Shown here piece after piece: positions 1 through 64,000 of a DNA stretch of 64,000 bases. The DNA comes from Clostridia bacterium (GTDB lineage: Bacteria; Bacillota; Clostridia; UBA1212; DUPL01): positions 335,567 through 399,566 of the forward strand of contig JBMNIW010000001.1 in assembly GCA_050951325.1 (NCBI GenBank), written 5' to 3'. The notes beneath the pieces were generated by a model, which saw only the letters and a list, made by a program, of their open reading frames with translations, was not told the origin of the DNA and did no database searches. The translations under genes were made by a program, and so were the position numbers. The first letter of the stretch is position 1. Each line of letters opens with the position of its first letter.

Positions 1-1
1 G

Positions 2-712
2 GCTACAAGCAGAGGCACAACCTTTGATTATACCATCGACCCAAACAGGGTTGTTTCAAGTCCACCCATCAACGATAGTGCAGTACTGTACTACTGGGGG
101 CATAACATGGAAACAGCAATTGTTCTTGAAGCTTGTGGTGGCAAAGCTGCAAGAGCTGCTGCATTGTTTGCAACAAAACCAGGAATCGTACCACCTTTCA
201 TAAACAGCACCATTTGTGTTAATGTGAACAGGATACTGGACACTTGCAGACAGGAAGTAATCCACACTGAAACACATGAAATTCCATCATTGAACTGTGG
301 TGTTTTACTTGACTGCAAGGTCAAGAAAGCAAAGTGTGTTGTTAAAAAAGAAACCGAGGATACCGTTCAAGTACAGGTAAAACTCAGGGTTGCTTTCAAG
401 ATAAAGATTGGCGGCAAGAAAATGACTGTTGTAAAGCCGTTTATCATTAATTCGACAGCTCATTTGATGGTTCCTGAAAAAGCTACAGTGAGCTGCGAGG
501 TACAGAATCCAAGATGCGTAAGCAGGCAAATTGATGAATGCGGTTTGGTTGAAACAACAGTCTGCGCTTTCATCAAGATTCAATCGGAGGTTAAAGAATC
601 TATTGTAATACCCTTCGTAGCAAGCTGTCCTGTAGGACTTTGTTCGAGAGTTGTTACCGAAAACGAGGATCATAATTCCGATCTTATAGACGAATCCGAT
701 GAAACCATGTAA
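2..712 (+). CDS. 5'-partial protein with probable C-terminal SPOCS/DUF3794-like spore-coat domain
   Basis: Frame is open from base 2 (ATSRGTTFDY...) through ATG 107, so the gene starts left of the window; Cys/Val-rich beta-type C-terminus (CVNVNRILDTCRQE...IVIP). Confidence 0.5.
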   Translation, partial: ATSRGTTFDYTIDPNRVVSSPPINDSAVLYYWGHNMETAIVLEACGGKAARAAALFATKPGIVPPFINSTICVNVNRILDTCRQEVIHTETHEIPSLNCGVLLDCKVKKAKCVVKKETEDTVQVQVKLRVAFKIKIGGKKMTVVKPFIINSTAHLMVPEKATVSCEVQNPRCVSRQIDECGLVETTVCAFIKIQSEVKESIVIPFVASCPVGLCSRVVTENEDHNSDLIDESDETM

Positions 713-735
713 TACCTGATCTATAGCCTAGAAAC

Positions 736-767
736 ACCCTCGTTATATTCACATGCATAGCGAGGGT
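736..767. terminator. Hairpin between convergent genes, probable bidirectional terminator
   Basis: accctcgttat...atagcgagggt. Confidence 0.6.
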
Positions 768-817
768 TTATTGTGCTCAAATTTATCACTTCTTCTGCCG
801 TATACAAATATTATAAT

Positions 818-1630
818 TCAGTCCTTTGAAACAAACCTCCATCTAAGTCCATATGCAGTAATCCAGGTTCCAATCTGGTTTTCATCCCACCCAGCGACAA
901 TGTCATCACAAAAGAATACTGATTCATCCTTTACAATGAGTGTTGCCCCATAGATATCAGCTGAATAGTTATCCTCTGGAGGTCGCAGGTTGAAAGCGGT
1001 TACACCTTCAAATACCATCTCAATTGAGTCGCACCATTGACTATCAAAGACCAATGTTGCCTGTCTGATTTTTGCTTCAGGATACATGGTTTTGTCGGGA
1101 TTTACATATGCTCCACTTATGTAATTTGCTGTTCTGAGAACAGAATCATGAAAGTTAAAGACTTGTTTCATGAACTCTTCAGCATCTTTATCCGATTCAA
1201 CATAATTCCAACCAACCATATACGAAGAAGTTATCATGCTCTCAAAAATACTACCTTTGAAATTTATAGAGTTTCCATTCAGCAACTCAGCCAGCATTGC
1301 CTTGTTTTCAAATATCCATGGATACCCAAAGTATTCAAAAAACAGAACATCACTTCTCACAAGTTTTTTGAAGCCGGATATTGTCTTGGAAACACCTGTT
1401 GATTTCTTGTAAATCCACCCTTTCGGATATGTGGGGACTATGGTATTTACAAGCACTTTGGGAAATGGTTTGCCCTCATCTTTATCCAAGTAATTAAAAA
1501 ACTTTATGTATCCTCCGTCATCCGATGGCATATGAACCAAGTATTTTTCATAATATCCAGGATTAATCCTTGCATACACCTCAGACTTGAAGTATTTATT
1601 AGTTGACTTGTCATAAACACGAACCTTCAC
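818..1630 (-). CDS. Hypothetical protein (270 aa)
   Basis: Long ORF with GGAGG RBS before GTG; C-terminal FHDS motif; no family recognised. Confidence 0.75.
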   Translation of the reverse strand: MKVRVYDKSTNKYFKSEVYARINPGYYEKYLVHMPSDDGGYIKFFNYLDKDEGKPFPKVLVNTIVPTYPKGWIYKKSTGVSKTISGFKKLVRSDVLFFEYFGYPWIFENKAMLAELLNGNSINFKGSIFESMITSSYMVGWNYVESDKDAEEFMKQVFNFHDSVLRTANYISGAYVNPDKTMYPEAKIRQATLVFDSQWCDSIEMVFEGVTAFNLRPPEDNYSADIYGATLIVKDESVFFCDDIVAGWDENQIGTWITAYGLRWRFVSKD

Positions 1631-1658
1631 AGCACCACCCTCCTTTGAATGTTCGTTT

Positions 1659-2330
1659 CTATAATACAGACACCCATAATACTATCATTGCGTTATATGA
1701 ACCATGAGCAATAATTAAAGAAAGCAGAGTGCATCCCTTGATTTTCTCCCTGAACAAGCAAAACAAAACTCCCAGGAATGACGTCATTATAACTTGAACT
1801 ATATTTCCGTTGAATATGTGAAACAGGCCAAACAGTAATGACGATACAATAATTGCAAACCACCTTTGGTTCTTAATTTCCAATAGTTTGCTAAAGATAT
1901 AGCCGCGAAATACAATTTCTTCCGCCAAAGCAACTCCCGTAATTGCATATATGAATTGATAGACAAATTTCCATGTTTCCGTATATTTTATACTTCCAAC
2001 CATATCTTTAAAACCAAGCAATATGGGTACAACAGTCAGAACCAACGACATGGCAATGGCTAATATTATCCCAATCCCTATTTGCACAAGAATCTTGTCT
2101 TTTCTAAACCCGATGTCTGTAAGCTTCTCTTTATTCACAAACATTAAAACCCCTGGCCCTATCAACATTAGCCATTGCGTTACAATCATAAGGACCATGC
2201 GTATCGGCAAAGAAAACGACATAAGTAAATACTGGTTGAACATTGATAGGCCAAATACTGCGATAAATGCAGAAATCACTGCAATAATCAGCTGTATGAC
2301 GGGTAATTTATTTTTAGATATCGATTTCAT
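1659..2330 (-). CDS. CPBP (CAAX/Abi) family intramembrane glutamic endopeptidase
   Basis: EEIVFRG, FGLFH and AHGSYN motifs; multiple TM segments. Confidence 0.9.
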   Translation of the reverse strand: MKSISKNKLPVIQLIIAVISAFIAVFGLSMFNQYLLMSFSLPIRMVLMIVTQWLMLIGPGVLMFVNKEKLTDIGFRKDKILVQIGIGIILAIAMSLVLTVVPILLGFKDMVGSIKYTETWKFVYQFIYAITGVALAEEIVFRGYIFSKLLEIKNQRWFAIIVSSLLFGLFHIFNGNIVQVIMTSFLGVLFCLFREKIKGCTLLSLIIAHGSYNAMIVLWVSVL

Positions 2331-2405
2331 AACAAATCCTTCTTTCATATATAATCAAATACTTTACTATTATATCAAAGAACCCGTCATACCAGTGGTT
2401 TCAAA

Positions 2406-4226
2406 TTAAATATTATTTACCACTACCCCTCCATCGGATTTGATAGTCTTTCCACTCTTAAGCGTATACTCACCAGCTTTATGAAAAACAAAGATATGGC
2501 CACCATTTCCAAACTCAACACCTTGAATCAACGGAGTGTTTACAATGTTTTCGACCTCAAGCTTCTTCGAAGCGTCAATAACCGCATATGAAAACTTTGA
2601 ACCCTTTGGACTTGTTCCATGACTTATCCCAATTTTAAGCACATCCACCGCAACAGTTTCCGTCGGTATATTTTTGTTGTTTCTTCTCCAGCTTCCTGTA
2701 ACTTTGGCGTATGTGTATTCCAATTTCCGTTCAGGATCCAAATTTATGTATAAAAAAGAACCGTTGGTTATTACATTACCATCTACCTGAACATTGAAGT
2801 TGTCCTCAAGGACGCACTGATTTATTGTTGTCCATATTTCCTTGTCATTGTTCTGCTTATGACAGCAAATATTCGTACCCAGTACTATGACACCTTCGTC
2901 AAACACAATATACGTAACAGTTCCTGTCAGCATATCCCTGTTGTCAAAATCCATGGTCATGGCGCCTTTTCCGTTCTTTATACTGGCATAACATTTATCA
3001 TTCAACCCAATTTTACTATTCCAGATGTTCAGCCTGTTTAGCACATCCTGTTCACTTTCAATATATGATGTGGTACCAGGCATCATGGAATAATCCCATA
3101 CAGCAGGCATGTTTTCATATTCCTTTCCTGTACTCAAAAAGCACATGTTTGTGCCATAGGACAGGTTGTAACCGAGAATGTTTTCTCCATTCAAGCTTTC
3201 CGAACCTATAAGGGTGTTGTTCAAACCTTTAATGGAGATATAGAAGTTTTGACGCTGATGAGTCAGGACAAGACTGTCTTCAAAGAATTTTGTCTCCTTT
3301 ATATATGGAGTTCCATTGTCATACGCAGTTATAAATGCTTCAAGATTGGCTTTTCGCGGAATAGATGAAGTTTTTGAATACAGTTCCGCAGCTCGTCTAA
3401 TTGCTATACTGGTATATGCCTCCGGCCTGCAGTATTCACGACCTATGGCAAGATAGTCAACAGTACCGTTTCTAATCATGTACACTTGACCTTCAAGCAA
3501 AAAGTCAACAAGCAGCTTCAGTATTTCTTTAGAGAACTGATATTCAGTTCCTGATAGTATGTATACCATTGGTGATAGGGATTCTGTAAACGATCTGCCA
3601 TACCCCATTGTATAATGCTGGGGGCCATGCTGGAAGAAGCTGTAGTCAGGCTTTACTCCTTCCTTTAAGCCATCTGCAATTTCAAACTCATAAGAGGCAC
3701 GATCCACCGCCTTTTTCAAAAGCTCACAGTCCTGAACAAGGAGGGCATGCTTTACTGTAGTCCATACACCCCATATCAGATTGGCACCTGTCATGTTATA
3801 TGCATGCTGATTGTGGGAAAAAGAACCTCTTTGAATAATTGAAACAGCTTTGTCAAGCTCCTCTTCTGTTAACTCATCCTCCAGCATTATTGTCAGGTCA
3901 CACAAAGCAGAAGGCACACCTATTTGCATATACCACCAGTTGGTGTTTTGAAAATCATGCTTTAACCAGTAGCGGAAAGCGCCAGCAAGTTTATCAAAAA
4001 GCTCCTTGTCCATATCTCTTCCGTACCGCTGCAGTACAAGGCGTGTTCTATTCAAGAATGTATGTCCCTGCCAGTTAGCAGTGTTTGAATCTTGACAATT
4101 CAAATCTGACCATCTGTACAAATCACCCTCGTTTTGCAACAAAGGCAGATACTCCTCCGCATCTTCCACATTACGCCACAGATATTCATAGTACCTCTGT
4201 TTTATAACCATTAAATCCTCTATCAA
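2406..4226 (-). CDS. Polysaccharide lyase family 8 (chondroitin AC/hyaluronate lyase-like)
   Basis: NWWYMQIGVP, TGANLIW, DYSFFQHG..YTMGYG, IGRE and WDYSMMPGTT motifs. Confidence 0.85.
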   Translation of the reverse strand: MIEDLMVIKQRYYEYLWRNVEDAEEYLPLLQNEGDLYRWSDLNCQDSNTANWQGHTFLNRTRLVLQRYGRDMDKELFDKLAGAFRYWLKHDFQNTNWWYMQIGVPSALCDLTIMLEDELTEEELDKAVSIIQRGSFSHNQHAYNMTGANLIWGVWTTVKHALLVQDCELLKKAVDRASYEFEIADGLKEGVKPDYSFFQHGPQHYTMGYGRSFTESLSPMVYILSGTEYQFSKEILKLLVDFLLEGQVYMIRNGTVDYLAIGREYCRPEAYTSIAIRRAAELYSKTSSIPRKANLEAFITAYDNGTPYIKETKFFEDSLVLTHQRQNFYISIKGLNNTLIGSESLNGENILGYNLSYGTNMCFLSTGKEYENMPAVWDYSMMPGTTSYIESEQDVLNRLNIWNSKIGLNDKCYASIKNGKGAMTMDFDNRDMLTGTVTYIVFDEGVIVLGTNICCHKQNNDKEIWTTINQCVLEDNFNVQVDGNVITNGSFLYINLDPERKLEYTYAKVTGSWRRNNKNIPTETVAVDVLKIGISHGTSPKGSKFSYAVIDASKKLEVENIVNTPLIQGVEFGNGGHIFVFHKAGEYTLKSGKTIKSDGGVVVNNI

Positions 4227-4471
4227 AACAGTATCCCCCTTTTACCCTTGCCTTGATTTTAGATTAAAGTATCCCGCATACAAGCACTTTGTCTACTACA
4301 AACTCCTCAAAGCTATCAATATCTTTAGTAGAGCTTATCCTTGCCGTCTGCCTCAATTAATACAGCACAGTCAGGATTGTAGCTGCCAGCTTGGCAGTTA
4401 TGCATACAATTTGACTCAAAGCTTTTTGCAAAACTCATCAATAAAATGCATCCTATGCCTTCTAAATCATT

Positions 4472-5137
4472 CTATAAATCAATAACATTACACATATGCT
4501 TATTGGGGTCAGAATCAAAAGTAACATATGTATCAGGTAGTTTTACTCCCCATTTTCGTAATACAGACACAGCATCATCAATAATTTCTCTTACTACATT
4601 CTCATCAATCACCGGATATATAAAAGTTTTCTTCGGCTGTACTTTTATATTTTTGACTCCCATCTGAGTCAATACTATTTCTAGATTTTTTCTTTTACGT
4701 AGAGAGTCTTTTACACAAGAAAATTGAAACCAACCATAATTATTGAAGTTATGAAAATCTTCTGTGTTCCATTTCTCATATGCATACTCAATATGAGATA
4801 CTCCTGATGGAGCAGGGCATGTTATGTTCTCCAAAGCATTTGATATAATTTTATCCAGAAAATTTATCTTAGTATTTTCTCCATAAATAAGCCAATATGC
4901 TACAGCAAAATCATTTACTATCTGTTCCTCACTTATAGGGTGTGGACGCACATCTGCGTTAAAGCACATGATACCATGTCCCAACTCGTGCAATAAATTA
5001 TACCAGTGAAAGTATGTTTCGAATCTTTCTCTCGCATGTATTCCTCCAAAAATAGCATCAACAATATGATTTAATTCTGATGTACCCATACCATACCTAC
5101 CCGTTATTATGTTAATTGCCTTTTTACCCGTTTCCAT
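4472..5137 (-). CDS. Hypothetical protein with HExxH zincin-like motif
   Basis: LLHELGH followed by EEQIVNDFA. Confidence 0.65.
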   Translation of the reverse strand: METGKKAINIITGRYGMGTSELNHIVDAIFGGIHARERFETYFHWYNLLHELGHGIMCFNADVRPHPISEEQIVNDFAVAYWLIYGENTKINFLDKIISNALENITCPAPSGVSHIEYAYEKWNTEDFHNFNNYGWFQFSCVKDSLRKRKNLEIVLTQMGVKNIKVQPKKTFIYPVIDENVVREIIDDAVSVLRKWGVKLPDTYVTFDSDPNKHMCNVIDL

Positions 5138-5230
5138 ATGTTATCTCCTATTCATAAATACAAATTTTACTAATCACCCCACAAATCAGACTATGCATTT
5201 TTTAATTTTGAGCTCAGATTATAGCCACCT

Positions 5231-6853
5231 TTACAATTTACTTAATTCATCCATCATTGCAGTTCTATTTTTATATCTTGATTTCCAGTCATTAGTAATT
5301 TCTAACACTAGCTCTTTACCTCCTGGATATTTCTCCATTCTTCTTAAAATCGATACTATCTCTCTATAGCGAGTTCTACTTGTTGTTTTTGTTGCCATAT
5401 CCTTTACTGTATACTCGTATTTTTTCAAAAGTTCTTTTGGATAAATATCTTTTAAAATTTCTTCATATTCCATAAGCATATATAATCCATAAGAGCTCAT
5501 AACCAAATCAATTAATCTATCATACAATCCCTCCATCTCGTATAATTTATCAATTCCACTATATGGAGATAACTTACTAAAAATTATTTCTCTCTTCTCT
5601 AGCCATTCTTCTTCCGTGTATATTGATTTTAACTCTTTATATAATTCCACATCTCCTGCATTATAATCTAATACTAATGACCACAGCTCTTCTTCATAAA
5701 GTTGTTTTTCTCCTATTTCTTTATATAAATCTTTTAGCTTCATGCTATAATAGATTAAAAGCCCTGGCAAATCTTTTCCTTTGTCTTTACCTTCCTTAAG
5801 CAAGGTAATTGCTATATCGTAGTCCTTCTTGTTAATACAAATATCAATATAATATTTTCTAACTTCATCAATTTCTATATTTTCTCTACAATACTCATCA
5901 ATCTCTTGTTGACTTATATTCATTTCCTCTAGAGTCTCTATACTTCGTAAAATTAATTTACCAAGTTTATATTGATTAAACCATGAATCTTTTTCTACTT
6001 TATATTCTTTTATCTTGTCATCCAGGTACATGAGTTTGCTTTCCATGAACTCTTCTTCTCTAAAATCTTCAAATAAAATCTTCTCTACATAATCCTCCAT
6101 ATAATCTATAACAGACCCATCCAAATGTTCAACAAACCACTTGTACATATCTCTTTTAAAATCAATACTGCAATTGTCCAATATCTCTTGCCATATCTCT
6201 AAACATCTGCCAGCTATTTCTCCCGTTCCGCCATCCGAATCATCCATATCTTGATTTGCTACTTTAACAAATATGTAATTCGTAAGGTCAAAGGCCTCTT
6301 TTAATTGATCATTATCTAGCATTGCTTGTATATCATTGTCTAGAATTTCTTCAAGTTCTGATATGAATCCCCAGGCATTTTTATAATCAACAAAACCATG
6401 ATACCCTGAATATCTCATAAATATATTATTTATTTGATTTTTATAACATTCCATATCAACACATTGCAATCTACTTTTAAATCTATTTAATAATTTTTCA
6501 TCGGTTCTTAAAACATCAATTAAAAACTCTTTAATTAAAGTAGGTTCTGCTTCTTCCACCAATTTAACAAGACTCTCCTCTATATCCTGACTTAGGAAAG
6601 CATTTTTTTCTTCCAAATAAAATAATACTGCAGCCATATGTTTGCAATTGTATCCAGCATCCGCATATGGACAATTACAACTTAAATCTATGATTTCCTC
6701 ATCATCCTTCACAATGCCAACCTTGTATTCTTCCGTTCCATACACTGTAGCTTCTATCATATTATCTTTAGTATATACATTTCCAACACGGTTAGTAATA
6801 AAATAATCTATACCTTTATCTAATATATGTTCTTTAAATAAATGCCTCCACAT
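5231..6853 (-). CDS. SWIM zinc-finger protein with helical C-terminus
   Basis: CNCPY....YNCKHMAAVL. Confidence 0.85.
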   Translation of the reverse strand: MWRHLFKEHILDKGIDYFITNRVGNVYTKDNMIEATVYGTEEYKVGIVKDDEEIIDLSCNCPYADAGYNCKHMAAVLFYLEEKNAFLSQDIEESLVKLVEEAEPTLIKEFLIDVLRTDEKLLNRFKSRLQCVDMECYKNQINNIFMRYSGYHGFVDYKNAWGFISELEEILDNDIQAMLDNDQLKEAFDLTNYIFVKVANQDMDDSDGGTGEIAGRCLEIWQEILDNCSIDFKRDMYKWFVEHLDGSVIDYMEDYVEKILFEDFREEEFMESKLMYLDDKIKEYKVEKDSWFNQYKLGKLILRSIETLEEMNISQQEIDEYCRENIEIDEVRKYYIDICINKKDYDIAITLLKEGKDKGKDLPGLLIYYSMKLKDLYKEIGEKQLYEEELWSLVLDYNAGDVELYKELKSIYTEEEWLEKREIIFSKLSPYSGIDKLYEMEGLYDRLIDLVMSSYGLYMLMEYEEILKDIYPKELLKKYEYTVKDMATKTTSRTRYREIVSILRRMEKYPGGKELVLEITNDWKSRYKNRTAMMDELSKL

Positions 6854-7298
6854 TTTATCAACTCCTTAATACTAAGGTGTATCCACAATTAATTAGTACA
6901 ATTATATGAACCAGTGAGTCCGAATCAATTGACCACTTACAACTTCGTTTTGACACTCATGTGCTATATATAATAAAATACAAAATTGCATATTTTAATG
7001 ATAGCATTTTTAATTTTGATAAACAAGATTGTCAATCTCTCTGGTGAGCACTACATACTATTTTCTGTATTTCCTCATACTCTCCTCTTCCAGTTCAATT
7101 TTGCATGTACCATGATTAAACTGCCCAAAACGCCATCAGCATCAGCTTGCGGCTCACACTCAGCTTTCCGCATTACATGCAAACTTGTGCGGAACGAAAA
7201 AATCGCATGCACCAAAAGTACTCCTCGCAACACTTATGCAAGGGGCGCATGCTTACTGATATTGAGTTATCTATAAAGCAAATGGGATAACGGTGTTT

Positions 7299-8762
7299 TT
7301 ATAAACATATCGGTAACACCACGGATAGCAGCAGTACTATAGAGAACACAAGCACTGCCCACCCAAGCCAAACAGAGAGAATCGGAAAAACCGAGGAAAC
7401 AAACAGATATTTCTGACAAGAGCACCAGATAAGTATCCCAAGAAAAACAAATGACATAGCAAGCTTAAGCATTATGGCAAATGTTTTCATTTTCTGATTA
7501 AAAGGAACAATCATTCTTAGTATCACCATTATGCTGGATGCGACCAATATGCCTACAATTACGCAAAGCCCATAATGCCCCCAAATAATACGTTCCATGC
7601 CAACAGATGAAAATCCGCGCCACTGTGCCCAGTCACTTAAAACATAAGCAATAAGCGGCCAGCTTCGCTGGCTGTTTGTTAGAATTACGATGGCGTCACC
7701 TGTTTCGGGCACGGACTGCAAATGAGTCATAATACCATTGCCCTGGCCACCGTGAGAAACAGAGAGCATACCGTTTGGTAACTTTTCAATATAGTGACCA
7801 AATCCGTATGCATCGAATACAAAACCGTAAATGCCAATTTTATTACTTTGTGGAGTATAAAGCTGTTTAATACTGTCCTCACTTAATACCAAATTTCCCT
7901 GCATACCTGCCGCTGCAAAGAGAGCAATATCGTGAGCTGTGGCAAACAATCCACCTGAAGCTTTTGATGGGTAGAGATAAACTGGAACCATCTTCCCTTC
8001 AAGGTTATACCCAGTTGGAGGATAAGGCTCAAGTGTGTCAATATTAAAGAAAGAACTATTCATGCCAAGTGGAAGCAAGACTTCATTGCGTATATATTCT
8101 GAAAAGCTTTGCCCTGTAACATCCTCAATTAATATTTCAAGCAAGTTATAGCCTATGTTGGAATAGGAAAAACCAGCACCCGGTTTGCGCACAAGTATTG
8201 CTTCCTCTGTCATCACATCCCGATTGGAGGGCATCACCTCGTCTAGGGAATAGATTTTGGTGAAATCCCCCAATGGCATTCCCGAAGTGTGGCTCAAAAG
8301 CTGCCGTACCGTTATTTTTTTTACCGGATAGTCAGACTTTGGAAATTTCCAGCTTGTTAGATACTGCGATACCGGAGCATCCAAGTCAACAAGCCCCTTC
8401 TCCACAAGCTTTATAACTCCCCAAGCGGTAACAGGTTTCGTAATGGATTGAACACTCATGGGAGTATCGACAGTCAGTACTCTTCTGTTTTCCACATCTG
8501 CATACCCATAACTTTCAGTCCATGTCAGTTTAAAATCTTTAACAAGCGCAATACTGCATCCTGGTATACCATACTGCTTCATAAGATGAGGAATGCGTTC
8601 ATTTATATATCTCTTGAATTCCTCAAGAGGCGCATCGGTACTAATCTTTCGCTTGACTTGCAGACTACCGGAAAACAGCATAACGAGAAAGCTGGCTGCC
8701 ATTGATAAAGTGATAAACCATATCCACATCCTTCGACCTTTAAGAATTCTTGGCTTTTTCAT
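7299..8762 (-). CDS. Membrane-anchored serine hydrolase (beta-lactamase class C/PBP family)
   Basis: SxxK (SITK), YSN and HGG motifs; N-terminal anchor and about 3 C-terminal TM helices. Confidence 0.88.
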   Translation of the reverse strand: MKKPRILKGRRMWIWFITLSMAASFLVMLFSGSLQVKRKISTDAPLEEFKRYINERIPHLMKQYGIPGCSIALVKDFKLTWTESYGYADVENRRVLTVDTPMSVQSITKPVTAWGVIKLVEKGLVDLDAPVSQYLTSWKFPKSDYPVKKITVRQLLSHTSGMPLGDFTKIYSLDEVMPSNRDVMTEEAILVRKPGAGFSYSNIGYNLLEILIEDVTGQSFSEYIRNEVLLPLGMNSSFFNIDTLEPYPPTGYNLEGKMVPVYLYPSKASGGLFATAHDIALFAAAGMQGNLVLSEDSIKQLYTPQSNKIGIYGFVFDAYGFGHYIEKLPNGMLSVSHGGQGNGIMTHLQSVPETGDAIVILTNSQRSWPLIAYVLSDWAQWRGFSSVGMERIIWGHYGLCVIVGILVASSIMVILRMIVPFNQKMKTFAIMLKLAMSFVFLGILIWCSCQKYLFVSSVFPILSVWLGWAVLVFSIVLLLSVVLPICL

Positions 8763-8771
8763 GACAGCACC

Positions 8772-8942
8772 TCATTTTTTAAATTGCATGGTAATTGCTC
8801 CTAGAACCACACCCAAACCAGCTCCAAAGCAAAGCCACAGAATTACGTTCTGCAAAAGTGCACCCAGAACTATGCCAAAAGCAGCACCTAAAACTATACT
8901 TGTTCCCATGTTCCAATAATCTGACATTTTACTCTTGTTCAT
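8772..8942 (-). CDS. Small glycine-zipper membrane protein (56 aa; not in ORF track)
   Basis: MNKSKMSDYWNMGTSIVLGAAFGIVLGALLQNVILWLCFGAGLGVVLGAITMQFKK; GGAGGTG RBS. Confidence 0.75.
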   Translation of the reverse strand: MNKSKMSDYWNMGTSIVLGAAFGIVLGALLQNVILWLCFGAGLGVVLGAITMQFKK

Positions 8943-8969
8943 GCAACTCACCTCCTTTTGTTTTTCATG

Positions 8970-9137
8970 TTATAACAGTTGTTTTCTTTTGAGTGTCTCA
9001 CTGACCTCACAACAGGTTTTCTCCTTTTTCCTCTCTGCTTCGTGTATTTCAGCAGCATTTAGACTCTGAAACTCTCCGGACAACTGATGGAAAAACTTCA
9101 ATATTTTCTTTCCAATACTTTTACTAACCATAATCAT
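8970..9137 (-). CDS. Small hypothetical protein (55 aa; not in ORF track)
   Basis: MIMVSKSIGKKILKFFHQLSGEF...KRKQLL with GAGGAAGG RBS. Confidence 0.4.
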   Translation of the reverse strand: MIMVSKSIGKKILKFFHQLSGEFQSLNAAEIHEAERKKEKTCCEVSETLKRKQLL

Positions 9138-9225
9138 AATACCTTCCTCATTATTCTTGTTTCATATTGAGTATAAAAGGTTGGATGGTCATATGATTAG
9201 TTACCAGAGTCATGTTTTGGGTAAT

Positions 9226-9249
9226 AAAAAGTGGGAGCTTTGGCTCCCA
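9226..9249 (-). terminator. Intrinsic terminator after response regulator
   Basis: tgggagc-tttg-gctccca stem with U-tract on minus strand. Confidence 0.7.
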
Positions 9250-9252
9250 ACT

Positions 9253-9888
9253 TTAAAATCCTAACTGCTTGAAGTATAATATTGCGTTTGCCCGGTCAGA
9301 TATTCCTGCCTTGCTGTAGATTTGACTGATATAGTTCTTTACCGTACCAACGGTTAAAAAAAGTGTTTGAGCAATTTCCTGATTGCTTTTCCCTTCCATC
9401 AGCAGACGAATGATATCCTGCTCTCGCTGGGTAAAGTCCTCAAGTTTTGTTTCCACTTTACCAGGTCTTCCAATATGACCAACGATTTTGGCGGCAATAT
9501 TTCCTGGTAAAATGACATTTCCTTGTACGGTATCACGAATTGCTTCAGCCAGTTTCACCCCGCTTATATCCTTAAGAAGATACCCTGAAGCACCATATGT
9601 AATGGCACCCAGAATCGATTCGTCATCATCAAAGGTGGTTAGTACCAACACGGCTGTTTCAGGAAAATCTTGCTTTATTAAACGGGTTGCTTCTACCCCA
9701 TTCATAACCGGCATTCGTATATCCATAAGAACCACCTGCGGTCGATGGATTTTAGTCTGCTCGTAAGCTTCCATACCATTTTTAGCTTCTGCAACAATCT
9801 GAATATCCGAGTTGGTTTCAAGTAATGCACGCAGCCCATCCCGAATGATGGTCTGATCGTCTGCCAGCAGTACGGTAATCTTGTTCAT
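9253..9888 (-). CDS. NarL/LuxR-family response regulator
   Basis: LADDQ, MDIRMP, LTTFDD, YLLKD receiver motifs; LuxR HTH (GKSNQEIA..LFLTVGTVKNY). Confidence 0.95.
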   Translation of the reverse strand: MNKITVLLADDQTIIRDGLRALLETNSDIQIVAEAKNGMEAYEQTKIHRPQVVLMDIRMPVMNGVEATRLIKQDFPETAVLVLTTFDDDESILGAITYGASGYLLKDISGVKLAEAIRDTVQGNVILPGNIAAKIVGHIGRPGKVETKLEDFTQREQDIIRLLMEGKSNQEIAQTLFLTVGTVKNYISQIYSKAGISDRANAILYFKQLGF

Positions 9889-9889
9889 T

Positions 9890-11275
9890 TTAACTCTCCT
9901 TTCTCTGCAAGGTGGGAATAATGAGGTTGACGGTAAACCCTTCTCCTGGCGTGCTTTCTATTTCCAGCACTCCACCTACGCTATCTACCCGTTCTGTCAT
10001 GATAGATAGTCCAGACCCATATTTGACATCTGCCGTTCCACTACCGTTGTCTGTAAAAGTCAGCCGCAACTTCCCTTTATACTCACCTATCAGAATGTCC
10101 ACATGCGTTGCCTGTCCATGCCTGATTGCATTGGTTGTACATTCCTTAACTGCCGAGAGTAGTATGCCGGCTTGAAGGGGAGGCAGAGCAGGTTCTGTCT
10201 CCATGACAAGATTAATATCAAGTCCGGTATCAGAACGGATTTCTTTTAAAAGCTGCTCAAGGGTGGCTGCAAAACCGATTTTCTTTTCAACTCTGACAAC
10301 TTTAACTGAAGCACGAAGCTCGGAAAGTCCTCTCCGCACCAGATCCGTGCCTTGCTGTATCTTTTTTTGTGCTTCATGGGACTTAGAAACAAGTCCTTCT
10401 GCCGCTTCCAGTGTATGGACGGCTGCAGTTAATGTATGTCCAACCGTATCGTGCATTTCCGCAGCAATACGGTTTCTCTCTTCCACCACTGCCAGTCTTT
10501 TTAGCTTTTCCGATTGCTCATTCACTGTACGGAGAGCTGATTCCAACTTCACACTTGTAATCATCTGCTTTTTCAAATTATAGAAAGCAAGCAAGGCCAG
10601 CAGAACCACAATTGTATTGACGAAAAAATATCGGATCAGATCAGCAGTTTCACCAATACGGGACAAATGTATTGTTCTTGCCATGCTGCCCAATAGATAT
10701 GCGCCCATTGCACCCATACCATACGCCTTTGCACGAGATAGCGATGCGTGGTTGATGGCACTAAAACCCGCAATGATGGAAAGAAACAAATTATCGCCAG
10801 AAGAATCCAGGTATTGGATTGGTATACAAAGAGCAAGCTGCAGTATCGGCAAAAGAGGTTCGGCTCTAAAGCGCTTTTTTTCAGGAAGCAGATTATATAG
10901 CAGCATTATGAGAAAAGAGAATGTCAAAAGCCAAATCAAGGGAATGTACGCAGAAGTTTCGTAATTTTCCGCCAGCATATGTATACCCATTACTTGATAA
11001 GCAATCAGCAGCAGTAAAAAGATCCCCTTGTTCGTCAAGTGATTTGCCTTCTCTACTTTCTCAGTTGTGGTGTCCTTTGGCAGCTTCTTTTCAGCACGAA
11101 GCAGATAAAAGGCAATGGCAGCAAGCCCAAAAACAGTTACAGACAATATGTACAAGACGCAGAGAAGAGGCTTTCGATTTACTTGTCTTATGCTCTTTGC
11201 AATATAGAGAATTTGCAGCAACAGCTGAAGCAATACCCCCGGCAGTAAAAACGGCCATATTTCCCTAATTTGCAT
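9890..11275 (-). CDS. Membrane sensor histidine kinase (HisKA_3 type)
   Basis: EERNRIAAEMHDTVGH, ECTTNAIRHG, DNGSG, GSGL; multiple TM segments. Confidence 0.93.
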   Translation of the reverse strand: MQIREIWPFLLPGVLLQLLLQILYIAKSIRQVNRKPLLCVLYILSVTVFGLAAIAFYLLRAEKKLPKDTTTEKVEKANHLTNKGIFLLLLIAYQVMGIHMLAENYETSAYIPLIWLLTFSFLIMLLYNLLPEKKRFRAEPLLPILQLALCIPIQYLDSSGDNLFLSIIAGFSAINHASLSRAKAYGMGAMGAYLLGSMARTIHLSRIGETADLIRYFFVNTIVVLLALLAFYNLKKQMITSVKLESALRTVNEQSEKLKRLAVVEERNRIAAEMHDTVGHTLTAAVHTLEAAEGLVSKSHEAQKKIQQGTDLVRRGLSELRASVKVVRVEKKIGFAATLEQLLKEIRSDTGLDINLVMETEPALPPLQAGILLSAVKECTTNAIRHGQATHVDILIGEYKGKLRLTFTDNGSGTADVKYGSGLSIMTERVDSVGGVLEIESTPGEGFTVNLIIPTLQRKES

Positions 11276-11491
11276 AATACTACCTCGCCTTCCCAATCAA
11301 CTTGTTGTTTCCGCATTACACCGTATACCGGGTGTACTTTGGAAGTGATTATCTTCACTGTAATCCATTAAGATGATCTTCCCATTTATCTCACCTTTTT
11401 TGTACAAACACGATAACTCTGCATAAAGGTCATTTTTTATTATATATTCCATTTTCCCATGAAGTCAACTGTAATACATCAAATATAAATA

Positions 11492-11516
11492 CACCCTCGA
11501 TATTTCATCGAGGGTG
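11492..11516 (-). terminator. Hairpin after DUF1801 gene
   Basis: caccctcgat-atttc-atcgagggtg perfect stem. Confidence 0.6.
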
Positions 11517-11547
11517 GTTTAAATCCCATAAATGCAGGCAAATAACT

Positions 11548-11943
11548 TTATGTTGTTGCTTCTATCCACTTTCCAACAACTTCTATTATCATTTGTCTTT
11601 TTTCCTGTATTTCATTCATAGTATTGAAGGATGCAATTGCTCTGTCATTTTCCTTCCAAATTAAAATATCATAATCGCCGCTTAGCAATCTGTTCTTTGG
11701 CATTTCTTTAACCTTCGCACCGCGATGAAATATTACTTGCAGCTGTTTTTTAGGACTGATTCTTATAGTGATGCGATCCTCTCCATTTATACTGTAGTTA
11801 GGACCGTTCCACTTTACACTTTCAGTCAACTCATAACCCGCACCCATTATTATTTCCCTCAAACACTCAACCTCATCTCTTAAGGAAAGGTTCAAACTAT
11901 CCAAAAAATATGTCACTTCTTTATTCAAATTACTTTGACCCAT
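11548..11943 (-). CDS. DUF1801 (YdhG-like) protein
   Basis: LREII....LTESVKWNGPNY motif. Confidence 0.8.
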   Translation of the reverse strand: MGQSNLNKEVTYFLDSLNLSLRDEVECLREIIMGAGYELTESVKWNGPNYSINGEDRITIRISPKKQLQVIFHRGAKVKEMPKNRLLSGDYDILIWKENDRAIASFNTMNEIQEKRQMIIEVVGKWIEATT

Positions 11944-12009
11944 ATGTGCACCCCCATTATTCAATTAGAAAAAGTATAAAGGGAGTAAAACATAAAATCA
12001 AATTAAATT

Positions 12010-12378
12010 TCATATGGCAAAAAGGTCTGTGCCGCACTGTGTACAAAAACGCGCGTCGGGAACGGTGGGAGTGCCGCATTTTGGACAGAAATTTATCTGC
12101 GGGTTGACCTGATATGTAAGCGGCAAATCTTCATCCAGCGCTTTTTCAGAAAAAAACAGCCAGAATATGTCTCCACCGTCCTCACATATTCCGATGGCAC
12201 CACTGGGAGACACCACATAAAAGTCGTTTTCGTCAATGGGGTCTTCACTGTCGCTTGTTTCGGCAAGCACCAGCAAGCCTTTTACGTCGTATCTATCATT
12301 GGAAGTGGCAAAGCTCCAGCTTCCGCAGAGTGTTGCGGCAAGTTCCGCCGCTTCCAGCATAGTATCGAATCTCTCCAT
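12010..12378 (-). CDS. Acidic protein with C-terminal zinc ribbon
   Basis: FCPKCG.......FCTQCG; GGAGG RBS. Confidence 0.8.
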   Translation of the reverse strand: MERFDTMLEAAELAATLCGSWSFATSNDRYDVKGLLVLAETSDSEDPIDENDFYVVSPSGAIGICEDGGDIFWLFFSEKALDEDLPLTYQVNPQINFCPKCGTPTVPDARFCTQCGTDLFAI

Positions 12379-12392
12379 TATAAAAAGCCTCC

Positions 12393-13727
12393 TTATTTGA
12401 ATAACAGATTATTACACCGCTTGCAGCGGTCATTTTGTATGGGGTTCATCATGGAGCAGACGTTGCAGTAGATGATGCGGTCTTTAGATTTGTCATACTT
12501 CTCGTATGTACCGAATTTGGGATGAAACCGTACCCTGTCGCCAACGGACAGATAATCGTACATATCTCGCCCGCTGTCCTTTTCCACGATAGTCTTTTTC
12601 TTGCCCGCATCGGTGTTGATGATTGTGGTATATTCCGTATAGGTTCTGTAATTATCATCTTCGCCGCCCCTATGCTCGCTTTTCTCCTTGCTGTACTTAT
12701 TGACGACCACACCCTCCCACATTGGTTGCTTGGTTCTTCGGAGCGCCAGCAGATTAAAGACCAGCATGACAAGAGCAATGCCCATGCCGATGATAATGGA
12801 TTCTCCAAAGGGGAAATCGTCCATCAGCAGACCGGCGACAGGAAAGCCGATGAGCGGCACGAACACCAATATCCACATACATCCAATGGAGAATTTTTTG
12901 TTTTTCTGTGCGGCCGCCAGTATCTCAGGGCAGTTATACCTGTCGGAAAAGCCGACCAGCCCCGCGCCGCTCTGTGGGGGCGCGGGAGTTGCTACATGGT
13001 GTGGTTCCATCGGCTCCGACGTTGCCGAATTCACCGCCTTTCCGCAGCCAATACAAAATTCGGCTCCCTCCGGAAGCGTTGCGCCGCAGGCCGTACACTC
13101 GCCGGGGACATTTGCTTGTGTTTTTGCGCCGCAGCCCGAACAGAAATCCGCGCCCTCTGGCAGTTTATTTCCACAGTTGGGACAAAACATATCCGTATCA
13201 CTCCTTTGCTCGATAATTTGAGATGCGGCGGGCTTCCTCGCCGCTGTTTTCTTCTTTTTCTCGCCTCTGGCTGTTCGTATGACAAGCAACAGCAAAAGCA
13301 GATAACCGATAGGGGCAAGAATGTGGTAAATAATTGCTACTTCGCCCATCTCGCTAAATTCGCACAGCATGGCGGGTTCATTCACATAAGGTAAAAAGCT
13401 AAGGTAGCGGATGCGCTCGGAGCGCGTTTCGCCCTCGTCCAAGCTCGGCCATGCCTCGTCGCTGCTATATATCACATAGCCCCGGTATTCCTTGCCGTTT
13501 ACCAGAAACCAATAGCCTTTTGAAACGGTGCGGGAACGGTTTTCTCCCGCATTCGTATTATCAAGTCTGCTGTCATAGCTGTCCACCGTACCCATGACGG
13601 AATCGCCCCATATCGCCAGCGCCAGCGTAGAGAGGCTCAAATACATGGCAAACAGCAAAACAGCATAGATCAGGATGCGTATAACTATTGGGATTTTATC
13701 GTTTTTTTTAGCCAATGTAAAACACAT
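12393..13727 (-). CDS. Membrane protein with double zinc ribbon and C-terminal CxxC pairs
   Basis: FCPNCG..FCSGCG..CTACG..FCIGCG; 4 TM segments; terminal CNVC...CKRC. Confidence 0.8.
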   Translation of the reverse strand: MCFTLAKKNDKIPIVIRILIYAVLLFAMYLSLSTLALAIWGDSVMGTVDSYDSRLDNTNAGENRSRTVSKGYWFLVNGKEYRGYVIYSSDEAWPSLDEGETRSERIRYLSFLPYVNEPAMLCEFSEMGEVAIIYHILAPIGYLLLLLLVIRTARGEKKKKTAARKPAASQIIEQRSDTDMFCPNCGNKLPEGADFCSGCGAKTQANVPGECTACGATLPEGAEFCIGCGKAVNSATSEPMEPHHVATPAPPQSGAGLVGFSDRYNCPEILAAAQKNKKFSIGCMWILVFVPLIGFPVAGLLMDDFPFGESIIIGMGIALVMLVFNLLALRRTKQPMWEGVVVNKYSKEKSEHRGGEDDNYRTYTEYTTIINTDAGKKKTIVEKDSGRDMYDYLSVGDRVRFHPKFGTYEKYDKSKDRIIYCNVCSMMNPIQNDRCKRCNNLLFK

Positions 13728-13733
13728 CTTTCG

Positions 13734-16195
13734 TTATTTTTTCTCCAGAATATATACGCTGAGATTTCTTTGACCACCCTCTGTTTCACTCAGGAATGTG
13801 TATTTGGCTCTGTGTCCCACTGATATGATTTCAACGGTGTGAGTAACAGTCGTAGTGCCGTTTTGGTAAGTAATTTCATAGCGTGTATCACTGAATTTTT
13901 CCAGAACATGCTCAGTCAGATAAGGGTCGCTGTAACTTTTCAGAGTCAAGCTTGGTCCGTTGTAATGTAACCATACCTCGGCAGAGGGCTTTTCCCAAGG
14001 TTCGTAGTCCTCTTTTTTATCTATTTGCATCATGCCTTCTCCCGGAATAAACAATTCAGCCCGGATCATATAAGAGGAATAATCCCCGGAAATGCTGTTA
14101 AGTATATCGTCCTTATTTCCTTTTGGCTTAGCTTTAACAAGGATAGTATATAACGGTTCGCCGGAATATTCACCCGAATAGGACCCTGAGAGGGAAAAGC
14201 TGGCTATCACATCTGGCTTCTTTTTGCTCAGCAAGTCCTCTTTATATTGATAAAGCCAGATTTTTGACGGTGATTCCAACGCCTCATAATCAGATTTTTG
14301 AAAGCGGAGTATGCATTTGCCTGTGTTATCGAACATCGCAAGCATATCTTCCAGTTCAACATGCATATCCTTCGGATATTCGAGTACAGCATACCAGCCG
14401 GCAAAAGCCTTTGGATTGGTGTTATCTAATGATACTATGGTGGCATCGTACCATGGATTTGCCTCCTTAACCGGTTCCTTTGTAACGGGAGGAACGCTTG
14501 TCGGGGTGCTGCTATCGGTGTCTTCACTTGAGGCTGGTTCAGTTTCTTCGGTTTGGTTCACTTTCCGAGGTTCCAATACTACTGTCTGAGTGTTTTCGGA
14601 GAAAGACTTTAAGGTTACAGATTTCAGCTTTTTGCCGCTTTTTATATCGGCAGATGTCCGATACAGCTCCAGTGTCATCGGAAAACCTGCTTTAAGGTGC
14701 GCCAGCAGGGTGAAGGTTATTGTGCCGCCGCCGTCGCTGTTTAATTTGCCCGTCCACGATGATGGATCGGCCGTAGAGGAAAGGGGTGCTAAACGCGCGT
14801 AACAGCCCGCCCAGGTGGATTTCTCACCTTTGTCCTTATCTTCCTGAATTATAATTGAAAACTTCGTATTATAAAAATCAGCTAATTTGTTGTATTCCTT
14901 TTCTCGTTCAATTAAGCTGTCCAAATACATATTTCGGCACATTGTGCGGAATACCGAGTTTAAATATTCATAAAGATGTGATTTATGAATCGCCGAAATA
15001 TTTTCTCTGTCTTTTTTCACGGGCCACGGGTATTTTGACAATTTCCCGTTTTTTTCATAGGCATCAATCCAGGATTCCCAATCTGTCCCCGCAACAGTCC
15101 AATATTCATTTGCATAACGGTCGATTTCCGCTCTCATCATGTCCAGTACCAGCTGCGGATTATCCTTGTTCTTTTTATAATAGGATTCAAAAAGCGTCCA
15201 CCAATCGTTCAGAGTCCGGCTATTTTCTTTGCGTTTATAGTAAGCGTCATACATGTTTTTCGTGCTTTTGTATTTATTGGCTACCGCAAAAGTTTGAACA
15301 TCGGATAAAGCAAGATCAATCATCCCGACACTTAAATATGCCAGCTTGATAGAAGGTGTTGCAAAGTTGATCGCTATGTCCAGACTGGATTTTACGGCGG
15401 TGAAAGTCGTTTCGGCAGATCGAAGAAGCCGTTGTTGTAAGCATCGCAGGCCAGCTGCGCGCAGGCGGTGCTGACGCCAAGGCCCGACATGGAATTTTGA
15501 AAGGGCTTTGGTTACCCAAGCATCATACGCCTCTCCCACGTGAAAAAAAGGTATGTGCGTTAGCGGCAGCAAAATATCTGAGCGTACCGGTGGTTTCCAA
15601 AAAAGCGGCGGCAGCATTCTCCTGCCATGAGTCGCCTTGCTGCGGCAAAGGCCTGTAATACTGCCCTGTGCCCGGGAATGCAGGTCATGTATGCGGCATA
15701 GACGTTGACTTCAGAGATGTATTCGCTGCGTTTGCCGGGATTGGTAATCTTGAATACGCCGTAGGTGGAAAGGTGATTTGTTATAATATGTACCTTATTG
15801 GCTTCTGTGTCCACCGTGTAGAAAACATCCTCCCACTCATTCGTCTCTTGGTTTAAATACTTGCCGCAGACCGAAAGAATTTCATCTTCTTTTTTCAACC
15901 CCTTATCGCTGTATGGGATGATGATTTCAATCGCTCCATCGGGTTGACCGGAGGAGAGCTTAAAGTCGTATGCAAAAATCTCCACATCGTTATCGACAGA
16001 AGCGGGTGTTACCTTCTCAATAATCACCTCATCGCCTTGCTCCAGCTCATATCCAAAATTAATATACGGTTCACTGAGGGAAGATGATGGTTTTTCCTTA
16101 CGAAATATAAAACAATAAGCAACTATGCTGATTACCGTAATCGCTGCAAGACAGATTGCGACGGCGCGTAAAGTAGTCTTCTGGAAAATGTTCAT
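13734..16195 (-). pseudogene. Large membrane-anchored protein (~820 aa) split by clustered frameshifts at ~15400-15690; HLS motif
   Basis: ORFs 15560-16195 and 13734-15617 overlap; a coherent reading hops frames several times within ~300 bp; N-terminal domain similar to that of 16220-18370. Confidence 0.7.
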
Positions 16196-16219
16196 TTTAT
16201 CCTCCTTACTGCTTCCTTC

Positions 16220-18370
16220 TTATGACATATGCCATTCATACTCGTAGGCAGTTGTTACCAAGTTGTTTCCGCCGCTCATGCTGATAAGGATATAGACTTT
16301 ATCTCCATTAGCAGAGCCGCTCGGCATTTCGCCGCCAACGGTGAGTTCTCCTCCTACATATCCTGTATTTGTATCGTTCTTATTTGTACTCACACGGGAT
16401 TTTTGGGGATTTTCAACTACTTCCCATAAATCCATGTTTGTGCCGTAGCTAACAAACGGATCGTCATGGTTTACGGGCGTTATGCTTGCTCCCAACGAAG
16501 CGCCAAGATGAAAGCAGATATTAGGCGATGTTTCTGCCGATATTTTTAAATCGATTGTGACCTTCTCGCCACCTAAATAACTATCCTTCGGTGAACTTGC
16601 AGTTCCAGAATTATTGACAAATTCACCGTGACAGTCGTCGTGCGTGCTTGCTGTATACCAATGATGCCCGATAAACTTGCAGTTGTAGGAGTAGCTTCCA
16701 CCACCACCGCTCCATGAAGATAAATAGTTTTCATCAGCCGCGCTTTGTTCGTATTCATTCTCAAACGACCGAACTAATTTCCAATAACCCTCCGTCGCTT
16801 CTCCGGCTTTTTTCAGATACCCCTTCTCGCGCATCCAGTCATAGAATTTCGCCCTGTCCTTGCCGCAGCTGAGCCACTTGGCGATTGCTATGCTCAAATT
16901 AACTTCACGGTCTTTTTCACTGCCGAAAACAGATATATCTCCGCCCACCATTTTCAAAATTACTTGTCGAATGGTAAAGAGCGACCGCAGCCGCTGCTCA
17001 ACGGTCATTTCATATTTATATCCGTACTCAAGGCGGTTGAGTAGGTTGACGTCCTTAAAAGTCTGAATAATCTTCTCATATTCCGCCGCTTTTTGAGCAA
17101 TCTGTTTCTCGTTTGCAAGCCTTGCATCAAATTGCTTTCGCAACTCGGCATCAACCTGCGTCTCAAGCGTCCTTACCTCGTCGTCGGTCAGTTTGCTCTT
17201 TCCGTGAAGCTTGCGATACGCCTCCTTCTTTTCGCTCAAAAGTCTGTTATAATACCCACGCATTTGGATTGTCAACGTTTCCCAGTCACCGGAGTTAAGC
17301 GTATAGCCGTAGGCCCCTTTCTTTGCAAGCCCTGCATAAGCCTTGTAAGCGCACTCCAGTTCATAATCCTTCCACGCCATAATACCTTGCTCGGTCGCCG
17401 CAATACCCAAATCTGCCACTGATTTTAAGGTACCAACCCCGGTACCATAACCCATTAAACTGACTCCTAAATCGGTGAACTCAACTAGCGCGGTTTTGTA
17501 GTCCCCGTTATTCAACGCCTCTGTTCCTTCAATTAAGGTGCCTATGTTTCCTAACCCCACCATCAGGCTCTCCTTAACAAGTGGATTTTCCTGAACCATT
17601 TCAATGGTGGCTTCGGCAAGAAGCTCTCCGCATTTATAGGCCAATGCCTGCATATCGGCTTCTGCCGCCAGTTCCCGCGTCGTCGGGACTATATTCATAT
17701 CCAACACACGGTCAATGATTATTTCACGCATCTCGCTGGCATACAGACCAATCCCATCAAAATAATCATTGCACACTGCCTTTACCTTTTCAATGTAAGT
17801 CGGATCTTCATTCTCGTTGCTCCAATTTTCAACTGCCATCTTCTGGGCATACAGCTTGATTTGTTCCTCTCTGTTCATCAGCTTGCCGCCGTAGGATGAA
17901 AAATGCCAGGTTTCAAACTCCAGATACCCCTCGGACAGGCGAACAGGGTCGGGGATAATTGGCTCCCACTCGCCGCCGTTCCAATATGTCATGACCGTTC
18001 GGTCAAAGCTCTCGGCATCCGGAAGGTTTTTCTTATTGAGTTTCATTGTGATTTTTACCGGTTCGTTTAACCGCACGTTTTCCATACCTTCAATACTTAT
18101 ATCAATTGGTAAAGCAAGAAAACTATCCTTTGCAGCGTCATAAGCCTCGCCGCTTCCCACTTTGGTCACATTAACTTTTACGTCCTCGTCGAAACAGTTC
18201 TTTGGAATGGTTAGACTCCAACCATCTTTCTTTAGATTTCCAATTTTCGTTTCTTTATTGGTGACAACTGTGGTTGAACCAAAGCCGCTTTTTCCACATC
18301 CGGAAAACCCTGCCATAGCCGACAACAACATTACAGCAGTCAGAATAAGGGACAATAATCTTCGTTTCAT
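16220..18370 (-). CDS. Large lipoprotein (716 aa) with ZU5-like domain ending in HFS motif
   Basis: Lipobox FSGC (Cys25); W...W....FETWHFSSYG; Gly-rich hydrophobic helices downstream. Confidence 0.75.
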   Translation of the reverse strand: MKRRLLSLILTAVMLLSAMAGFSGCGKSGFGSTTVVTNKETKIGNLKKDGWSLTIPKNCFDEDVKVNVTKVGSGEAYDAAKDSFLALPIDISIEGMENVRLNEPVKITMKLNKKNLPDAESFDRTVMTYWNGGEWEPIIPDPVRLSEGYLEFETWHFSSYGGKLMNREEQIKLYAQKMAVENWSNENEDPTYIEKVKAVCNDYFDGIGLYASEMREIIIDRVLDMNIVPTTRELAAEADMQALAYKCGELLAEATIEMVQENPLVKESLMVGLGNIGTLIEGTEALNNGDYKTALVEFTDLGVSLMGYGTGVGTLKSVADLGIAATEQGIMAWKDYELECAYKAYAGLAKKGAYGYTLNSGDWETLTIQMRGYYNRLLSEKKEAYRKLHGKSKLTDDEVRTLETQVDAELRKQFDARLANEKQIAQKAAEYEKIIQTFKDVNLLNRLEYGYKYEMTVEQRLRSLFTIRQVILKMVGGDISVFGSEKDREVNLSIAIAKWLSCGKDRAKFYDWMREKGYLKKAGEATEGYWKLVRSFENEYEQSAADENYLSSWSGGGGSYSYNCKFIGHHWYTASTHDDCHGEFVNNSGTASSPKDSYLGGEKVTIDLKISAETSPNICFHLGASLGASITPVNHDDPFVSYGTNMDLWEVVENPQKSRVSTNKNDTNTGYVGGELTVGGEMPSGSANGDKVYILISMSGGNNLVTTAYEYEWHMS

Positions 18371-18391
18371 TGTGTAAATCCTCCTTAAAAT

Positions 18392-18967
18392 TTATTCAAC
18401 CGTGAATTTGAACACTAAATCCGGCGGCACATTGACAAATCCGGCGTAATAATGCATGGTAATCTCGCTTTTGTCGGCTTGATACTGATATATCATCCAG
18501 CCGCTGGTGGATTCACCGGGTGCCAGGTCAACTCTTGACATATATCTTTCATTGCGGTCAGCGACTTCAAGCATAACCTGTGAATTTTCCTCCGATTTCA
18601 TATCGCTGTCATCACCTGTGGCCCCCTCGGTATACACAATATACAATGCCTTCGCCTTTGGTGATTCTATCGTTTCGTCCGAAATATTTTTAAAGGTAAA
18701 CCATACTTTGATATATTCAAAGCCGTCCTTTGCTTTTTCAAGAGTGGTATTCGCTTCGGCTACTGCAACTTTATCAATTGTGATAGAAAGTCCGTTTGCT
18801 TCTGCCGCTTCACCGATACCATACACCTTTGCTTCTTCTTTTTTTGAGTTATCGGACGTTGTGCTGCCGCCTGTGGGCGTAGAGCTTTCCGATGGCGATT
18901 CACCGTCGCAAGCGGCGAGGGAAATCATCATCATAAGTGTTAGAAAGAATGTAATAAACTTTTTCAT
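18392..18967 (-). CDS. DUF4352-like lipoprotein
   Basis: Lipobox LAAC; Ser/Thr linker; DLAPGESTSGWMIY motif. Confidence 0.8.
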   Translation of the reverse strand: MKKFITFFLTLMMMISLAACDGESPSESSTPTGGSTTSDNSKKEEAKVYGIGEAAEANGLSITIDKVAVAEANTTLEKAKDGFEYIKVWFTFKNISDETIESPKAKALYIVYTEGATGDDSDMKSEENSQVMLEVADRNERYMSRVDLAPGESTSGWMIYQYQADKSEITMHYYAGFVNVPPDLVFKFTVE

Positions 18968-19003
18968 CGTGTTCCTCCATTATTCAGATATAATTTTAAT
19001 GGA

Positions 19004-19522
19004 TTACCAACCGCTGATACTGGCAGACACACCGGTTTCATGCCAAAATTTCTGATTTATCTCCAGTATTAACGCTTGTTCGTTCATACCGTGCAAGAGC
19101 TCAATGCGCATTCTCCTGGTCGCATCTCCAAAGGTCAGTATTATCCGTTGTCTGTCAATCTCAATAGCGTTCAAGCAAACACCGTGAACTCCATCAAGAC
19201 CCCATCGGTATATTTCTGTACCAATGAGAATACCGAAGGTAGAAATCACAGTCACCTCTGCATGATTCTCGCTTGTATTACCTGCTGCAGGCAAAACAGC
19301 CGGCACAACATAAAGTATACGATTATCCCAGATGAGGGTCGCATCATAAAGTAACCTGCTTTGTTTTACAAGCAAAACGAGAAAAGTTATACAAACAATA
19401 CCAATAGCAATGGCCACTTCTGCTTTTGCTCTAACACCAAGCCAGGCTGCAGGCAATGTATAACTTGATAAAAACAAGCCATATATATTTCGTATCCTTC
19501 GCATAGCCTTTATTTGCATCAT
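19004..19522 (-). CDS. Hypothetical membrane protein, first gene of operon
   Basis: Two N-terminal TM segments; GGAGG RBS. Confidence 0.7.
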   Translation of the reverse strand: MMQIKAMRRIRNIYGLFLSSYTLPAAWLGVRAKAEVAIAIGIVCITFLVLLVKQSRLLYDATLIWDNRILYVVPAVLPAAGNTSENHAEVTVISTFGILIGTEIYRWGLDGVHGVCLNAIEIDRQRIILTFGDATRRMRIELLHGMNEQALILEINQKFWHETGVSASISGW

Positions 19523-19565
19523 ACCACCTCCAATAAAACATTAAGCAAGAATGCATCAAAAGACA

Positions 19566-19581
19566 TCATCCAAAAGGATGA
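19566..19581. promoter_or_regulatory. Palindromic operator, putative LuxR-type activator site
   Basis: TCATCC-aaaa-GGATGA about 45 bp upstream of the 19522 start. Confidence 0.55.
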
Positions 19582-19597
19582 ATTTATTGAAAAACGC

Positions 19598-19629
19598 AAA
19601 AAACCTCTAATCCTTTCGGATTAGAGGTT
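19598..19629 (-). terminator. Intrinsic terminator of LuxR gene
   Basis: aacctctaatcc-tttc-ggattagaggtt 12-bp stem plus U-tract on minus strand. Confidence 0.85.
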
Positions 19630-19654
19630 AATTAAACCCTGCATTATGCAAATA

Positions 19655-21067
19655 TCATCCATCGGTTTGGTTTTTCAGCAGTATGCTGATAAGCTCTGCA
19701 CGGCTTGAAACATCGTATTTGGAGAATATACTTCTTGCGTGTGTCTTAACGGTATTCTCGCTTATGTACAAAACCTCTGCAATTTCGCGGTTGGATTTGC
19801 CCATGAGAAGAAGCTGCAATACCTCCTGCTCTCGAGCAGTCAGAGGGTCAAGAGTTTTTATCTGATTAACATTGTTTGTCTGCTGTGTCTGACTCATATT
19901 GTCATAGGCGGCAAGGTAGGCGTGGCTTTTCAAAAGCAAAACGAGCTGCTGGTTCAGCGGCGTCAGTATAACCAGTGTAACACAAACCACACTAAGAGCT
20001 ATCACCGCCACCTCTGCGCCGGGCAGCTTTATAGATGTTACGACCATTCCCAAAACCCCTCCGCTAAGGACACCAAATACATTTGCGGAAAGCCCAACGC
20101 CAAAAATATGTGCAGGGTTACTACTGTAATCCAGCATTTCTCCAAGGATACTCCACCAGAACAGGTCAAAAATACCGCAAGCACCAAGCATCAGCGTATC
20201 CACAATAAGATAATCAACAGTTTTGCGCCCAAGCAGCATAAAGCAGATAAACGCTCCCATAATCATGGCCATTCCGACATACATAATTCTGGAACGGTTT
20301 GCTTTCGTAGGCAGGTTGCGCATGATAGCAAGTACCACAATATACGGCAAGGCCCAATACCAGCTCACCAGTCCTGTCAGATGGTCAAAAGCAGGATTGA
20401 TAACCTCATACATCAGCCCGGAATTGATCGTAATGATGAAGACAAAAAGACACAACAGCAGTAACGGCTTTAAAATGCTGACAGAAGTCTTGTTAATTGA
20501 TGCTTTGTTCTGCTCAACAACCTTTACCACCGGAAGCATGAATATGAAAATCATGCCGATAATCAGGCAAAGCACAGCCAGGCTTAATCCAATAAACGGT
20601 GAGCGATTCATTGCTACCACGTTTACTGCAATCATCAGCAGATTGGAATAAATAAGGACATCAGCACAGGACTTTATGCGTTCGGTCTTGGGGGTAAAAG
20701 CTCTAAGGAAAAATCCCCATGCCGCCACTGAACAGCCGCTAAAGTATGCACTAAAAATCAATCCTCCCAGCCACAGAAAAGAGGGAGTAAAGAAGAAGGG
20801 TACGGTAGCAGCAAGACAAACACCCATGCCAGCGAGCATCATGTTTTTGGCAGATTTCAGAGTTCTGATAAACAGACCACAGGTGAGAAGTCCAAGAAAA
20901 TGAGCAATCATGGAAGCCAATACGTAAGTAGAGCCGTTAACCCCATGCCTTTCCAGCAGGATATAAAGTATCTGTCCCTCAAACAGAAAAGACAGCAGAT
21001 ACGCAAAGGAAAATGAAAATGCCGCAATGGAAAGCCTGCGGGGATTCAATAATTTATGTCCGTTCAT
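19655..21067 (-). CDS. Membrane-embedded one-component regulator (~12 TM MFS-like domain plus LuxR HTH)
   Basis: About 12 hydrophobic segments then LTAREQEVL..LLMGKSNREIA..LYISENTVKTH. Confidence 0.88.
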   Translation of the reverse strand: MNGHKLLNPRRLSIAAFSFSFAYLLSFLFEGQILYILLERHGVNGSTYVLASMIAHFLGLLTCGLFIRTLKSAKNMMLAGMGVCLAATVPFFFTPSFLWLGGLIFSAYFSGCSVAAWGFFLRAFTPKTERIKSCADVLIYSNLLMIAVNVVAMNRSPFIGLSLAVLCLIIGMIFIFMLPVVKVVEQNKASINKTSVSILKPLLLLCLFVFIITINSGLMYEVINPAFDHLTGLVSWYWALPYIVVLAIMRNLPTKANRSRIMYVGMAMIMGAFICFMLLGRKTVDYLIVDTLMLGACGIFDLFWWSILGEMLDYSSNPAHIFGVGLSANVFGVLSGGVLGMVVTSIKLPGAEVAVIALSVVCVTLVILTPLNQQLVLLLKSHAYLAAYDNMSQTQQTNNVNQIKTLDPLTAREQEVLQLLLMGKSNREIAEVLYISENTVKTHARSIFSKYDVSSRAELISILLKNQTDG

Positions 21068-21293
21068 ATAATAATCTCCATCTCAACGAAGGTTAGTTCT
21101 AATTATACATTTGCAAAAATCATTTGTCAATTAGCAAGCTTTCTTTGCGTTTCTGCAGGTATAACAGACATTACATATTGCCAATTATCCCTCCAACATG
21201 TTCTTGCATACTAAAGTTAATTCCGATATGCCACCTCTCTTCCAAAAAAAAAGCACATCATCTCCAACTTTAGGTCTGACACTTTCATCAAAA

Positions 21294-21632
21294 CTATTGC
21301 TTAGTTTTGCAGGAATTGTCCAAAATCATAAAAAATCCGTCTTTTATCTTTATCTTGCGATATGAAGGAAACTCCAACTCCATCTGCTTTATTTCCTCTT
21401 CATCTTTGTCATATTCTCTATATACAGATCTTTCCACATACTTACCTCTAACAGAACAAAACACTTCCTCATCAAGCGGAAGACACATAAAAGCATCAAA
21501 GTTTCTGCCTTCTGAATCCGTAATGCCAAACTTGTCACAAGTGACAAAGCCTACCTTGGGGTAGTAGGTAGGTTCGCCAACAATAACAACTCCTGAATAA
21601 CCAGCCTCTTTGTTAATCAACTGGTGTTTCAC
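21294..21632 (-). pseudogene. C-terminal half of a GNAT acetyltransferase
   Basis: GYSGVVIVGEPTYYPKVGF; N-terminal half absent. Confidence 0.65.
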
Positions 21633-21722
21633 GCCTGATAATCAATTTGCTCATTATCTAACCTCCGATTTCACCCAATGCTTCTCTGATATGAGTTGCC
21701 ACTTCTTAGTGCCTGAAAACAA

Positions 21723-21761
21723 ACAAGTCACTCTACACAAATATTGCATAGAGTGACTTGT
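21723..21761 (-). terminator. Hairpin after PTPS-like gene
   Basis: acaagtcactcta...tagagtgacttgt. Confidence 0.65.
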
Positions 21762-21784
21762 AAAGGTCAAATCATCATTTCAGC

Positions 21785-22348
21785 CTATTTCTTGTATCCA
21801 CATTTTGGGCATACACCGTTCTCGTTCAATGTGACTCCGCACAACGGACAGCGATCTAAATTCTTATTAGGCTCGTACTCTTCTGTAGCCCCATTTACTT
21901 CACTCGTAAATGTAATCTTCACGATGTTCAGCTTGTCCTTAAGAAGGTCATATACGATTTTAATCATCCCTTCTACTGTCATCGTTTCTTTTGTGACTTC
22001 CAAACGACACTCCGGATATGCAGTAGCAAGCTCCGTCTTAAAGGCAGGTCCTTTTTGCATGTTGTTTGGTGCACCATCCTTAATACCTTGTGCTTCATAA
22101 ACACTGAGAATCGCAGGGAGCAACGGATCATCTTCTCTTAAAACCAACGCATGGTCGAAGTTCTGTAAGACTTCCCAAGCAATTTTATTGATTTCATTGC
22201 ATGGATACACCATGTTGACACCCATGTTTACAGTATCTTCAACCTCAATCGTCAGTATTCCCGTATGTCCGTGCAAATACTGTGCCTCGCCCTTGAACCC
22301 ATAGAATCTGTGTGCATATTGCAGTTCTAATGTTGTGAAACTTCTCAT
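21785..22348 (-). CDS. 6-pyruvoyl/6-carboxy-tetrahydropterin synthase (QueD/PTPS)-like protein with C-terminal zinc ribbon
   Basis: AHR...LHGH, FDHAL, TVEGM; terminal CPLCG..CPKCG. Confidence 0.8.
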   Translation of the reverse strand: MRSFTTLELQYAHRFYGFKGEAQYLHGHTGILTIEVEDTVNMGVNMVYPCNEINKIAWEVLQNFDHALVLREDDPLLPAILSVYEAQGIKDGAPNNMQKGPAFKTELATAYPECRLEVTKETMTVEGMIKIVYDLLKDKLNIVKITFTSEVNGATEEYEPNKNLDRCPLCGVTLNENGVCPKCGYKK

Positions 22349-22414
22349 ACAATTAATGCTAAGCTAAATGTACCATTTCTAATAGTAATATACAAACACC
22401 GTGGAAAATTTTTT

Positions 22415-23035
22415 CTAACTACACCTTTTTAAATCAATATTGATGACATGTTCTGCCCACAATGAAATTGCTGCATTTGATCTTTCTGTGATTGCTTTAT
22501 GGTAAAGCTGGTATCCAGTCTTATCGTAATCTCTCAAATACGAAATGGATCTTTTGCTTCCGAAGTAAAACAAATCTCGCAGCTGAAAATAATCGGCAAG
22601 GCTTTCAGATAGAAATGCAACTGCCCTGTAGTTTCCTTCATCATCGTTCTTTTCTGCTCTACGCATCGTCTTTTTTATCCAGGAAATGATAAACTGTTTT
22701 TCTTCCATTGAAGTAATGGAATGGTCTTTCACATACTCCTGAACTCTCGTCTTTAAGTTTTCAGCAATGTATTCTGTATCCAAAACAATATCCCCGTTAA
22801 AAACTGCGATAAATTTGTCAATATTCTTGCTCTGGATTTCCTTTTTGGTATATATAAAGCAGTCAAGCTGGATGCCGTTGATAACAGAATCATCATGCTT
22901 TCTGCTTTTTTCCTCTACTATGATCATACAGTCGAAATCACTGTATTCGTCATTTGTGCCGGACGCATAGGACCCATATACAACTATTGCCAGCGGGTTA
23001 TATTCTTTTTTTAAATATTCAATAATCTTATACAT
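22415..23035 (-). CDS. Nucleotidyltransferase-domain protein (Pol beta superfamily)
   Basis: YGSYASG...SDFDC motif. Confidence 0.85.
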   Translation of the reverse strand: MYKIIEYLKKEYNPLAIVVYGSYASGTNDEYSDFDCMIIVEEKSRKHDDSVINGIQLDCFIYTKKEIQSKNIDKFIAVFNGDIVLDTEYIAENLKTRVQEYVKDHSITSMEEKQFIISWIKKTMRRAEKNDDEGNYRAVAFLSESLADYFQLRDLFYFGSKRSISYLRDYDKTGYQLYHKAITERSNAAISLWAEHVINIDLKRCS

Positions 23036-23388
23036 TTACTCTAACTCCTAATATATTTTATCTCTATATATTTTTCATTTAAAAATGAATAGCAATTGTT
23101 TAAGTTGCATCAAAACCCTGCAATTAAGTACCACATTATGATTTTAAGTAGAATCCTGATAGTACTCATGTTTAATCTCCATTTCTGCGTATCTTATTTC
23201 CCAGAACAATGGTATAATGATTATTCCAAGGCAGCCAACCCATTAAACAACAATTACATATTTTCACCAGGATGGTCTATTCGGGAAAATATGAGACCAA
23301 TTAATAAGATTGGCAGGATAAAACTCCAACTGCATGGATGCTCACTTCCTTGCGTAAAAGGCGTTTTCAATTCCTTGTTTTTCCCCTT

Positions 23389-23853
23389 TTATTCTTTGAA
23401 ATTGATGTATTTACTGATTATCTCACCATAGAACCTCACAGCACCTTGAATTTCACTTTCAGTAGGATGCCCCTTGCTAATTCCACCAACAAGCTTGAAA
23501 GGTCCATATGTATCATATCCCTTGCAGTAATAAGTGCCAAGAACATTACAATTTTTCTTAGATAGAATTCTCTTTATGCTTTTTGCATAATCCGGCCCTG
23601 TTTTTCCGCAGGTATACATAAGAAAAACATTTTTGCCTTCAGGCATTTTATCTTTTGTTACTTGCAAAATTTCTTTGTAAAATCCGCCAAAGGCAACACC
23701 GGATGCAATACCAATAAGATCATATTCTTCCAGAGCAATAACATCTTCTTTTACATTGAGAAGTATGACATCTTGATATTCTTTCTTTATTTCATCACAA
23801 AGTCTTTTTGTATTTCCATGGTGCCAGGATTCATATAATATTGCTGTTTTCAT
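23389..23853 (-). CDS. Flavodoxin-family protein
   Basis: YESWHHGNTK; YDLIGIASG; CKGYDTYGPFKLVGG. Confidence 0.85.
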   Translation of the reverse strand: MKTAILYESWHHGNTKRLCDEIKKEYQDVILLNVKEDVIALEEYDLIGIASGVAFGGFYKEILQVTKDKMPEGKNVFLMYTCGKTGPDYAKSIKRILSKKNCNVLGTYYCKGYDTYGPFKLVGGISKGHPTESEIQGAVRFYGEIISKYINFKE

Positions 23854-23884
23854 CTTTATTCCCCCTATCCCTTGTTTCAAAAGT

Positions 23885-24808
23885 TTAATCAATGTATAAA
23901 AGCAAAGCCAAAACAGTATGATCAATTTTCATGTTTTCCTGTCGTCTCCAGTCATCGGATAGTTTCTGGCATTTAAAATTCTTGCCAAAGTTCCAAAAAC
24001 CATCTTTATTCCTTTTGTCTTTCAGACAGCGTAGTTCTTCTTCAAATTCTTTTTTGAAGCAGGGAAATTTGGAAAGAAGTAAATACACCTTGTACAACTC
24101 AGAAAAATTGTTATCAAAGCCATGATTTAGTACAACATTTGTATAGCGAACAACCTGTCCATTATGATGCAGCCATCTAAGGTAATTTAGTTTCAACTCA
24201 TCACTTATTTCAGCTTGCATGTTGCCGAACAACTCAATAAGATATATTGAGTTGAGCCCAATATAACTTCCATCAATATCACAACCCAATAAATCTTTTG
24301 ATATCTTGTTTGTTCTATCCTTGTTATACTCACCATTCTCAAATGCTTCTTTTAAAATAGCATGCCAGCAATTGAAAATGTCCTTAAACTCCATGCAATT
24401 TGAACCAAATATTGAGAGTTTGGTTGCAACAAACAAAGGTTGAGCAGATCTGTACCATCGATTTTTTTCAAATCCATCCGGCCAATCAATTTCATTCCTT
24501 AATATTTTCTCCATATAGTCACATGATTTATCAACCAACGAATTGCCACGTCGAAGATCCAGCATTTTCATAGAATTAAGTGCTGTTTCTGTCGTTGAAA
24601 ATTTCTGCTTTGTTTTTGAGTCGCGGGAATGAAACCTTCCATATCCACCATCATCGAGCTGGTTTGCTTTCAATAATTCAACCCACTTGCTATTATAGAA
24701 TTCAGTAAACAGTTCAGAGTCAATTTCTTGCTTGAGTATTCTTCTAATTCTGTATCTAACCGCAGCACAAGGAGATAATTCCTGAATTTGGTCAATTACG
24801 TTGAACAT
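23885..24808 (-). CDS. Hypothetical protein, possible alpha/alpha-toroid (terpene cyclase-like repeats)
   Basis: NQLDDGGYG and RNKDGFWNFG resemble QW repeats. Confidence 0.55.
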   Translation of the reverse strand: MFNVIDQIQELSPCAAVRYRIRRILKQEIDSELFTEFYNSKWVELLKANQLDDGGYGRFHSRDSKTKQKFSTTETALNSMKMLDLRRGNSLVDKSCDYMEKILRNEIDWPDGFEKNRWYRSAQPLFVATKLSIFGSNCMEFKDIFNCWHAILKEAFENGEYNKDRTNKISKDLLGCDIDGSYIGLNSIYLIELFGNMQAEISDELKLNYLRWLHHNGQVVRYTNVVLNHGFDNNFSELYKVYLLLSKFPCFKKEFEEELRCLKDKRNKDGFWNFGKNFKCQKLSDDWRRQENMKIDHTVLALLLYID

Positions 24809-24874
24809 GCTTAAGCCTACTTCCTTTCCTGGTCAAAACAACCACCAACAGCATTTACCATGCATGCATTGTAC

Positions 24875-25351
24875 TTACAATTCTTTAATCATAATCAAGC
24901 AAGGATTTTCAGAATCCCACATTTCAGTTAATGTTATTAATTCTTCGAAACCAACTTTTTTATAAAACAGCCTTGTTCTTTCGTAGGGTTCATATTCCAC
25001 AATATCGCTTAGCGTTTTTACAATTATGTACTTGCAATTATTGTTCTTTAGATACTCTTCTGCTTTAGCCAACAATAATCTTCCTATGCCTCTACCCTGA
25101 TATTCAGGCAATACTCCAAAAACATAGATATCGCCCGTATGACCATAATGAATCTTTATAGAAATAAAACCAATGCATTTGTCTTCATGATCCAAGGCAG
25201 CCCAAAATGGCAGAGATGTCACACCATCTACAAACTCAACAAGTGCTTTCTCATTTCCAAACCATTCTGGCAAATATCTCATGACCTCTTCTGCAAACTG
25301 CCCTTTCTTTTTTGAATCCTTCACTTCAACTATACTTATATCCACTTCCAC
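24875..25351 (-). CDS. GNAT N-acetyltransferase
   Basis: VLPEYQGRGIGRLLL; FYKKVGF. Confidence 0.9.
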   Translation of the reverse strand: MEVDISIVEVKDSKKKGQFAEEVMRYLPEWFGNEKALVEFVDGVTSLPFWAALDHEDKCIGFISIKIHYGHTGDIYVFGVLPEYQGRGIGRLLLAKAEEYLKNNNCKYIIVKTLSDIVEYEPYERTRLFYKKVGFEELITLTEMWDSENPCLIMIKEL

Positions 25352-25376
25352 ATTCCTCCCTGTTTTTAAATCATCA

Positions 25377-25727
25377 TTATGCAGGCTTAATAATCCCTTC
25401 TCCAGAAAGAGCTTCGAATGTATTTACTGCTCCACCATACTCGACAATCTTCCCATCCATAAGCCTATCAATATCAACACCTGTCATTCGCAGCTTCTTT
25501 CCCGTGGGCTTCATGCCCAGCCATTCACCCAGATGCGTACCCTCCATGACAAACTCCGAGATTACTGTATCGCCATCGATATATTGGCGGATAATTGTCA
25601 TCTTCAAGTCCGGGTAAGTTTTCCTAACCTCAATTAGATGTTGTTTCATTCCCTCTACGCCTGCCGGAAAAACGTCATTACCTATTCTAATAACATAGAA
25701 ATGCTTGACTTTTTCCTTATAACCCAT
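25377..25727 (-). pseudogene. SnoaL-like ester cyclase, apparently with internal N-terminal deletion
   Basis: YPDL...DGDTV...GTHLGEWLGMKPTGK; only 116 aa. Confidence 0.6.
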
Positions 25728-26119
25728 ATTCCTGTTCCTGCAATGATTTATTTGCTTACTAGATAATAGATTCTACCAGTATTAACCTGATTACTCAACA
25801 TCGAAAAATCCGAGTACCAAATGAATGGTTCATTTTTGGTTTTCCAAACATTCATCAAGGATTAATCACACCCAAAAAGATAATCACGAACTTTCATGAA
25901 TGATTATTGATTAACCTGATAGCCTAAAACGATTTTTAGAAACTTGTTAGATATGAAACAATGAACATAAGAGCATGAAAACAGCTGCGTAACTTCTTCT
26001 TTCCGTCGGATACCTCTGTGAGAATAGACAACTTGGATATAGTCCAGCAAATCCAGTAAAATCAAGCCTTATAGCCCGCCAACAGCTCTGTCTAAACATA
26101 TTTTCAAACTATAAGGTTT

Positions 26120-26686
26120 TCAGTATCTGTCCCCATATATCTTGCGAGCCTCAGATGTCCATCTGTAAATGAAGTCCGTTTTTGCATCTGTATAAGCATC
26201 TCTGTTATGCTCGTACTTCTTCCATAATCCAAGTTTTAAGTTCTCATATTCTTTAGCAATTTTGGGATGCTCATTCAAATAATCTCTGAAAAACAGTTCG
26301 TCATTGTCTCCTGTGTATCTTAGATGAATGTGATAAACTTTATCAGCAAACCCATCCTTTGTATACCCTTTATTGAATGAAACCCTTTTATCATCTGCAG
26401 ACATTCTAATAAATCCACTCTTTTCTATCACTTGAGCTACTTCCACAATGTCAGTGTAAGTAGGTATTTCAATCAGCACATCAACAATGTCCTTCGCCCA
26501 TATACCCTGTATAGCAGTGCTTCCTATATGACTGATTCTATCGATAGGATAGTCTACCAGCACCTTCTGCAGAAATTCCTCTATCTCTATATAATACCCG
26601 GACCACTTTTCATCATGTTCAACAAGAAATATTGGAAAAAGCTCCCACAGCTCTTCCAATGTCATCTCCGAAAGTTCCTTTTCCAT
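26120..26686 (-). CDS. GrpB family protein
   Basis: HIGSTAI.G..AKDIVDVL; FRDYL; YTDAKTDFI. Confidence 0.9.
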   Translation of the reverse strand: MEKELSEMTLEELWELFPIFLVEHDEKWSGYYIEIEEFLQKVLVDYPIDRISHIGSTAIQGIWAKDIVDVLIEIPTYTDIVEVAQVIEKSGFIRMSADDKRVSFNKGYTKDGFADKVYHIHLRYTGDNDELFFRDYLNEHPKIAKEYENLKLGLWKKYEHNRDAYTDAKTDFIYRWTSEARKIYGDRY

Positions 26687-26896
26687 AATTCTCCTCAAAA
26701 AATCCTATTTGTTGGTCTTTATTCATAGCTCTCACTCTCAGTAAAACGAGTCAAGTTTCTTTCACTTGATACAATATAACATAAGCTTTTTATCTTTATC
26801 AAGCGTATAGCTATAAAAATATATTGAATAGGTTCAGAAAGAACTCGGTCATTTAAAATTACAACCTAGTTTGCATTTTCTTAAATCAATAACATA

Positions 26897-26925
26897 TTGA
26901 CACTTTTTAATTTGAAGCATATAAT
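26897..26925 (+). promoter_or_regulatory. Consensus sigma-A promoter of arsR
   Basis: TTGACA-17 bp-TATAAT. Confidence 0.9.
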
Positions 26926-26928
26926 GTA

Positions 26929-26952
26929 TCATATCAAGTATTTTGGATTTGA
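26929..26952. promoter_or_regulatory. Putative ArsR operator 1
   Basis: tcatatcaagtattttggatttga imperfect palindrome, repeated at 27315. Confidence 0.65.
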
Positions 26953-26961
26953 GGTGAGAAC

Positions 26962-27279
26962 ATAGTTACCACATATGATGATCAAGTAAAGGTATTCAAA
27001 GCCTTCAGCGATGAAAAGCGGCTGCGTATCCTTGAGTTACTTCGGAGCGGCGAAAAATGTGCCTGTGTTCTGATAGAGCAGCTTGATATGCCACAGTCTT
27101 CGTTGTCCTATCACATGAAAATTCTCTGTGAGTCTGGGATCGTGGACAGCAGACCTGAGGGAAAATGGATGTACTATAAAATAAGCGAAAAGGGTGGCGG
27201 AGAAGCTATGGCACTTTTGAGAGAGTTAATCACCCCAAATGCTATTGCTATGACTGAAGAAAGTAATTGTTGTCTGTAA
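26962..27279 (+). CDS. arsR: ArsR/SmtB repressor with ATA at the expected start position
   Basis: In-frame extension of ORF 27088: VFKAFSDEKRLRILELLRSGEKCACVL..LDMPQSSLSYHMKIL; GAGGTG RBS precedes ATA. Confidence 0.85.
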   Translation: MVTTYDDQVKVFKAFSDEKRLRILELLRSGEKCACVLIEQLDMPQSSLSYHMKILCESGIVDSRPEGKWMYYKISEKGGGEAMALLRELITPNAIAMTEESNCCL

Positions 27280-27281
27280 AG

Positions 27282-27307
27282 GCCATTTATTTAAAATGGC
27301 TTTTTTT
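27282..27307 (+). terminator. Terminator after arsR
   Basis: gccattt...aaatggc followed by T7. Confidence 0.65.
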
Positions 27308-27314
27308 AGATGCG

Positions 27315-27338
27315 ATACATCAAGTTTTTTGGATATGA
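27315..27338. promoter_or_regulatory. Putative ArsR operator 2
   Basis: atacatcaagttttttggatatga; 19/22 match to operator 1. Confidence 0.65.
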
Positions 27339-27367
27339 TTGTCCTTTTTTAGAAAGAAGGTTAACTT

Positions 27368-28381
27368 ATGCAAATACTAAAAACAATCTGGGATATTTTC
27401 CAGACGCAAATTCTCGGTATGAAATGGCTCAATGATTTAATTGGAAGCATGCTATCAGCTTTTGGGCTGGACACTACTAATCGCTGGGTAGGCAGCATTC
27501 ACTTTTTCATTTATGATGTTATCAAAATTGTAGTGCTATTATGTGTCTTAATTTTTATTATCAGTTATATTCAAAGCTACTTTCCTCCGGAGCGCAGTAA
27601 AAAGATCTTAGGACGGTTCCACGGGATTGGGGCAAATTCCGTTGCTGCCTTGCTTGGGACTGTAACACCCTTTTGCTCCTGCTCGTCTATTCCATTGTTT
27701 ATAGGTTTTACATCTGCAGGTTTACCTCTCGGAGTCACTTTTTCATTTTTGATTTCTTCACCGATGGTAGACCTGGGTTCTCTCGTTCTGCTAATGAGCA
27801 TATTTGGAACAGAAGTCGCCCTATTATATGTTATATTTGGACTTATCATAGCTGTGGTCGGAGGCACCATCATCGATAAGATGCGCATGGAAAAGTATGT
27901 GGAAAGCTTTATTTTATCTGCTGGCAGTGTTGATATTGAATCTCCTGAGCTTACAAAAAAAGAACGGCTCATTTATGCAAAGGAGCAAATGCTATCAACA
28001 TTTAAAAAGGTTTTCCCGTATATCTTAATTGGTGTCGGAATAGGCGCATTTATTCATAATTGGATACCCGATGAATGGGTGGTATCCCTGCTGGGAAGCA
28101 ACAACCCCTTCGGCGTAATATTAGCGACAGTTATTGGCGTACCGATGTACGCTGACATCTTTGGCACGATTCCGATTGCAGAAGCACTACTGGCCAAAGG
28201 GGCACAGTTGGGAACGGTGCTGGCGTTTATGATGGGAGTAACTACGTTGTCTCTACCATCTTTGATTATGCTTCGCAAGGCAATAAAGCCAAAACTGCTG
28301 GCACTGTTCATCGCCGTATGCACTGTAGGAATAATTATTGTCGGGTATTTATTCAACGCTTTACAAACGCTGATAATTTAG
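27368..28381 (+). CDS. ArsP/UPF0718-family permease
   Basis: TPFCSCSSIP; GVPMYAD; TLSLPS motifs. Confidence 0.9.
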   Translation: MQILKTIWDIFQTQILGMKWLNDLIGSMLSAFGLDTTNRWVGSIHFFIYDVIKIVVLLCVLIFIISYIQSYFPPERSKKILGRFHGIGANSVAALLGTVTPFCSCSSIPLFIGFTSAGLPLGVTFSFLISSPMVDLGSLVLLMSIFGTEVALLYVIFGLIIAVVGGTIIDKMRMEKYVESFILSAGSVDIESPELTKKERLIYAKEQMLSTFKKVFPYILIGVGIGAFIHNWIPDEWVVSLLGSNNPFGVILATVIGVPMYADIFGTIPIAEALLAKGAQLGTVLAFMMGVTTLSLPSLIMLRKAIKPKLLALFIAVCTVGIIIVGYLFNALQTLII

Positions 28382-28390
28382 GAGGGATAA

Positions 28391-28933
28391 ATGATGGCAA
28401 AAACATTAGGAAAATCCTGCTGCTCTTGCGGTTGTGGTGATGGTAAAAAAATGGTTCTTGTTGAATACCTTTACCTTGATCTTCAAACCTGTGAGCGGTG
28501 TATTGGGACAGACAGCGTTCTTGACGAAGTAATGCTGGTGCTTACTCCTGCCTTAAAACTTGCCGGTTTTACTGTCGAGTACAAGAAAATTGAAATGAAG
28601 ACGGTTGATATGGCTATTAAGCATCAATTTGTTTCATCACCAACAATTCGAGTCAACGGTCAAGACATCTGCAAATCAGTTGTCGAAAACAACTGTGGCT
28701 GCTGTAGTAACATCAGCAACACAGATGTGGAATGCCGTGTTTTTGAGTATAGTGGAAAGACCTACGAAATTCCACCAAAGGAAATGCTCGCAGAAGGCAT
28801 TCTTCAGCTTGTATTTAGTCAATACAATGCAGGGTATTCTCCAGATGAATATGAATTACCTGAAAATCTAAAAAATTTCTTCGACGGAAAGAAAACCAAA
28901 TCCGGATGTCATTGCGAAGGAAACTGCTGCTGA
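28391..28933 (+). CDS. DUF2703-like Cys-rich thioredoxin-fold protein
   Basis: YLDLQTCERCIGT; SSPTIRVNGQDI; terminal Cys clusters. Confidence 0.75.
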   Translation: MMAKTLGKSCCSCGCGDGKKMVLVEYLYLDLQTCERCIGTDSVLDEVMLVLTPALKLAGFTVEYKKIEMKTVDMAIKHQFVSSPTIRVNGQDICKSVVENNCGCCSNISNTDVECRVFEYSGKTYEIPPKEMLAEGILQLVFSQYNAGYSPDEYELPENLKNFFDGKKTKSGCHCEGNCC

Positions 28934-28979
28934 TAAATATGATAAGTTGGATTCTAATAATGATAAAGGAGATAAATTT

Positions 28980-29330
28980 ATGGCGTTGTTTGGAAAGAAA
29001 AATAAAAATGAAAAAAACACCTCCTGTTGCGGAGGTAGCTGTGATACTGAAAACATGGCAAAGGCTGAAAAAGCGAAAGCAGAGGGCGCAAGTGTTAAGG
29101 TGCTAGGAAGTGGCTGTGCGAAATGTAATCAACTTGAAGCTGCAACAAAAGCTGCGCTCGAACAACTGGGCATGGACGCAACAATCGATCATGTGACTGA
29201 TTTCGCACAAATTGCTGCTTACGGTGTGATGACTACTCCTGCTCTGGTTGTAGACGGAAAAGTTGTTTCATATGGCAAGGTTCTTAAGACTGATGAGGTT
29301 GTAAAGATACTGCATAAGGTCAGAGGATAA
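28980..29330 (+). CDS. Small redox-active disulfide protein (thioredoxin family)
   Basis: VKVLGSGCAKC; YGVMTTPALVVDG. Confidence 0.9.
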   Translation: MALFGKKNKNEKNTSCCGGSCDTENMAKAEKAKAEGASVKVLGSGCAKCNQLEAATKAALEQLGMDATIDHVTDFAQIAAYGVMTTPALVVDGKVVSYGKVLKTDEVVKILHKVRG

Positions 29331-29334
29331 ATAT

Positions 29335-29757
29335 ATGGAAAAGAACAAAAACACAAGCATTAAGCCAAAGGTTGCATTTATTTGCGTCCATAATTCTTGT
29401 CGCAGTCAGATTGCCGAAGCACTCGGTAAACATTTAGCCTCTAATGTTTTTGAAAGCTACTCTGCAGGCACGGAAACAAAAAATTGCATCAACCCTGATG
29501 CAGTAAGGATTATGAAACAACTTTATGGAATTGACATGGAAGAGACCCAGCATCCCAAGCTTTTAGAGGATATCCCCCCTGTGGATATTGTTATTACAAT
29601 GGGATGCAATGTTGAATGTCCATTTCTGCCTTACAGGCACCGAGAGGACTGGGGCTTGGATGATCCGACAGGAAAGAATGATAATGATTTTATTGAAGTT
29701 ATTAAGAAAATTGAAACTAAGATCAAAGACTTAAAATCGACTTTGAGTCCTGTGTAA
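29335..29757 (+). CDS. arsC: Arsenate reductase (LMW-PTP type)
   Basis: FICVHNSCRSQIAE; TMGC...CP; WGLDDP. Confidence 0.92.
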   Translation: MEKNKNTSIKPKVAFICVHNSCRSQIAEALGKHLASNVFESYSAGTETKNCINPDAVRIMKQLYGIDMEETQHPKLLEDIPPVDIVITMGCNVECPFLPYRHREDWGLDDPTGKNDNDFIEVIKKIETKIKDLKSTLSPV

Positions 29758-29776
29758 AACTTATGATAATAGAGCA

Positions 29777-29812
29777 AGACCTCCTATGAAAACCTTAAGG
29801 AGGTCTTTTTTT
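29777..29812 (+). terminator. Terminator of ars operon
   Basis: agacctcc...ggaggtct followed by T-tract. Confidence 0.85.
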
Positions 29813-29856
29813 CATCCAACCTGACCACACAACCTCAAAAACTTACGAAAAATATC
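29813..29856. repeat. Element-end repeat (CATCCAACCTGACCACACAACCTCAAAA family), copy 1
   Basis: Near-identical to 41041-41084 and 57735-57779. Confidence 0.85.
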
Positions 29857-29965
29857 GTTTCAACTGTTCCATACTGTTTGTACTCACACGACAATATATG
29901 CCCACTCGTTTTTTACGCTTTGGAGGAAATGGAGGTATAAAGTGAATTGTTATATTATCGGCCAT
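29843..29965 (-). pseudogene. 5' remnant of a serine recombinase (not in ORF track)
   Basis: MADNITIHFIPPFPPKRKKRVGIYCRVSTNSMEQLK with GGAGG RBS; matches N-terminus of 42725-43651. Confidence 0.85.
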
Positions 29966-30338
29966 AATATGCCTCCATTTTTTGCAGCCCGGTGTAAAGT
30001 CTAATCAATAATATTTTTGCAAAATGAACAATGTAAATTTTACCCAGTTTTTATACCGTATTTATCTGCTTATTCTACCAAACTACTGGTTAATAATACT
30101 CAGCAGTCTTTTCCTTTCAGCCCATGATCATTCAATGAGCAAGTATAATCGCATGACGTAGGCTATTGTCATTCCAGATAATATCCGTACTCCAAAACGC
30201 ATTGATAATGGCATATAAGTACGGGGATAACCTTTTTTGCATATCTGAAAAAGGACGCTCACTGTTATAACCTTTAAAAAATGCTGGAAAAATCAATACA
30301 TCACTTCTCCCGGTGTAGTTATCAGGATAATTCATCAG

Positions 30339-31238
30339 TTATAATATGATACGATTCTCTCTGCACAATGTGCTGCAACTCTGCTGACCCGTATACCCAA
30401 AGTAGTGTTCACTGACTAAAGATAAAATCATTCCACCATTTTTACCATAGCCCACACTGCCTAGGCTTGTTGCTCCTAGATATGCTAAGGATGCATAAAT
30501 AAGACTCATTCCAACCACACAGATTAAGCCTGATTTACTTGTCTCTATAGCTTTTCTTTTAGGATGGATTACGCCTAGCTTTTCTATGTTGGAAATTATG
30601 ACTATAGCAAAAGCAAGGGAAGCTAAGGCATCCATGGTATGATACCCATCTAACAAACCTATAAAAAAGGGTTTTTGATTGTAATCTCCTTGGGCTGGGA
30701 ATTCACTTACTTGCCCCATAGGTTTTAAAAGAGTAGCAAGAATTAATATGGACAAAAGGGCTAAGAAAATTGGAGTAAGGTATTTACCTACCCAATCTAT
30801 TATTCTACTTGGCCTAAGAGAGAAGTATAGGGTTACTGCAAAGAAGATTAAGGAGAATATAAATAAACCAAGTTGAAGATATTCTTTTTTAATAAACGGA
30901 TTTAAACCTACTTCAAAGGCTACACTTGCCGTTCGCGGAATTGCAAATAAAGGACCAATGGTTAGATACAAGGCACAAGTAAAGAATATGGAATATGCCC
31001 TATTAACAGGTTTCGCCATATCGTATAAACTTTCACTTCTAGACAGAGCCGAGGCAATAACACCAAGCAAGGGTAACCCTACTCCAGTTATTAGAAATCC
31101 AATCGTTGCATGTAATGTGTTGCGTCCGGCCAATTGGCCCATCTGAACAGGAAATATCAAATTACCTGCCCCAAAAAATAACCCAAATAACAATGATCCT
31201 ATTAATACACTTGATTTTAAATTAAGTCTTTCTTTCAT
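30339..31238 (-). pseudogene. brnQ: 3'-truncated branched-chain amino acid transporter
   Basis: LFFGAGNLIFP, GPLFAIPRT, GYHTMDALA; 299 aa, with BrnQ-like sequence ending near 30390. Confidence 0.85.
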
Positions 31239-31547
31239 AATATGTCACCCCCTATATTAAATTCCTTTAGGACTAATGTTTAGTAATACATATTTTTAGC
31301 AATCTATATTATGTCTCAAACAACCCATATTAAAACAGGCATGATAGAGGGTACCATATTAAAGTTTTTATATCAAAGATTTTTATATAATGATTAGGGT
31401 GTCAAAAGTATAAGACTTGACACGTTTGCACCTTGAAAATTTAACACAAATCCCCATTATCCATATGTGATGCGGTATAATATAAGCATACACACTACAT
31501 ATGAACAAAAATTTTTACTAAAAAACCTTTTGCGGATATAATTTTCC

Positions 31548-31640
31548 CTACAATTGATGAAAAGCTTGTTGGACAACTCTATCCTTTACAGTAGGTATAC
31601 CGAGGAGTCTGACCCCTCCGTTGTCCTTTTCTATTTCAGT
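31548..31640 (-). pseudogene. Group II intron reverse transcriptase fragment
   Basis: EIEKDNGGVRLLGIPTVKDRVVQQA. Confidence 0.8.
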
Positions 31641-31750
31641 TCTTAACCCAACACTGGTTCGCTTGCGCTTTGCTTCAATAGCCGCCATCACCATCGGATG
31701 GGCAACATGCCCCGCGAACAAAAAGCTCCCCACAACGGGAGAGCTAAACG

Positions 31751-32129
31751 TTAATTATTCCCATATCTTTCTTCTAAATATTTCACAGTGGTACGAATCA
31801 GTGATTCAAGGGCTACCAAGTTAATGTCAGACAGTTTCTTAACATAAATACAAGCCTTCCCCTTGGTAAACTTCCCTAGGTCATTTAACAAGTACTCATG
31901 CTAACCCTACTAAGAACCAATCGCCTTCCTGACTGCTCCTTTCGGATTTATAATGGTAACTGCCAAATCCTATCATCGTATCTCCCCACATCTTAGGAGG
32001 ATTCCCAGTAATCCTTTCCATTATCTTTACAAGTTCATAACTATCCTGACGCTTTTGTTCCGTATTTGCATAAGAGTCTATAAATTCAAAAACATCTCCA
32101 TCGTGCTGCTTTGTCTTTAGTTCTGCCAT
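31751..32129 (-). pseudogene. DUF1801 gene with internal deletion/frameshift
   Basis: PKMWGDTMIGFGSYHY..WFLVG, continuing in another frame as LGKFTKGKACIYVKKL to stop 31751; terminator at ~31720-31746. Confidence 0.8.
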
Positions 32130-32249
32130 AAAAACACATCCCTTAATTTTTATTCCTGAGACCATATACCCAATTATACCACAAATACGTAGTACAAAAT
32201 TAAAAAGGGGCCCTGCGTAATCGCCATAGCCCCAATTTTACATACTCTA

Positions 32250-32612
32250 TTATACCTTTTCGATACCAAGGGCATCTTTCCAGTCCCCTTCTTTGAAGCC
32301 TACTAAAACAAAATTATCCCCCACAAGAATCGGACGCTTTACAAGCATACCATCCGATGCCAGAAGGTTATATTGTTCTTCATCGCTCATAGTAGGGAGC
32401 TTGTCCTTCAGCTTTAGTTCCCTATATAGCATTCCACTAGTATTAAAGAACTTCTTAAGGGGCATACCACTTTTATTATGCCAATCCTTCAGTTCCTGTA
32501 ATGTAGGATTATTTTCTTTAATATTCCTTTCCTCGAAAACTACGTCGTTTTCATTAAGCCACTTCCTAGCCTTCTGGCAGGTAGTGCATTTTGGGTAACA
32601 CACAAATATCAT
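32250..32612 (-). CDS. ArsC/Spx/MgsR (YffB-like) family protein
   Basis: YPKCTTCQKA; FFNTSG..YREL; LVKRPIL. Confidence 0.9.
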   Translation of the reverse strand: MIFVCYPKCTTCQKARKWLNENDVVFEERNIKENNPTLQELKDWHNKSGMPLKKFFNTSGMLYRELKLKDKLPTMSDEEQYNLLASDGMLVKRPILVGDNFVLVGFKEGDWKDALGIEKV

Positions 32613-32660
32613 AATCTTTCCTCCTTTAGTTTCCATCTACCACATTCATAGCAATTCATT

Positions 32661-32951
32661 TTAATTTAAGATTATAAATAGCAAATTCATCATAATCCCT
32701 ATACAGGATAAAATTCTCCAAAAGATATCAGGATAGCCCTTATCTTTACGGATATTACCATTCCATGCCATAATCATAGCAATACAAACCACCAGAGAAA
32801 GGACGGCTGCAAGATATTTTGACATATAGTTACTTACACCACCTAAGTTCCACTGTACGGCTATTTGATCTGGCAGAACAATACACGCCAAGATTGAAGT
32901 AACGAATGTTATCGAAATTACAACTATCTGATATATCTTCTTATTTTTCAT
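32661..32951 (-). CDS. DUF1648-like small membrane protein
   Basis: LPDQIAVQWN..G..NYMSK. Confidence 0.75.
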   Translation of the reverse strand: MKNKKIYQIVVISITFVTSILACIVLPDQIAVQWNLGGVSNYMSKYLAAVLSLVVCIAMIMAWNGNIRKDKGYPDIFWRILSCIGIMMNLLFIILN

Positions 32952-32993
32952 ATAAATTCTCTTCCCTTTCTTTTAAACAAGCGTTATGGTGCT

Positions 32994-33458
32994 TTAATCA
33001 ATGTGTCGAATCATAATAAGGCATGGGTTATCCCTGCCCCATAATTCCGGTAAACATTCTAAGGGTCTAAAACCCACTGATGTATAAAACCTTCTAGTCT
33101 TAGCATAGTATTTGTCTGGATGAGATTCATCTAAGGTCTTTACCTGCAAAAATTCATATCCTTTTTCCTTAGCCCATTGTACAATTTTATTCATCAAAGA
33201 TGTCCCAATCCCTTGATTATGACTATCCGGAATAACACCCATAACGTAAACCTCAGCAGTATATGGAGTATTTTCTTTAATTGCAACAAACCCCAAAACC
33301 TTTGATTCATCGAGTGCTACAAAAAAGGGCATTTTGCTGCTTTCACGAATATAATTTTCTGTAGCTTCTTGTATTCCAAACCAATTAGGCAAGGATTCCA
33401 AAACACTCCTGGATATTTCTTTCTTTTCCTGTTCATCCTTGATTTCTTTAATTACCAT
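32994..33458 (-). CDS. GNAT N-acetyltransferase (paralogue of 24875-25351)
   Basis: LPNWFG; HNQGIGTSL; LQVKTL; NPCLIMI. Confidence 0.9.
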   Translation of the reverse strand: MVIKEIKDEQEKKEISRSVLESLPNWFGIQEATENYIRESSKMPFFVALDESKVLGFVAIKENTPYTAEVYVMGVIPDSHNQGIGTSLMNKIVQWAKEKGYEFLQVKTLDESHPDKYYAKTRRFYTSVGFRPLECLPELWGRDNPCLIMIRHID

Positions 33459-33594
33459 CTACTATCTCCTTATCTAATTTCAAGTACATCGTCCCCTATA
33501 TTCTATCATAACATGACCAAAGAAATATATAAGATTTAGTTAACTCCTTTTATCAGAAAGCTTAACTTTTCGTCGAAAGACGGTTAATTGAAAA

Positions 33595-33663
33595 AGTAAA
33601 CGCAAAATGGAAGTAGTAAATGCAATTTGTAAAAGTAAACGCAATTTGCAAAAGTAAATGCAA
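33595..33663 (+). repeat. Four tandem AGTAAAYGCAA repeats at 19-20 bp period
   Basis: Copies start at 33595, 33615, 33634 and 33653; further copies at 33801, 35332 and 35390. Confidence 0.85.
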
Positions 33664-33830
33664 CGGTAATTTCTGTAAATAACAGAGAAATCGTTGTATT
33701 TTTTGCTGTTTTGCCCTATAATCGAAGGTGAAAGGTGAAGTTTGTATATATTTTGGGACATGACAATCTAACCTTGCGTTTTTCTCGATTTTTACGAAGA
33801 AGTAAACGCAAAGTAATATATTACCATATC

Positions 33831-35200
33831 TGCCTGCCTGGAGTTGCTTTAAGCACTTATTATTTTAGTAGTTGTGGTGTCAAAATAATCTCTTCTGCGG
33901 GTATTTCAACAAGCCCAAGTTTGTTTGCAAGCTCATCACCATATATTGCTTTAAAAACAGCAATAGGTGACTTTTTCCCAAGCCGAGGCCTTGGGTATGA
34001 ATTAACATGGTTTGTTATCATGTCCGTCTTTTTCCGCGTGAGGGCAGAAAAGGACGAGCCTTTAGGCAAAATGTAGCGGAAAAACTCATGGTTCCGTTCA
34101 CATTTTGCCTTTTGGTTTGAATTCATTGGGTCACAGTAGAATACTCTCGTTTGGATTTCCCCTGTATCCTTATTAACTTCTATAGCGACTGGATCGGTGA
34201 ACTCTGTGCCCCTATCAGCTAAGATGCATTTGAAGAGTTTTGAGTATTCAGAATCTGTCAACTTTGATCTCAGCTCATCAAATATCTCTGTAACTGAACG
34301 AGCGGTATTGTAACTGCGGTAGAAGTAGAGCTGTAAATCACAGTTTCTTAACAACAATGACAGGACTACTCCTACTTCGCCTTGTTTTCCTACAATAGAG
34401 TCCATTTCAACAACATTAGGATTATTATTTTGCTCCAGATATTTCTCAAAATCCGTGTAAGTTCTGTCTTTATAACATTGCTTGTCAACTTTTACTGCTG
34501 GTCCTGCTTTTTTGCGTGGCCTTCTTTGGACAGTACGTTGCAAATCAGTTGGCTTTGCTGATAAAAGTCCCTTGTTTACATACTTGTACACACTTCGCTC
34601 TGAAAGATTTAAGACATCTTTTTCATCTGCACATATTGAATGTATAGATTGGCCTTTTTGTAATCTTGGTGAAACTATTTCATCAATACGGTTCAGCTCT
34701 TCACTAGTAACAGAAATGCCTTTCCTAGATTCTGAAAGTTTATCTTGGTAGGCATTTTGCGCTTTTGCAGCATCGTATACATATTTAGAAAGTGGACATC
34801 TTGGCTTCTTTTCACAACTGTTGCAAACGTACGGTGGCGAATCATATTTTTTACAGATCTCTTCTTCAAACTCACTGCAGTAATCGTTGCAACCACCACA
34901 TATTTTGCAATTACGCTTATGTATTGCAGTGCATGTAGGTTTCTTGCATTTACCTGATATCTTGCAATCGAAGCGTTTTAAGCACGCATTTTTGGTTTGC
35001 ATTGTTGTAACATCTTTACGATTGATAAAAACACGATGGTTCTTAACTTCTCTCATAATGGTACTGACTGATCTGCCAAGGCAGATTGCAATGTCTGAGT
35101 AAGACTTACCTTCTTTAAGTAATTGCTGAATACTTATTCTATCCTCAATAGTAAAATGTTTGCCCATGTATTATTACTCCTTTCTTACTCCGGGCAGACA
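33831..35200 (-). mobile_element. IS30-family insertion sequence (core)
   Basis: Imperfect IRs tgcctgcctggagt (33831-33844) and actccgggcagaca (35187-35200) flank the transposase. Confidence 0.7.
33860..35167 (-). CDS. IS30-family transposase with Cys-rich insertion
   Basis: N-terminal HTH (LGRSVSTIMREV); EMDSIVG, ADRGTEF, QKAKCERNH, NSYPR. Confidence 0.92.
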   Translation of the reverse strand: MGKHFTIEDRISIQQLLKEGKSYSDIAICLGRSVSTIMREVKNHRVFINRKDVTTMQTKNACLKRFDCKISGKCKKPTCTAIHKRNCKICGGCNDYCSEFEEEICKKYDSPPYVCNSCEKKPRCPLSKYVYDAAKAQNAYQDKLSESRKGISVTSEELNRIDEIVSPRLQKGQSIHSICADEKDVLNLSERSVYKYVNKGLLSAKPTDLQRTVQRRPRKKAGPAVKVDKQCYKDRTYTDFEKYLEQNNNPNVVEMDSIVGKQGEVGVVLSLLLRNCDLQLYFYRSYNTARSVTEIFDELRSKLTDSEYSKLFKCILADRGTEFTDPVAIEVNKDTGEIQTRVFYCDPMNSNQKAKCERNHEFFRYILPKGSSFSALTRKKTDMITNHVNSYPRPRLGKKSPIAVFKAIYGDELANKLGLVEIPAEEIILTPQLLK

Positions 35201-35460
35201 CTTATATATATACCACATGTTTTAAGATAAAAGTAGTAGCAATTTATATAGGTATCTTTACAAGAATTAGAAAGTTCAGGAGCTAACCAGCAATCTTGTC
35301 CAGTTCAGAGTGCTGTTTGCATTTAAGAAGAGGTAAATGCAAACTAAGCAATGAACAACTGAAGATACTAAACCATAACATGTGGAAGAAGTAAATGCAA
35401 AGAAGCCTTTGCATTTAAAAATTCAAATGACCTTCGTCGAAAGACACTAGATAAGTTTGA

Positions 35461-35488
35461 TTGACATCTTACGGATTGCTGATAAAAT
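35461..35488 (+). promoter_or_regulatory. Sigma-A promoter
   Basis: TTGACA-16 bp-TAAAAT with extended -10 TG. Confidence 0.65.
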
Positions 35489-35542
35489 GGAAGTAGTTTT
35501 AGCATTACACTTTATCCATTGAATAAAAAGGGGGTGTGTGAA

Positions 35543-35998
35543 ATGGTCGACGCAAACGGTGAATTAGAAAAACACGATATTGAGAAAATCGAAAAAGAAA
35601 TGAAAGAGTTCGGCGAAGAACTAGAACTTTTCATATCAAGAATGGGATGGTCCAAAGAGGAAGTCCTTAAGGAATTGGAGGAAATGGAAAGAGATTACGA
35701 GAACGGAGTTCCATTCTCGGATTGTGTAATGATGAACGCTCCAAAGTTCGCAAAACTGAAGCAAATCGAGAGTCTTGCAACACAGTTGCTTGACGAGTTT
35801 GATAAAATTGAAGTATTAGACAAACCGAACTTTCCTCATGGCGATGTCACCATAACCACAGGTTATGCCTCGTGGTTTAATAAACATTTTGAGATACTGT
35901 TACAAATTTTGAATTTGGCAGACGGCGTTACGGTAGAGGGTTATAAAGATATTGCTAGAATCACTTTTAGAGTAAGCCATATCTATAATTCTGTCTAG
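35543..35998 (+). CDS. Acidic hypothetical protein
   Basis: Own promoter, RBS and terminator (agagagggt...accctctct, 35997-36024). Confidence 0.7.
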   Translation: MVDANGELEKHDIEKIEKEMKEFGEELELFISRMGWSKEEVLKELEEMERDYENGVPFSDCVMMNAPKFAKLKQIESLATQLLDEFDKIEVLDKPNFPHGDVTITTGYASWFNKHFEILLQILNLADGVTVEGYKDIARITFRVSHIYNSV

Positions 35999-36075
35999 AG
36001 AGGGTGAAACAAGTTACCCTCTCTTTTATATACTGATTATTAAATATTGAGAGAAAAGAATAAAAACAACTTAAC

Positions 36076-36882
36076 TTAACTAACCTTTTTACTCTCCTTA
36101 TTTCTAAATTTTACTGTTAAGATAATGGATACAACAAGTTCAAAGATAAAAACCATATAAACTTTCCAGTTTAGATCTAGCTGCAGATACCCTTCACTTC
36201 CTATGTATACGGCTAATCCAATACAACCATTGAAAAATGCATGGGTTAGCACACATAAGAATACATTCTTTGTAAATTTGTATAATGCGGTGAAACTGAA
36301 ACTTAGAATAATGGCTAGAACTGTATACATAAAAAAGGGCAGTGCACTTTGTACTGTCCCTGCTATAAACCATAAAGGTAAATGCCAGACACTCCAAACT
36401 ACACCTACAATAAGGACAGAAGTTAAATAGTTAGTCATATTCTCTAGTTTAGGTTGCAAATAGCCACGCCAACCTATTTCCTCAAACCCGCCTCCAATAA
36501 TATAAAGGGGTAGGTTAATAAACATATATAGGATTGAAATGGGTTCTTGGATTCCGAAAGCAAACCAGACAATTAGAAAACGCCAACAAGCAAACAAGCC
36601 AAAGATTAACCATGCTTTCTTATCTTTACTTCCTTTAAAAACTAGGTTAATATAAGTCTTAAATGAAGTTTCTTTGTTAAATTGCCTATAAACTATGTAT
36701 GCACCAATGGGAGGACCTAGAGCACCTATCAACATAGGTATCCAAGTCAATAGCTCCCCATACCAAAGGGCATCAAAAAATCGATTAGCTATAATTATTA
36801 TTAGCCAAAATAGCCAGGATATAGAAAAAGTATATATTAAAAATAATACAATTTCCTTTATGGGCTGTTTTCTTCCAGTCAC
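36076..36882 (-). CDS. CPBP family intramembrane endopeptidase
   Basis: EEIGWRG, WSVWHLP, HAFFN. Confidence 0.9.
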   Translation of the reverse strand: MTGRKQPIKEIVLFLIYTFSISWLFWLIIIIANRFFDALWYGELLTWIPMLIGALGPPIGAYIVYRQFNKETSFKTYINLVFKGSKDKKAWLIFGLFACWRFLIVWFAFGIQEPISILYMFINLPLYIIGGGFEEIGWRGYLQPKLENMTNYLTSVLIVGVVWSVWHLPLWFIAGTVQSALPFFMYTVLAIILSFSFTALYKFTKNVFLCVLTHAFFNGCIGLAVYIGSEGYLQLDLNWKVYMVFIFELVVSIILTVKFRNKESKKVS

Positions 36883-36916
36883 GTTCTTCCTCCTTAATAT
36901 TAGCTAAGATTTTTAG

Positions 36917-37756
36917 CTATCTCAAATATTCATCGAAGTTATTATACTTAACCTCAGTAATCTCAAAATTAAACCAATTAAAATCACCTGTATCTAACTT
37001 CCAGGTAACGTCTCCTTTAGTAGGAATCCATATTCCTTCAAACTCCTTATATTCCCTTACAGGAATTGACCAGGTTTCTAGTCTTATCTCCCCATTAAAA
37101 TCACCATATCTTTCAGCTTCAAAATTAATAACCTGACCCATATCGTTAAACGCAAAAATGCCTGAAGCGGATATATCACCATAAGTCATAGTAGCTTTAG
37201 CGTGATATTGGTCTAACTCTTCCCAAACAATGTATTCATTTAGCGCTGCTGAAGGGAACCAGATGGACTCTGCTAAATATCTTAATAAAGTGCCTTGATC
37301 TATTTCTTTTCCCTTGGAGTCGGCTACAGTAAACAACGAAAGAATTTTGATTAGCATATTTCCTTTGCCATTTTCGTATTTATCTCTTCCCGAAATGTGG
37401 AATAGAGGGGCTGCCTTAATGTTTGCTTTCCATACGAAGCCAGGTTCATCAGTAGTAAAGTATTGTTCTGCTTCCACTGGCATCCATGACTTGTCATTTT
37501 CTAATCTCATTTCTGCTTTTTGCTTAACGTAAACAGATACTATTTTTTCTTTTCCAATAACACCAGAGTATTCAAGCCATTTTTGGACATTAGGAGGTAA
37601 CTCAGATATATCATCCTGGGTTACAATTTCTCCCTTGTTTTTCACCTTGCTAAATAACCCCTTAATCTCCTTCTCAACTTTCTTGTTAAATACATATTTT
37701 GCAATAGCAGAAACAACTAGATATATAGCCAAGAGTACGACTATAGTTATAAGCAC
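36917..37756 (-). CDS. Conserved membrane-anchored hypothetical protein (DUF6544-like)
   Basis: LPPNVQKWL; AEQYF....PGFVW; LLRYLAESIWFP. Confidence 0.7.
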   Translation of the reverse strand: MLITIVVLLAIYLVVSAIAKYVFNKKVEKEIKGLFSKVKNKGEIVTQDDISELPPNVQKWLEYSGVIGKEKIVSVYVKQKAEMRLENDKSWMPVEAEQYFTTDEPGFVWKANIKAAPLFHISGRDKYENGKGNMLIKILSLFTVADSKGKEIDQGTLLRYLAESIWFPSAALNEYIVWEELDQYHAKATMTYGDISASGIFAFNDMGQVINFEAERYGDFNGEIRLETWSIPVREYKEFEGIWIPTKGDVTWKLDTGDFNWFNFEITEVKYNNFDEYLR

Positions 37757-38037
37757 AATCTTTAATATTTTTATGTAAATCTACCTCCCATTCATTTTTA
37801 CCACAAACCACATCAATACATACTATTAACTAATATATATCTCATTACCCACAATTCCCATCTTCTTTAATGATACAATATATTTGGTTATTTGTATATG
37901 TTTGGATGATATCCTAAACAAACTTTAGCGTTAAAATAAAATAAGCAGGAACAAAGCCGCTAAACCCACATCCTGCCTACCTATATTATCTGAATTAATG
38001 ACAACAACTGTAAAATGTATGATTCAAGGTATTAACA

Positions 38038-38634
38038 CTACTGATTGTTCTTTGAACTTAGCTTTTTCTTTAATAGCCAACCAATTAACAATCCAACTAG
38101 GATACCAATGGCATGGGCAGGACCTCCCACAGATACCTGAGGGTTCTGTATCGTTAATATTGCATTTACAACAAATAATGCTATTAACCAGTATTTAGAT
38201 TTAGACTTTAGAATTATTGCATTAGGCTGAAGCATAACATAAGTAGCCACTATTCCAAAAGATGCTGCTGAAGCTCCTGCAATTAGTCCGCCATTATATC
38301 CAATTAGTGAAGCATATACTAAAACTGATAAGCTACCAATAAACCCACAAAGGATATACGCTATGTAAACTACTTTTGCATTTGTTTCTTTATAAAGCTC
38401 AGTTCCAAAGACAAGAACCAAAAACATGTTTAATAGAATATGTATTAGTAGTTCATGAGAGAAAAAGACAGTTATTAAGGTCCATGGTTTTTCTAAAGCT
38501 ATTTTAGGTTCAGCATTTAGCAGAAAAACATCACGAAGATCTGGAAAGGCATTTAAAGCGATAAAGACAATTATATTGATACATATGAGTATCAATACAG
38601 CATAGTTTTTATTAAAATATTTTTTTAGACTCAT
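38038..38634 (-). CDS. Rhomboid-family intramembrane serine protease
   Basis: PWTLIT.FFSH, HILLNM, GASAA, AHAIG. Confidence 0.88.
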   Translation of the reverse strand: MSLKKYFNKNYAVLILICINIIVFIALNAFPDLRDVFLLNAEPKIALEKPWTLITVFFSHELLIHILLNMFLVLVFGTELYKETNAKVVYIAYILCGFIGSLSVLVYASLIGYNGGLIAGASAASFGIVATYVMLQPNAIILKSKSKYWLIALFVVNAILTIQNPQVSVGGPAHAIGILVGLLIGWLLKKKLSSKNNQ

Positions 38635-38930
38635 TTTATCTCCTCCAATACTTATTGTTGCCACTATATCATTATGCAAATATTATAATAAATCCATATT
38701 TTGATGACAATTACTCAAGAAAAAAACCCGTCTTCCGTCATAAGGTACTAGTATAATCCGTAGTTCCAAAATAGATATGCATTGTTATTAACTTATAAAC
38801 CTTGAAAAACCTACGTTTTATTTGTGTTTACACCAGAAAAATCTGGTGTTTTTTTCTTGCAAAAAAATTTATGTATGATATAATAATAGTACTTCATAGT
38901 ACCCTGAAAACGGAGGATTAACATGGCATA

Positions 38931-40690
38931 CTCGATAGTTTGACACTTGCTCACATATCCGATTTTCAGAAAAGCTCATAATATGAGCTTTTTTTATATA
39001 TTTTTTGTCAAATTTCCCTAGTTAGCTATTGCGTAATGTCTCGTAATGTGATATAATATCAGGTATTGGAGGTGTCATTATGGCTATTAGAGTATCAATA
39101 TCTAAATCAAAAAATGCCAAGTCATACTATCTGATAGAAGATGTTGTGAAAAATGGAAAGAGAACAACGCAGATAAGAGAAAAACTTGGCACTCATGAGG
39201 AACTGCTTAAAGAACTTAACGGACAAGATCCGTATGAATGGGCTAAGAAATACGCCGAGGAACTAAATAGAAAAGAAAAAGAAAACGAACAGGAAAAGAA
39301 TATTATCGTTAAGTATTCCCCCACCAAGCAAATTATGAAGAATAAACAGAATACATTTAATGGCGGTTACCTGTTCTTGCAGAAAATCTATTATGAACTG
39401 GGTTTGCATAAGATTTGCGATGAAATATCTGAAAAATACAAGTTTGAATATGACTTGAACTCAATACTCTCGAGACTACTATACAGTAGAATAATATACC
39501 CTTCCTCAAAACTATCTACGTATAAATTATCAAAAAGATTTTTTGAGCAGCCCAATTTTGACTTGCATCATATATACCGGGCCTTAAGTGTTTTGGCGGA
39601 AGAAAATGATTTCATACAAGCCACAATCTATGAGAACAGCAAAAAAATATGCAATAGAAATACCAAAATACTATACTACGACTGTACAAACTATTATTTT
39701 GAAATTGATTACGAGGAAGATGACAAGAGATATGGTTATGGGAAGGATCATAAGCCAAATCCCATAGTGCAAATGGGACTGTTCATGGACGGAAGCGGCA
39801 TCCCTCTTGCTTTTAGCATCAATAGAGGTAATGCCAATGAACAAACAACAATGGTACCACTGGAAGAAAAGATACTATCTGACTTTAATCTGGCAAAATT
39901 TATTGTTTGTACAGATGCCGGATTGTCATCAACAGCAAACCGGAAATTCAACGACAAAGGCGACAGGGCTTTTATCACAACCCAGTCTGTAAAAAAACTA
40001 AAAGAACACTTGAAAAACTGGGCCTTGAAACCGACGGGATGGAGTTTGCCAAATGACAGTACAGAATATGACATCAGCAAACTTGATGAAGAAGAATACA
40101 AGGACAAGGTTTTTTACAAAGATCGTTGGATTAAGGAAGACGGTTTGGAACAGAAACTAATAGTGACATTTTCATTCAAGTACAGAAAATATCAACAGCA
40201 AAAGCGCCAAGTTCATATCGAAAAGGCATTAAGCTTGCTTGAAACAGAACCGCAAAAATCAAACAAGAAGCGAAACAGCGACTACAAACGTTTTATCAAA
40301 AGCGTTAATTGCACAGAAAGTGGAGAGATAGCCGATAATGAAGTTTATTATATTGACGAAGAACTTATTGCCAACGAGCAGAAATATGATGGGTTCTATG
40401 CGGTATGCACAAACCTTGATGATGATGCTTCAGAAATTGCAAAAATCAACCATAGACGCTGGGAAATAGAAGAATGTTTTAGAATAATGAAAAGTGAGTT
40501 CAAAGCCAGACCTGTTCATTTGAAAGACAAGGATAGGATACTTGCACATTTTGCTACATGTTTTATGGCATTAATTCTGTATAGAATACTCGAGAAAAGA
40601 CTTGAAGAAAAATATACATGCTGTGAAATTATTCAGTGTTTGAGAGATATGAATTTTACAGACGAAAATGGGTATGGATACAAACCTTTA
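38931..40690 (+). mobile_element. IS1634-family element, right end missing
   Basis: Inferred left end ctcgatagtttgacac, hairpin and promoter, then transposase that stops being transposase-like at ~40690. Confidence 0.7.
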
Positions 40691-40873
40691 TTAGAGTATT
40701 TTTTTCGAATTTCTAAATATCCTTGTTCATTAAGTAGGTGTTCTCGACTTAAAGATGTAGATACTCTCTCATCCAATACAATTTCCTCAGGTAGCTCGTC
40801 AAATGAACAGCCAATTTCTGTGTCTTCATCAGTGAGAAAGACATTCTTGTCTTTTAGATCGATTTTTGTTTGA
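39080..40873 (+). pseudogene. IS1634-family DDE transposase, C-terminally truncated; reads into antisense of OLD fragment
   Basis: YYDCTNYYFE, CTDAGL, RRWEIEECFRIMKSEF; last ~60 aa are antisense of 40690-40873. Confidence 0.85.
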
Positions 40874-41016
40874 TTAAAAAATATATCAAGGGCCTCAAGA
40901 ATTGTTGATTTCCCAACATCATTTTTCCCTATTAATGCAGTTATTGCATCGATACGGATTCTGGTTTCGTGGCTATATCCACGGAAATTCTTTATTATGA
41001 CCTCTTTTAATTTCAT
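40682..41016 (-). pseudogene. 5' fragment of OLD-family/ABC-type ATP-dependent nuclease
   Basis: MKLKEVIIKNFRGY...IGKNDVGKSTILEALDIFF (Walker A). Confidence 0.8.
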
Positions 41017-41039
41017 AATCACACCTCTATTATCTTAAA

Positions 41040-41155
41040 TATCCAACCTGACCACACAACCTCAAAAACTTCCGAAAAAACATCTAACCTGACCACTCAC
41101 GACCCCTGACATCTAACCCGACCACTCGCGGGGCTATGACATCTAACCTGACCAC
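41040..41155. repeat. Element-end array: four ATCYAACCYGACCAC repeats
   Basis: Copies at 41040, 41081, 41110 and 41140. Confidence 0.9.
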
Positions 41156-41277
41156 TTGACTATCAAAAACCGCTCTTATGGACTTGTTCCCGCGAAGCAA
41201 AAAAATCTCATTTTTGTTTGATGGATTTTACACCCATATGTGCTAAAAGCCTTGATATATAAGCCTTTCTCACATAC

Positions 41278-41348
41278 TCACTCTTTTACCCTCGACATCA
41301 ATGTCACGCACTCAACGTGTGATAGGTAGGTGTTCGCGGAAACAAGTC
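41278..41348 (-). other. att-like site A: duplicated rlmD/rumA 3' end
   Basis: Minus strand reads DLFPRT (41348-41331), 11 bp, then HVECVTLMSRVKE* (41319-41278). Confidence 0.8.
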
Positions 41349-41424
41349 CAAAATGCAATGAAAACGCTTGATTTTACAGGCGTTTTACGCATTCATCAGA
41401 AGTGCCGACGTCCAATCTGTTAAC

Positions 41425-41832
41425 TCACATAAGTAGGCTATTCTGCAATTTCCTAACCAGCGTCACATCAGCAGGGAGCCAATTAACATTGAACAATTCA
41501 TTTTTATTAAGCCATCTTGCAGATTCTGCTTCCTTAAGAATAATCTCTCCATCTATCACAACACACCAAAAGCAATACATACTTAAATGAAAATCAGAAT
41601 AATCATACTCGATGGTCTCAATCAGTTCACTGACCTCGATTTTTACGGCGAGTTCCTCTTGGATTTCTCTTATTAGTGCTTGTTGCGGTATTTCTCCAGC
41701 TTCAATCTTACCTCCAGGAAATTCCCATTGTCCTTTAAACTCGCCACAACCTCTGGCGGTAGCAAAAATCTTTGTAGGGTTTTCCAAAGAATCGCAAATG
41801 ACTGCAGCTACCACTTTTATTGTTTTCATCAC
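41425..41832 (-). CDS. MutT/NudG-like Nudix (d)NTP pyrophosphohydrolase
   Basis: WEFPGGKIEAGE...ALIREIQEEL Nudix box; WLPAD. Confidence 0.92.
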   Translation of the reverse strand: MMKTIKVVAAVICDSLENPTKIFATARGCGEFKGQWEFPGGKIEAGEIPQQALIREIQEELAVKIEVSELIETIEYDYSDFHLSMYCFWCVVIDGEIILKEAESARWLNKNELFNVNWLPADVTLVRKLQNSLLM

Positions 41833-41833
41833 A

Positions 41834-42694
41834 TTATTCCTCAGCTAAAAAGTCAGATATGTAGTTAATTTCAGAAAGATAGCTATTATTTATTACGGAA
41901 GCCTCAACAAATATCTTTGCAAGCTCACGATTAATCTCAAACAGGTATCCCATATTTCCGTTTCCATTCTTATCAAACGGAGAATATTTCACCTGGCATA
42001 ATCTAATAATATCATCTTTAAACATTGATGTTTTTACAGGATTCCTAATTTCTATGTAATCACAATCAACTCTACGGCCGTCACGCTCCCATAGCCCTTC
42101 AACTGTTAATTCGTTTGGTTGAACACATTCATAACAAGGCGCCTTTGCAGTACTAATTGCTTTTACATATCCATCATAGCCATGTAGGATTATATCACCC
42201 TTGCGAACATCAAGAAGGCGTGTCCAGTGATGAGGCATAGTTCCTGCTTTATTTGAAATAGGTGCCCATATATACCCGCCACTAAACTCTTTGTCAAAGG
42301 TGTTCCCTTGGAAAACAAAGAATGTCATACGCTTACCTTCAATACGCTGAGAACGAGCAACTGGCTTCGGAATATATCCTGTTTTATGTGATACTGCAGC
42401 ACCCTTTACTACTTCCGCAGCGATTTTTCTTTCTTCCTCAACTTTGCGAGCTGCTAGTTCTGCCTGACGTCTTTCTTCCTCAGCCTTTTTTACAGTCTTG
42501 ATTTCGTCCATAATTGAAGCCTGTACTGACGCATCATCAGCCACTATGAACTTTTCAAAGGAGTCTGGGTATAGAAACTTCGATTCTTTCGCCGCAAATT
42601 TGATAGTCAAATAATTACCTGAAACCTCTGTTATAACACCTTGACCAAAGGCTTTATGTTTTACTTTTATATTTAATAAATCTACACCATTCAT
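41834..42694 (-). CDS. Protein with N-terminal SH3-like domain, coiled coil and C-terminal EVE/PUA-like domain
   Basis: VKHKAFGQGVI; FFVFQGNTF..E..GGYIWAP...W.RL..VRKGDIILH...GYLFEI resembles the reader domain of EVE-HNH nucleases; no HNH motif. Confidence 0.6.
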   Translation of the reverse strand: MNGVDLLNIKVKHKAFGQGVITEVSGNYLTIKFAAKESKFLYPDSFEKFIVADDASVQASIMDEIKTVKKAEEERRQAELAARKVEEERKIAAEVVKGAAVSHKTGYIPKPVARSQRIEGKRMTFFVFQGNTFDKEFSGGYIWAPISNKAGTMPHHWTRLLDVRKGDIILHGYDGYVKAISTAKAPCYECVQPNELTVEGLWERDGRRVDCDYIEIRNPVKTSMFKDDIIRLCQVKYSPFDKNGNGNMGYLFEINRELAKIFVEASVINNSYLSEINYISDFLAEE

Positions 42695-42724
42695 TATAAT
42701 CTCCACCTTATAACATGTAAATTT

Positions 42725-43651
42725 CTATTGTTTCCTTTGCTTCGAACTGTATTTTTTGCTGCTACGATGAGTGCCGTCATCGTCCGTCACGACGTTACTC
42801 CTTTTGAATCTTTCTTCTTGAACGGCCCTGAACTCGCTCTCCGTAATGATCGGCGGATGACATTCTTTCATTTGGAACTCATATTGCTGTGTTGCGAAAT
42901 CTAAAAGTGTAACTGTACCTGTGTATTTCTCATTTTCGAGCATCTTCTCTATAGAACGCTTGCTCCATGTTTCTTTACCAGTAGGAGAAGGGACGCCTGC
43001 TAGTGACAGTTTCTTGATGATACCAAGCACGCTGGCGCCATCCAGATACCATCTAAAAATGTCCCGCACAACCTTAGCCTGTTCATTGTCAATTACAAGG
43101 TCCCCATCCTTATTCTTAGAGTAGCCGTACAGCTTTCGTTTGTAGAGTCCAGATGTTCCATTTGCAGCTTTCATGGCAAGTCCCATGCGGATATTTTCGC
43201 TTCGGCTCTCATTTTCAGCTTGAGCAAAAGACTCCATCACCGAAATCATAAGATTGCTGTCAACCTCATCGGTATCCAAATTTTCTTCTTCAAATATGAT
43301 TCTGACTCCTGCTGTCTTCAATCGATTGATTGCTGATAATGTCTCTACAGTATCTCTACCAAATCGACTGATGCTTTTGGTAAGGACAACAGAGATATTG
43401 TGCGCTTCACATTCTCTAATCAATCGATCAAATTCTCTACGTGGAACTTCGCCTTTGGCAGACGCAATATCAATAAATACATCTGCCAGCCTCCATTGAC
43501 TCATATTCGCAACTGCTCTCGTTAAAGCAGAAATCTGTGCTGCGAGGCTATAAAGCTGTTCTTTTTCGTTCGTACTTACTCTGCAGTAAATTCCGACTTT
43601 CTTTTCTAAACGGTCATTCTTTACCGGGATATACCAGATTTTTGAATCCAC
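42725..43651 (-). CDS. Short serine recombinase (catalytic plus recombinase domain, no zinc ribbon)
   Basis: IYCRVST, TKSISRFGRD, LENEKYTG, HPPIIT. Confidence 0.92.
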   Translation of the reverse strand: MDSKIWYIPVKNDRLEKKVGIYCRVSTNEKEQLYSLAAQISALTRAVANMSQWRLADVFIDIASAKGEVPRREFDRLIRECEAHNISVVLTKSISRFGRDTVETLSAINRLKTAGVRIIFEEENLDTDEVDSNLMISVMESFAQAENESRSENIRMGLAMKAANGTSGLYKRKLYGYSKNKDGDLVIDNEQAKVVRDIFRWYLDGASVLGIIKKLSLAGVPSPTGKETWSKRSIEKMLENEKYTGTVTLLDFATQQYEFQMKECHPPIITESEFRAVQEERFKRSNVVTDDDGTHRSSKKYSSKQRKQ

Positions 43652-43775
43652 AAGCTCACCTCCTGTTTTAATATAGCCTAATTATATCACGTTTTATCGC
43701 CAATGATAAGTAGGCAATTATTGCTCATTAAATGCGTGAAATTACAACATATTGTGTCCGCGTAATCTCTTTCAG

Positions 43776-43910
43776 CTACATATTGCGCGTTATCAATACT
43801 ACGCACTCAACGTGCAACGAGCGGGGTGGATTGATGTCTTTTACATTGTCGGTAGTCGGAAACACGTCATCGCCACTTTTTGCACTATCGGTAGGCGGGA
43901 ACATATCGAC
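43776..43910 (-). other. att-like cluster B: two attB-like repeats plus a symmetric site with rlmD 3' end
   Basis: DMFPPTDSAK (43907-43878) and DVFPTTDNVK (43868-43839), 23/30 identical; gacatcaatcc arm; HVECVVLITRNM* (43814-43776). Confidence 0.8.
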
Positions 43911-43921
43911 ATATATAATAA

Positions 43922-45703
43922 CTACCCTTTCAAAACTCTAAACATTTCTTCTTTATGCTTTCTTGCTTTTTCTTCCGTCCATTTTTCATCATCGAAGTTC
44001 ACCAACTCTTTCATAATCTTGAGTTTCAAACTTTGTTCTATAATACTTGGATATGAGGTGATTTTTCCCTCTGGTGGTAAATTAGAAAACTTCGAGTTTC
44101 CTGACACTGTAATTAATGCGAGGTTGCCAAAGCCATCAAGGTCATCTGCTTCCCAGCTTTCACCTTCAACGGGATTTTGAGGTTGAAAGTGTTCAATGGA
44201 ACTTCTAAATTGGAACTGCCACTCATCATATAATGGAGGAATAATTTCCTTGCCCAAGTAAGAATAACCATTCTTATATAAAAGATAATCAAGGTAAGTA
44301 AATACGATTCTTTCAAAACCAAATCCACTAGAATTCTCAAACTTTGATTCGAAAACTTTTGTTTTGCAGTAATCTTCAAGTATTTCAATAATGTCACATG
44401 ATTCATTTTCTAATAAGCTTGTTAATATTAATGAAATCCAATGCATAGTTTTAGGTGATGTGTAGGTTATACGCAAGCAGGATTGCAGAGTTCTTAGTTG
44501 TTTATTATTCTGACTATTGTCCTCACCAAATGTTCCTACATATTTGGGTTTATCACCTTTCCCATCATTATACCTTTCTAAACGTTGTAACGACCATTTC
44601 CCAGTTTCTTTATAATCTCTAGCATATTCACGTTTCAATATATATTTATCAAACAGTACACGGCATTTTAACATATGAAATAAAAAGTTCTTTGCTTTAT
44701 CAGCGTCCCCCCAGGCCCATGATAAATTATTTAAGAAATGTTTATCATCAAGGGTTGAATCTTCCTCTTCTAAATTATTAAGTACAGCATTTATCTGAAG
44801 TAAAAAATTTGGGAACGAAATAATCGATTCAAAACGTTCATTCTCAACTTCATCCTTACTTATTTCATTATTAAAGAGTTTCTTGTTTTTTAGAATCTCA
44901 ATCAAAGGAACTAAATTATTGTCTTCATCTTCACTATGAATAAATTCCTTAATTGTATCAAAATCGTTAATATTATCCCTGATACTAGACCAATCATTTG
45001 TAAAAAGATACTTTCTAACACTGGGATCAAAATTCATTTGTATATACGAGTCCATGTTAGAGCATTTTTCCCAAATCAATGCTGCCGTTTTTTTATCTTG
45101 TTCTGTATCCAATACTTCTAAAAATTTTGCTTTTGCTATTTCATGAAGTTCAAGTTGCTCGCCACGAGTATTCATGATTTCAAAATAATGATTTAAATCT
45201 ATACCTTGTGGAACTTGTACACGAACAATAAAAACACTTTCCAGTTTTTTAGTTAAATCATTTTTATCTATATTATTAGATTTAAAATAGCTATCAATTA
45301 TTTGATATCCCTTTAAGATTTCAACAGATGCTAATTCCTCTATTAGCTCATTCTTGTTTCCTTTGCTTAGCATGTTAAGGGTACGGTTTGATTTTTCCCG
45401 TGCTTCAAATCTCAACCCATCTTTAGCAAAATTCATACCAAGATAACTTTCTAATAGAAATAGTGTTGTCAACCTCTGTTGCCCGTCTATTACTTCATAA
45501 ACATTATCATCCCTTTGATTAACAATTAGGTTTCCAAGAAAGTAATTTTTATTAGAGTCGCCAATAGAGCTATCAATATCTTCTATCAATTGTTCTATCT
45601 CCGATACTCCCCAAGCATAGTTGCGTTGATATATAGGAACTATATAATGAACATTAGTAAAAATTTTTGATACCGGTATGATTCTTATATTTTTATCCAT
45701 CAT
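43922..45703 (-). CDS. GmrSD-like protein (DUF262 plus DUF1524/HNH)
   Basis: PIYQRNYAW, IDGQQRLTT, FEIMNTRG; SIEHFQP...GNLALI....NSKFSN. Confidence 0.9.
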   Translation of the reverse strand: MMDKNIRIIPVSKIFTNVHYIVPIYQRNYAWGVSEIEQLIEDIDSSIGDSNKNYFLGNLIVNQRDDNVYEVIDGQQRLTTLFLLESYLGMNFAKDGLRFEAREKSNRTLNMLSKGNKNELIEELASVEILKGYQIIDSYFKSNNIDKNDLTKKLESVFIVRVQVPQGIDLNHYFEIMNTRGEQLELHEIAKAKFLEVLDTEQDKKTAALIWEKCSNMDSYIQMNFDPSVRKYLFTNDWSSIRDNINDFDTIKEFIHSEDEDNNLVPLIEILKNKKLFNNEISKDEVENERFESIISFPNFLLQINAVLNNLEEEDSTLDDKHFLNNLSWAWGDADKAKNFLFHMLKCRVLFDKYILKREYARDYKETGKWSLQRLERYNDGKGDKPKYVGTFGEDNSQNNKQLRTLQSCLRITYTSPKTMHWISLILTSLLENESCDIIEILEDYCKTKVFESKFENSSGFGFERIVFTYLDYLLYKNGYSYLGKEIIPPLYDEWQFQFRSSIEHFQPQNPVEGESWEADDLDGFGNLALITVSGNSKFSNLPPEGKITSYPSIIEQSLKLKIMKELVNFDDEKWTEEKARKHKEEMFRVLKG

Positions 45704-47008
45704 CTACCACCTATTCCATTCACAAAGTAAATCATACACATCCCTGTACTTCTCTTTGTTTTTATTCTCAATTTTAGGTTGCTCTAAAGAAATGAGTTTT
45801 AATTCTTCTCCGTTTTTCATTTCACTGATTTCTGAAAACATACCTAATCCATAGTTTACGCGTTCATGTTCTCCTCGCACATATTTATTAATTGTCTGTA
45901 GATAGACAGCTTCCATAACCAGCCGCAAAGAATAACTCCAAGTATATAATTGCTGCATCACAGCTTTAGATAGGTTTTCAATTCCAAAGCGATCAGCAAA
46001 AAATAATAGCGCACATTCATATAATTGTTTAATGTAAAGATCTCCAGTGCGTCTACTCGGAACTTGTTCCTCTGTATGAACTTTACTCACTAATCTTTGT
46101 ACTTGCTCAAGTAGATTTCTATAATGTAGAGTGTAATAAAAAAATCGCTTTCCTGCCATAAGAGGCTGTGTTAATTGAAATTGATTTAATGCTCTAGATG
46201 CAAGTAATTCATTGCTTCCATTTGCATTAAACTGTTCTACAAAAAGATTACTTGCTTTATGATAAATCGCATAATTAAATACATTTGTGGTTTTAATCCC
46301 TTTGAACACATCTATTTTACTAGATGAATAGCCCAAACCACTCTTTCCTTTATACCATTGGGTCAATGGGTAAAGATAGATTTTAAATAGGTCATTCAAA
46401 TCATCTTGGTTTACATTTTCCCATTGGTTGATAATCCTTATTTTTTGGTTTTCCTCTTCATCATTCATCTCGCGTAAATGATATGACTTTAATAAATCAT
46501 GTGGGGCTAACTCCTTACCGCGCGAATTTTGTGAATCGAAGAATTGAAAAGCCTCTTGCTCACTGTCTGTAACAATTTGAACTACACTACAACGTTCGAA
46601 TAAATAATTTTTGTACTTGTTTTGCTCATCTTTCGGTAGCTCACTTATTCTCTTAGATAAAATTTCATAATTAGTTACAATCACATCGTTAGACAGTTGA
46701 TTGTATTTTTCTTGTAATAACCCCAGATCCTTCTCACCTAAACAGTATAGAAGAATCGAAATAGTTGTCAGTCGTTGTTGGCCATCGACAATGTTATACT
46801 TTCCGTTTTCTTTATGTAAAATTACTGAACCAACTCTATATTCTTGTAAACCTTCATGGTATGCATTATAAGTATCTTGAAAAAGCGTATTTGCAGACTT
46901 CACACTCCAACTATACGGGCGCTGATATGGTGGTAAAGCCAATTTCATATGAAGTAATTCATGAATCTTTCTTATTTTTAATTCATCTTGAAGCAAAGCC
47001 ACCTGCAA
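45704..47008 (-). CDS. DUF262 protein without recognisable HNH
   Basis: PPYQRPYSW, VDGQQRLTT, FDSQNSRG, DLLKSYH. Confidence 0.88.
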   Translation of the reverse strand: MQVALLQDELKIRKIHELLHMKLALPPYQRPYSWSVKSANTLFQDTYNAYHEGLQEYRVGSVILHKENGKYNIVDGQQRLTTISILLYCLGEKDLGLLQEKYNQLSNDVIVTNYEILSKRISELPKDEQNKYKNYLFERCSVVQIVTDSEQEAFQFFDSQNSRGKELAPHDLLKSYHLREMNDEEENQKIRIINQWENVNQDDLNDLFKIYLYPLTQWYKGKSGLGYSSSKIDVFKGIKTTNVFNYAIYHKASNLFVEQFNANGSNELLASRALNQFQLTQPLMAGKRFFYYTLHYRNLLEQVQRLVSKVHTEEQVPSRRTGDLYIKQLYECALLFFADRFGIENLSKAVMQQLYTWSYSLRLVMEAVYLQTINKYVRGEHERVNYGLGMFSEISEMKNGEELKLISLEQPKIENKNKEKYRDVYDLLCEWNRW

Positions 47009-47024
47009 GTCCCCCCCTGACTAC

Positions 47025-47603
47025 TCAAATCTCGATTATGTAATATTTACGACCGTCACTTAAATCCTGCCAGATAAAATCATATCTGCTTGTCAATGCA
47101 ATGCTATCTTTATTTTTTCCTACACCTGTTGGCTTAAAAATACAACCGTAAACAGAATATTCTTCTCTAAAAAACCTATATATACCTTCATTGTTGCGCC
47201 CTTCATAAAAAGGTCTATCTGAAACAAGAGCAACAGCAGCTGTTTTAGTAAATCCTCGGTTCTTAAGCTCCTCCATAAATTTAATATCCTTCACGAACGA
47301 ATACATCTGTTCTGGATACTGGCCATTTAATGGGCACTTAAGTTCAATTGCATATTTCTCTGATTTATCTTCATTAAAAATAGTAATATCTACTTCTTTT
47401 TTTATAGTTTTATTGTCTGGTGTAAAGTATGATACATTTCTTTCAAATTGAATACGATAGTCCGGAAGCTTTTCACGTAGGAATATCCCCAGCTCATGCT
47501 GGAGGCTAAACTCATTATAAATTTCAATACTCTTAGACTGAACAAACAAGAAAAAGTCATCTACTAATTGCATTAAATTAAGCAAAGCCTCCACCCCATA
47601 CAC
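47025..47603 (-). CDS. Putative PD-(D/E)xK-fold nuclease
   Basis: NEFSLQHEL...FERN...EVDITIF......YAIELK. Confidence 0.6.
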   Translation of the reverse strand: MYGVEALLNLMQLVDDFFLFVQSKSIEIYNEFSLQHELGIFLREKLPDYRIQFERNVSYFTPDNKTIKKEVDITIFNEDKSEKYAIELKCPLNGQYPEQMYSFVKDIKFMEELKNRGFTKTAAVALVSDRPFYEGRNNEGIYRFFREEYSVYGCIFKPTGVGKNKDSIALTSRYDFIWQDLSDGRKYYIIEI

Positions 47604-47656
47604 CCTAATATAATTTATAGTTTTTTATTGCCCTTCATAATAGTTTTGCTATATCC

Positions 47657-47890
47657 TCAAACCTTCTGATACCTCTGCTGGTTAGATGAGGCCTTTTCAA
47701 TTGCCTTTATATTACCTTCCATTTTATTTACGTAGTTTAAAAATAAAGTCCCAAGCAGAAGTCGATCCTTTCTGGGTATTCTATTCCATACATAACCCTT
47801 GAACAAATCTTTAACAAGAAAGACTTCACCTTCATTCAAGTTTTCAGTTTCCTTAATAGCTTCTTCTAGTAACTCATTAACATCACCCAT
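47657..47890 (-). CDS. DUF1413-like small DNA-binding protein
   Basis: GEVFLVKDLFKGYVWNRI...RLLLGTLF. Confidence 0.75.
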   Translation of the reverse strand: MGDVNELLEEAIKETENLNEGEVFLVKDLFKGYVWNRIPRKDRLLLGTLFLNYVNKMEGNIKAIEKASSNQQRYQKV

Positions 47891-47974
47891 GTTGTCATCT
47901 CCTTATCAATAACAATATCAACAACATTGTTAATAAGATTATATGCCTTTTACCAATTCCAGTCAATGAAAGAA

Positions 47975-48012
47975 AACCACCAATCAAGAGAATATATCTC
48001 CTGAATGGTGGT
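47975..48012 (-). terminator. Terminator after recombinase cassette 1
   Basis: accaccaatcaagaga...tctcctgaatggtggt. Confidence 0.65.
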
Positions 48013-48030
48013 CATTCATGAAGGTTATGT

Positions 48031-49596
48031 TTATACATCTACTTCTACACCAGATTTAAATTCAATAGTTAGTTTATCATCATAGACCGTTATTTTCTCT
48101 ATAAGTCTCCTTACTAGCTGCTCATCATATTCCTCAAGGAGGGTGGATTGTTCATTAAGGAATTTTTCCATATCTTCTAGCCTTTGCTTGGAACCTTTTT
48201 TGCCTGCTTCTTCTGCTAAAGCCTTATGCCTTTCCTCTCTGAGCCTGTAAATCTCATCGGCTATATCGTTATAATCTTCTTTGGAATTGGCCAGTCTCAA
48301 AAGGTCTTTTTGTAATTCCTCTAGCTTTTTATCTATCTCGGAAACAATATTATTGTCCGTTTCACTTATCACTGTTTCTATATTTTCCTTTAAGATAGTT
48401 AAAAAGCCATCCTTTTGCCCTATTAGTTTATTAATTGCCTCCACCGTAGCAATACCTATCATATCCTCCAGCACGGTTCGGGAATGACAAGTTAACCCTG
48501 TATTCTCAAGTCTACTGACGCATCTCCAAACAATCGATTTTTTACCTCGGTTATTCCAATGAACTCTACGGTATATTTCGCCGCACTCTCCACAGAAGAT
48601 AATTTGCGAAAATACATGATTTGAACTAAAGTTTCTTTTCTTTCCACTAGTACTTATATGTCCTCTACTTCTACGAACTAACTCTTCTTGTACCTGCATG
48701 AAAATTTCACGCGGGATAATGGCTTCATGGTTATTCTCTACATAATACTGAGGTACGATTCCGTTATTTACAACCCTCTTTTTTGTAAGAAAATCTACCG
48801 TATAAGTTTTTTGGAGCAGTGCATCACCAATGTATTTTTCATTGCTTAATATTTTCCTTATAGTACTGGTATGCCACCTTTTTTTCCCCGCTCCCGTAAG
48901 TATGCCATCAGCTTCAAGTCCTTTTTTGATTTTATCCATACTTGAGCCTTCAAGATACTCTCGGTAAATCCTTTTGACTATTTCAGCTTCCTCCGGCACA
49001 ATTACTAATCGCTTATTTTCATCTTTGGTATATCCTAAAAACCTAGAACAATTGACCATTACCTCTCCCTGTTGGTATCGGTATTGATAGCCAAGCTTTA
49101 CATTCTGGCTTAATGACTGGCTCTCTTGTTGCGCTAAGGATGCCATAATGGTAAGCATAATTTCACCTTTGGCATCCAGTGTATTGATATTTTCTTTCTC
49201 AAAATATACCGCAACATTTTTATCTTTAAGTTTTCTGATGTATTGTAGACAGTCCAAGGTATTTCTAGCAAATCGGCTTATTGATTTGGTAATAACCATA
49301 TCAATTTTCCCAGCCATACACTCATCAATCATTCGATTAAATTCGTCGCGATTTTTTGTATTTGTGCCGCTGATACCATCATCAGCAAAGATCCCTGCAA
49401 ATTCCCACTCTGAATTCTTCTTGATAAACTCTGTATAGTGTTCAATCTGCACTTCGTAACTACTAGCCTGCTCATCACTATCTGTAGAAACTCGGCAATA
49501 AGCAGCGACCCGAAGTTTTGGTGTTTCATCTTCTTTTCGGCTGTTGCCTACACGTTTAATTGCAGGTATAATCATTACATTTTTATTAACTGCCAT
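48031..49596 (-). CDS. Large serine recombinase (cassette 1, third gene)
   Basis: [25 protein letters not shown], zinc ribbon CGECG...WRC, coiled coil. Confidence 0.95.
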
Positions 49597-50014
49597 CTTG
49601 CTGCACCTCACTTTCTATTAAACTGTATACATATTCCGCTTGTGTAAAAGGATTTGTATACTTCTGAATTATTTGTCCTATGGAAAACTTCTTATAAATA
49701 GTAGGTTTATCTTCTGTCTTGGGTTCAAAGATTCTGCCTAGCTTTTTTGCTCTCTTTACCCTCTCTGCTTCTGCTCTTTCGTAGGTCTCTTTATCAATGA
49801 TGGCAGGGTAATAATCATCACCAAGATAACGTTCATTTCTTAGCATCCTTCCAGCAGTTCCATGATAAGCATCTATTCCAGCAGATTTTGCCGCGACCGA
49901 TAAGGAAAGGCCTGATAAGTAACCCTTATATAAATTCCTAACCTTTTCAGCTTTTTCTTCATCGATAACTGCTATTCCATTCTCTATCCTATAGCCATAA
50001 GGCGTATATGCCAC
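49586..50014 (-). CDS. Small recombinase-domain protein (cassette 1, middle gene)
   Basis: PYGYRI.NG...[17 protein letters not shown]; no catalytic Ser domain. Confidence 0.85.
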
Positions 50015-50019
50015 TTTTC

Positions 50020-51579
50020 TCACATCCTTTCCCTTAGTGTGATTCCACATTTCAGAACGAAACCTATCTCTACCCTTGAGTAAACGATAATTTTTTCAAC
50101 ATAATCATTGAAAATTTGCTCGCTAAAGGTATTTATCATTTCAGCCTTATTTGTAAACTTTATTAAGTTACTGACTTCCTGCACCTTTGATAATTCTCCA
50201 TTTAAAGCATGAATTAAAGCTTCTTTTTGCCCCATATAATTATCTGCTTCCATTTGCAGTTCATTGTTTTCTCTGTTAAAAAGGGCAGGTTCTAGATACC
50301 CCTTTGCCATAAGCTTTACAAGCAGTTCTCTCTGTTCTGCATTTTTTTCAATTTGCTTCTCTAATTCCTGAATTCTTGAAAGGTTATCTGAGTTGCTCAT
50401 TCCACGCAAAGCATCTAATAATGGTTGTAGAATAAGTTTTCTACCGAAAATCAGCTTGTTAATCATAGTAACAAAGGCCGTCTTTATATCCTCATCTCGA
50501 ATAAACTGCATTGAACATTCTGTTATCTGCTTTAAGTGTTTACTACAACACCAGGCTACATATTTTCTTGTGCCGGATGAATGAATTCGTCTTTTAAAGG
50601 TGCTACCACATTCCGAGCAAATAATTTTTCCGGAGAAAGAATACCGGTTTTGGTACTTATCATTACGCTTTTCTATTCCCTTTTCTTTTGCCCTTTGATT
50701 TAAGGCAGCCTCTACTGCTTCAAACACTTCATGGCTGATAATTGCCTCATGGTGATTTTCTATTAAATATCTGTTTTTCTCACCATAATTGGTGCGCTTA
50801 TTAAAACGGGAATCTGTATAGGTTTTTTGCAGTATAACATCCCCGGTATATTTCTCATTTTTTAGAATTCCTCGAATTGTGGTAGCAGTCCAACGACCGC
50901 CTCTTTTAGAAGGGATACCCTTTTGATTAAGATCATCTGCTATTTTCTGTGTACCCTTGCCTGATAATACTTCTGCAAAAATATACTTCACAATTTCTGC
51001 TTGCTCAGGATTTACCACCATTTGACCGTCAATGTTGTCATAACCATATGGTGGGTATGAAATCTTAAAAGTTCCGTTCTGAAATCTCCTTTGAATTGCC
51101 CACTTGTTATTTTCCGAAATGGAGATTGACTCACTTTCTGCAAGCCCGCTTAATATAGAAAGCATCAGTTCACTTTCCATTGATTGGGTATTGATATTCT
51201 CTTTCTCAAAGTAGATATAAATCCCAAGGTCCAACAGTTTACGAACCATCTCCAAACAATCCGTAGTGTTTCTTGCAAACCTACTAATGGACTTTGTAAT
51301 AATTAAGTCAATCTTCTTGTTTTCACAATCTGACAGCATTCTTAGAAGTTCCGTTCGGTTTTCTTTTTTAGTGCCACTAATTCCCTCATCATAATACAAG
51401 CCAACATACTCCCATTCTGGGTTTGCCTTTATGTAAGCCTCATAATGGGATTTTTGCGCTTGTAGACTTACTAACTGTTCATCACTACCCGTAGAGACAC
51501 GACAGTATGCGGCTACTCGTAGTTTAGGTTTGATAATCGATGCAACCTTATTTCCTTCTATTTTCGTTATCTTTTTCAT
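50020..51579 (-). CDS. Large serine recombinase (cassette 1, first gene)
   Basis: [28 protein letters not shown]...WCC. Confidence 0.95.
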   Translation of the reverse strand: MKKITKIEGNKVASIIKPKLRVAAYCRVSTGSDEQLVSLQAQKSHYEAYIKANPEWEYVGLYYDEGISGTKKENRTELLRMLSDCENKKIDLIITKSISRFARNTTDCLEMVRKLLDLGIYIYFEKENINTQSMESELMLSILSGLAESESISISENNKWAIQRRFQNGTFKISYPPYGYDNIDGQMVVNPEQAEIVKYIFAEVLSGKGTQKIADDLNQKGIPSKRGGRWTATTIRGILKNEKYTGDVILQKTYTDSRFNKRTNYGEKNRYLIENHHEAIISHEVFEAVEAALNQRAKEKGIEKRNDKYQNRYSFSGKIICSECGSTFKRRIHSSGTRKYVAWCCSKHLKQITECSMQFIRDEDIKTAFVTMINKLIFGRKLILQPLLDALRGMSNSDNLSRIQELEKQIEKNAEQRELLVKLMAKGYLEPALFNRENNELQMEADNYMGQKEALIHALNGELSKVQEVSNLIKFTNKAEMINTFSEQIFNDYVEKIIVYSRVEIGFVLKCGITLRERM

Positions 51580-51640
51580 CGCCTCACCTCCTTCTTGGTA
51601 GGTCACATATTACCTCTGAAACCCTTATATATCAACGAAT

Positions 51641-51876
51641 TCAGGGCATTATCTCTGCTAAAAAAGGAGAGAAAGATTAGCGATTAAGTGCCTCTATCTT
51701 GTTGAATTCTGCTTCCGTTATTAAACCTTTTTGGAGCATCTTTCTAAGTAATTTCTCTGCTTGAATATAATCAAACTCACGCTGTAGTTGCTCCTGTGAC
51801 ATTTTTTTAATTCGGTGCTTTTGTCTATAACCCCATCTGAGATCTTCATAACTTTTTTATCCTCATGCTGATTCAT
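51641..51876 (-). pseudogene. SHOCT-like leader gene of the recombinase operon, disrupted
   Basis: MNQHEDKK..., frameshift in A7 tract, then SQEQLQREFDY..AEKLLRKMLQKGLITEAEFNKI, in-frame TAA before SPFLAEIMP. Confidence 0.7.
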
Positions 51877-51955
51877 GTAGAATCACCTCCTACCTAATAG
51901 CCGCGGGAACAGGTCGAAGTTGAGGATTTGTAAAAATTAAATTAAATCAGAGCAT

Positions 51956-51992
51956 AAAAAAAGAGCCTGCAAGGGAATAACCCCCACAGGCT
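51956..51992 (-). terminator. Terminator after endolysin
   Basis: agcctg..ggg...ccc..caggct stem plus U-tract on minus strand. Confidence 0.7.
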
Positions 51993-52072
51993 ATATACAT
52001 CTAATAGTTAATATTTTTTAGGGAAACTCTGTAAAGCTAAAGCATAATTGCCTATTAACTCGCTCCCCTTGA

Positions 52073-52774
52073 TTAATCATACTTAATAAATGCATCCGTA
52101 AATCCTGCCTTTTTAGCTTTTGCAAGCTGTGCCTCAGCATTTGCTTTGACAGTGTATGCACCTATTTGTACACGATAGTATTTCTTTTTCGCTGGTTCTG
52201 CTGATTTTTCTTCTTCGCTTAGAAGTTTCTTAACATCTGCTCTAAAGGTATCCATGGTCTTGCCATGCTTAGGAAACCAGTGCATAACATCCGCATGGTT
52301 ACTGGCTATACCTTGCTTATAGCCTTCACTATGACAGATGATATCCTTCTCACTTAGTCCATAGAGTTTGCAAAGATGTACACAAAGCTCTACTGCTTCC
52401 TTATAAACAGCAGAAAAATACGAGGCATCGGTTAGACCGTCCTCGCAAATCTCAAATCCTATATGCGTGTTATTCGCATCTCCTCCAGCATGCCAACCAC
52501 GATGATTCCAAGGCAATGTTTGGTATGTGGCAATGGAGCCATCTGCTAACTTACCAATAAAAGCATGGACGCAAACTTGACGACCTCCGGGTTTATCCTG
52601 ATTCCAATGATTATTGTATTGGTTCTTTCCGAGCAAACCATCATCTGGACCAACATATCTCTTCAACCATGGGTTGTTAGCCCCTGTTGAATGAACCATT
52701 ATACCCTTCGGTTTTATTGTTTTGCCTGCTTTGTAGCAGGCATTGTTCGTAAGTATTAGTTTGTATAATTTCAT
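52073..52774 (-). CDS. N-acetylmuramoyl-L-alanine amidase with SPOR domain (phage endolysin)
   Basis: IMVHSTG, CVHAFI, GWHAGG, IGFEICE, IICHSE; YRVQIGAY..KANAE. Confidence 0.9.
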   Translation of the reverse strand: MKLYKLILTNNACYKAGKTIKPKGIMVHSTGANNPWLKRYVGPDDGLLGKNQYNNHWNQDKPGGRQVCVHAFIGKLADGSIATYQTLPWNHRGWHAGGDANNTHIGFEICEDGLTDASYFSAVYKEAVELCVHLCKLYGLSEKDIICHSEGYKQGIASNHADVMHWFPKHGKTMDTFRADVKKLLSEEEKSAEPAKKKYYRVQIGAYTVKANAEAQLAKAKKAGFTDAFIKYD

Positions 52775-52791
52775 TATAATCACCTCAACAT

Positions 52792-53122
52792 TTAATCATT
52801 TGGCTCAGGCGTAAGATGGACAGGGTACAGGTGATAGGTAAACTTTAAATCACAATAAGCATTTGATGATGTTCCATCACTTCCCATACAGATATACAGT
52901 CCATAACCTGCTGGAACTCTGGCCTGCCGCATTTGAATATGAATGTGCAAGGATTCTGCTGAAGTATTCGATCCGACAGGTGTACTCCGTTGAATTCTAG
53001 TGAATGTCTCCTCATCATTGGAAATATACAAGTCCAGTTCCTTTTCACTAGTATCCGATTGACGACAAAGAGTTATCAAATGGCAATCATAAGCCGTCGT
53101 ATACAATTCTCCACCCTGATTT
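52792..53122 (-). pseudogene. 3' fragment of a probable phage late gene
   Basis: No RBS or start; abuts an oppositely oriented recombinase fragment; lies directly upstream of the endolysin. Confidence 0.5.
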
Positions 53123-53467
53123 CAATCTTACCTGAGCGGCGATTCCTTGGCTACGGCCGCAAAGAAAGCAGGCATAAACACTTACCATTCCGGTATCGGC
53201 AGAATGCTACGAAACACTCGATACCTCGGTGATGAGTTTTATCCGCCGATTATTGATCAGGACACTTTCAACACTGCCGAGACGGAACGTATTATGCGGG
53301 CGGAAAGACTCGGTCGTACCAAAAAGTTTAAACAAGAAAAAGAGGTCGTCTATCCTACCACCTTTCGCAGGAAAGAGGGAACAGAAGAATTCGACGACCC
53401 ATTCGGGCAAGCGGAATACACCTACAGTTTAATTGAAACGGAGGTGAAAAAGAATGGCAGTCAGTAA
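53120..53467 (+). pseudogene. 5'-truncated small recombinase-domain gene (cassette 2)
   Basis: FQSYLSGDSLATAAKKAGI..YH..IGRMLRNTRYLGD aligns with 49586-50014 and 62882-63340. Confidence 0.85.
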
Positions 53468-55022
53468 AAATGTCACCGTGATTCCGGCAAGGAAGCATGC
53501 TCGCAAGAGCAAGGATGAAGAAAAACCGAAGCTGCGCGTTGCTGCTTACTGCCGTGTTTCCACAGACAGCGAGGAGCAGGCTACCAGCTATGACACACAG
53601 ATTGAGCATTACACCGCCTACATACAAGGGCATCCCGACTGGATGCTGGCGGGAATATTTGCTGATGACGGTATTTCCGGTACCAACACCAAGAAACGCG
53701 AAGAATTCAACCGCATGATTGACGAGTGTATGGCCGGAAATATCGATATGATCATTACAAAGTCCATCAGCCGCTTTGCTCGAAACACACTGGATTGTTT
53801 GAAATATATCCGACAACTTAAGGATAAGAACATCGCGGTCTATTTCGAGAAGGAAAATATAAACACAATGGATTCCAAAGGTGAGGTAATGATTACGATC
53901 ATGGCCTCTCTCGCCCAACAGGAAAGTCAGTCCTTAAGCCAGAATGTTAAGCTAGGCTTGCAATACCGATATCAACAAGGTGAAATCCAAATCAACTGCG
54001 CCCGGTTTCTCGGTTATACCAAGGATGAAAACAAACACCTAGTGATTGTTCCCGAGGAAGCTGAAATTGTAAAACGCATCTACCGAGAATACCTTGAAGG
54101 CGCTAGTATGCTAAAGATAGCCCGTGGATTAGAAGCTGATGGAATTTTAAACGGAGCAGGCAATGAAAGATGGCATACCAGCAATATAAACCACATCCTG
54201 CGGAACGAAAAATATATTGGGGATGCCCTTTTGCAGAAAACTTATACCGTTGACTTTCTAACAAAGAAACGCGTTAAGAACAACGGTATTGTTCCGCAGT
54301 ATTATGTAGAAGGGTCGCATGAAGCCATTATCCCGCATGAAATTTTCATGCAGGTGCAGGAAGAGCTTATCCGCCGCCGAATTGTCCATACCAGTCCAAA
54401 CGGAAAGACCAGAACCTTTAGCAGCAACCACGTCTTTGCTCAGATAATCACCTGCGGTAAATGCGGTGAGGTTTTTCGCAGGGTGCATTGGAACAACAGA
54501 GGTAAGAAGTCCATCGTCTGGCGCTGTGTCAGCCGCTTAGAGAACACCGGCCTATTCTGCGACGCACGCACGGTACTGGAAAGTACCATCGAGCAAGTGC
54601 TGGTCACCGCTATTAATCAGACGCTCTGTGACAAGGACTCTTTCCTCACCACGCTACGGGACAACATCGCCACCGTCATAAATCGTGAAAACAACAGAGC
54701 CTTGGCGGATATCGATAAGCGCTTGGAGGAGCTGCAAACGGAGCTTTTGAAACTGGCTACTTCCAACGCGGATTATGATAATGTTGGCGATGAGATTCAC
54801 CGCCTTCGTGACCAAAAGCAGAAGCTGCAGCTTGAAAACGTAAACCATGAGGAACTGAAAAAACGGATTGCAGACATGAGCACATTTCTAAAAGAACAGC
54901 CCCCCGACATTACCGAATATGACGAGCAGCTTATCCGACGGCTGATTGAAAAGGTCACCATCAACGAGGATAAATTCACCGTGGAATTCAAATCTGGATT
55001 GACGGTGGATGTGGAGGAATAA
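53454..55022 (+). CDS. Large serine recombinase (cassette 2, third gene; inverted orientation)
   Basis: Close paralogue of 48031-49596 and 61351-62919. Confidence 0.95.
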
Positions 55023-55050
55023 GTTAAGAAGAACGAGGCACTCTACGGAT

Positions 55051-55230
55051 TGAACTGCGCCCTGTCAAGTAGACAAACAAAATAATAAAATTTACAGACT
55101 GGATTCCGCCTAATACTGGATCCAGTTTTCTTATGTAGCGTTTTCAAGCAACTGGTGATATGACATGGGGGACAGGCATTTTAGTTTCTTCTGGCGGCGG
55201 CAATAGTTATAAAAGTGAATATATTTGTCT
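55051..55230 (-). mobile_element. IS3-family right-end remnant
   Basis: TGAACTGCGCCCTGTCAAGTAGACA end; minus strand DKYIHFYNYCRRQKKLKCLSPMSY. Confidence 0.75.
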
Positions 55231-55397
55231 GTGATTTGCATAATCTTAAAATTTTGTTTATACTTCATATTGAAGACCTCCAGTAGATATTATTCGTGGC
55301 GTTTGTTGTTGATGACCACCTACGTTAATTCTACTGGACTGGTCTTCTTTTTTCAAAGTTCGTTATTCCTTATTACAGAAATGCTCCTACATTTATT

Positions 55398-56726
55398 TTA
55401 ATTCTTGTGAATCAGCCGCAATGTTTCCTCCATAGCGTCATGAGCGGGAACCTGTATATCAGGAAGAAGTGGCAAATTGGACTTAGATGCATCTGGTCGT
55501 ATAAAATACTTATAGGACACAGTGAAGGCAAGCAGTGCATTCGGCGTCTGAAAATACAGGATATCTCCGTAGGAAGAGGGCATATTTCCAGGACTCTCTC
55601 CAACCACCATACAGAGCCCGTTATCTGAAAGCAGTGTCGCAAAGTCCACAGCTGAGCTAAAGCTGTCCTCGCCGGTCAACACATATACATCTCCCGAAAA
55701 CACATACTCCGCTTGCTGATTTTTCTGTCGCCCAGGCTGTTTTTTCCATATAACCGGACCAAAACGCACTGTGGAGCTTCCAACCTCATAGTTCTCCACT
55801 GGAAGGTAACGAAGAAACTCGTTAGCGACCAGTGAATTTCCGCCGGGATTGCCTCGCAAGTCCACGATAACACTGTGGACGCCCTCATCACGCACAGATG
55901 TAAAGAAATCTTTCAGTGCAGTCTTGTATGTCTTGTCATAGATACATTGACGAAGTATGAAAATCCCTACACCGGACGCTCTATCTACCGAATAGTCGTA
56001 GAAGGGCTCCGTTCCTATCGGCATAGCTATCGCATTCTCCTGCAGCGCAAAGGCTTTATTGATGGAGCTTCCGTCATTTTGCCGCTCCAGCGAAATTTCA
56101 ATCTCCCGCCCAGTATTTATGCCTACAAAAGCCAGATAATCGCTGCGATTGATGCGTGAGGCAAAGACATAACGGCTCCAGATGTCAAGCTCATAGGAAA
56201 ATTGTTCCTGAAATCGTTCGTAAAGCTGAGCAGCCGAAACACCACCTATCTTATTAACAGTATATCCGTCATATCCGCCGCCTGAACAAACCAAGCGTTG
56301 CCCTTCCCATGAAAATAATAACGGTAGAAACTTTGTATCCTCATAGTACGCCCGTACCATGGTATGGGAATCTTCAAGGCATGCAAGAACCCGAGATGCA
56401 CTTTGCCACAGTGACAGGACCGTAACCTCTGTCGATTCGGAAAGCTTTGCATACTCCCGCTCATATGCCTTCTGAACTGCCGCAGGCAGGTCGGATATAC
56501 AAGCCGGATGACGCTCCCGCAGACGATTGACAATAAACTTTAAATCCTCCGCAGCTTGCATCCCGGTAAGGACGGTATCAAGCTCTTCGGATTTCTCAAA
56601 GGTGCTTACCGTCCCCCGGTAAGGATCAAGCCATATCCGCCACACTCCATATAATGCAATAGCACATATAGCAAAAACGAAAAGAAAAATCCCTATATGC
56701 TTGGTCCATTTCTTTTTCATACTCAT
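55398..56726 (-). CDS. S41-family peptidase, membrane-anchored
   Basis: DSHT, IVDLRGNPGGNS, SFSSA, VVGE. Confidence 0.88.
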   Translation of the reverse strand: MSMKKKWTKHIGIFLFVFAICAIALYGVWRIWLDPYRGTVSTFEKSEELDTVLTGMQAAEDLKFIVNRLRERHPACISDLPAAVQKAYEREYAKLSESTEVTVLSLWQSASRVLACLEDSHTMVRAYYEDTKFLPLLFSWEGQRLVCSGGGYDGYTVNKIGGVSAAQLYERFQEQFSYELDIWSRYVFASRINRSDYLAFVGINTGREIEISLERQNDGSSINKAFALQENAIAMPIGTEPFYDYSVDRASGVGIFILRQCIYDKTYKTALKDFFTSVRDEGVHSVIVDLRGNPGGNSLVANEFLRYLPVENYEVGSSTVRFGPVIWKKQPGRQKNQQAEYVFSGDVYVLTGEDSFSSAVDFATLLSDNGLCMVVGESPGNMPSSYGDILYFQTPNALLAFTVSYKYFIRPDASKSNLPLLPDIQVPAHDAMEETLRLIHKN

Positions 56727-56926
56727 TCTCCGCCCTTTGAGCCGCTTCCCTTACCGAACAGCATTGACGCAATAAGGCCGATCAGCAAACCCGCAACCGC
56801 TCCCCCGATCATACCGGCCGCGATATGGAAGCTGTACAATATCGAAGCCAGCGCTCCAACTCCGGAACCGAATACAATGCCTAGCGCGGGTAATAGTTTT
56901 ATTACGGAATTCTTATTTTTAGACAT
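56723..56926 (-). CDS. Small glycine-zipper membrane protein
   Basis: GxxxG-rich two-helix protein; stop overlaps S41 start; GGAGGTG RBS. Confidence 0.75.
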   Translation of the reverse strand: MSKNKNSVIKLLPALGIVFGSGVGALASILYSFHIAAGMIGGAVAGLLIGLIASMLFGKGSGSKGGE

Positions 56927-57178
56927 ATTCTCACCTCCAACCTATTTCATTTTTTCGATTTTCACAATGACATTCTGCTCACGTTCATTGTTAAAGTACT
57001 GGATCTTAATAACCTCGCCGATACCAAGTTCCATACCGTCGAATTCTTTCTTGGTATCATCTAAATCGCTCTGGCATGATCTAAATCACGCCTTCGCACT
57101 TGTTCCCATGTAGCAATGTTTGTTCGATTTTAGTAGATGGCCTCGTTTGCTATAATTAGTACACAGACAAACTGGAAT

Positions 57179-57676
57179 TTAACAGTTCCGAATAATTAAA
57201 TCAGCAACTTGCACTGGAGTGATTTTCGATACATCTACTTTATATGTATTCAATTTTTTGTAAAAAGGTATGCGCTCTATGCTTCTACGAATCACATCTT
57301 CTGTACGAATACCAGCATCGACATCCTTTCTCAAACGCGCTTGCAATGCTTGTTCGCTGCACACCAAAGATATAGAATGAACCTTACAGTCCGATGTGTC
57401 AAGTCGTGAAACAATATAGTCAATAATAGTCTGTTCATGCATAACCCAGCAAAACACGATGTTTTCATAAGCAGAGCACTTAATAAAGCTATTCAAAAGG
57501 AAGCAGATATTCTCTAATACCATTTGCTTTGTTTCCTCTGTCACTTGAAAAGGGTGCATATCCCAACACCAATCCCCGTCGAGGAAAACGCAGTTATTTA
57601 ATTTGTTTTTTATAATCTGGCAAGTAGTTGTTTTTCCTACTCCCATTGTTCCGCCAATCAAATAAATGTTTTTCAT
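57179..57676 (-). CDS. P-loop kinase/AAA_33-like protein
   Basis: GGTMGVGKTT, LDGDWCW. Confidence 0.85.
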   Translation of the reverse strand: MKNIYLIGGTMGVGKTTTCQIIKNKLNNCVFLDGDWCWDMHPFQVTEETKQMVLENICFLLNSFIKCSAYENIVFCWVMHEQTIIDYIVSRLDTSDCKVHSISLVCSEQALQARLRKDVDAGIRTEDVIRRSIERIPFYKKLNTYKVDVSKITPVQVADLIIRNC

Positions 57677-57734
57677 GCTCAAACTCCTGTAAATTCCGAC
57701 TTATCGCTTTAATCGCGACACATAGTTATACCAA

Positions 57735-57906
57735 CATCCAACCTGACCACACAACCTCAAAATAATCCGAAAAAACATCTAAATCGACCACTTAACTATC
57801 AAAAATAGCCTTTATGGACTTATTCCCGCGAAGCGATATTTTCATGTTTTTCGCCTGGTGGGTTTCATACCCATATCTGCTAAAACCCTTGATATATAAG
57901 GGTTTT
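57735..57906. repeat. Element end homologous to 41040-41270
   Basis: catccaacctgaccac repeats (57735, 57776); plus-strand gacttattcccgcga (57817); palindrome aaaacccttgatatataagggtttt (57882-57906). Confidence 0.85.
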
Positions 57907-57914
57907 CAGCTCTC

Positions 57915-58075
57915 TCAATCTTTTACTCTTGTTATCAATACTACGCACTCCACGTGGCCTGAGCCGCTTGGATTGATGTCTTGGGCTGATTTTTTGAACC
58001 TTACGTTTACGTGAACATGTCAATGGAATTTTCGATGTTTTTTCGTAAAGTGTCTGTTCGCGGGAACATGTCAAT
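57915..58075 (-). other. att-like cluster C
   Basis: IDMFPRT (58075-58055), IDMFT (58024-58010), gacatcaatcc arm (57980-57957), HVECVVLITRVKD* (57956-57915). Confidence 0.8.
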
Positions 58076-58109
58076 ATCGTATGAAAGTGGAGTGGCTGAT
58101 TGTAAACGA

Positions 58110-58148
58110 ACAAGGCACTCTACGAAACAACAACATAGAGTGCCTTGT
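58110..58148. terminator. Hairpin after AraC gene
   Basis: acaaggcactcta...tagagtgccttgt. Confidence 0.65.
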
Positions 58149-58207
58149 TGCTGAAACACAAATATTAAGCCATAATTTAGACACAAAAAGTACAAATACG
58201 TTTTAAC

Positions 58208-59110
58208 TTATTTTATCAACTTTTTCACCGGAACAGCTGCCCGTGCTCCTGTTTCAGGTTCGGCGCCCATCCCCAGATATGGCGCATCATCAGATTTTTC
58301 CCACCCGAAACGTTCAAATGGATAATTTGCGATAGCCTCATTCACAATCCCGATCGCTATAGGAAAATTGTTTGGATCTTCAAACGGCATACCGTTAAAG
58401 TACAGATAAGTGCAGGGTGGCAATTCTGCTATTTCATATCCATCAGGGATAGGCTTACAGTAATCCAATGGAACCTCAACGAAAAATGCGTGACCATTTG
58501 TATTCGGTCGGATTAAGAATTTTGGCAAGCGACCTCCAGCAGCGGTGTCAAACTTCTCGGGAATGCTGTTGAAAAATCCCTCCCATTCACAACCGACTTC
58601 TTCGCATGCGGAGAAATAGTCAGTTGCATTGTGACGCAGAAAAATCAGCTTCCTTGCTGGTCTTTCCACCACAGTAACCGTAACAGTTCGTGATACTTTT
58701 TCATTCAACACAGGCTTTATGCCTCCTTTAAGGATGTAGTAGGCTTCAATGGGATAATGGACAAACCATTTTATCGGTGGGGTTTCCATGTGATATTTTT
58801 GTGGGGTAAGCCCAAATTGCTGAAAAAACGCCCTGGTAAATCCGTCATGTGAATCAAAGCCGCTGCTTATTGCCACATCCACAACTTTTTCATTAAAAGA
58901 CTGCAAGGTCTGTGCCGCTTTAGTAAGCCGAAGAGCGCGGATGGTTTCAAAAAGTGTCCTGCCCGTTAATTCTTTAAAAATTCGTGCGGCATGGTATTTA
59001 CTGTAACCGGCAACTTTTGCAATGTCATCCAGCGTGATGCTTTCGTCCAAATGCGCGATGATATAATACTGCATTCTGCTAACAGCTTTGATTTTGTCCG
59101 ATAATCCCAT
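58208..59110 (-). CDS. AraC-family regulator with GyrI-like effector domain
   Basis: GYSKYHAARIFK; VAISSGFDSHDGFTRAF...FG.TP. Confidence 0.92.
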   Translation of the reverse strand: MGLSDKIKAVSRMQYYIIAHLDESITLDDIAKVAGYSKYHAARIFKELTGRTLFETIRALRLTKAAQTLQSFNEKVVDVAISSGFDSHDGFTRAFFQQFGLTPQKYHMETPPIKWFVHYPIEAYYILKGGIKPVLNEKVSRTVTVTVVERPARKLIFLRHNATDYFSACEEVGCEWEGFFNSIPEKFDTAAGGRLPKFLIRPNTNGHAFFVEVPLDYCKPIPDGYEIAELPPCTYLYFNGMPFEDPNNFPIAIGIVNEAIANYPFERFGWEKSDDAPYLGMGAEPETGARAAVPVKKLIK

Positions 59111-59288
59111 TTTCCACCTCCGGCATCCAGTATAGCAAAAGCGACGGTAAGCTACTCGACCAAAATTGCTAAGTTATTGTTCAGTAATTCTGCTTCGGGT
59201 TTATTTATAAATTGATATTCTTCTTTGTACCATTTTTTCATTTATCATCTCTCCTCGTACAGCATAGCTGTTCTACTTTAATTATAAA

Positions 59289-60233
59289 TTACCTCCTGGT
59301 TTTCCACAGAGCCATAGGATGATTTTCTATTCGCTTTATAATCTCTGTATCTTCAAATAATAACTGAGGTATATATACTTTCTTTTCAAAGTAATCAAGG
59401 AACTCTTTCTCTGAAGGTGTTAAAACGAGTAATTCGTTGAGATAATCCTTTACCACCTTCTTCGCTGTTTCCAAATCAAAAGAATCCCGTTTAGTCAATA
59501 CCGGAAGCAAATCCGTCTTTATTTTATGATTTGTCAAGCTATCAATGGCTGCAGTGTTGAAGTCTTTGTTGATTTCCTTTGCAGAAACGGCCGCATAAAA
59601 TACTACACATTTTCTGAGTAGTTTTTCTTCCATTTCATCAAACAATTTAAATCTTATCATGTTATATGTATCATATAAATCTCTTGCTGCGGCACGATTC
59701 AGAAGGGCGTTAATCTTGCTTCCAAATATCTCAATGACATTAAGGCAGTTTAATTTGTATTCGCTTTCAAAATGTTCTGTTACTATTCGCATTTCTTGTG
59801 CCGGAAATACATGTGCTCGCAAGGAATAATTAATTTCGATTTTAATATTATCCTTGTTTCCTCCCAAATTCACATATTCATAAACCCACGAATCCAGACT
59901 ATGTGGCTTTTTTGATTTTGGGCTCAGATTATAGCCACTGAGTTCCATAAATCTGGCAAGTGTCTTATTAATGTTTTCCCTATTGTGAAGCATTTTTTCC
60001 CTGCTGTCATTAACTAAATAATCAAGGTCAATGTCCACAGATAGCCTCGGAAGGTTAAAGGCGATTAGATTAATTGCTGTTCCACCCTTTAACGCTAAAT
60101 TGCCTTTCAACTTTGGTTCGGTGCTTAGAAATTCAAGAATATCTGCCAAACGATAAACCTTTTCCAAAGTGTCCCGGGCAAATCCAAATTCAGAAGCTCT
60201 TTTTGATATATAGCTTTTATCGTAATTAAACAA
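59289..60233 (-). CDS. abiEii: AbiEii-family nucleotidyltransferase toxin
   Basis: LKGGTAIN, RLSVDIDL, KIEIN, KINAL..R...RDLYD. Confidence 0.9.
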   Translation of the reverse strand: MFNYDKSYISKRASEFGFARDTLEKVYRLADILEFLSTEPKLKGNLALKGGTAINLIAFNLPRLSVDIDLDYLVNDSREKMLHNRENINKTLARFMELSGYNLSPKSKKPHSLDSWVYEYVNLGGNKDNIKIEINYSLRAHVFPAQEMRIVTEHFESEYKLNCLNVIEIFGSKINALLNRAAARDLYDTYNMIRFKLFDEMEEKLLRKCVVFYAAVSAKEINKDFNTAAIDSLTNHKIKTDLLPVLTKRDSFDLETAKKVVKDYLNELLVLTPSEKEFLDYFEKKVYIPQLLFEDTEIIKRIENHPMALWKTRR

Positions 60234-60984
60234 GAGGGGCGCCTCCCTGCTCAGTTATTTGAAAAAGATATTCCGGAACCACTAATCTCCATTCATTCAA
60301 ATACTTTGTACTATCCTTCGTCAGATAACGTGTGCTTTTCCCTATTTTATTCCTGCAATAGGATATAAATTCATCAGATAACTGCAATAGGTCCTTATAA
60401 TGTTCCATTAAAAAACCAGTCTTCTGATATAAAAACTGCAGATTATATGCATCCAAATACTTGATTAATTCATATTCACTCAAGTATGGTATAGACTCTA
60501 TGCAATTTAACAGCTCTTCAATGCCTCCGATTTTTTCGAAGTCTTTTATACTGTCAACTACCGTACGTTCCAGTGTGGTGACCCGAATTCCGTGTGTATT
60601 TCTAGGCTCTATAACTCCACTTGATAGTTTCGATGAAACGTATTTATAGGTTATTCCATTGAATTCAAAATCATCGAAGCGTCTTTCAGAAGAAACATAA
60701 ATCTCATAAAACACCTGATTTGATATACCCATATATTCAAAAGCTGAATGATGCGAAAGATAAGCAGTATTATTGATGGCACAAGCTATGTGGTATTTAG
60801 TTGCCACAGGCTGCCCATCGGCTACATTGATACATGTATATAAATTATTTCTGATTTTCCTCACTAAGCCTTTTTTGGATAAACGAAGAACAAGGGAAGA
60901 TGCGGTCTTTTTGTTTCCGACAAGCTTGTATACATCATCCATTCTAAAGGTGTTTAGTTTTGCGAGTTGAGAATATCCTACCAT
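60226..60984 (-). CDS. abiEi: AbiEi-family antitoxin/regulator
   Basis: wHTH N-terminus; YLSHHSAFEYMG; RVTTLERTVVD; overlaps toxin start. Confidence 0.88.
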   Translation of the reverse strand: MVGYSQLAKLNTFRMDDVYKLVGNKKTASSLVLRLSKKGLVRKIRNNLYTCINVADGQPVATKYHIACAINNTAYLSHHSAFEYMGISNQVFYEIYVSSERRFDDFEFNGITYKYVSSKLSSGVIEPRNTHGIRVTTLERTVVDSIKDFEKIGGIEELLNCIESIPYLSEYELIKYLDAYNLQFLYQKTGFLMEHYKDLLQLSDEFISYCRNKIGKSTRYLTKDSTKYLNEWRLVVPEYLFQITEQGGAPLV

Positions 60985-61223
60985 TACAAATACCTCTTTA
61001 ATTTTCGCCATAATTTCTTTAAATATAAAGGAATTTTATCACACTATAAAGTCTATTTTTATTATTTCTCTAATTTTATCGTATTATTCTTCATATGTAA
61101 AGAAATTTATTAAAATATTAAAGTACATATTTATAAAACACTTATGAAAAATACCCACTATCTATTCTGTCAACTCAACCCTACCTATTTTTGAGTTCAA
61201 ATTTCACCTCAAAATACCCCATC

Positions 61224-61342
61224 GATATGTTCCCATGTACGTATTTTGGGCCTTTAGGTTGAGTAGATAAGTTGAATATAATCAAACAAATACTGTAAAA
61301 TCAAGATTTACAAATTTGACATCGATGATAACACTCCACATG
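61224..61342. other. att-like site D (degenerate)
   Basis: Minus catgtggagtgttatcatcgatgtcaa (HVEC) 8 bp after the recombinase stop; ctgtaaaatcaag (61293); plus-strand gatatgttccca (DMFP, 61224). Confidence 0.65.
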
Positions 61343-61350
61343 ATTACAAG

Positions 61351-62919
61351 CTATAGATTCACTTCCATTTCTAATCCCGACTTAAACTCTACCATTAACC
61401 TGTCATCATATACAATCGCTTTTTCAACTAGTTTTCTGACCAGTTTATCATCAAACTCCGTAATATCACCGGTTTGCGTGTTAAGGAAGTCCGTCATTTC
61501 AGCAATCCGATCCCTCTTATCTTGGCGAAGAGCGTTTCTTGAAAGGGTTTCTTGCCTTAAGTCCCGTAAGCGGTAAATCTCGTTGACAATATTATCGTAT
61601 GCTTCCTTTGAATTTGCCTTTTGGATCAACTCGGTTTGGAGTTCTTCCAGCCTTTTATCAATATCTGCCGTACTCTCATCCAAATCCACGCTTAATACGG
61701 TTTCAATATTCTTCTTCAGTATGGCCAAAAAAGAGTTTTTTCCGCTGACCGCTACATTGATGGCTTCTACAATTTTCTCTTTAAGCGTATCTTCAAGTAT
61801 AGTGGAAGCGGTACAAAATAAACCGGTGTTTTCCAATCTACTAATGCATCTCCATACGATTGATTTCTTTCCTCGGTTATTCCAATGAACCCTGCGGAAT
61901 ATCTCATGACAATTGCCGCAGAAAACTATCTGTGATAAAGGATGATTATTGCTATAGTTTCTTTTCTTTCCATTCTTACTTATATACACACATCTTCTTT
62001 TAACAAGCTGTTCCTGCACCTGCATAAAGATTTCATGCGGGATTATGGGCTCATGGCTGTTTTCTACATAGTATTGTGGAACTATACCGTTATTGGGTAC
62101 CCTTTTCTTCGATAAAAAATCTACCGTATAGGTTTTCTGCAGCAGCGCATCACCGATATATTTTTCATTCCTCAAAATCTTATTGATAGTACTAGTATGC
62201 CATCTGGGATTGCCTGCACCCGTCAGAATTCCGTCAGCCTCCAAACCCCTAGCTATCTGTAGCATACTGGAACCTTCAAGATATTCTCTGTAAATGCGTT
62301 TGACGATCTCAGCCTCTTCAGGTACGATAACTAAATTGCCATCCTTATCCTTTGTATAGCCAAGAAACCGGTTGTGATTGATATGGATTTTTCCTTGCTG
62401 ATATCGGTACTGAATACCCAGTTTTACATTCTGGCTTAACGATTGGCTTTCTTGCTGTGCCAAAGACGCCATAATGGTCAACAGGATTTCCCCTTTGGAA
62501 TCCAATGTGTTTATATTTTCCTTTTCAAAGTAAACCGGAATATTTTTTTCTTTAAGCTGCCTTATGTACTTTAGGCAGTCCAGCGTATTTCTTGCAAACC
62601 GGCTGATAGATTTCGTAATTATCATATCGATTTTGCCCTGCATGCATTCTTCTATCATCCGGTTAAATTCCTCACGCTTTTTTGTGTTAGTTCCGGTAAT
62701 ACCTTCATCTGCAAATATACCAGCTAACTCCCATTCTGGATTGCTTTTAATGTAATTTGTATAATGCTCGATTTGCGCTTCATAACTGGTTGCCTGCTCC
62801 TCGCTGTCCGTAGAAACACGACAGTAAGCTGCTACCCGAAGCTTAGGCAATTCCTCAGCATTTGCACTATTCCCAATTCGCTTACGGGCAGGAATTACCG
62901 TAACATTCCTGGTTGTCAT
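61351..62919 (-). CDS. Large serine recombinase (cassette 3, third gene)
   Basis: [16 protein letters not shown], zinc ribbon CGNC...WRC. Confidence 0.95.
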
Positions 62920-63340
62920 CTAAAATCACCTCGCTCTTAATAAGACTATAAGCATACTCTGCCTGCTGAAATGGATCATCGTATAGATTATCTGGCATTG
63001 AAGCATGAAACTTATAATTCAGGCATTTCTTTTCATTTCCTTTATGTTCATAAATCCTGCCAAGCGCCTCAGCTCGCCTGCGTCTTTCCAGTTGTGCTTT
63101 TTCGAATGTGTCCTTGCTGATAATTGGCGGATAGAATTTATCCTTAACATACCGTTTATCTGCCAGCATTCTTGCAATAGATGTGTGGTAGCGCTTAATG
63201 CCCGCTTTTTGGGCTGCTTCGGTTAAAGAAAGCCCGGAAAGGTAAGCCTCAAATAGTTTCTCAATCTTAACTGCTTCCTCTTCATTAATTACAGCCCTAC
63301 CGTTCTGAATGGTATATCCAAAAGGTATATGGCTCATCAT
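62882..63340 (-). CDS. Small recombinase-domain protein (cassette 3, middle gene)
   Basis: [11 protein letters not shown]...YLSGLSL..AA..AGI..YH. Confidence 0.85.
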
Positions 63341-63999
63341 TTCACCAGCCTTTCTCTTAAGTTCAACCCGCATTTCATTTTGAAACCTATTTCTTCTTGT
63401 GAAAACACAATGATTTCGCGGGTAAAATCCTCAAATATTTCGCTATCGAATGCATCAATCTGCTTTTCAGCTTTCGTTGCAAATTTAAGAAGCTTCTCAA
63501 CCTCAACAAGGATAGTCTGACTCCCATCGATTGCGCGTTTTATGGCTTCTTTTTGTTCTTTTAATATGGCTGCTTCTTTAAGCAGCTCATTTTTTTGTGT
63601 ATTAAAAAGAGCGGGTTCCAGGTATCCTTTGGCCATAAGTCCCATAATCACCTGAACTCGCTCTGTATTTTCTTTGATTTTTGTTTCCATCTCCTGAATC
63701 TTTGTTATGTTATCTGAGTAATTTGTCTTCTTTAAGCTTTGTAGCAATGGTCTTAGAATGAATTTATGACCGAAAATAAGCTTATTGATCATTACAACGA
63801 AGGCCTGATGGATTGCATCCTCTCTGACAAACTTCATGGAACAGCTTGATGCGTCCTTTATATGCTTTGTGCAGCACCATGCAATATATTTACGGTTACC
63901 GCTGCCATGAATTCGACGCTTAAAACTGCTGCCACATTCTGCGCATTTGATTTTCCCAGAGAAAGGGTAGCGTTTTTGATACTTACTGCTTCCCTTAAT
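63337..63999 (-). CDS. Large serine recombinase (cassette 3, first gene), 5'-partial
   Basis: Frame open to window edge: KYQKRYPFSGKIKCAECG..FKRRIH..WCC; paralogue of 50020-51579. Confidence 0.92.
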   Translation of the reverse strand: MKGSSKYQKRYPFSGKIKCAECGSSFKRRIHGSGNRKYIAWCCTKHIKDASSCSMKFVREDAIHQAFVVMINKLIFGHKFILRPLLQSLKKTNYSDNITKIQEMETKIKENTERVQVIMGLMAKGYLEPALFNTQKNELLKEAAILKEQKEAIKRAIDGSQTILVEVEKLLKFATKAEKQIDAFDSEIFEDFTREIIVFSQEEIGFKMKCGLNLRERLVK

Positions 64000-64000
64000 T

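Follow-up and report, generated by a model that had tools for sequence, protein, structure and literature searches.

How did a single Clostridia contig come to carry four short copies of the end of one gene, all of them in noncoding DNA? In the window (the whole 64,000-nt stretch that was analyzed), an initial annotation had pointed out four co-oriented noncoding HVEC sites, and all four were confirmed on the minus strand at the positions given in Table 1. The core 11-mer CAYGTKGAGTG occurs four times in the window, always on the minus strand, against a shuffle mean of 0.08 (0 of 100 shuffles reached four), and the looser CAYGTNGARTGY has 12 matches over the full 3.08-Mb assembly, with 4 of these in the window. 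Beyond HVEC, the s4 tail is shifted by one base relative to the other tails. Ten termini read from same-order relatives gave DMFPxxxHVE[TCS]V as the RumA C terminus, in agreement with the earlier assignment of DMFPxTxHVE to this protein. A RumA profile HMM matched just short tails in the window, with E values of 0.17 to 1.6 that are nonsignificant alone. DMFP-like copies had been described ahead of three of the sites; they are present in larger number than first noted, with the arm GAYNTGTTYCCRC observed 5 times in the window versus 0.01 expected. Ahead of s1, the distance between the copy and the His codon is 17 nt instead of 9 nt, and no copy precedes s4 on the minus strand. A stray copy at 51915 matches no junction.

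Table 1. Features of the island, in order of position within the window.
Feature	Position	Strand	Details
IS transposase (DDE_Tnp_1)	39080..40873	+	Pfam; truncates the distal end of the island
OLD/AriA/GajA-type ATPase, N-terminal ~108 aa	40633..41022	-	First cargo gene of E_F, cut by IS
E_F conserved P-right end (type II)	41028..41277	-	Terminator-like hairpin; inverted DMFP-like arm 41176-41196; four 22-nt direct repeats 41039-41160
Inverted DMFP-like copies	41181, ~57825, 61224		117-140 nt downstream of s1, s3, s4
s1 junction and tail	41278..41319	-	Mini-element P-left joined at CA (41319-41318) to P-right tail of type II (convergent-triplet) element; tail (41319..41278) reads HVECVTLMSRVKE*
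DMFP-like copy ahead of s1	41348..41336	-	One copy; out of frame
E_E, intact 2,496-bp mini-element	41320..43814	-	Tail HVECVVLITRNM*, rec308, EVE-fold protein, Nudix, P-left
Nudix protein of E_E	41425-41832	-	PADLOC PDC-S07, 2e-47
EVE-fold protein of E_E	41834-42706	-	EVE/YTH fold; best match VcaM4I, E 1e-14
rec308, 308-aa serine recombinase of E_E	42725-43651	-	Pfam Resolvase + Recombinase
s2 junction and tail	43776..43814	-	E_D type I P-left joined at CA (43814-43813) to mini-element tail; GACATCAAT-N15-CA-N15-ATTGAT symmetry; tail (43814..43776) reads HVECVVLITRNM*
DMFP-like copies ahead of s2	43907.., 43868..	-	Two copies
E_D, prophage remnant, type I architecture	43815..53140	-	Pfam, PADLOC
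E_D cargo: GmrSD	43922-45703	-	GmrSD-like pair
E_D cargo: GmrSD_N+DUF7834	45704-47008	-	GmrSD-like pair
E_D cargo: unknown ORF	47025-47603	-	
E_D cargo: DUF1413	47657-47890	-	
E_D recombinase triplet 2	50020-51606, 49586-50050, 48031-49611	-	Hairpin follows
ORF104 and amidase+SPOR of E_D	52073-52783	-	Pfam
E_C, rumA-proximal end of type II element	53147..57956	-	Tail HVECVVLITRVKD*, terminator, inverted arm, partial repeats
E_C recB, 5'-truncated	53147-53467	+	106 aa vs 154-163 aa in other copies
E_C recC	53454-55022	+	Convergent triplet
E_C S41 peptidase	55398-56726	-	Pfam
E_C AAA_18 kinase	57179-57682	-	Pfam
s3 junction and tail	57915..57956	-	E_B type I P-left joined at CA (57956-57955) to E_C type II tail; tail (57956..57915) reads HVECVVLITRVKD*
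E_B, att-flanked unit without recombinase (CIME-like)	57957..61342	-	Degenerate tail, two DMFP-like arms, type I P-left
DMFP-like copies ahead of s3	58072.., 58021..	-	Two copies, second degenerate
E_B AraC	58208-59110	-	Pfam
E_B AbiEii	59289-60233	-	PADLOC 7.4e-124
E_B AbiEi	60226-61011	-	PADLOC 6.5e-110
E_B conserved P-right end	61143-61342	-	Inverted arm at 61224
s4 junction and tail	61316..61342	-	E_A P-left joined at CA (61342-61341) to E_B tail; tail (61342..61316) reads HVECYHRCQICK*; degenerate
E_A, end of type I triplet element	61343..64000	-	recC3, recB3, recA3; runs off contig
recC3	61351-62919	-	E_A
recB3	62882-63373	-	E_A
recA3	63337->64000	-	E_A; runs off contig

The window was compared with 79 recC-related genome loci and 75 metagenome loci. 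Homology to other genomes begins or ends at the His-codon CA, and the swap of partners starts at the base after this CA, i.e., the third base of the codon. For the element between s1 and s2 (E_E), 24 of 61 loci show homology to metagenome copies starting at q400/401, the s2 CA, and 8 more show a start at 396 to 399. The same CA is invariant and forms the center of a 50-bp imperfect palindrome (9+15+CA+15+9; GACATCAAT...ATTGATGTC), and GACATCAAT-N15-CA-N15-ATTGAT(GTC) was found at exact spacing in 18 instances over the window and the loci, one of which (L109) is the window's own copy. Judged from this anatomy, each of the four tail copies is a serine-recombinase att junction, and a predicted two-base CA crossover amid imperfect inverted repeats is apparent in silico. 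The proposal that elements with serine recombinases that target rumA left these att junctions is supported, as the same left halves are joined to other right halves elsewhere. RumA tails are present in 38 of the 79 recC-related loci, 3 of which hold two or three.

Recurrence was observed at each junction. In L097, intact rumA is directly followed by an element end, with which the right sides of s1 and s3 both align for ~330 nt; for s1, the rumA-proximal end of L088 aligns as well, and full-length mini-element copies in two loci end 8 nt beyond the s1 CA. Stretches homologous to the E_F P-right end occur in six loci. The left 60 nt of s2 is identical to the sequence leftward of L033:16524, and the right partners part from the third base of the His codon. 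The P-left type on the left of s3 is joined to other tails in five loci, and four contigs of run X18 branch at 57948 into another RumA tail. At s4, the E_A P-left sits 8 nt past the recC3 stop; this junction is identical in L026, and L032 and L033 join the same P-left to genuine RumA tails. The family of E_B P-right ends recurs in seven loci, and contigs branch at 61159 in runs X2 (five contigs) and X6 (six contigs).

The region is very probably a decayed tandem-accretion island at the rumA (rlmD/rlmCD) 3' end, built in SCC/CIME style from at least six elements, with the junctions, symmetry, unit boundaries, and recurrence elsewhere demonstrated in silico. An incoming element would integrate by serine-recombinase crossover, probably at the His-codon CA of the ...DMFPxxx-HVE... 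motif. Each element would supply a surrogate tail (HVE-C/T-V-V-L-I/M-T/S-R...stop), so that the new rumA-proximal junction resembles attB and accepts the next element. Older elements would be pushed distally by later arrivals, leaving the newest nearest rumA, and mobility may be current. Three architectures make up the stack: type I (E_A and E_D), in which a recA-recB-recC triplet co-oriented with rumA stands beside P-left with or without 4 to 7 kb of cargo; type II (E_C and E_F), in which surrogate tail, terminator, inverted arm, 22-nt repeats, and cargo precede a convergent triplet; and that of E_E, a 2.5-kb mini-element whose single 308-aa recombinase is devoid of Zn-ribbon and coiled coil. 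In later decay, one deletion would have linked the lysis end of prophage E_D with E_C at a point within recB. E_F was cut by an IS, and E_B has retained both ends without a recombinase.

The modules listed in the initial annotation (recombinase, EVE-like protein, and Nudix; phage remnant and DUF262/GmrSD pair; AbiE and AraC; kinase and S41; OLD) were upheld. In E_F, residues 3 to 108 of the OLD-type ATPase fragment match Pfam AAA_15 (7.6e-25) and PADLOC AriA (1.8e-22) and Old (2.8e-15); the remainder of this gene was not found left of the IS. E_D carries two DMFP-like arms and P-left at its left end and a PADLOC HEC-06/Orf5 match, and its amidase lies upstream of recA as in L051. Its layout (triplet, hairpin, 4 to 7 kb of cargo, P-left joined to a tail) recurs in seven loci. 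E_C has the architecture seen in L097, where the genome is complete and rumA lies next to the element; no whole-unit counterpart of the E_C/E_D fusion has been shown elsewhere. E_B would qualify as a CIME, as it has att-type ends, contains only the AbiEi, AbiEii, and AraC ORFs, and adjoins E_A with its intact triplet, by which mobilization is putative. The recC3 protein is 95 to 98% identical to copies in ~30 taxonomically distant genomes, and triplet members of 522 to 528 aa contain Resolvase, Recombinase, and Zn_ribbon_recom domains (Pfam). Among transfer modules (conjugation, mobilization, phage), Pfam found in the window only a lysin-type amidase, and E_A continues off the contig.

The right end of the window is the contig end and overlaps no other contig of the assembly, a metagenome-assembled genome of 12 contigs that is 96% complete. 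Because the window stops there, rumA is missing from the 12 contigs (top TIGR00479 match, 30 bits; cutoff, 183.55), and linkage to rumA in the host organism is therefore something that we only infer. In related loci (L097, G344:C14, G319:C3, L085, and L086), elements sit in the 3' end of an intact rumA and supply its replacement tail: one 3.0-kb unit follows rumA in G344:C14, and at least four units follow it in G319:C3. The s4 junction also occurs in G030, whose rumA contig ends exactly after ...DMFPQTAH.

The mini-element E_E was found with different right-hand partners in five loci at 94 to 96% nucleotide identity, four of which share its unit size, and fold comparison bore out the EVE-like call for one of its proteins. 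Large serine recombinases carry a Zn-ribbon domain with a coiled coil after the recombinase domain. rec308 has no PF13408 match and stops ~27 aa beyond its Recombinase domain, and its best 120 relatives are all of 305 to 309 aa with the same two domains; by its predicted domains, rec308 stands outside the large serine recombinases. Family units span 1.5 to 3.4 kb and carry one such recombinase and one to three co-oriented cargo genes, often in arrays. Across 30 units, all 44 ORFs of the cargo stretches are co-oriented, including the recombinase fragments of four units with frameshifted recombinases. The recombinase precedes the cargo in E_E and in the first G319 unit; the order is reversed in G344 and two G319 units. 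This family is apparently the new part of the island, undescribed so far. We put at just short of an even chance the broader reading that the rumA tail of anaerobic Firmicutes is an open docking port that counts these autonomous mini-elements among its users. They would stack in arrays and shuttle single accessory or defense genes that share the orientation of rumA and may be expressed by read-through from it. Such cargo may include the EVE-reader and Nudix pair, GNATs, a serpin, a glycosyltransferase, and an immunity protein resembling WapI. If this reading is true, the mini-elements are to serine recombinases a counterpart of what integron cassettes or tycheposons are in other systems.

The initial annotation had seen here an integron-like growth platform run by three-gene serine recombinases. 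On such a platform, cassettes that lack a recombinase would be captured at a fixed attachment site, stacked, and reshuffled by a resident recombinase of this kind. E_B keeps both ends without a recombinase, and the small and diverse cargo genes share the orientation of rumA, uniformly so in the 30 mini-element units, all of which would suit a platform. However, the sole module of the window demonstrated as a discrete recurrent unit (41320-43814) has its own 308-aa recombinase, as the recurrent small units elsewhere have theirs, and the triplets lie in separate large elements with their own ends (the prophage remnant, the off-contig element, and the truncated convergent copy). Among the 44 ORFs of the window taken in by the Pfam scan, no tyrosine integrase or other resident integrase, no fixed or promoter platform, and no attI-like site was seen, and E_B was not found as a whole unit among the compared loci. 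A platform of this kind is improbable.

Could the array have been stitched together during metagenome assembly, from several organisms' elements, at shared att and recombinase repeats? The MAG came from sludge or digester samples, and the recombinase and att stretches are multicopy in the source communities, with depth spikes of 5 to 15 times the flanks; for these reasons, a misjoin at a repeat could have arisen. The summed depth of the shared stretches is far above that of the cargo modules, contigs of G000 and G030 break at these repeats, and no bridging Logan contig was found for s3 or s4. A chimera is nevertheless very improbable, since 14 runs, belonging to 6 studies, contain 84 to 97% of the words sampled from positions 55000 to 61400, which span s3 and s4, cargo-module depth is of the same order within a run (6 to 18 in X2; 66 to 190 in X6), and comparable arrays occur on long contigs elsewhere, such as G319:C3 (83 kb) and L033. 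No circular or empty-site junctions were seen. Short, similar, co-oriented tails would also arise if the rumA 3' end had undergone segmental duplication or homologous recombination, but this is hardly credible, because both flanks of each copy are conserved ends of unrelated mobile elements that have other partners in other genomes, and the breakpoints fall on a single dinucleotide at the palindrome center.

Tandem accretion, as read here, provides a base-resolved anatomy of a rumA island outside streptococci, in which a 50-bp site with CA at its center is accompanied by surrogate tails and additional arm motifs. The site would be endlessly reusable because every element rebuilds an attB-like junction. 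The comparison also reveals that digester metagenomes abound in an element of very small size, made up of a recombinase plus cargo. Should the 308-aa enzyme act alone, it would represent a minimal site-specific integrase whose bacterial target is conserved, and both the study of recombinase mechanism and the development of tools could profit from it. The arrays are a place to seek new defense genes.

Integrons combine the tyrosine integrase IntI, attI/attC sites, a platform promoter, and recombinase-less, promoterless cassettes. The island resembles integron arrays in its small, diverse, co-oriented cargo genes stacked at one site; unlike those of integrons, its junctions are of the serine-recombinase type, with no tyrosine-integrase family among the Pfam matches. 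SCC and SCCmec are large-serine-recombinase elements at the 3' end of rlmH/orfX, which likewise encodes an rRNA methyltransferase, with ccrAB/ccrC as recombinases, a regenerated site, tandem stacking, recombinase-less units, and antiphage defenses. The comparison with SCC stacking at rlmH drawn in the initial annotation is apt as an analogy. SCC elements are reportedly the subject of 10.1101/2023.03.17.533233. Instead of rlmH tails, the present island has RumA-type tails (DMFPxxxHVE), and its host clade is different, making it an analogue and not a member. Ambroset 2016 reportedly covers streptococcal elements that target rumA.

According to the available text of four reports, serine recombinases are well established as users of rumA as a target, and insertions there occur in tandem (PMC4120198, PMC11578063, PMC5357655, PMC5704250), and accretion at rumA is already known in streptococci and Dehalobacter. 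Streptococcal ICEs, IMEs, and prophages with serine integrases, including IME_SpnAP200_rumA, share with the present island the target gene and the recombinase superfamily, and accretion with CIME formation is described as a general route to tandems (available text of PMC5357655, PMC5704250, PMC7168690). The hosts there are Bacilli, whereas those here are anaerobic-digester Clostridia, and the relaxase/oriT modules that the same texts describe for IMEs were not seen in the 1.5- to 3.4-kb units. In the Dehalobacter "nested recombinase islands" bounded by rumA, which also belong to Clostridia-related Firmicutes, the rumA 3' end is an integration hotspot with many recombinases between core genes. 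Those islands measure 100 to 400 kb and, in the main account, are not split into att-delimited units and come without att anatomy or mini-elements, a point on which supplementary Text S6 may bear (PMC11578063). The vanG and ICE-r elements in rumA of streptococci, enterococci, and Roseburia, as far as the available text describes them, resemble the present elements in the recombinase gene at the element end, the target in the last rumA codons with an in-frame tail restored, the 2-bp target within imperfect inverted repeats, and a vanG/ICE-r tandem with the older element distal (PMC4120198). They are ~45-kb conjugative elements with one 547- to 549-aa recombinase, a GA target, and a displaced tail of 11 codons (PMC4120198), in contrast to the triplets and 308-aa recombinase, the probable CA crossover displacing 12 to 13 codons, and the at least six, mostly decayed units found here.

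Four RumA (RlmD/RlmCD)-type tails, s1 to s4, lie on the minus strand of the island at the positions where the initial annotation had placed them. Their core, CAYGTKGAGTG, occurs four times in the window versus 0.08 times expected from shuffled sequences, and 0 of 100 shuffles reached four; the entire 3.08-Mb assembly has 12 matches to a looser form, with 4 of the 12 in the island. The 10 RumA C termini examined from relatives of the same order read ...PVDMFPxxxHVE[TCS]V.L..R... and thus carry DMFPxxxHVE[TCS]V, and the copies in the window are therefore RumA tails. DMFP-like DNA (GAYNTGTTYCCRC) was found five times versus 0.01 expected, and an 11-nt form has 36 matches in the genome, 7 of them inside the 20 kb of the island. 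Three of the sites had been noted to be preceded by such copies, which occur singly at s1 and as two direct copies at both s2 and s3; inverted copies lie 117 to 140 nt downstream of s1, s3, and s4. When the six-frame translation of the window was searched with a RumA profile HMM, short tails and nothing longer were found, and these tails are not significant alone. Another DMFP-like arm (GACCTGTTCCCGC) is located at 51903-51915 (minus strand), upstream of the second recombinase triplet, with no adjoining tail; no conservation of this arm upstream of recA was detected in 36 related loci.

The recombinase adjoining s4 (61351-62919) was used as a query against one genome per species, and 79 loci were returned. 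The 14-nt left flank of s4 directly follows the recombinase stop codon in three of these loci (L026, L032, and L033); the s4 junction is identical in L026, and the flank is joined to genuine RumA tails in L032 and L033. The left flank of s2 and s3 (...GACATCAATCC-N13-) recurs in L028, L033, L038, L039, L045, L053, and others, with a different tail each time. In L033, the 60 nt on the left of s2 are unchanged, and the two sequences part at base 3 of the His codon. The pattern GACATCAAT-N15-CA-N15-ATTGAT occurs with exact spacing 18 times in the window and the loci, including the window's own copy as one, which places the invariant His-codon CA at the center of a 50-bp imperfect palindrome. The right arm of this palindrome is the coding sequence for V-L-M-S of the tail. 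Such a size and layout, with a central crossover dinucleotide, are expected of a large serine recombinase site. The symmetry about the CA and the exchange of tail partners among related loci agree with the proposal of the initial annotation that these sites are att junctions. By sequence comparison, s1 to s4 are junctions between the left end half of an element (P-left) and a RumA tail, and we infer that crossover occurs at the CA of the His codon. In genome G030, which shares the s4 junction, a rumA contig (C14; locus L105) ends at its position 1, exactly past the codons ...DMFPQTAH; this assembly broke at the crossover point.

Tail sites (s1 to s4) and stacked element remnants (E_A to E_F) of the island
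Feature	Position	Strand	Sequence or content
s1	41319..41278	minus	reads HVECVTLMSRVKE-stop
s2	43814..43776	minus	reads HVECVVLITRNM-stop
s3	57956..57915	minus	reads HVECVVLITRVKD-stop
s4	61342..61316	minus	reads HVECYHRCQICK-stop
E_A	64000 to 61343	minus	end of type I triplet element
E_B	61342-57957	minus	degenerate tail and conserved end, AbiEi/AbiEii, AraC, type I P-left; without recombinase
E_C	57956-53147	minus	type II end; AAA_18 kinase, S41 peptidase; recC and truncated recB on plus strand
E_D	about 53140-43815	minus	ORF104, amidase+SPOR lysin, triplet 2, DUF1413, unknown protein, two GmrSD-like proteins, P-left
E_E	43814-41320	minus	mini-element
E_F	41319 to about 40700	minus	type II end; first cargo gene OLD/AriA/GajA-type ATPase

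The region divides into att-delimited units, as had been suggested, and these are mapped in the table. Type I elements contain a recA-recB-recC recombinase triplet (528, 154, and 526 amino acids) in the same orientation as rumA. P-left comes immediately after the triplet in some (E_A); in others (E_D), a hairpin, 4 to 7 kb of cargo, and a pair of DMFP-like arms lie between the triplet and P-left. This plan is also found in L028, L036, L038, L039, L040, L045, and L053. The type II plan is represented by the complete genome of L097, in which a surrogate tail (a replacement RumA C terminus supplied by the element) comes after an intact rumA. Beyond this tail lie a terminator hairpin, an inverted DMFP-like arm, and a series of several direct repeats of 22 nt, then co-oriented cargo, and last a convergent triplet. 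Over approximately 330 nt, this type II end can be aligned with the sequence on the right of both s1 and s3 (alignment A1). Four of the 22-nt repeats, putative protein-binding sites, lie in a type II element end at 41039-41160 with spacings of 41, 29, and 30 nt; they are kept in L088, L097, L123, and L124 and partly at 57726-57792.

The conserved end of E_B was found again in L026, L123, L124, L137, L147, L149, and L191, and its AbiEi and AbiEii proteins have PADLOC matches of 6.5e-110 and 7.4e-124, respectively. The recB gene of E_C lacks its first ~50 codons, and a single deletion extending from within this gene to the E_D lysis end would account for the fusion of these two elements. The GmrSD-like pair of E_D matches PADLOC HEC-06/Orf5, and the ATPase of E_F is interrupted by an insertion sequence (IS) after ~108 amino acids. 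A description of the units as defense-only cassettes was rejected because L026 and L033 carry modules that are not obvious defense genes. The recC of triplet 3 (window 61351-64000; loci L025 to L055) is 95 to 98% identical in protein sequence to copies in ~30 genomes, with 92 to 97% DNA identity over 2.6 kb. These near-copies carry very distant taxon labels (among them Clostridium, Tepidanaerobacter, Thermoanaerobacterium, Ureibacillus, Syntrophomonas, and MAGs labeled Thermosipho and Leptospira), which suggests either very recent promiscuous spread among thermophilic/anaerobic communities or contamination of MAG bins.

The 308-amino-acid serine recombinase of E_E (rec308) is no fragment; among 3,869 relatives (E ≤ 1e-30), all of the best 120 are 305 to 309 amino acids long and have the same two Pfam domains (Resolvase and Recombinase) without a Zn ribbon. 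Mini-elements were surveyed in 75 metagenome loci. Of the 41 loci with >200 nt upstream, 32 have a RumA-type tail (...RN[MI]-stop) 160 to 168 nt ahead of the recombinase start, and a second tail follows 1.2 to 3.6 kb past the recombinase start in 11 of the 14 loci with enough sequence. Thirty units of 1.5 to 3.4 kb are delimited, with recombinases of 302 to 309 amino acids in 26 and frameshifted recombinases in 4; all 44 open reading frames (ORFs) called within cargo stretches share the orientation of the recombinase, counting recombinase fragments in the 4 frameshifted units. Nucleotide homology to the window's unit starts at the CA of s2 in 24 of 61 loci and 2 to 5 nt earlier in 8 more; it starts further upstream in 7, which have the same type I neighbor, and later in 22, of which 4 are truncated where a contig stops. 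Five copies of E_E at 94 to 96% identity (L127, L128, L129, L148, and L151) have other right-hand partners, and those in L129 and L151 end 8 nt beyond the CA of s1. In at least 14 of 32 loci, the unit is joined on its left to a genuine rumA end (...DMFPxxx); in the other loci of this set, it is joined to the P-left of a different element. One 3.0-kb unit follows an intact rumA in G344:C14, and at least four tandem units, each with a ~308-amino-acid recombinase, follow rumA in G319:C3. As in the window, mini-elements are positioned upstream of a convergent type II triplet in L131, L138, L151, L172, L195, L164, and L179. Terminal overlaps marking circular mini-element contigs were found in 0 of the 75 loci.

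Cargo varies across the units and includes Nudix, metallophosphoesterase, SAM methyltransferase, WapI-like immunity, AAA_18 kinase, GT28/EryCIII-like glycosyltransferase, DUF6994+GNAT, ECF sigma factor and serpin, DUF2992, and HTH proteins, along with several proteins without any family. A 421-amino-acid GT28/EryCIII-like glycosyltransferase is the sole cargo of one mini-element (L143:1695-2960); this family includes macrolide-inactivating enzymes. The E_E Nudix protein matches PADLOC candidate PDC-S07 (2e-47). The 290-amino-acid E_E protein matched no Pfam family. In its structure model (mean pLDDT, 81.5), the C-terminal part adopts an EVE/YTH/ASCH-type fold. The modification-dependent endonuclease VcaM4I matched this model best (E = 1e-14, 35% identity over 145 columns), and EVE and YTH domains came next. 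Because of these predicted-fold matches, the original EVE-like call stands. A natural fusion of this EVE-fold protein family to a Nudix domain (P0229, 415 amino acids) supports the prediction that the two cargo genes of E_E are functionally linked. With the EVE-like protein as bait against 400 class-level genomes, matches were found in 14 of the 398 scored, including the present assembly (G000); besides G000 there was one full-length match, and the search led to G319 and G344.

These arrangements may be described by a model in which the right half-site of each element would encode a working RumA tail. Integration at the CA would keep rumA whole and rebuild an attB-like junction beside the gene, composed of the native left half and the surrogate right half, and the next element would integrate there. 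Arrays would consequently grow on the rumA side, with the oldest units distal, an order that agrees with the one argued for vanG and ICE-r elements in PMC4120198. Internal junctions are hybrids of P-left and P-right, the two element end halves. Inverted repeats of 21 to 30 nt bracket s1 and s3, and the extra DMFP-like arms are direct in P-left and inverted in P-right; both these arms and the repeats of 22 nt may serve as accessory binding sites.

The main weaknesses of the accretion reading are the missing rumA, the negative mobility results described below, and the origin of the assembly, a MAG from sludge or digester communities. rumA is absent from all 12 contigs (best PF05958 score, 21 bits; best TIGR00479 score, 30 bits versus a cutoff of 183.55); completeness is 96%, and 25 of 29 other genomes of the same order have rumA above the cutoff. 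The window occupies the final 64 kb of C1, a contig whose end overlaps none of the others. Elsewhere in the assembly, the sole resemblance to related-element cargo in a search for the remainder of E_A was C10:1391-6493. Left of the IS, neither the original chromosomal tail nor the original flank can be recognized. Within 8 kb left of the island are two IS transposases (33860-35167 and 39080-40873; HTH_38/IS30-like and DDE_Tnp_1), a branched-chain amino acid transporter at 30339-31238 is truncated, and this flank looks rearranged. Further serine recombinases in G000, three adjacent near the C12 start (C12:3019-6504) and one at C9:59844-61286, are 24 to 43% identical to those of the window.

Logan contigs were mined in all four runs selected for read mining. 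For positions 55000-61400, 84 to 97% of sampled words are present in 14 runs from 6 studies. Contigs diverge at 57948 (four contigs in X18, into another RumA tail), at 61345 in X18, and at 61159 (five contigs in X2 and six in X6). Recombinase and att stretches reach depths many times those of the cargo, which fits ends common to many elements and does not demonstrate excision. No contig bridging s3 or s4 was found among the mined Logan contigs, nor were excision circles, which the initial annotation had proposed to seek, or empty sites. Joints such as 43814 to 48041, 55022 to 57738, 55022 to 58104, and 52917 to 61159 were rejected as excision evidence, having sides of 21 to 55 nt at the 90% setting; they probably stem from related elements in other organisms. 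Runs X15 to X20, with about half of the sampled words, gave no clean pattern of module presence and absence.

[quoted passage not shown] The phenomenon is therefore not new. A full-text literature search found no description of mini-elements with ~308-amino-acid recombinases or of their arrays. Enterococcus faecalis EF_B0058, which we take to be a resolvase/invertase-size enzyme, is different from rec308. It is the starting recombinase of a 2026 study of small serine recombinases as defense markers, which mentions neither a methyltransferase nor attB nor an integration site (PMC13552941). The integron analogy fails on every defining feature of integrons. The earlier interpretation was correct in its att junctions, its modules, and its serial accretion, and wrong about an integron-like platform run by recombinase triplets.
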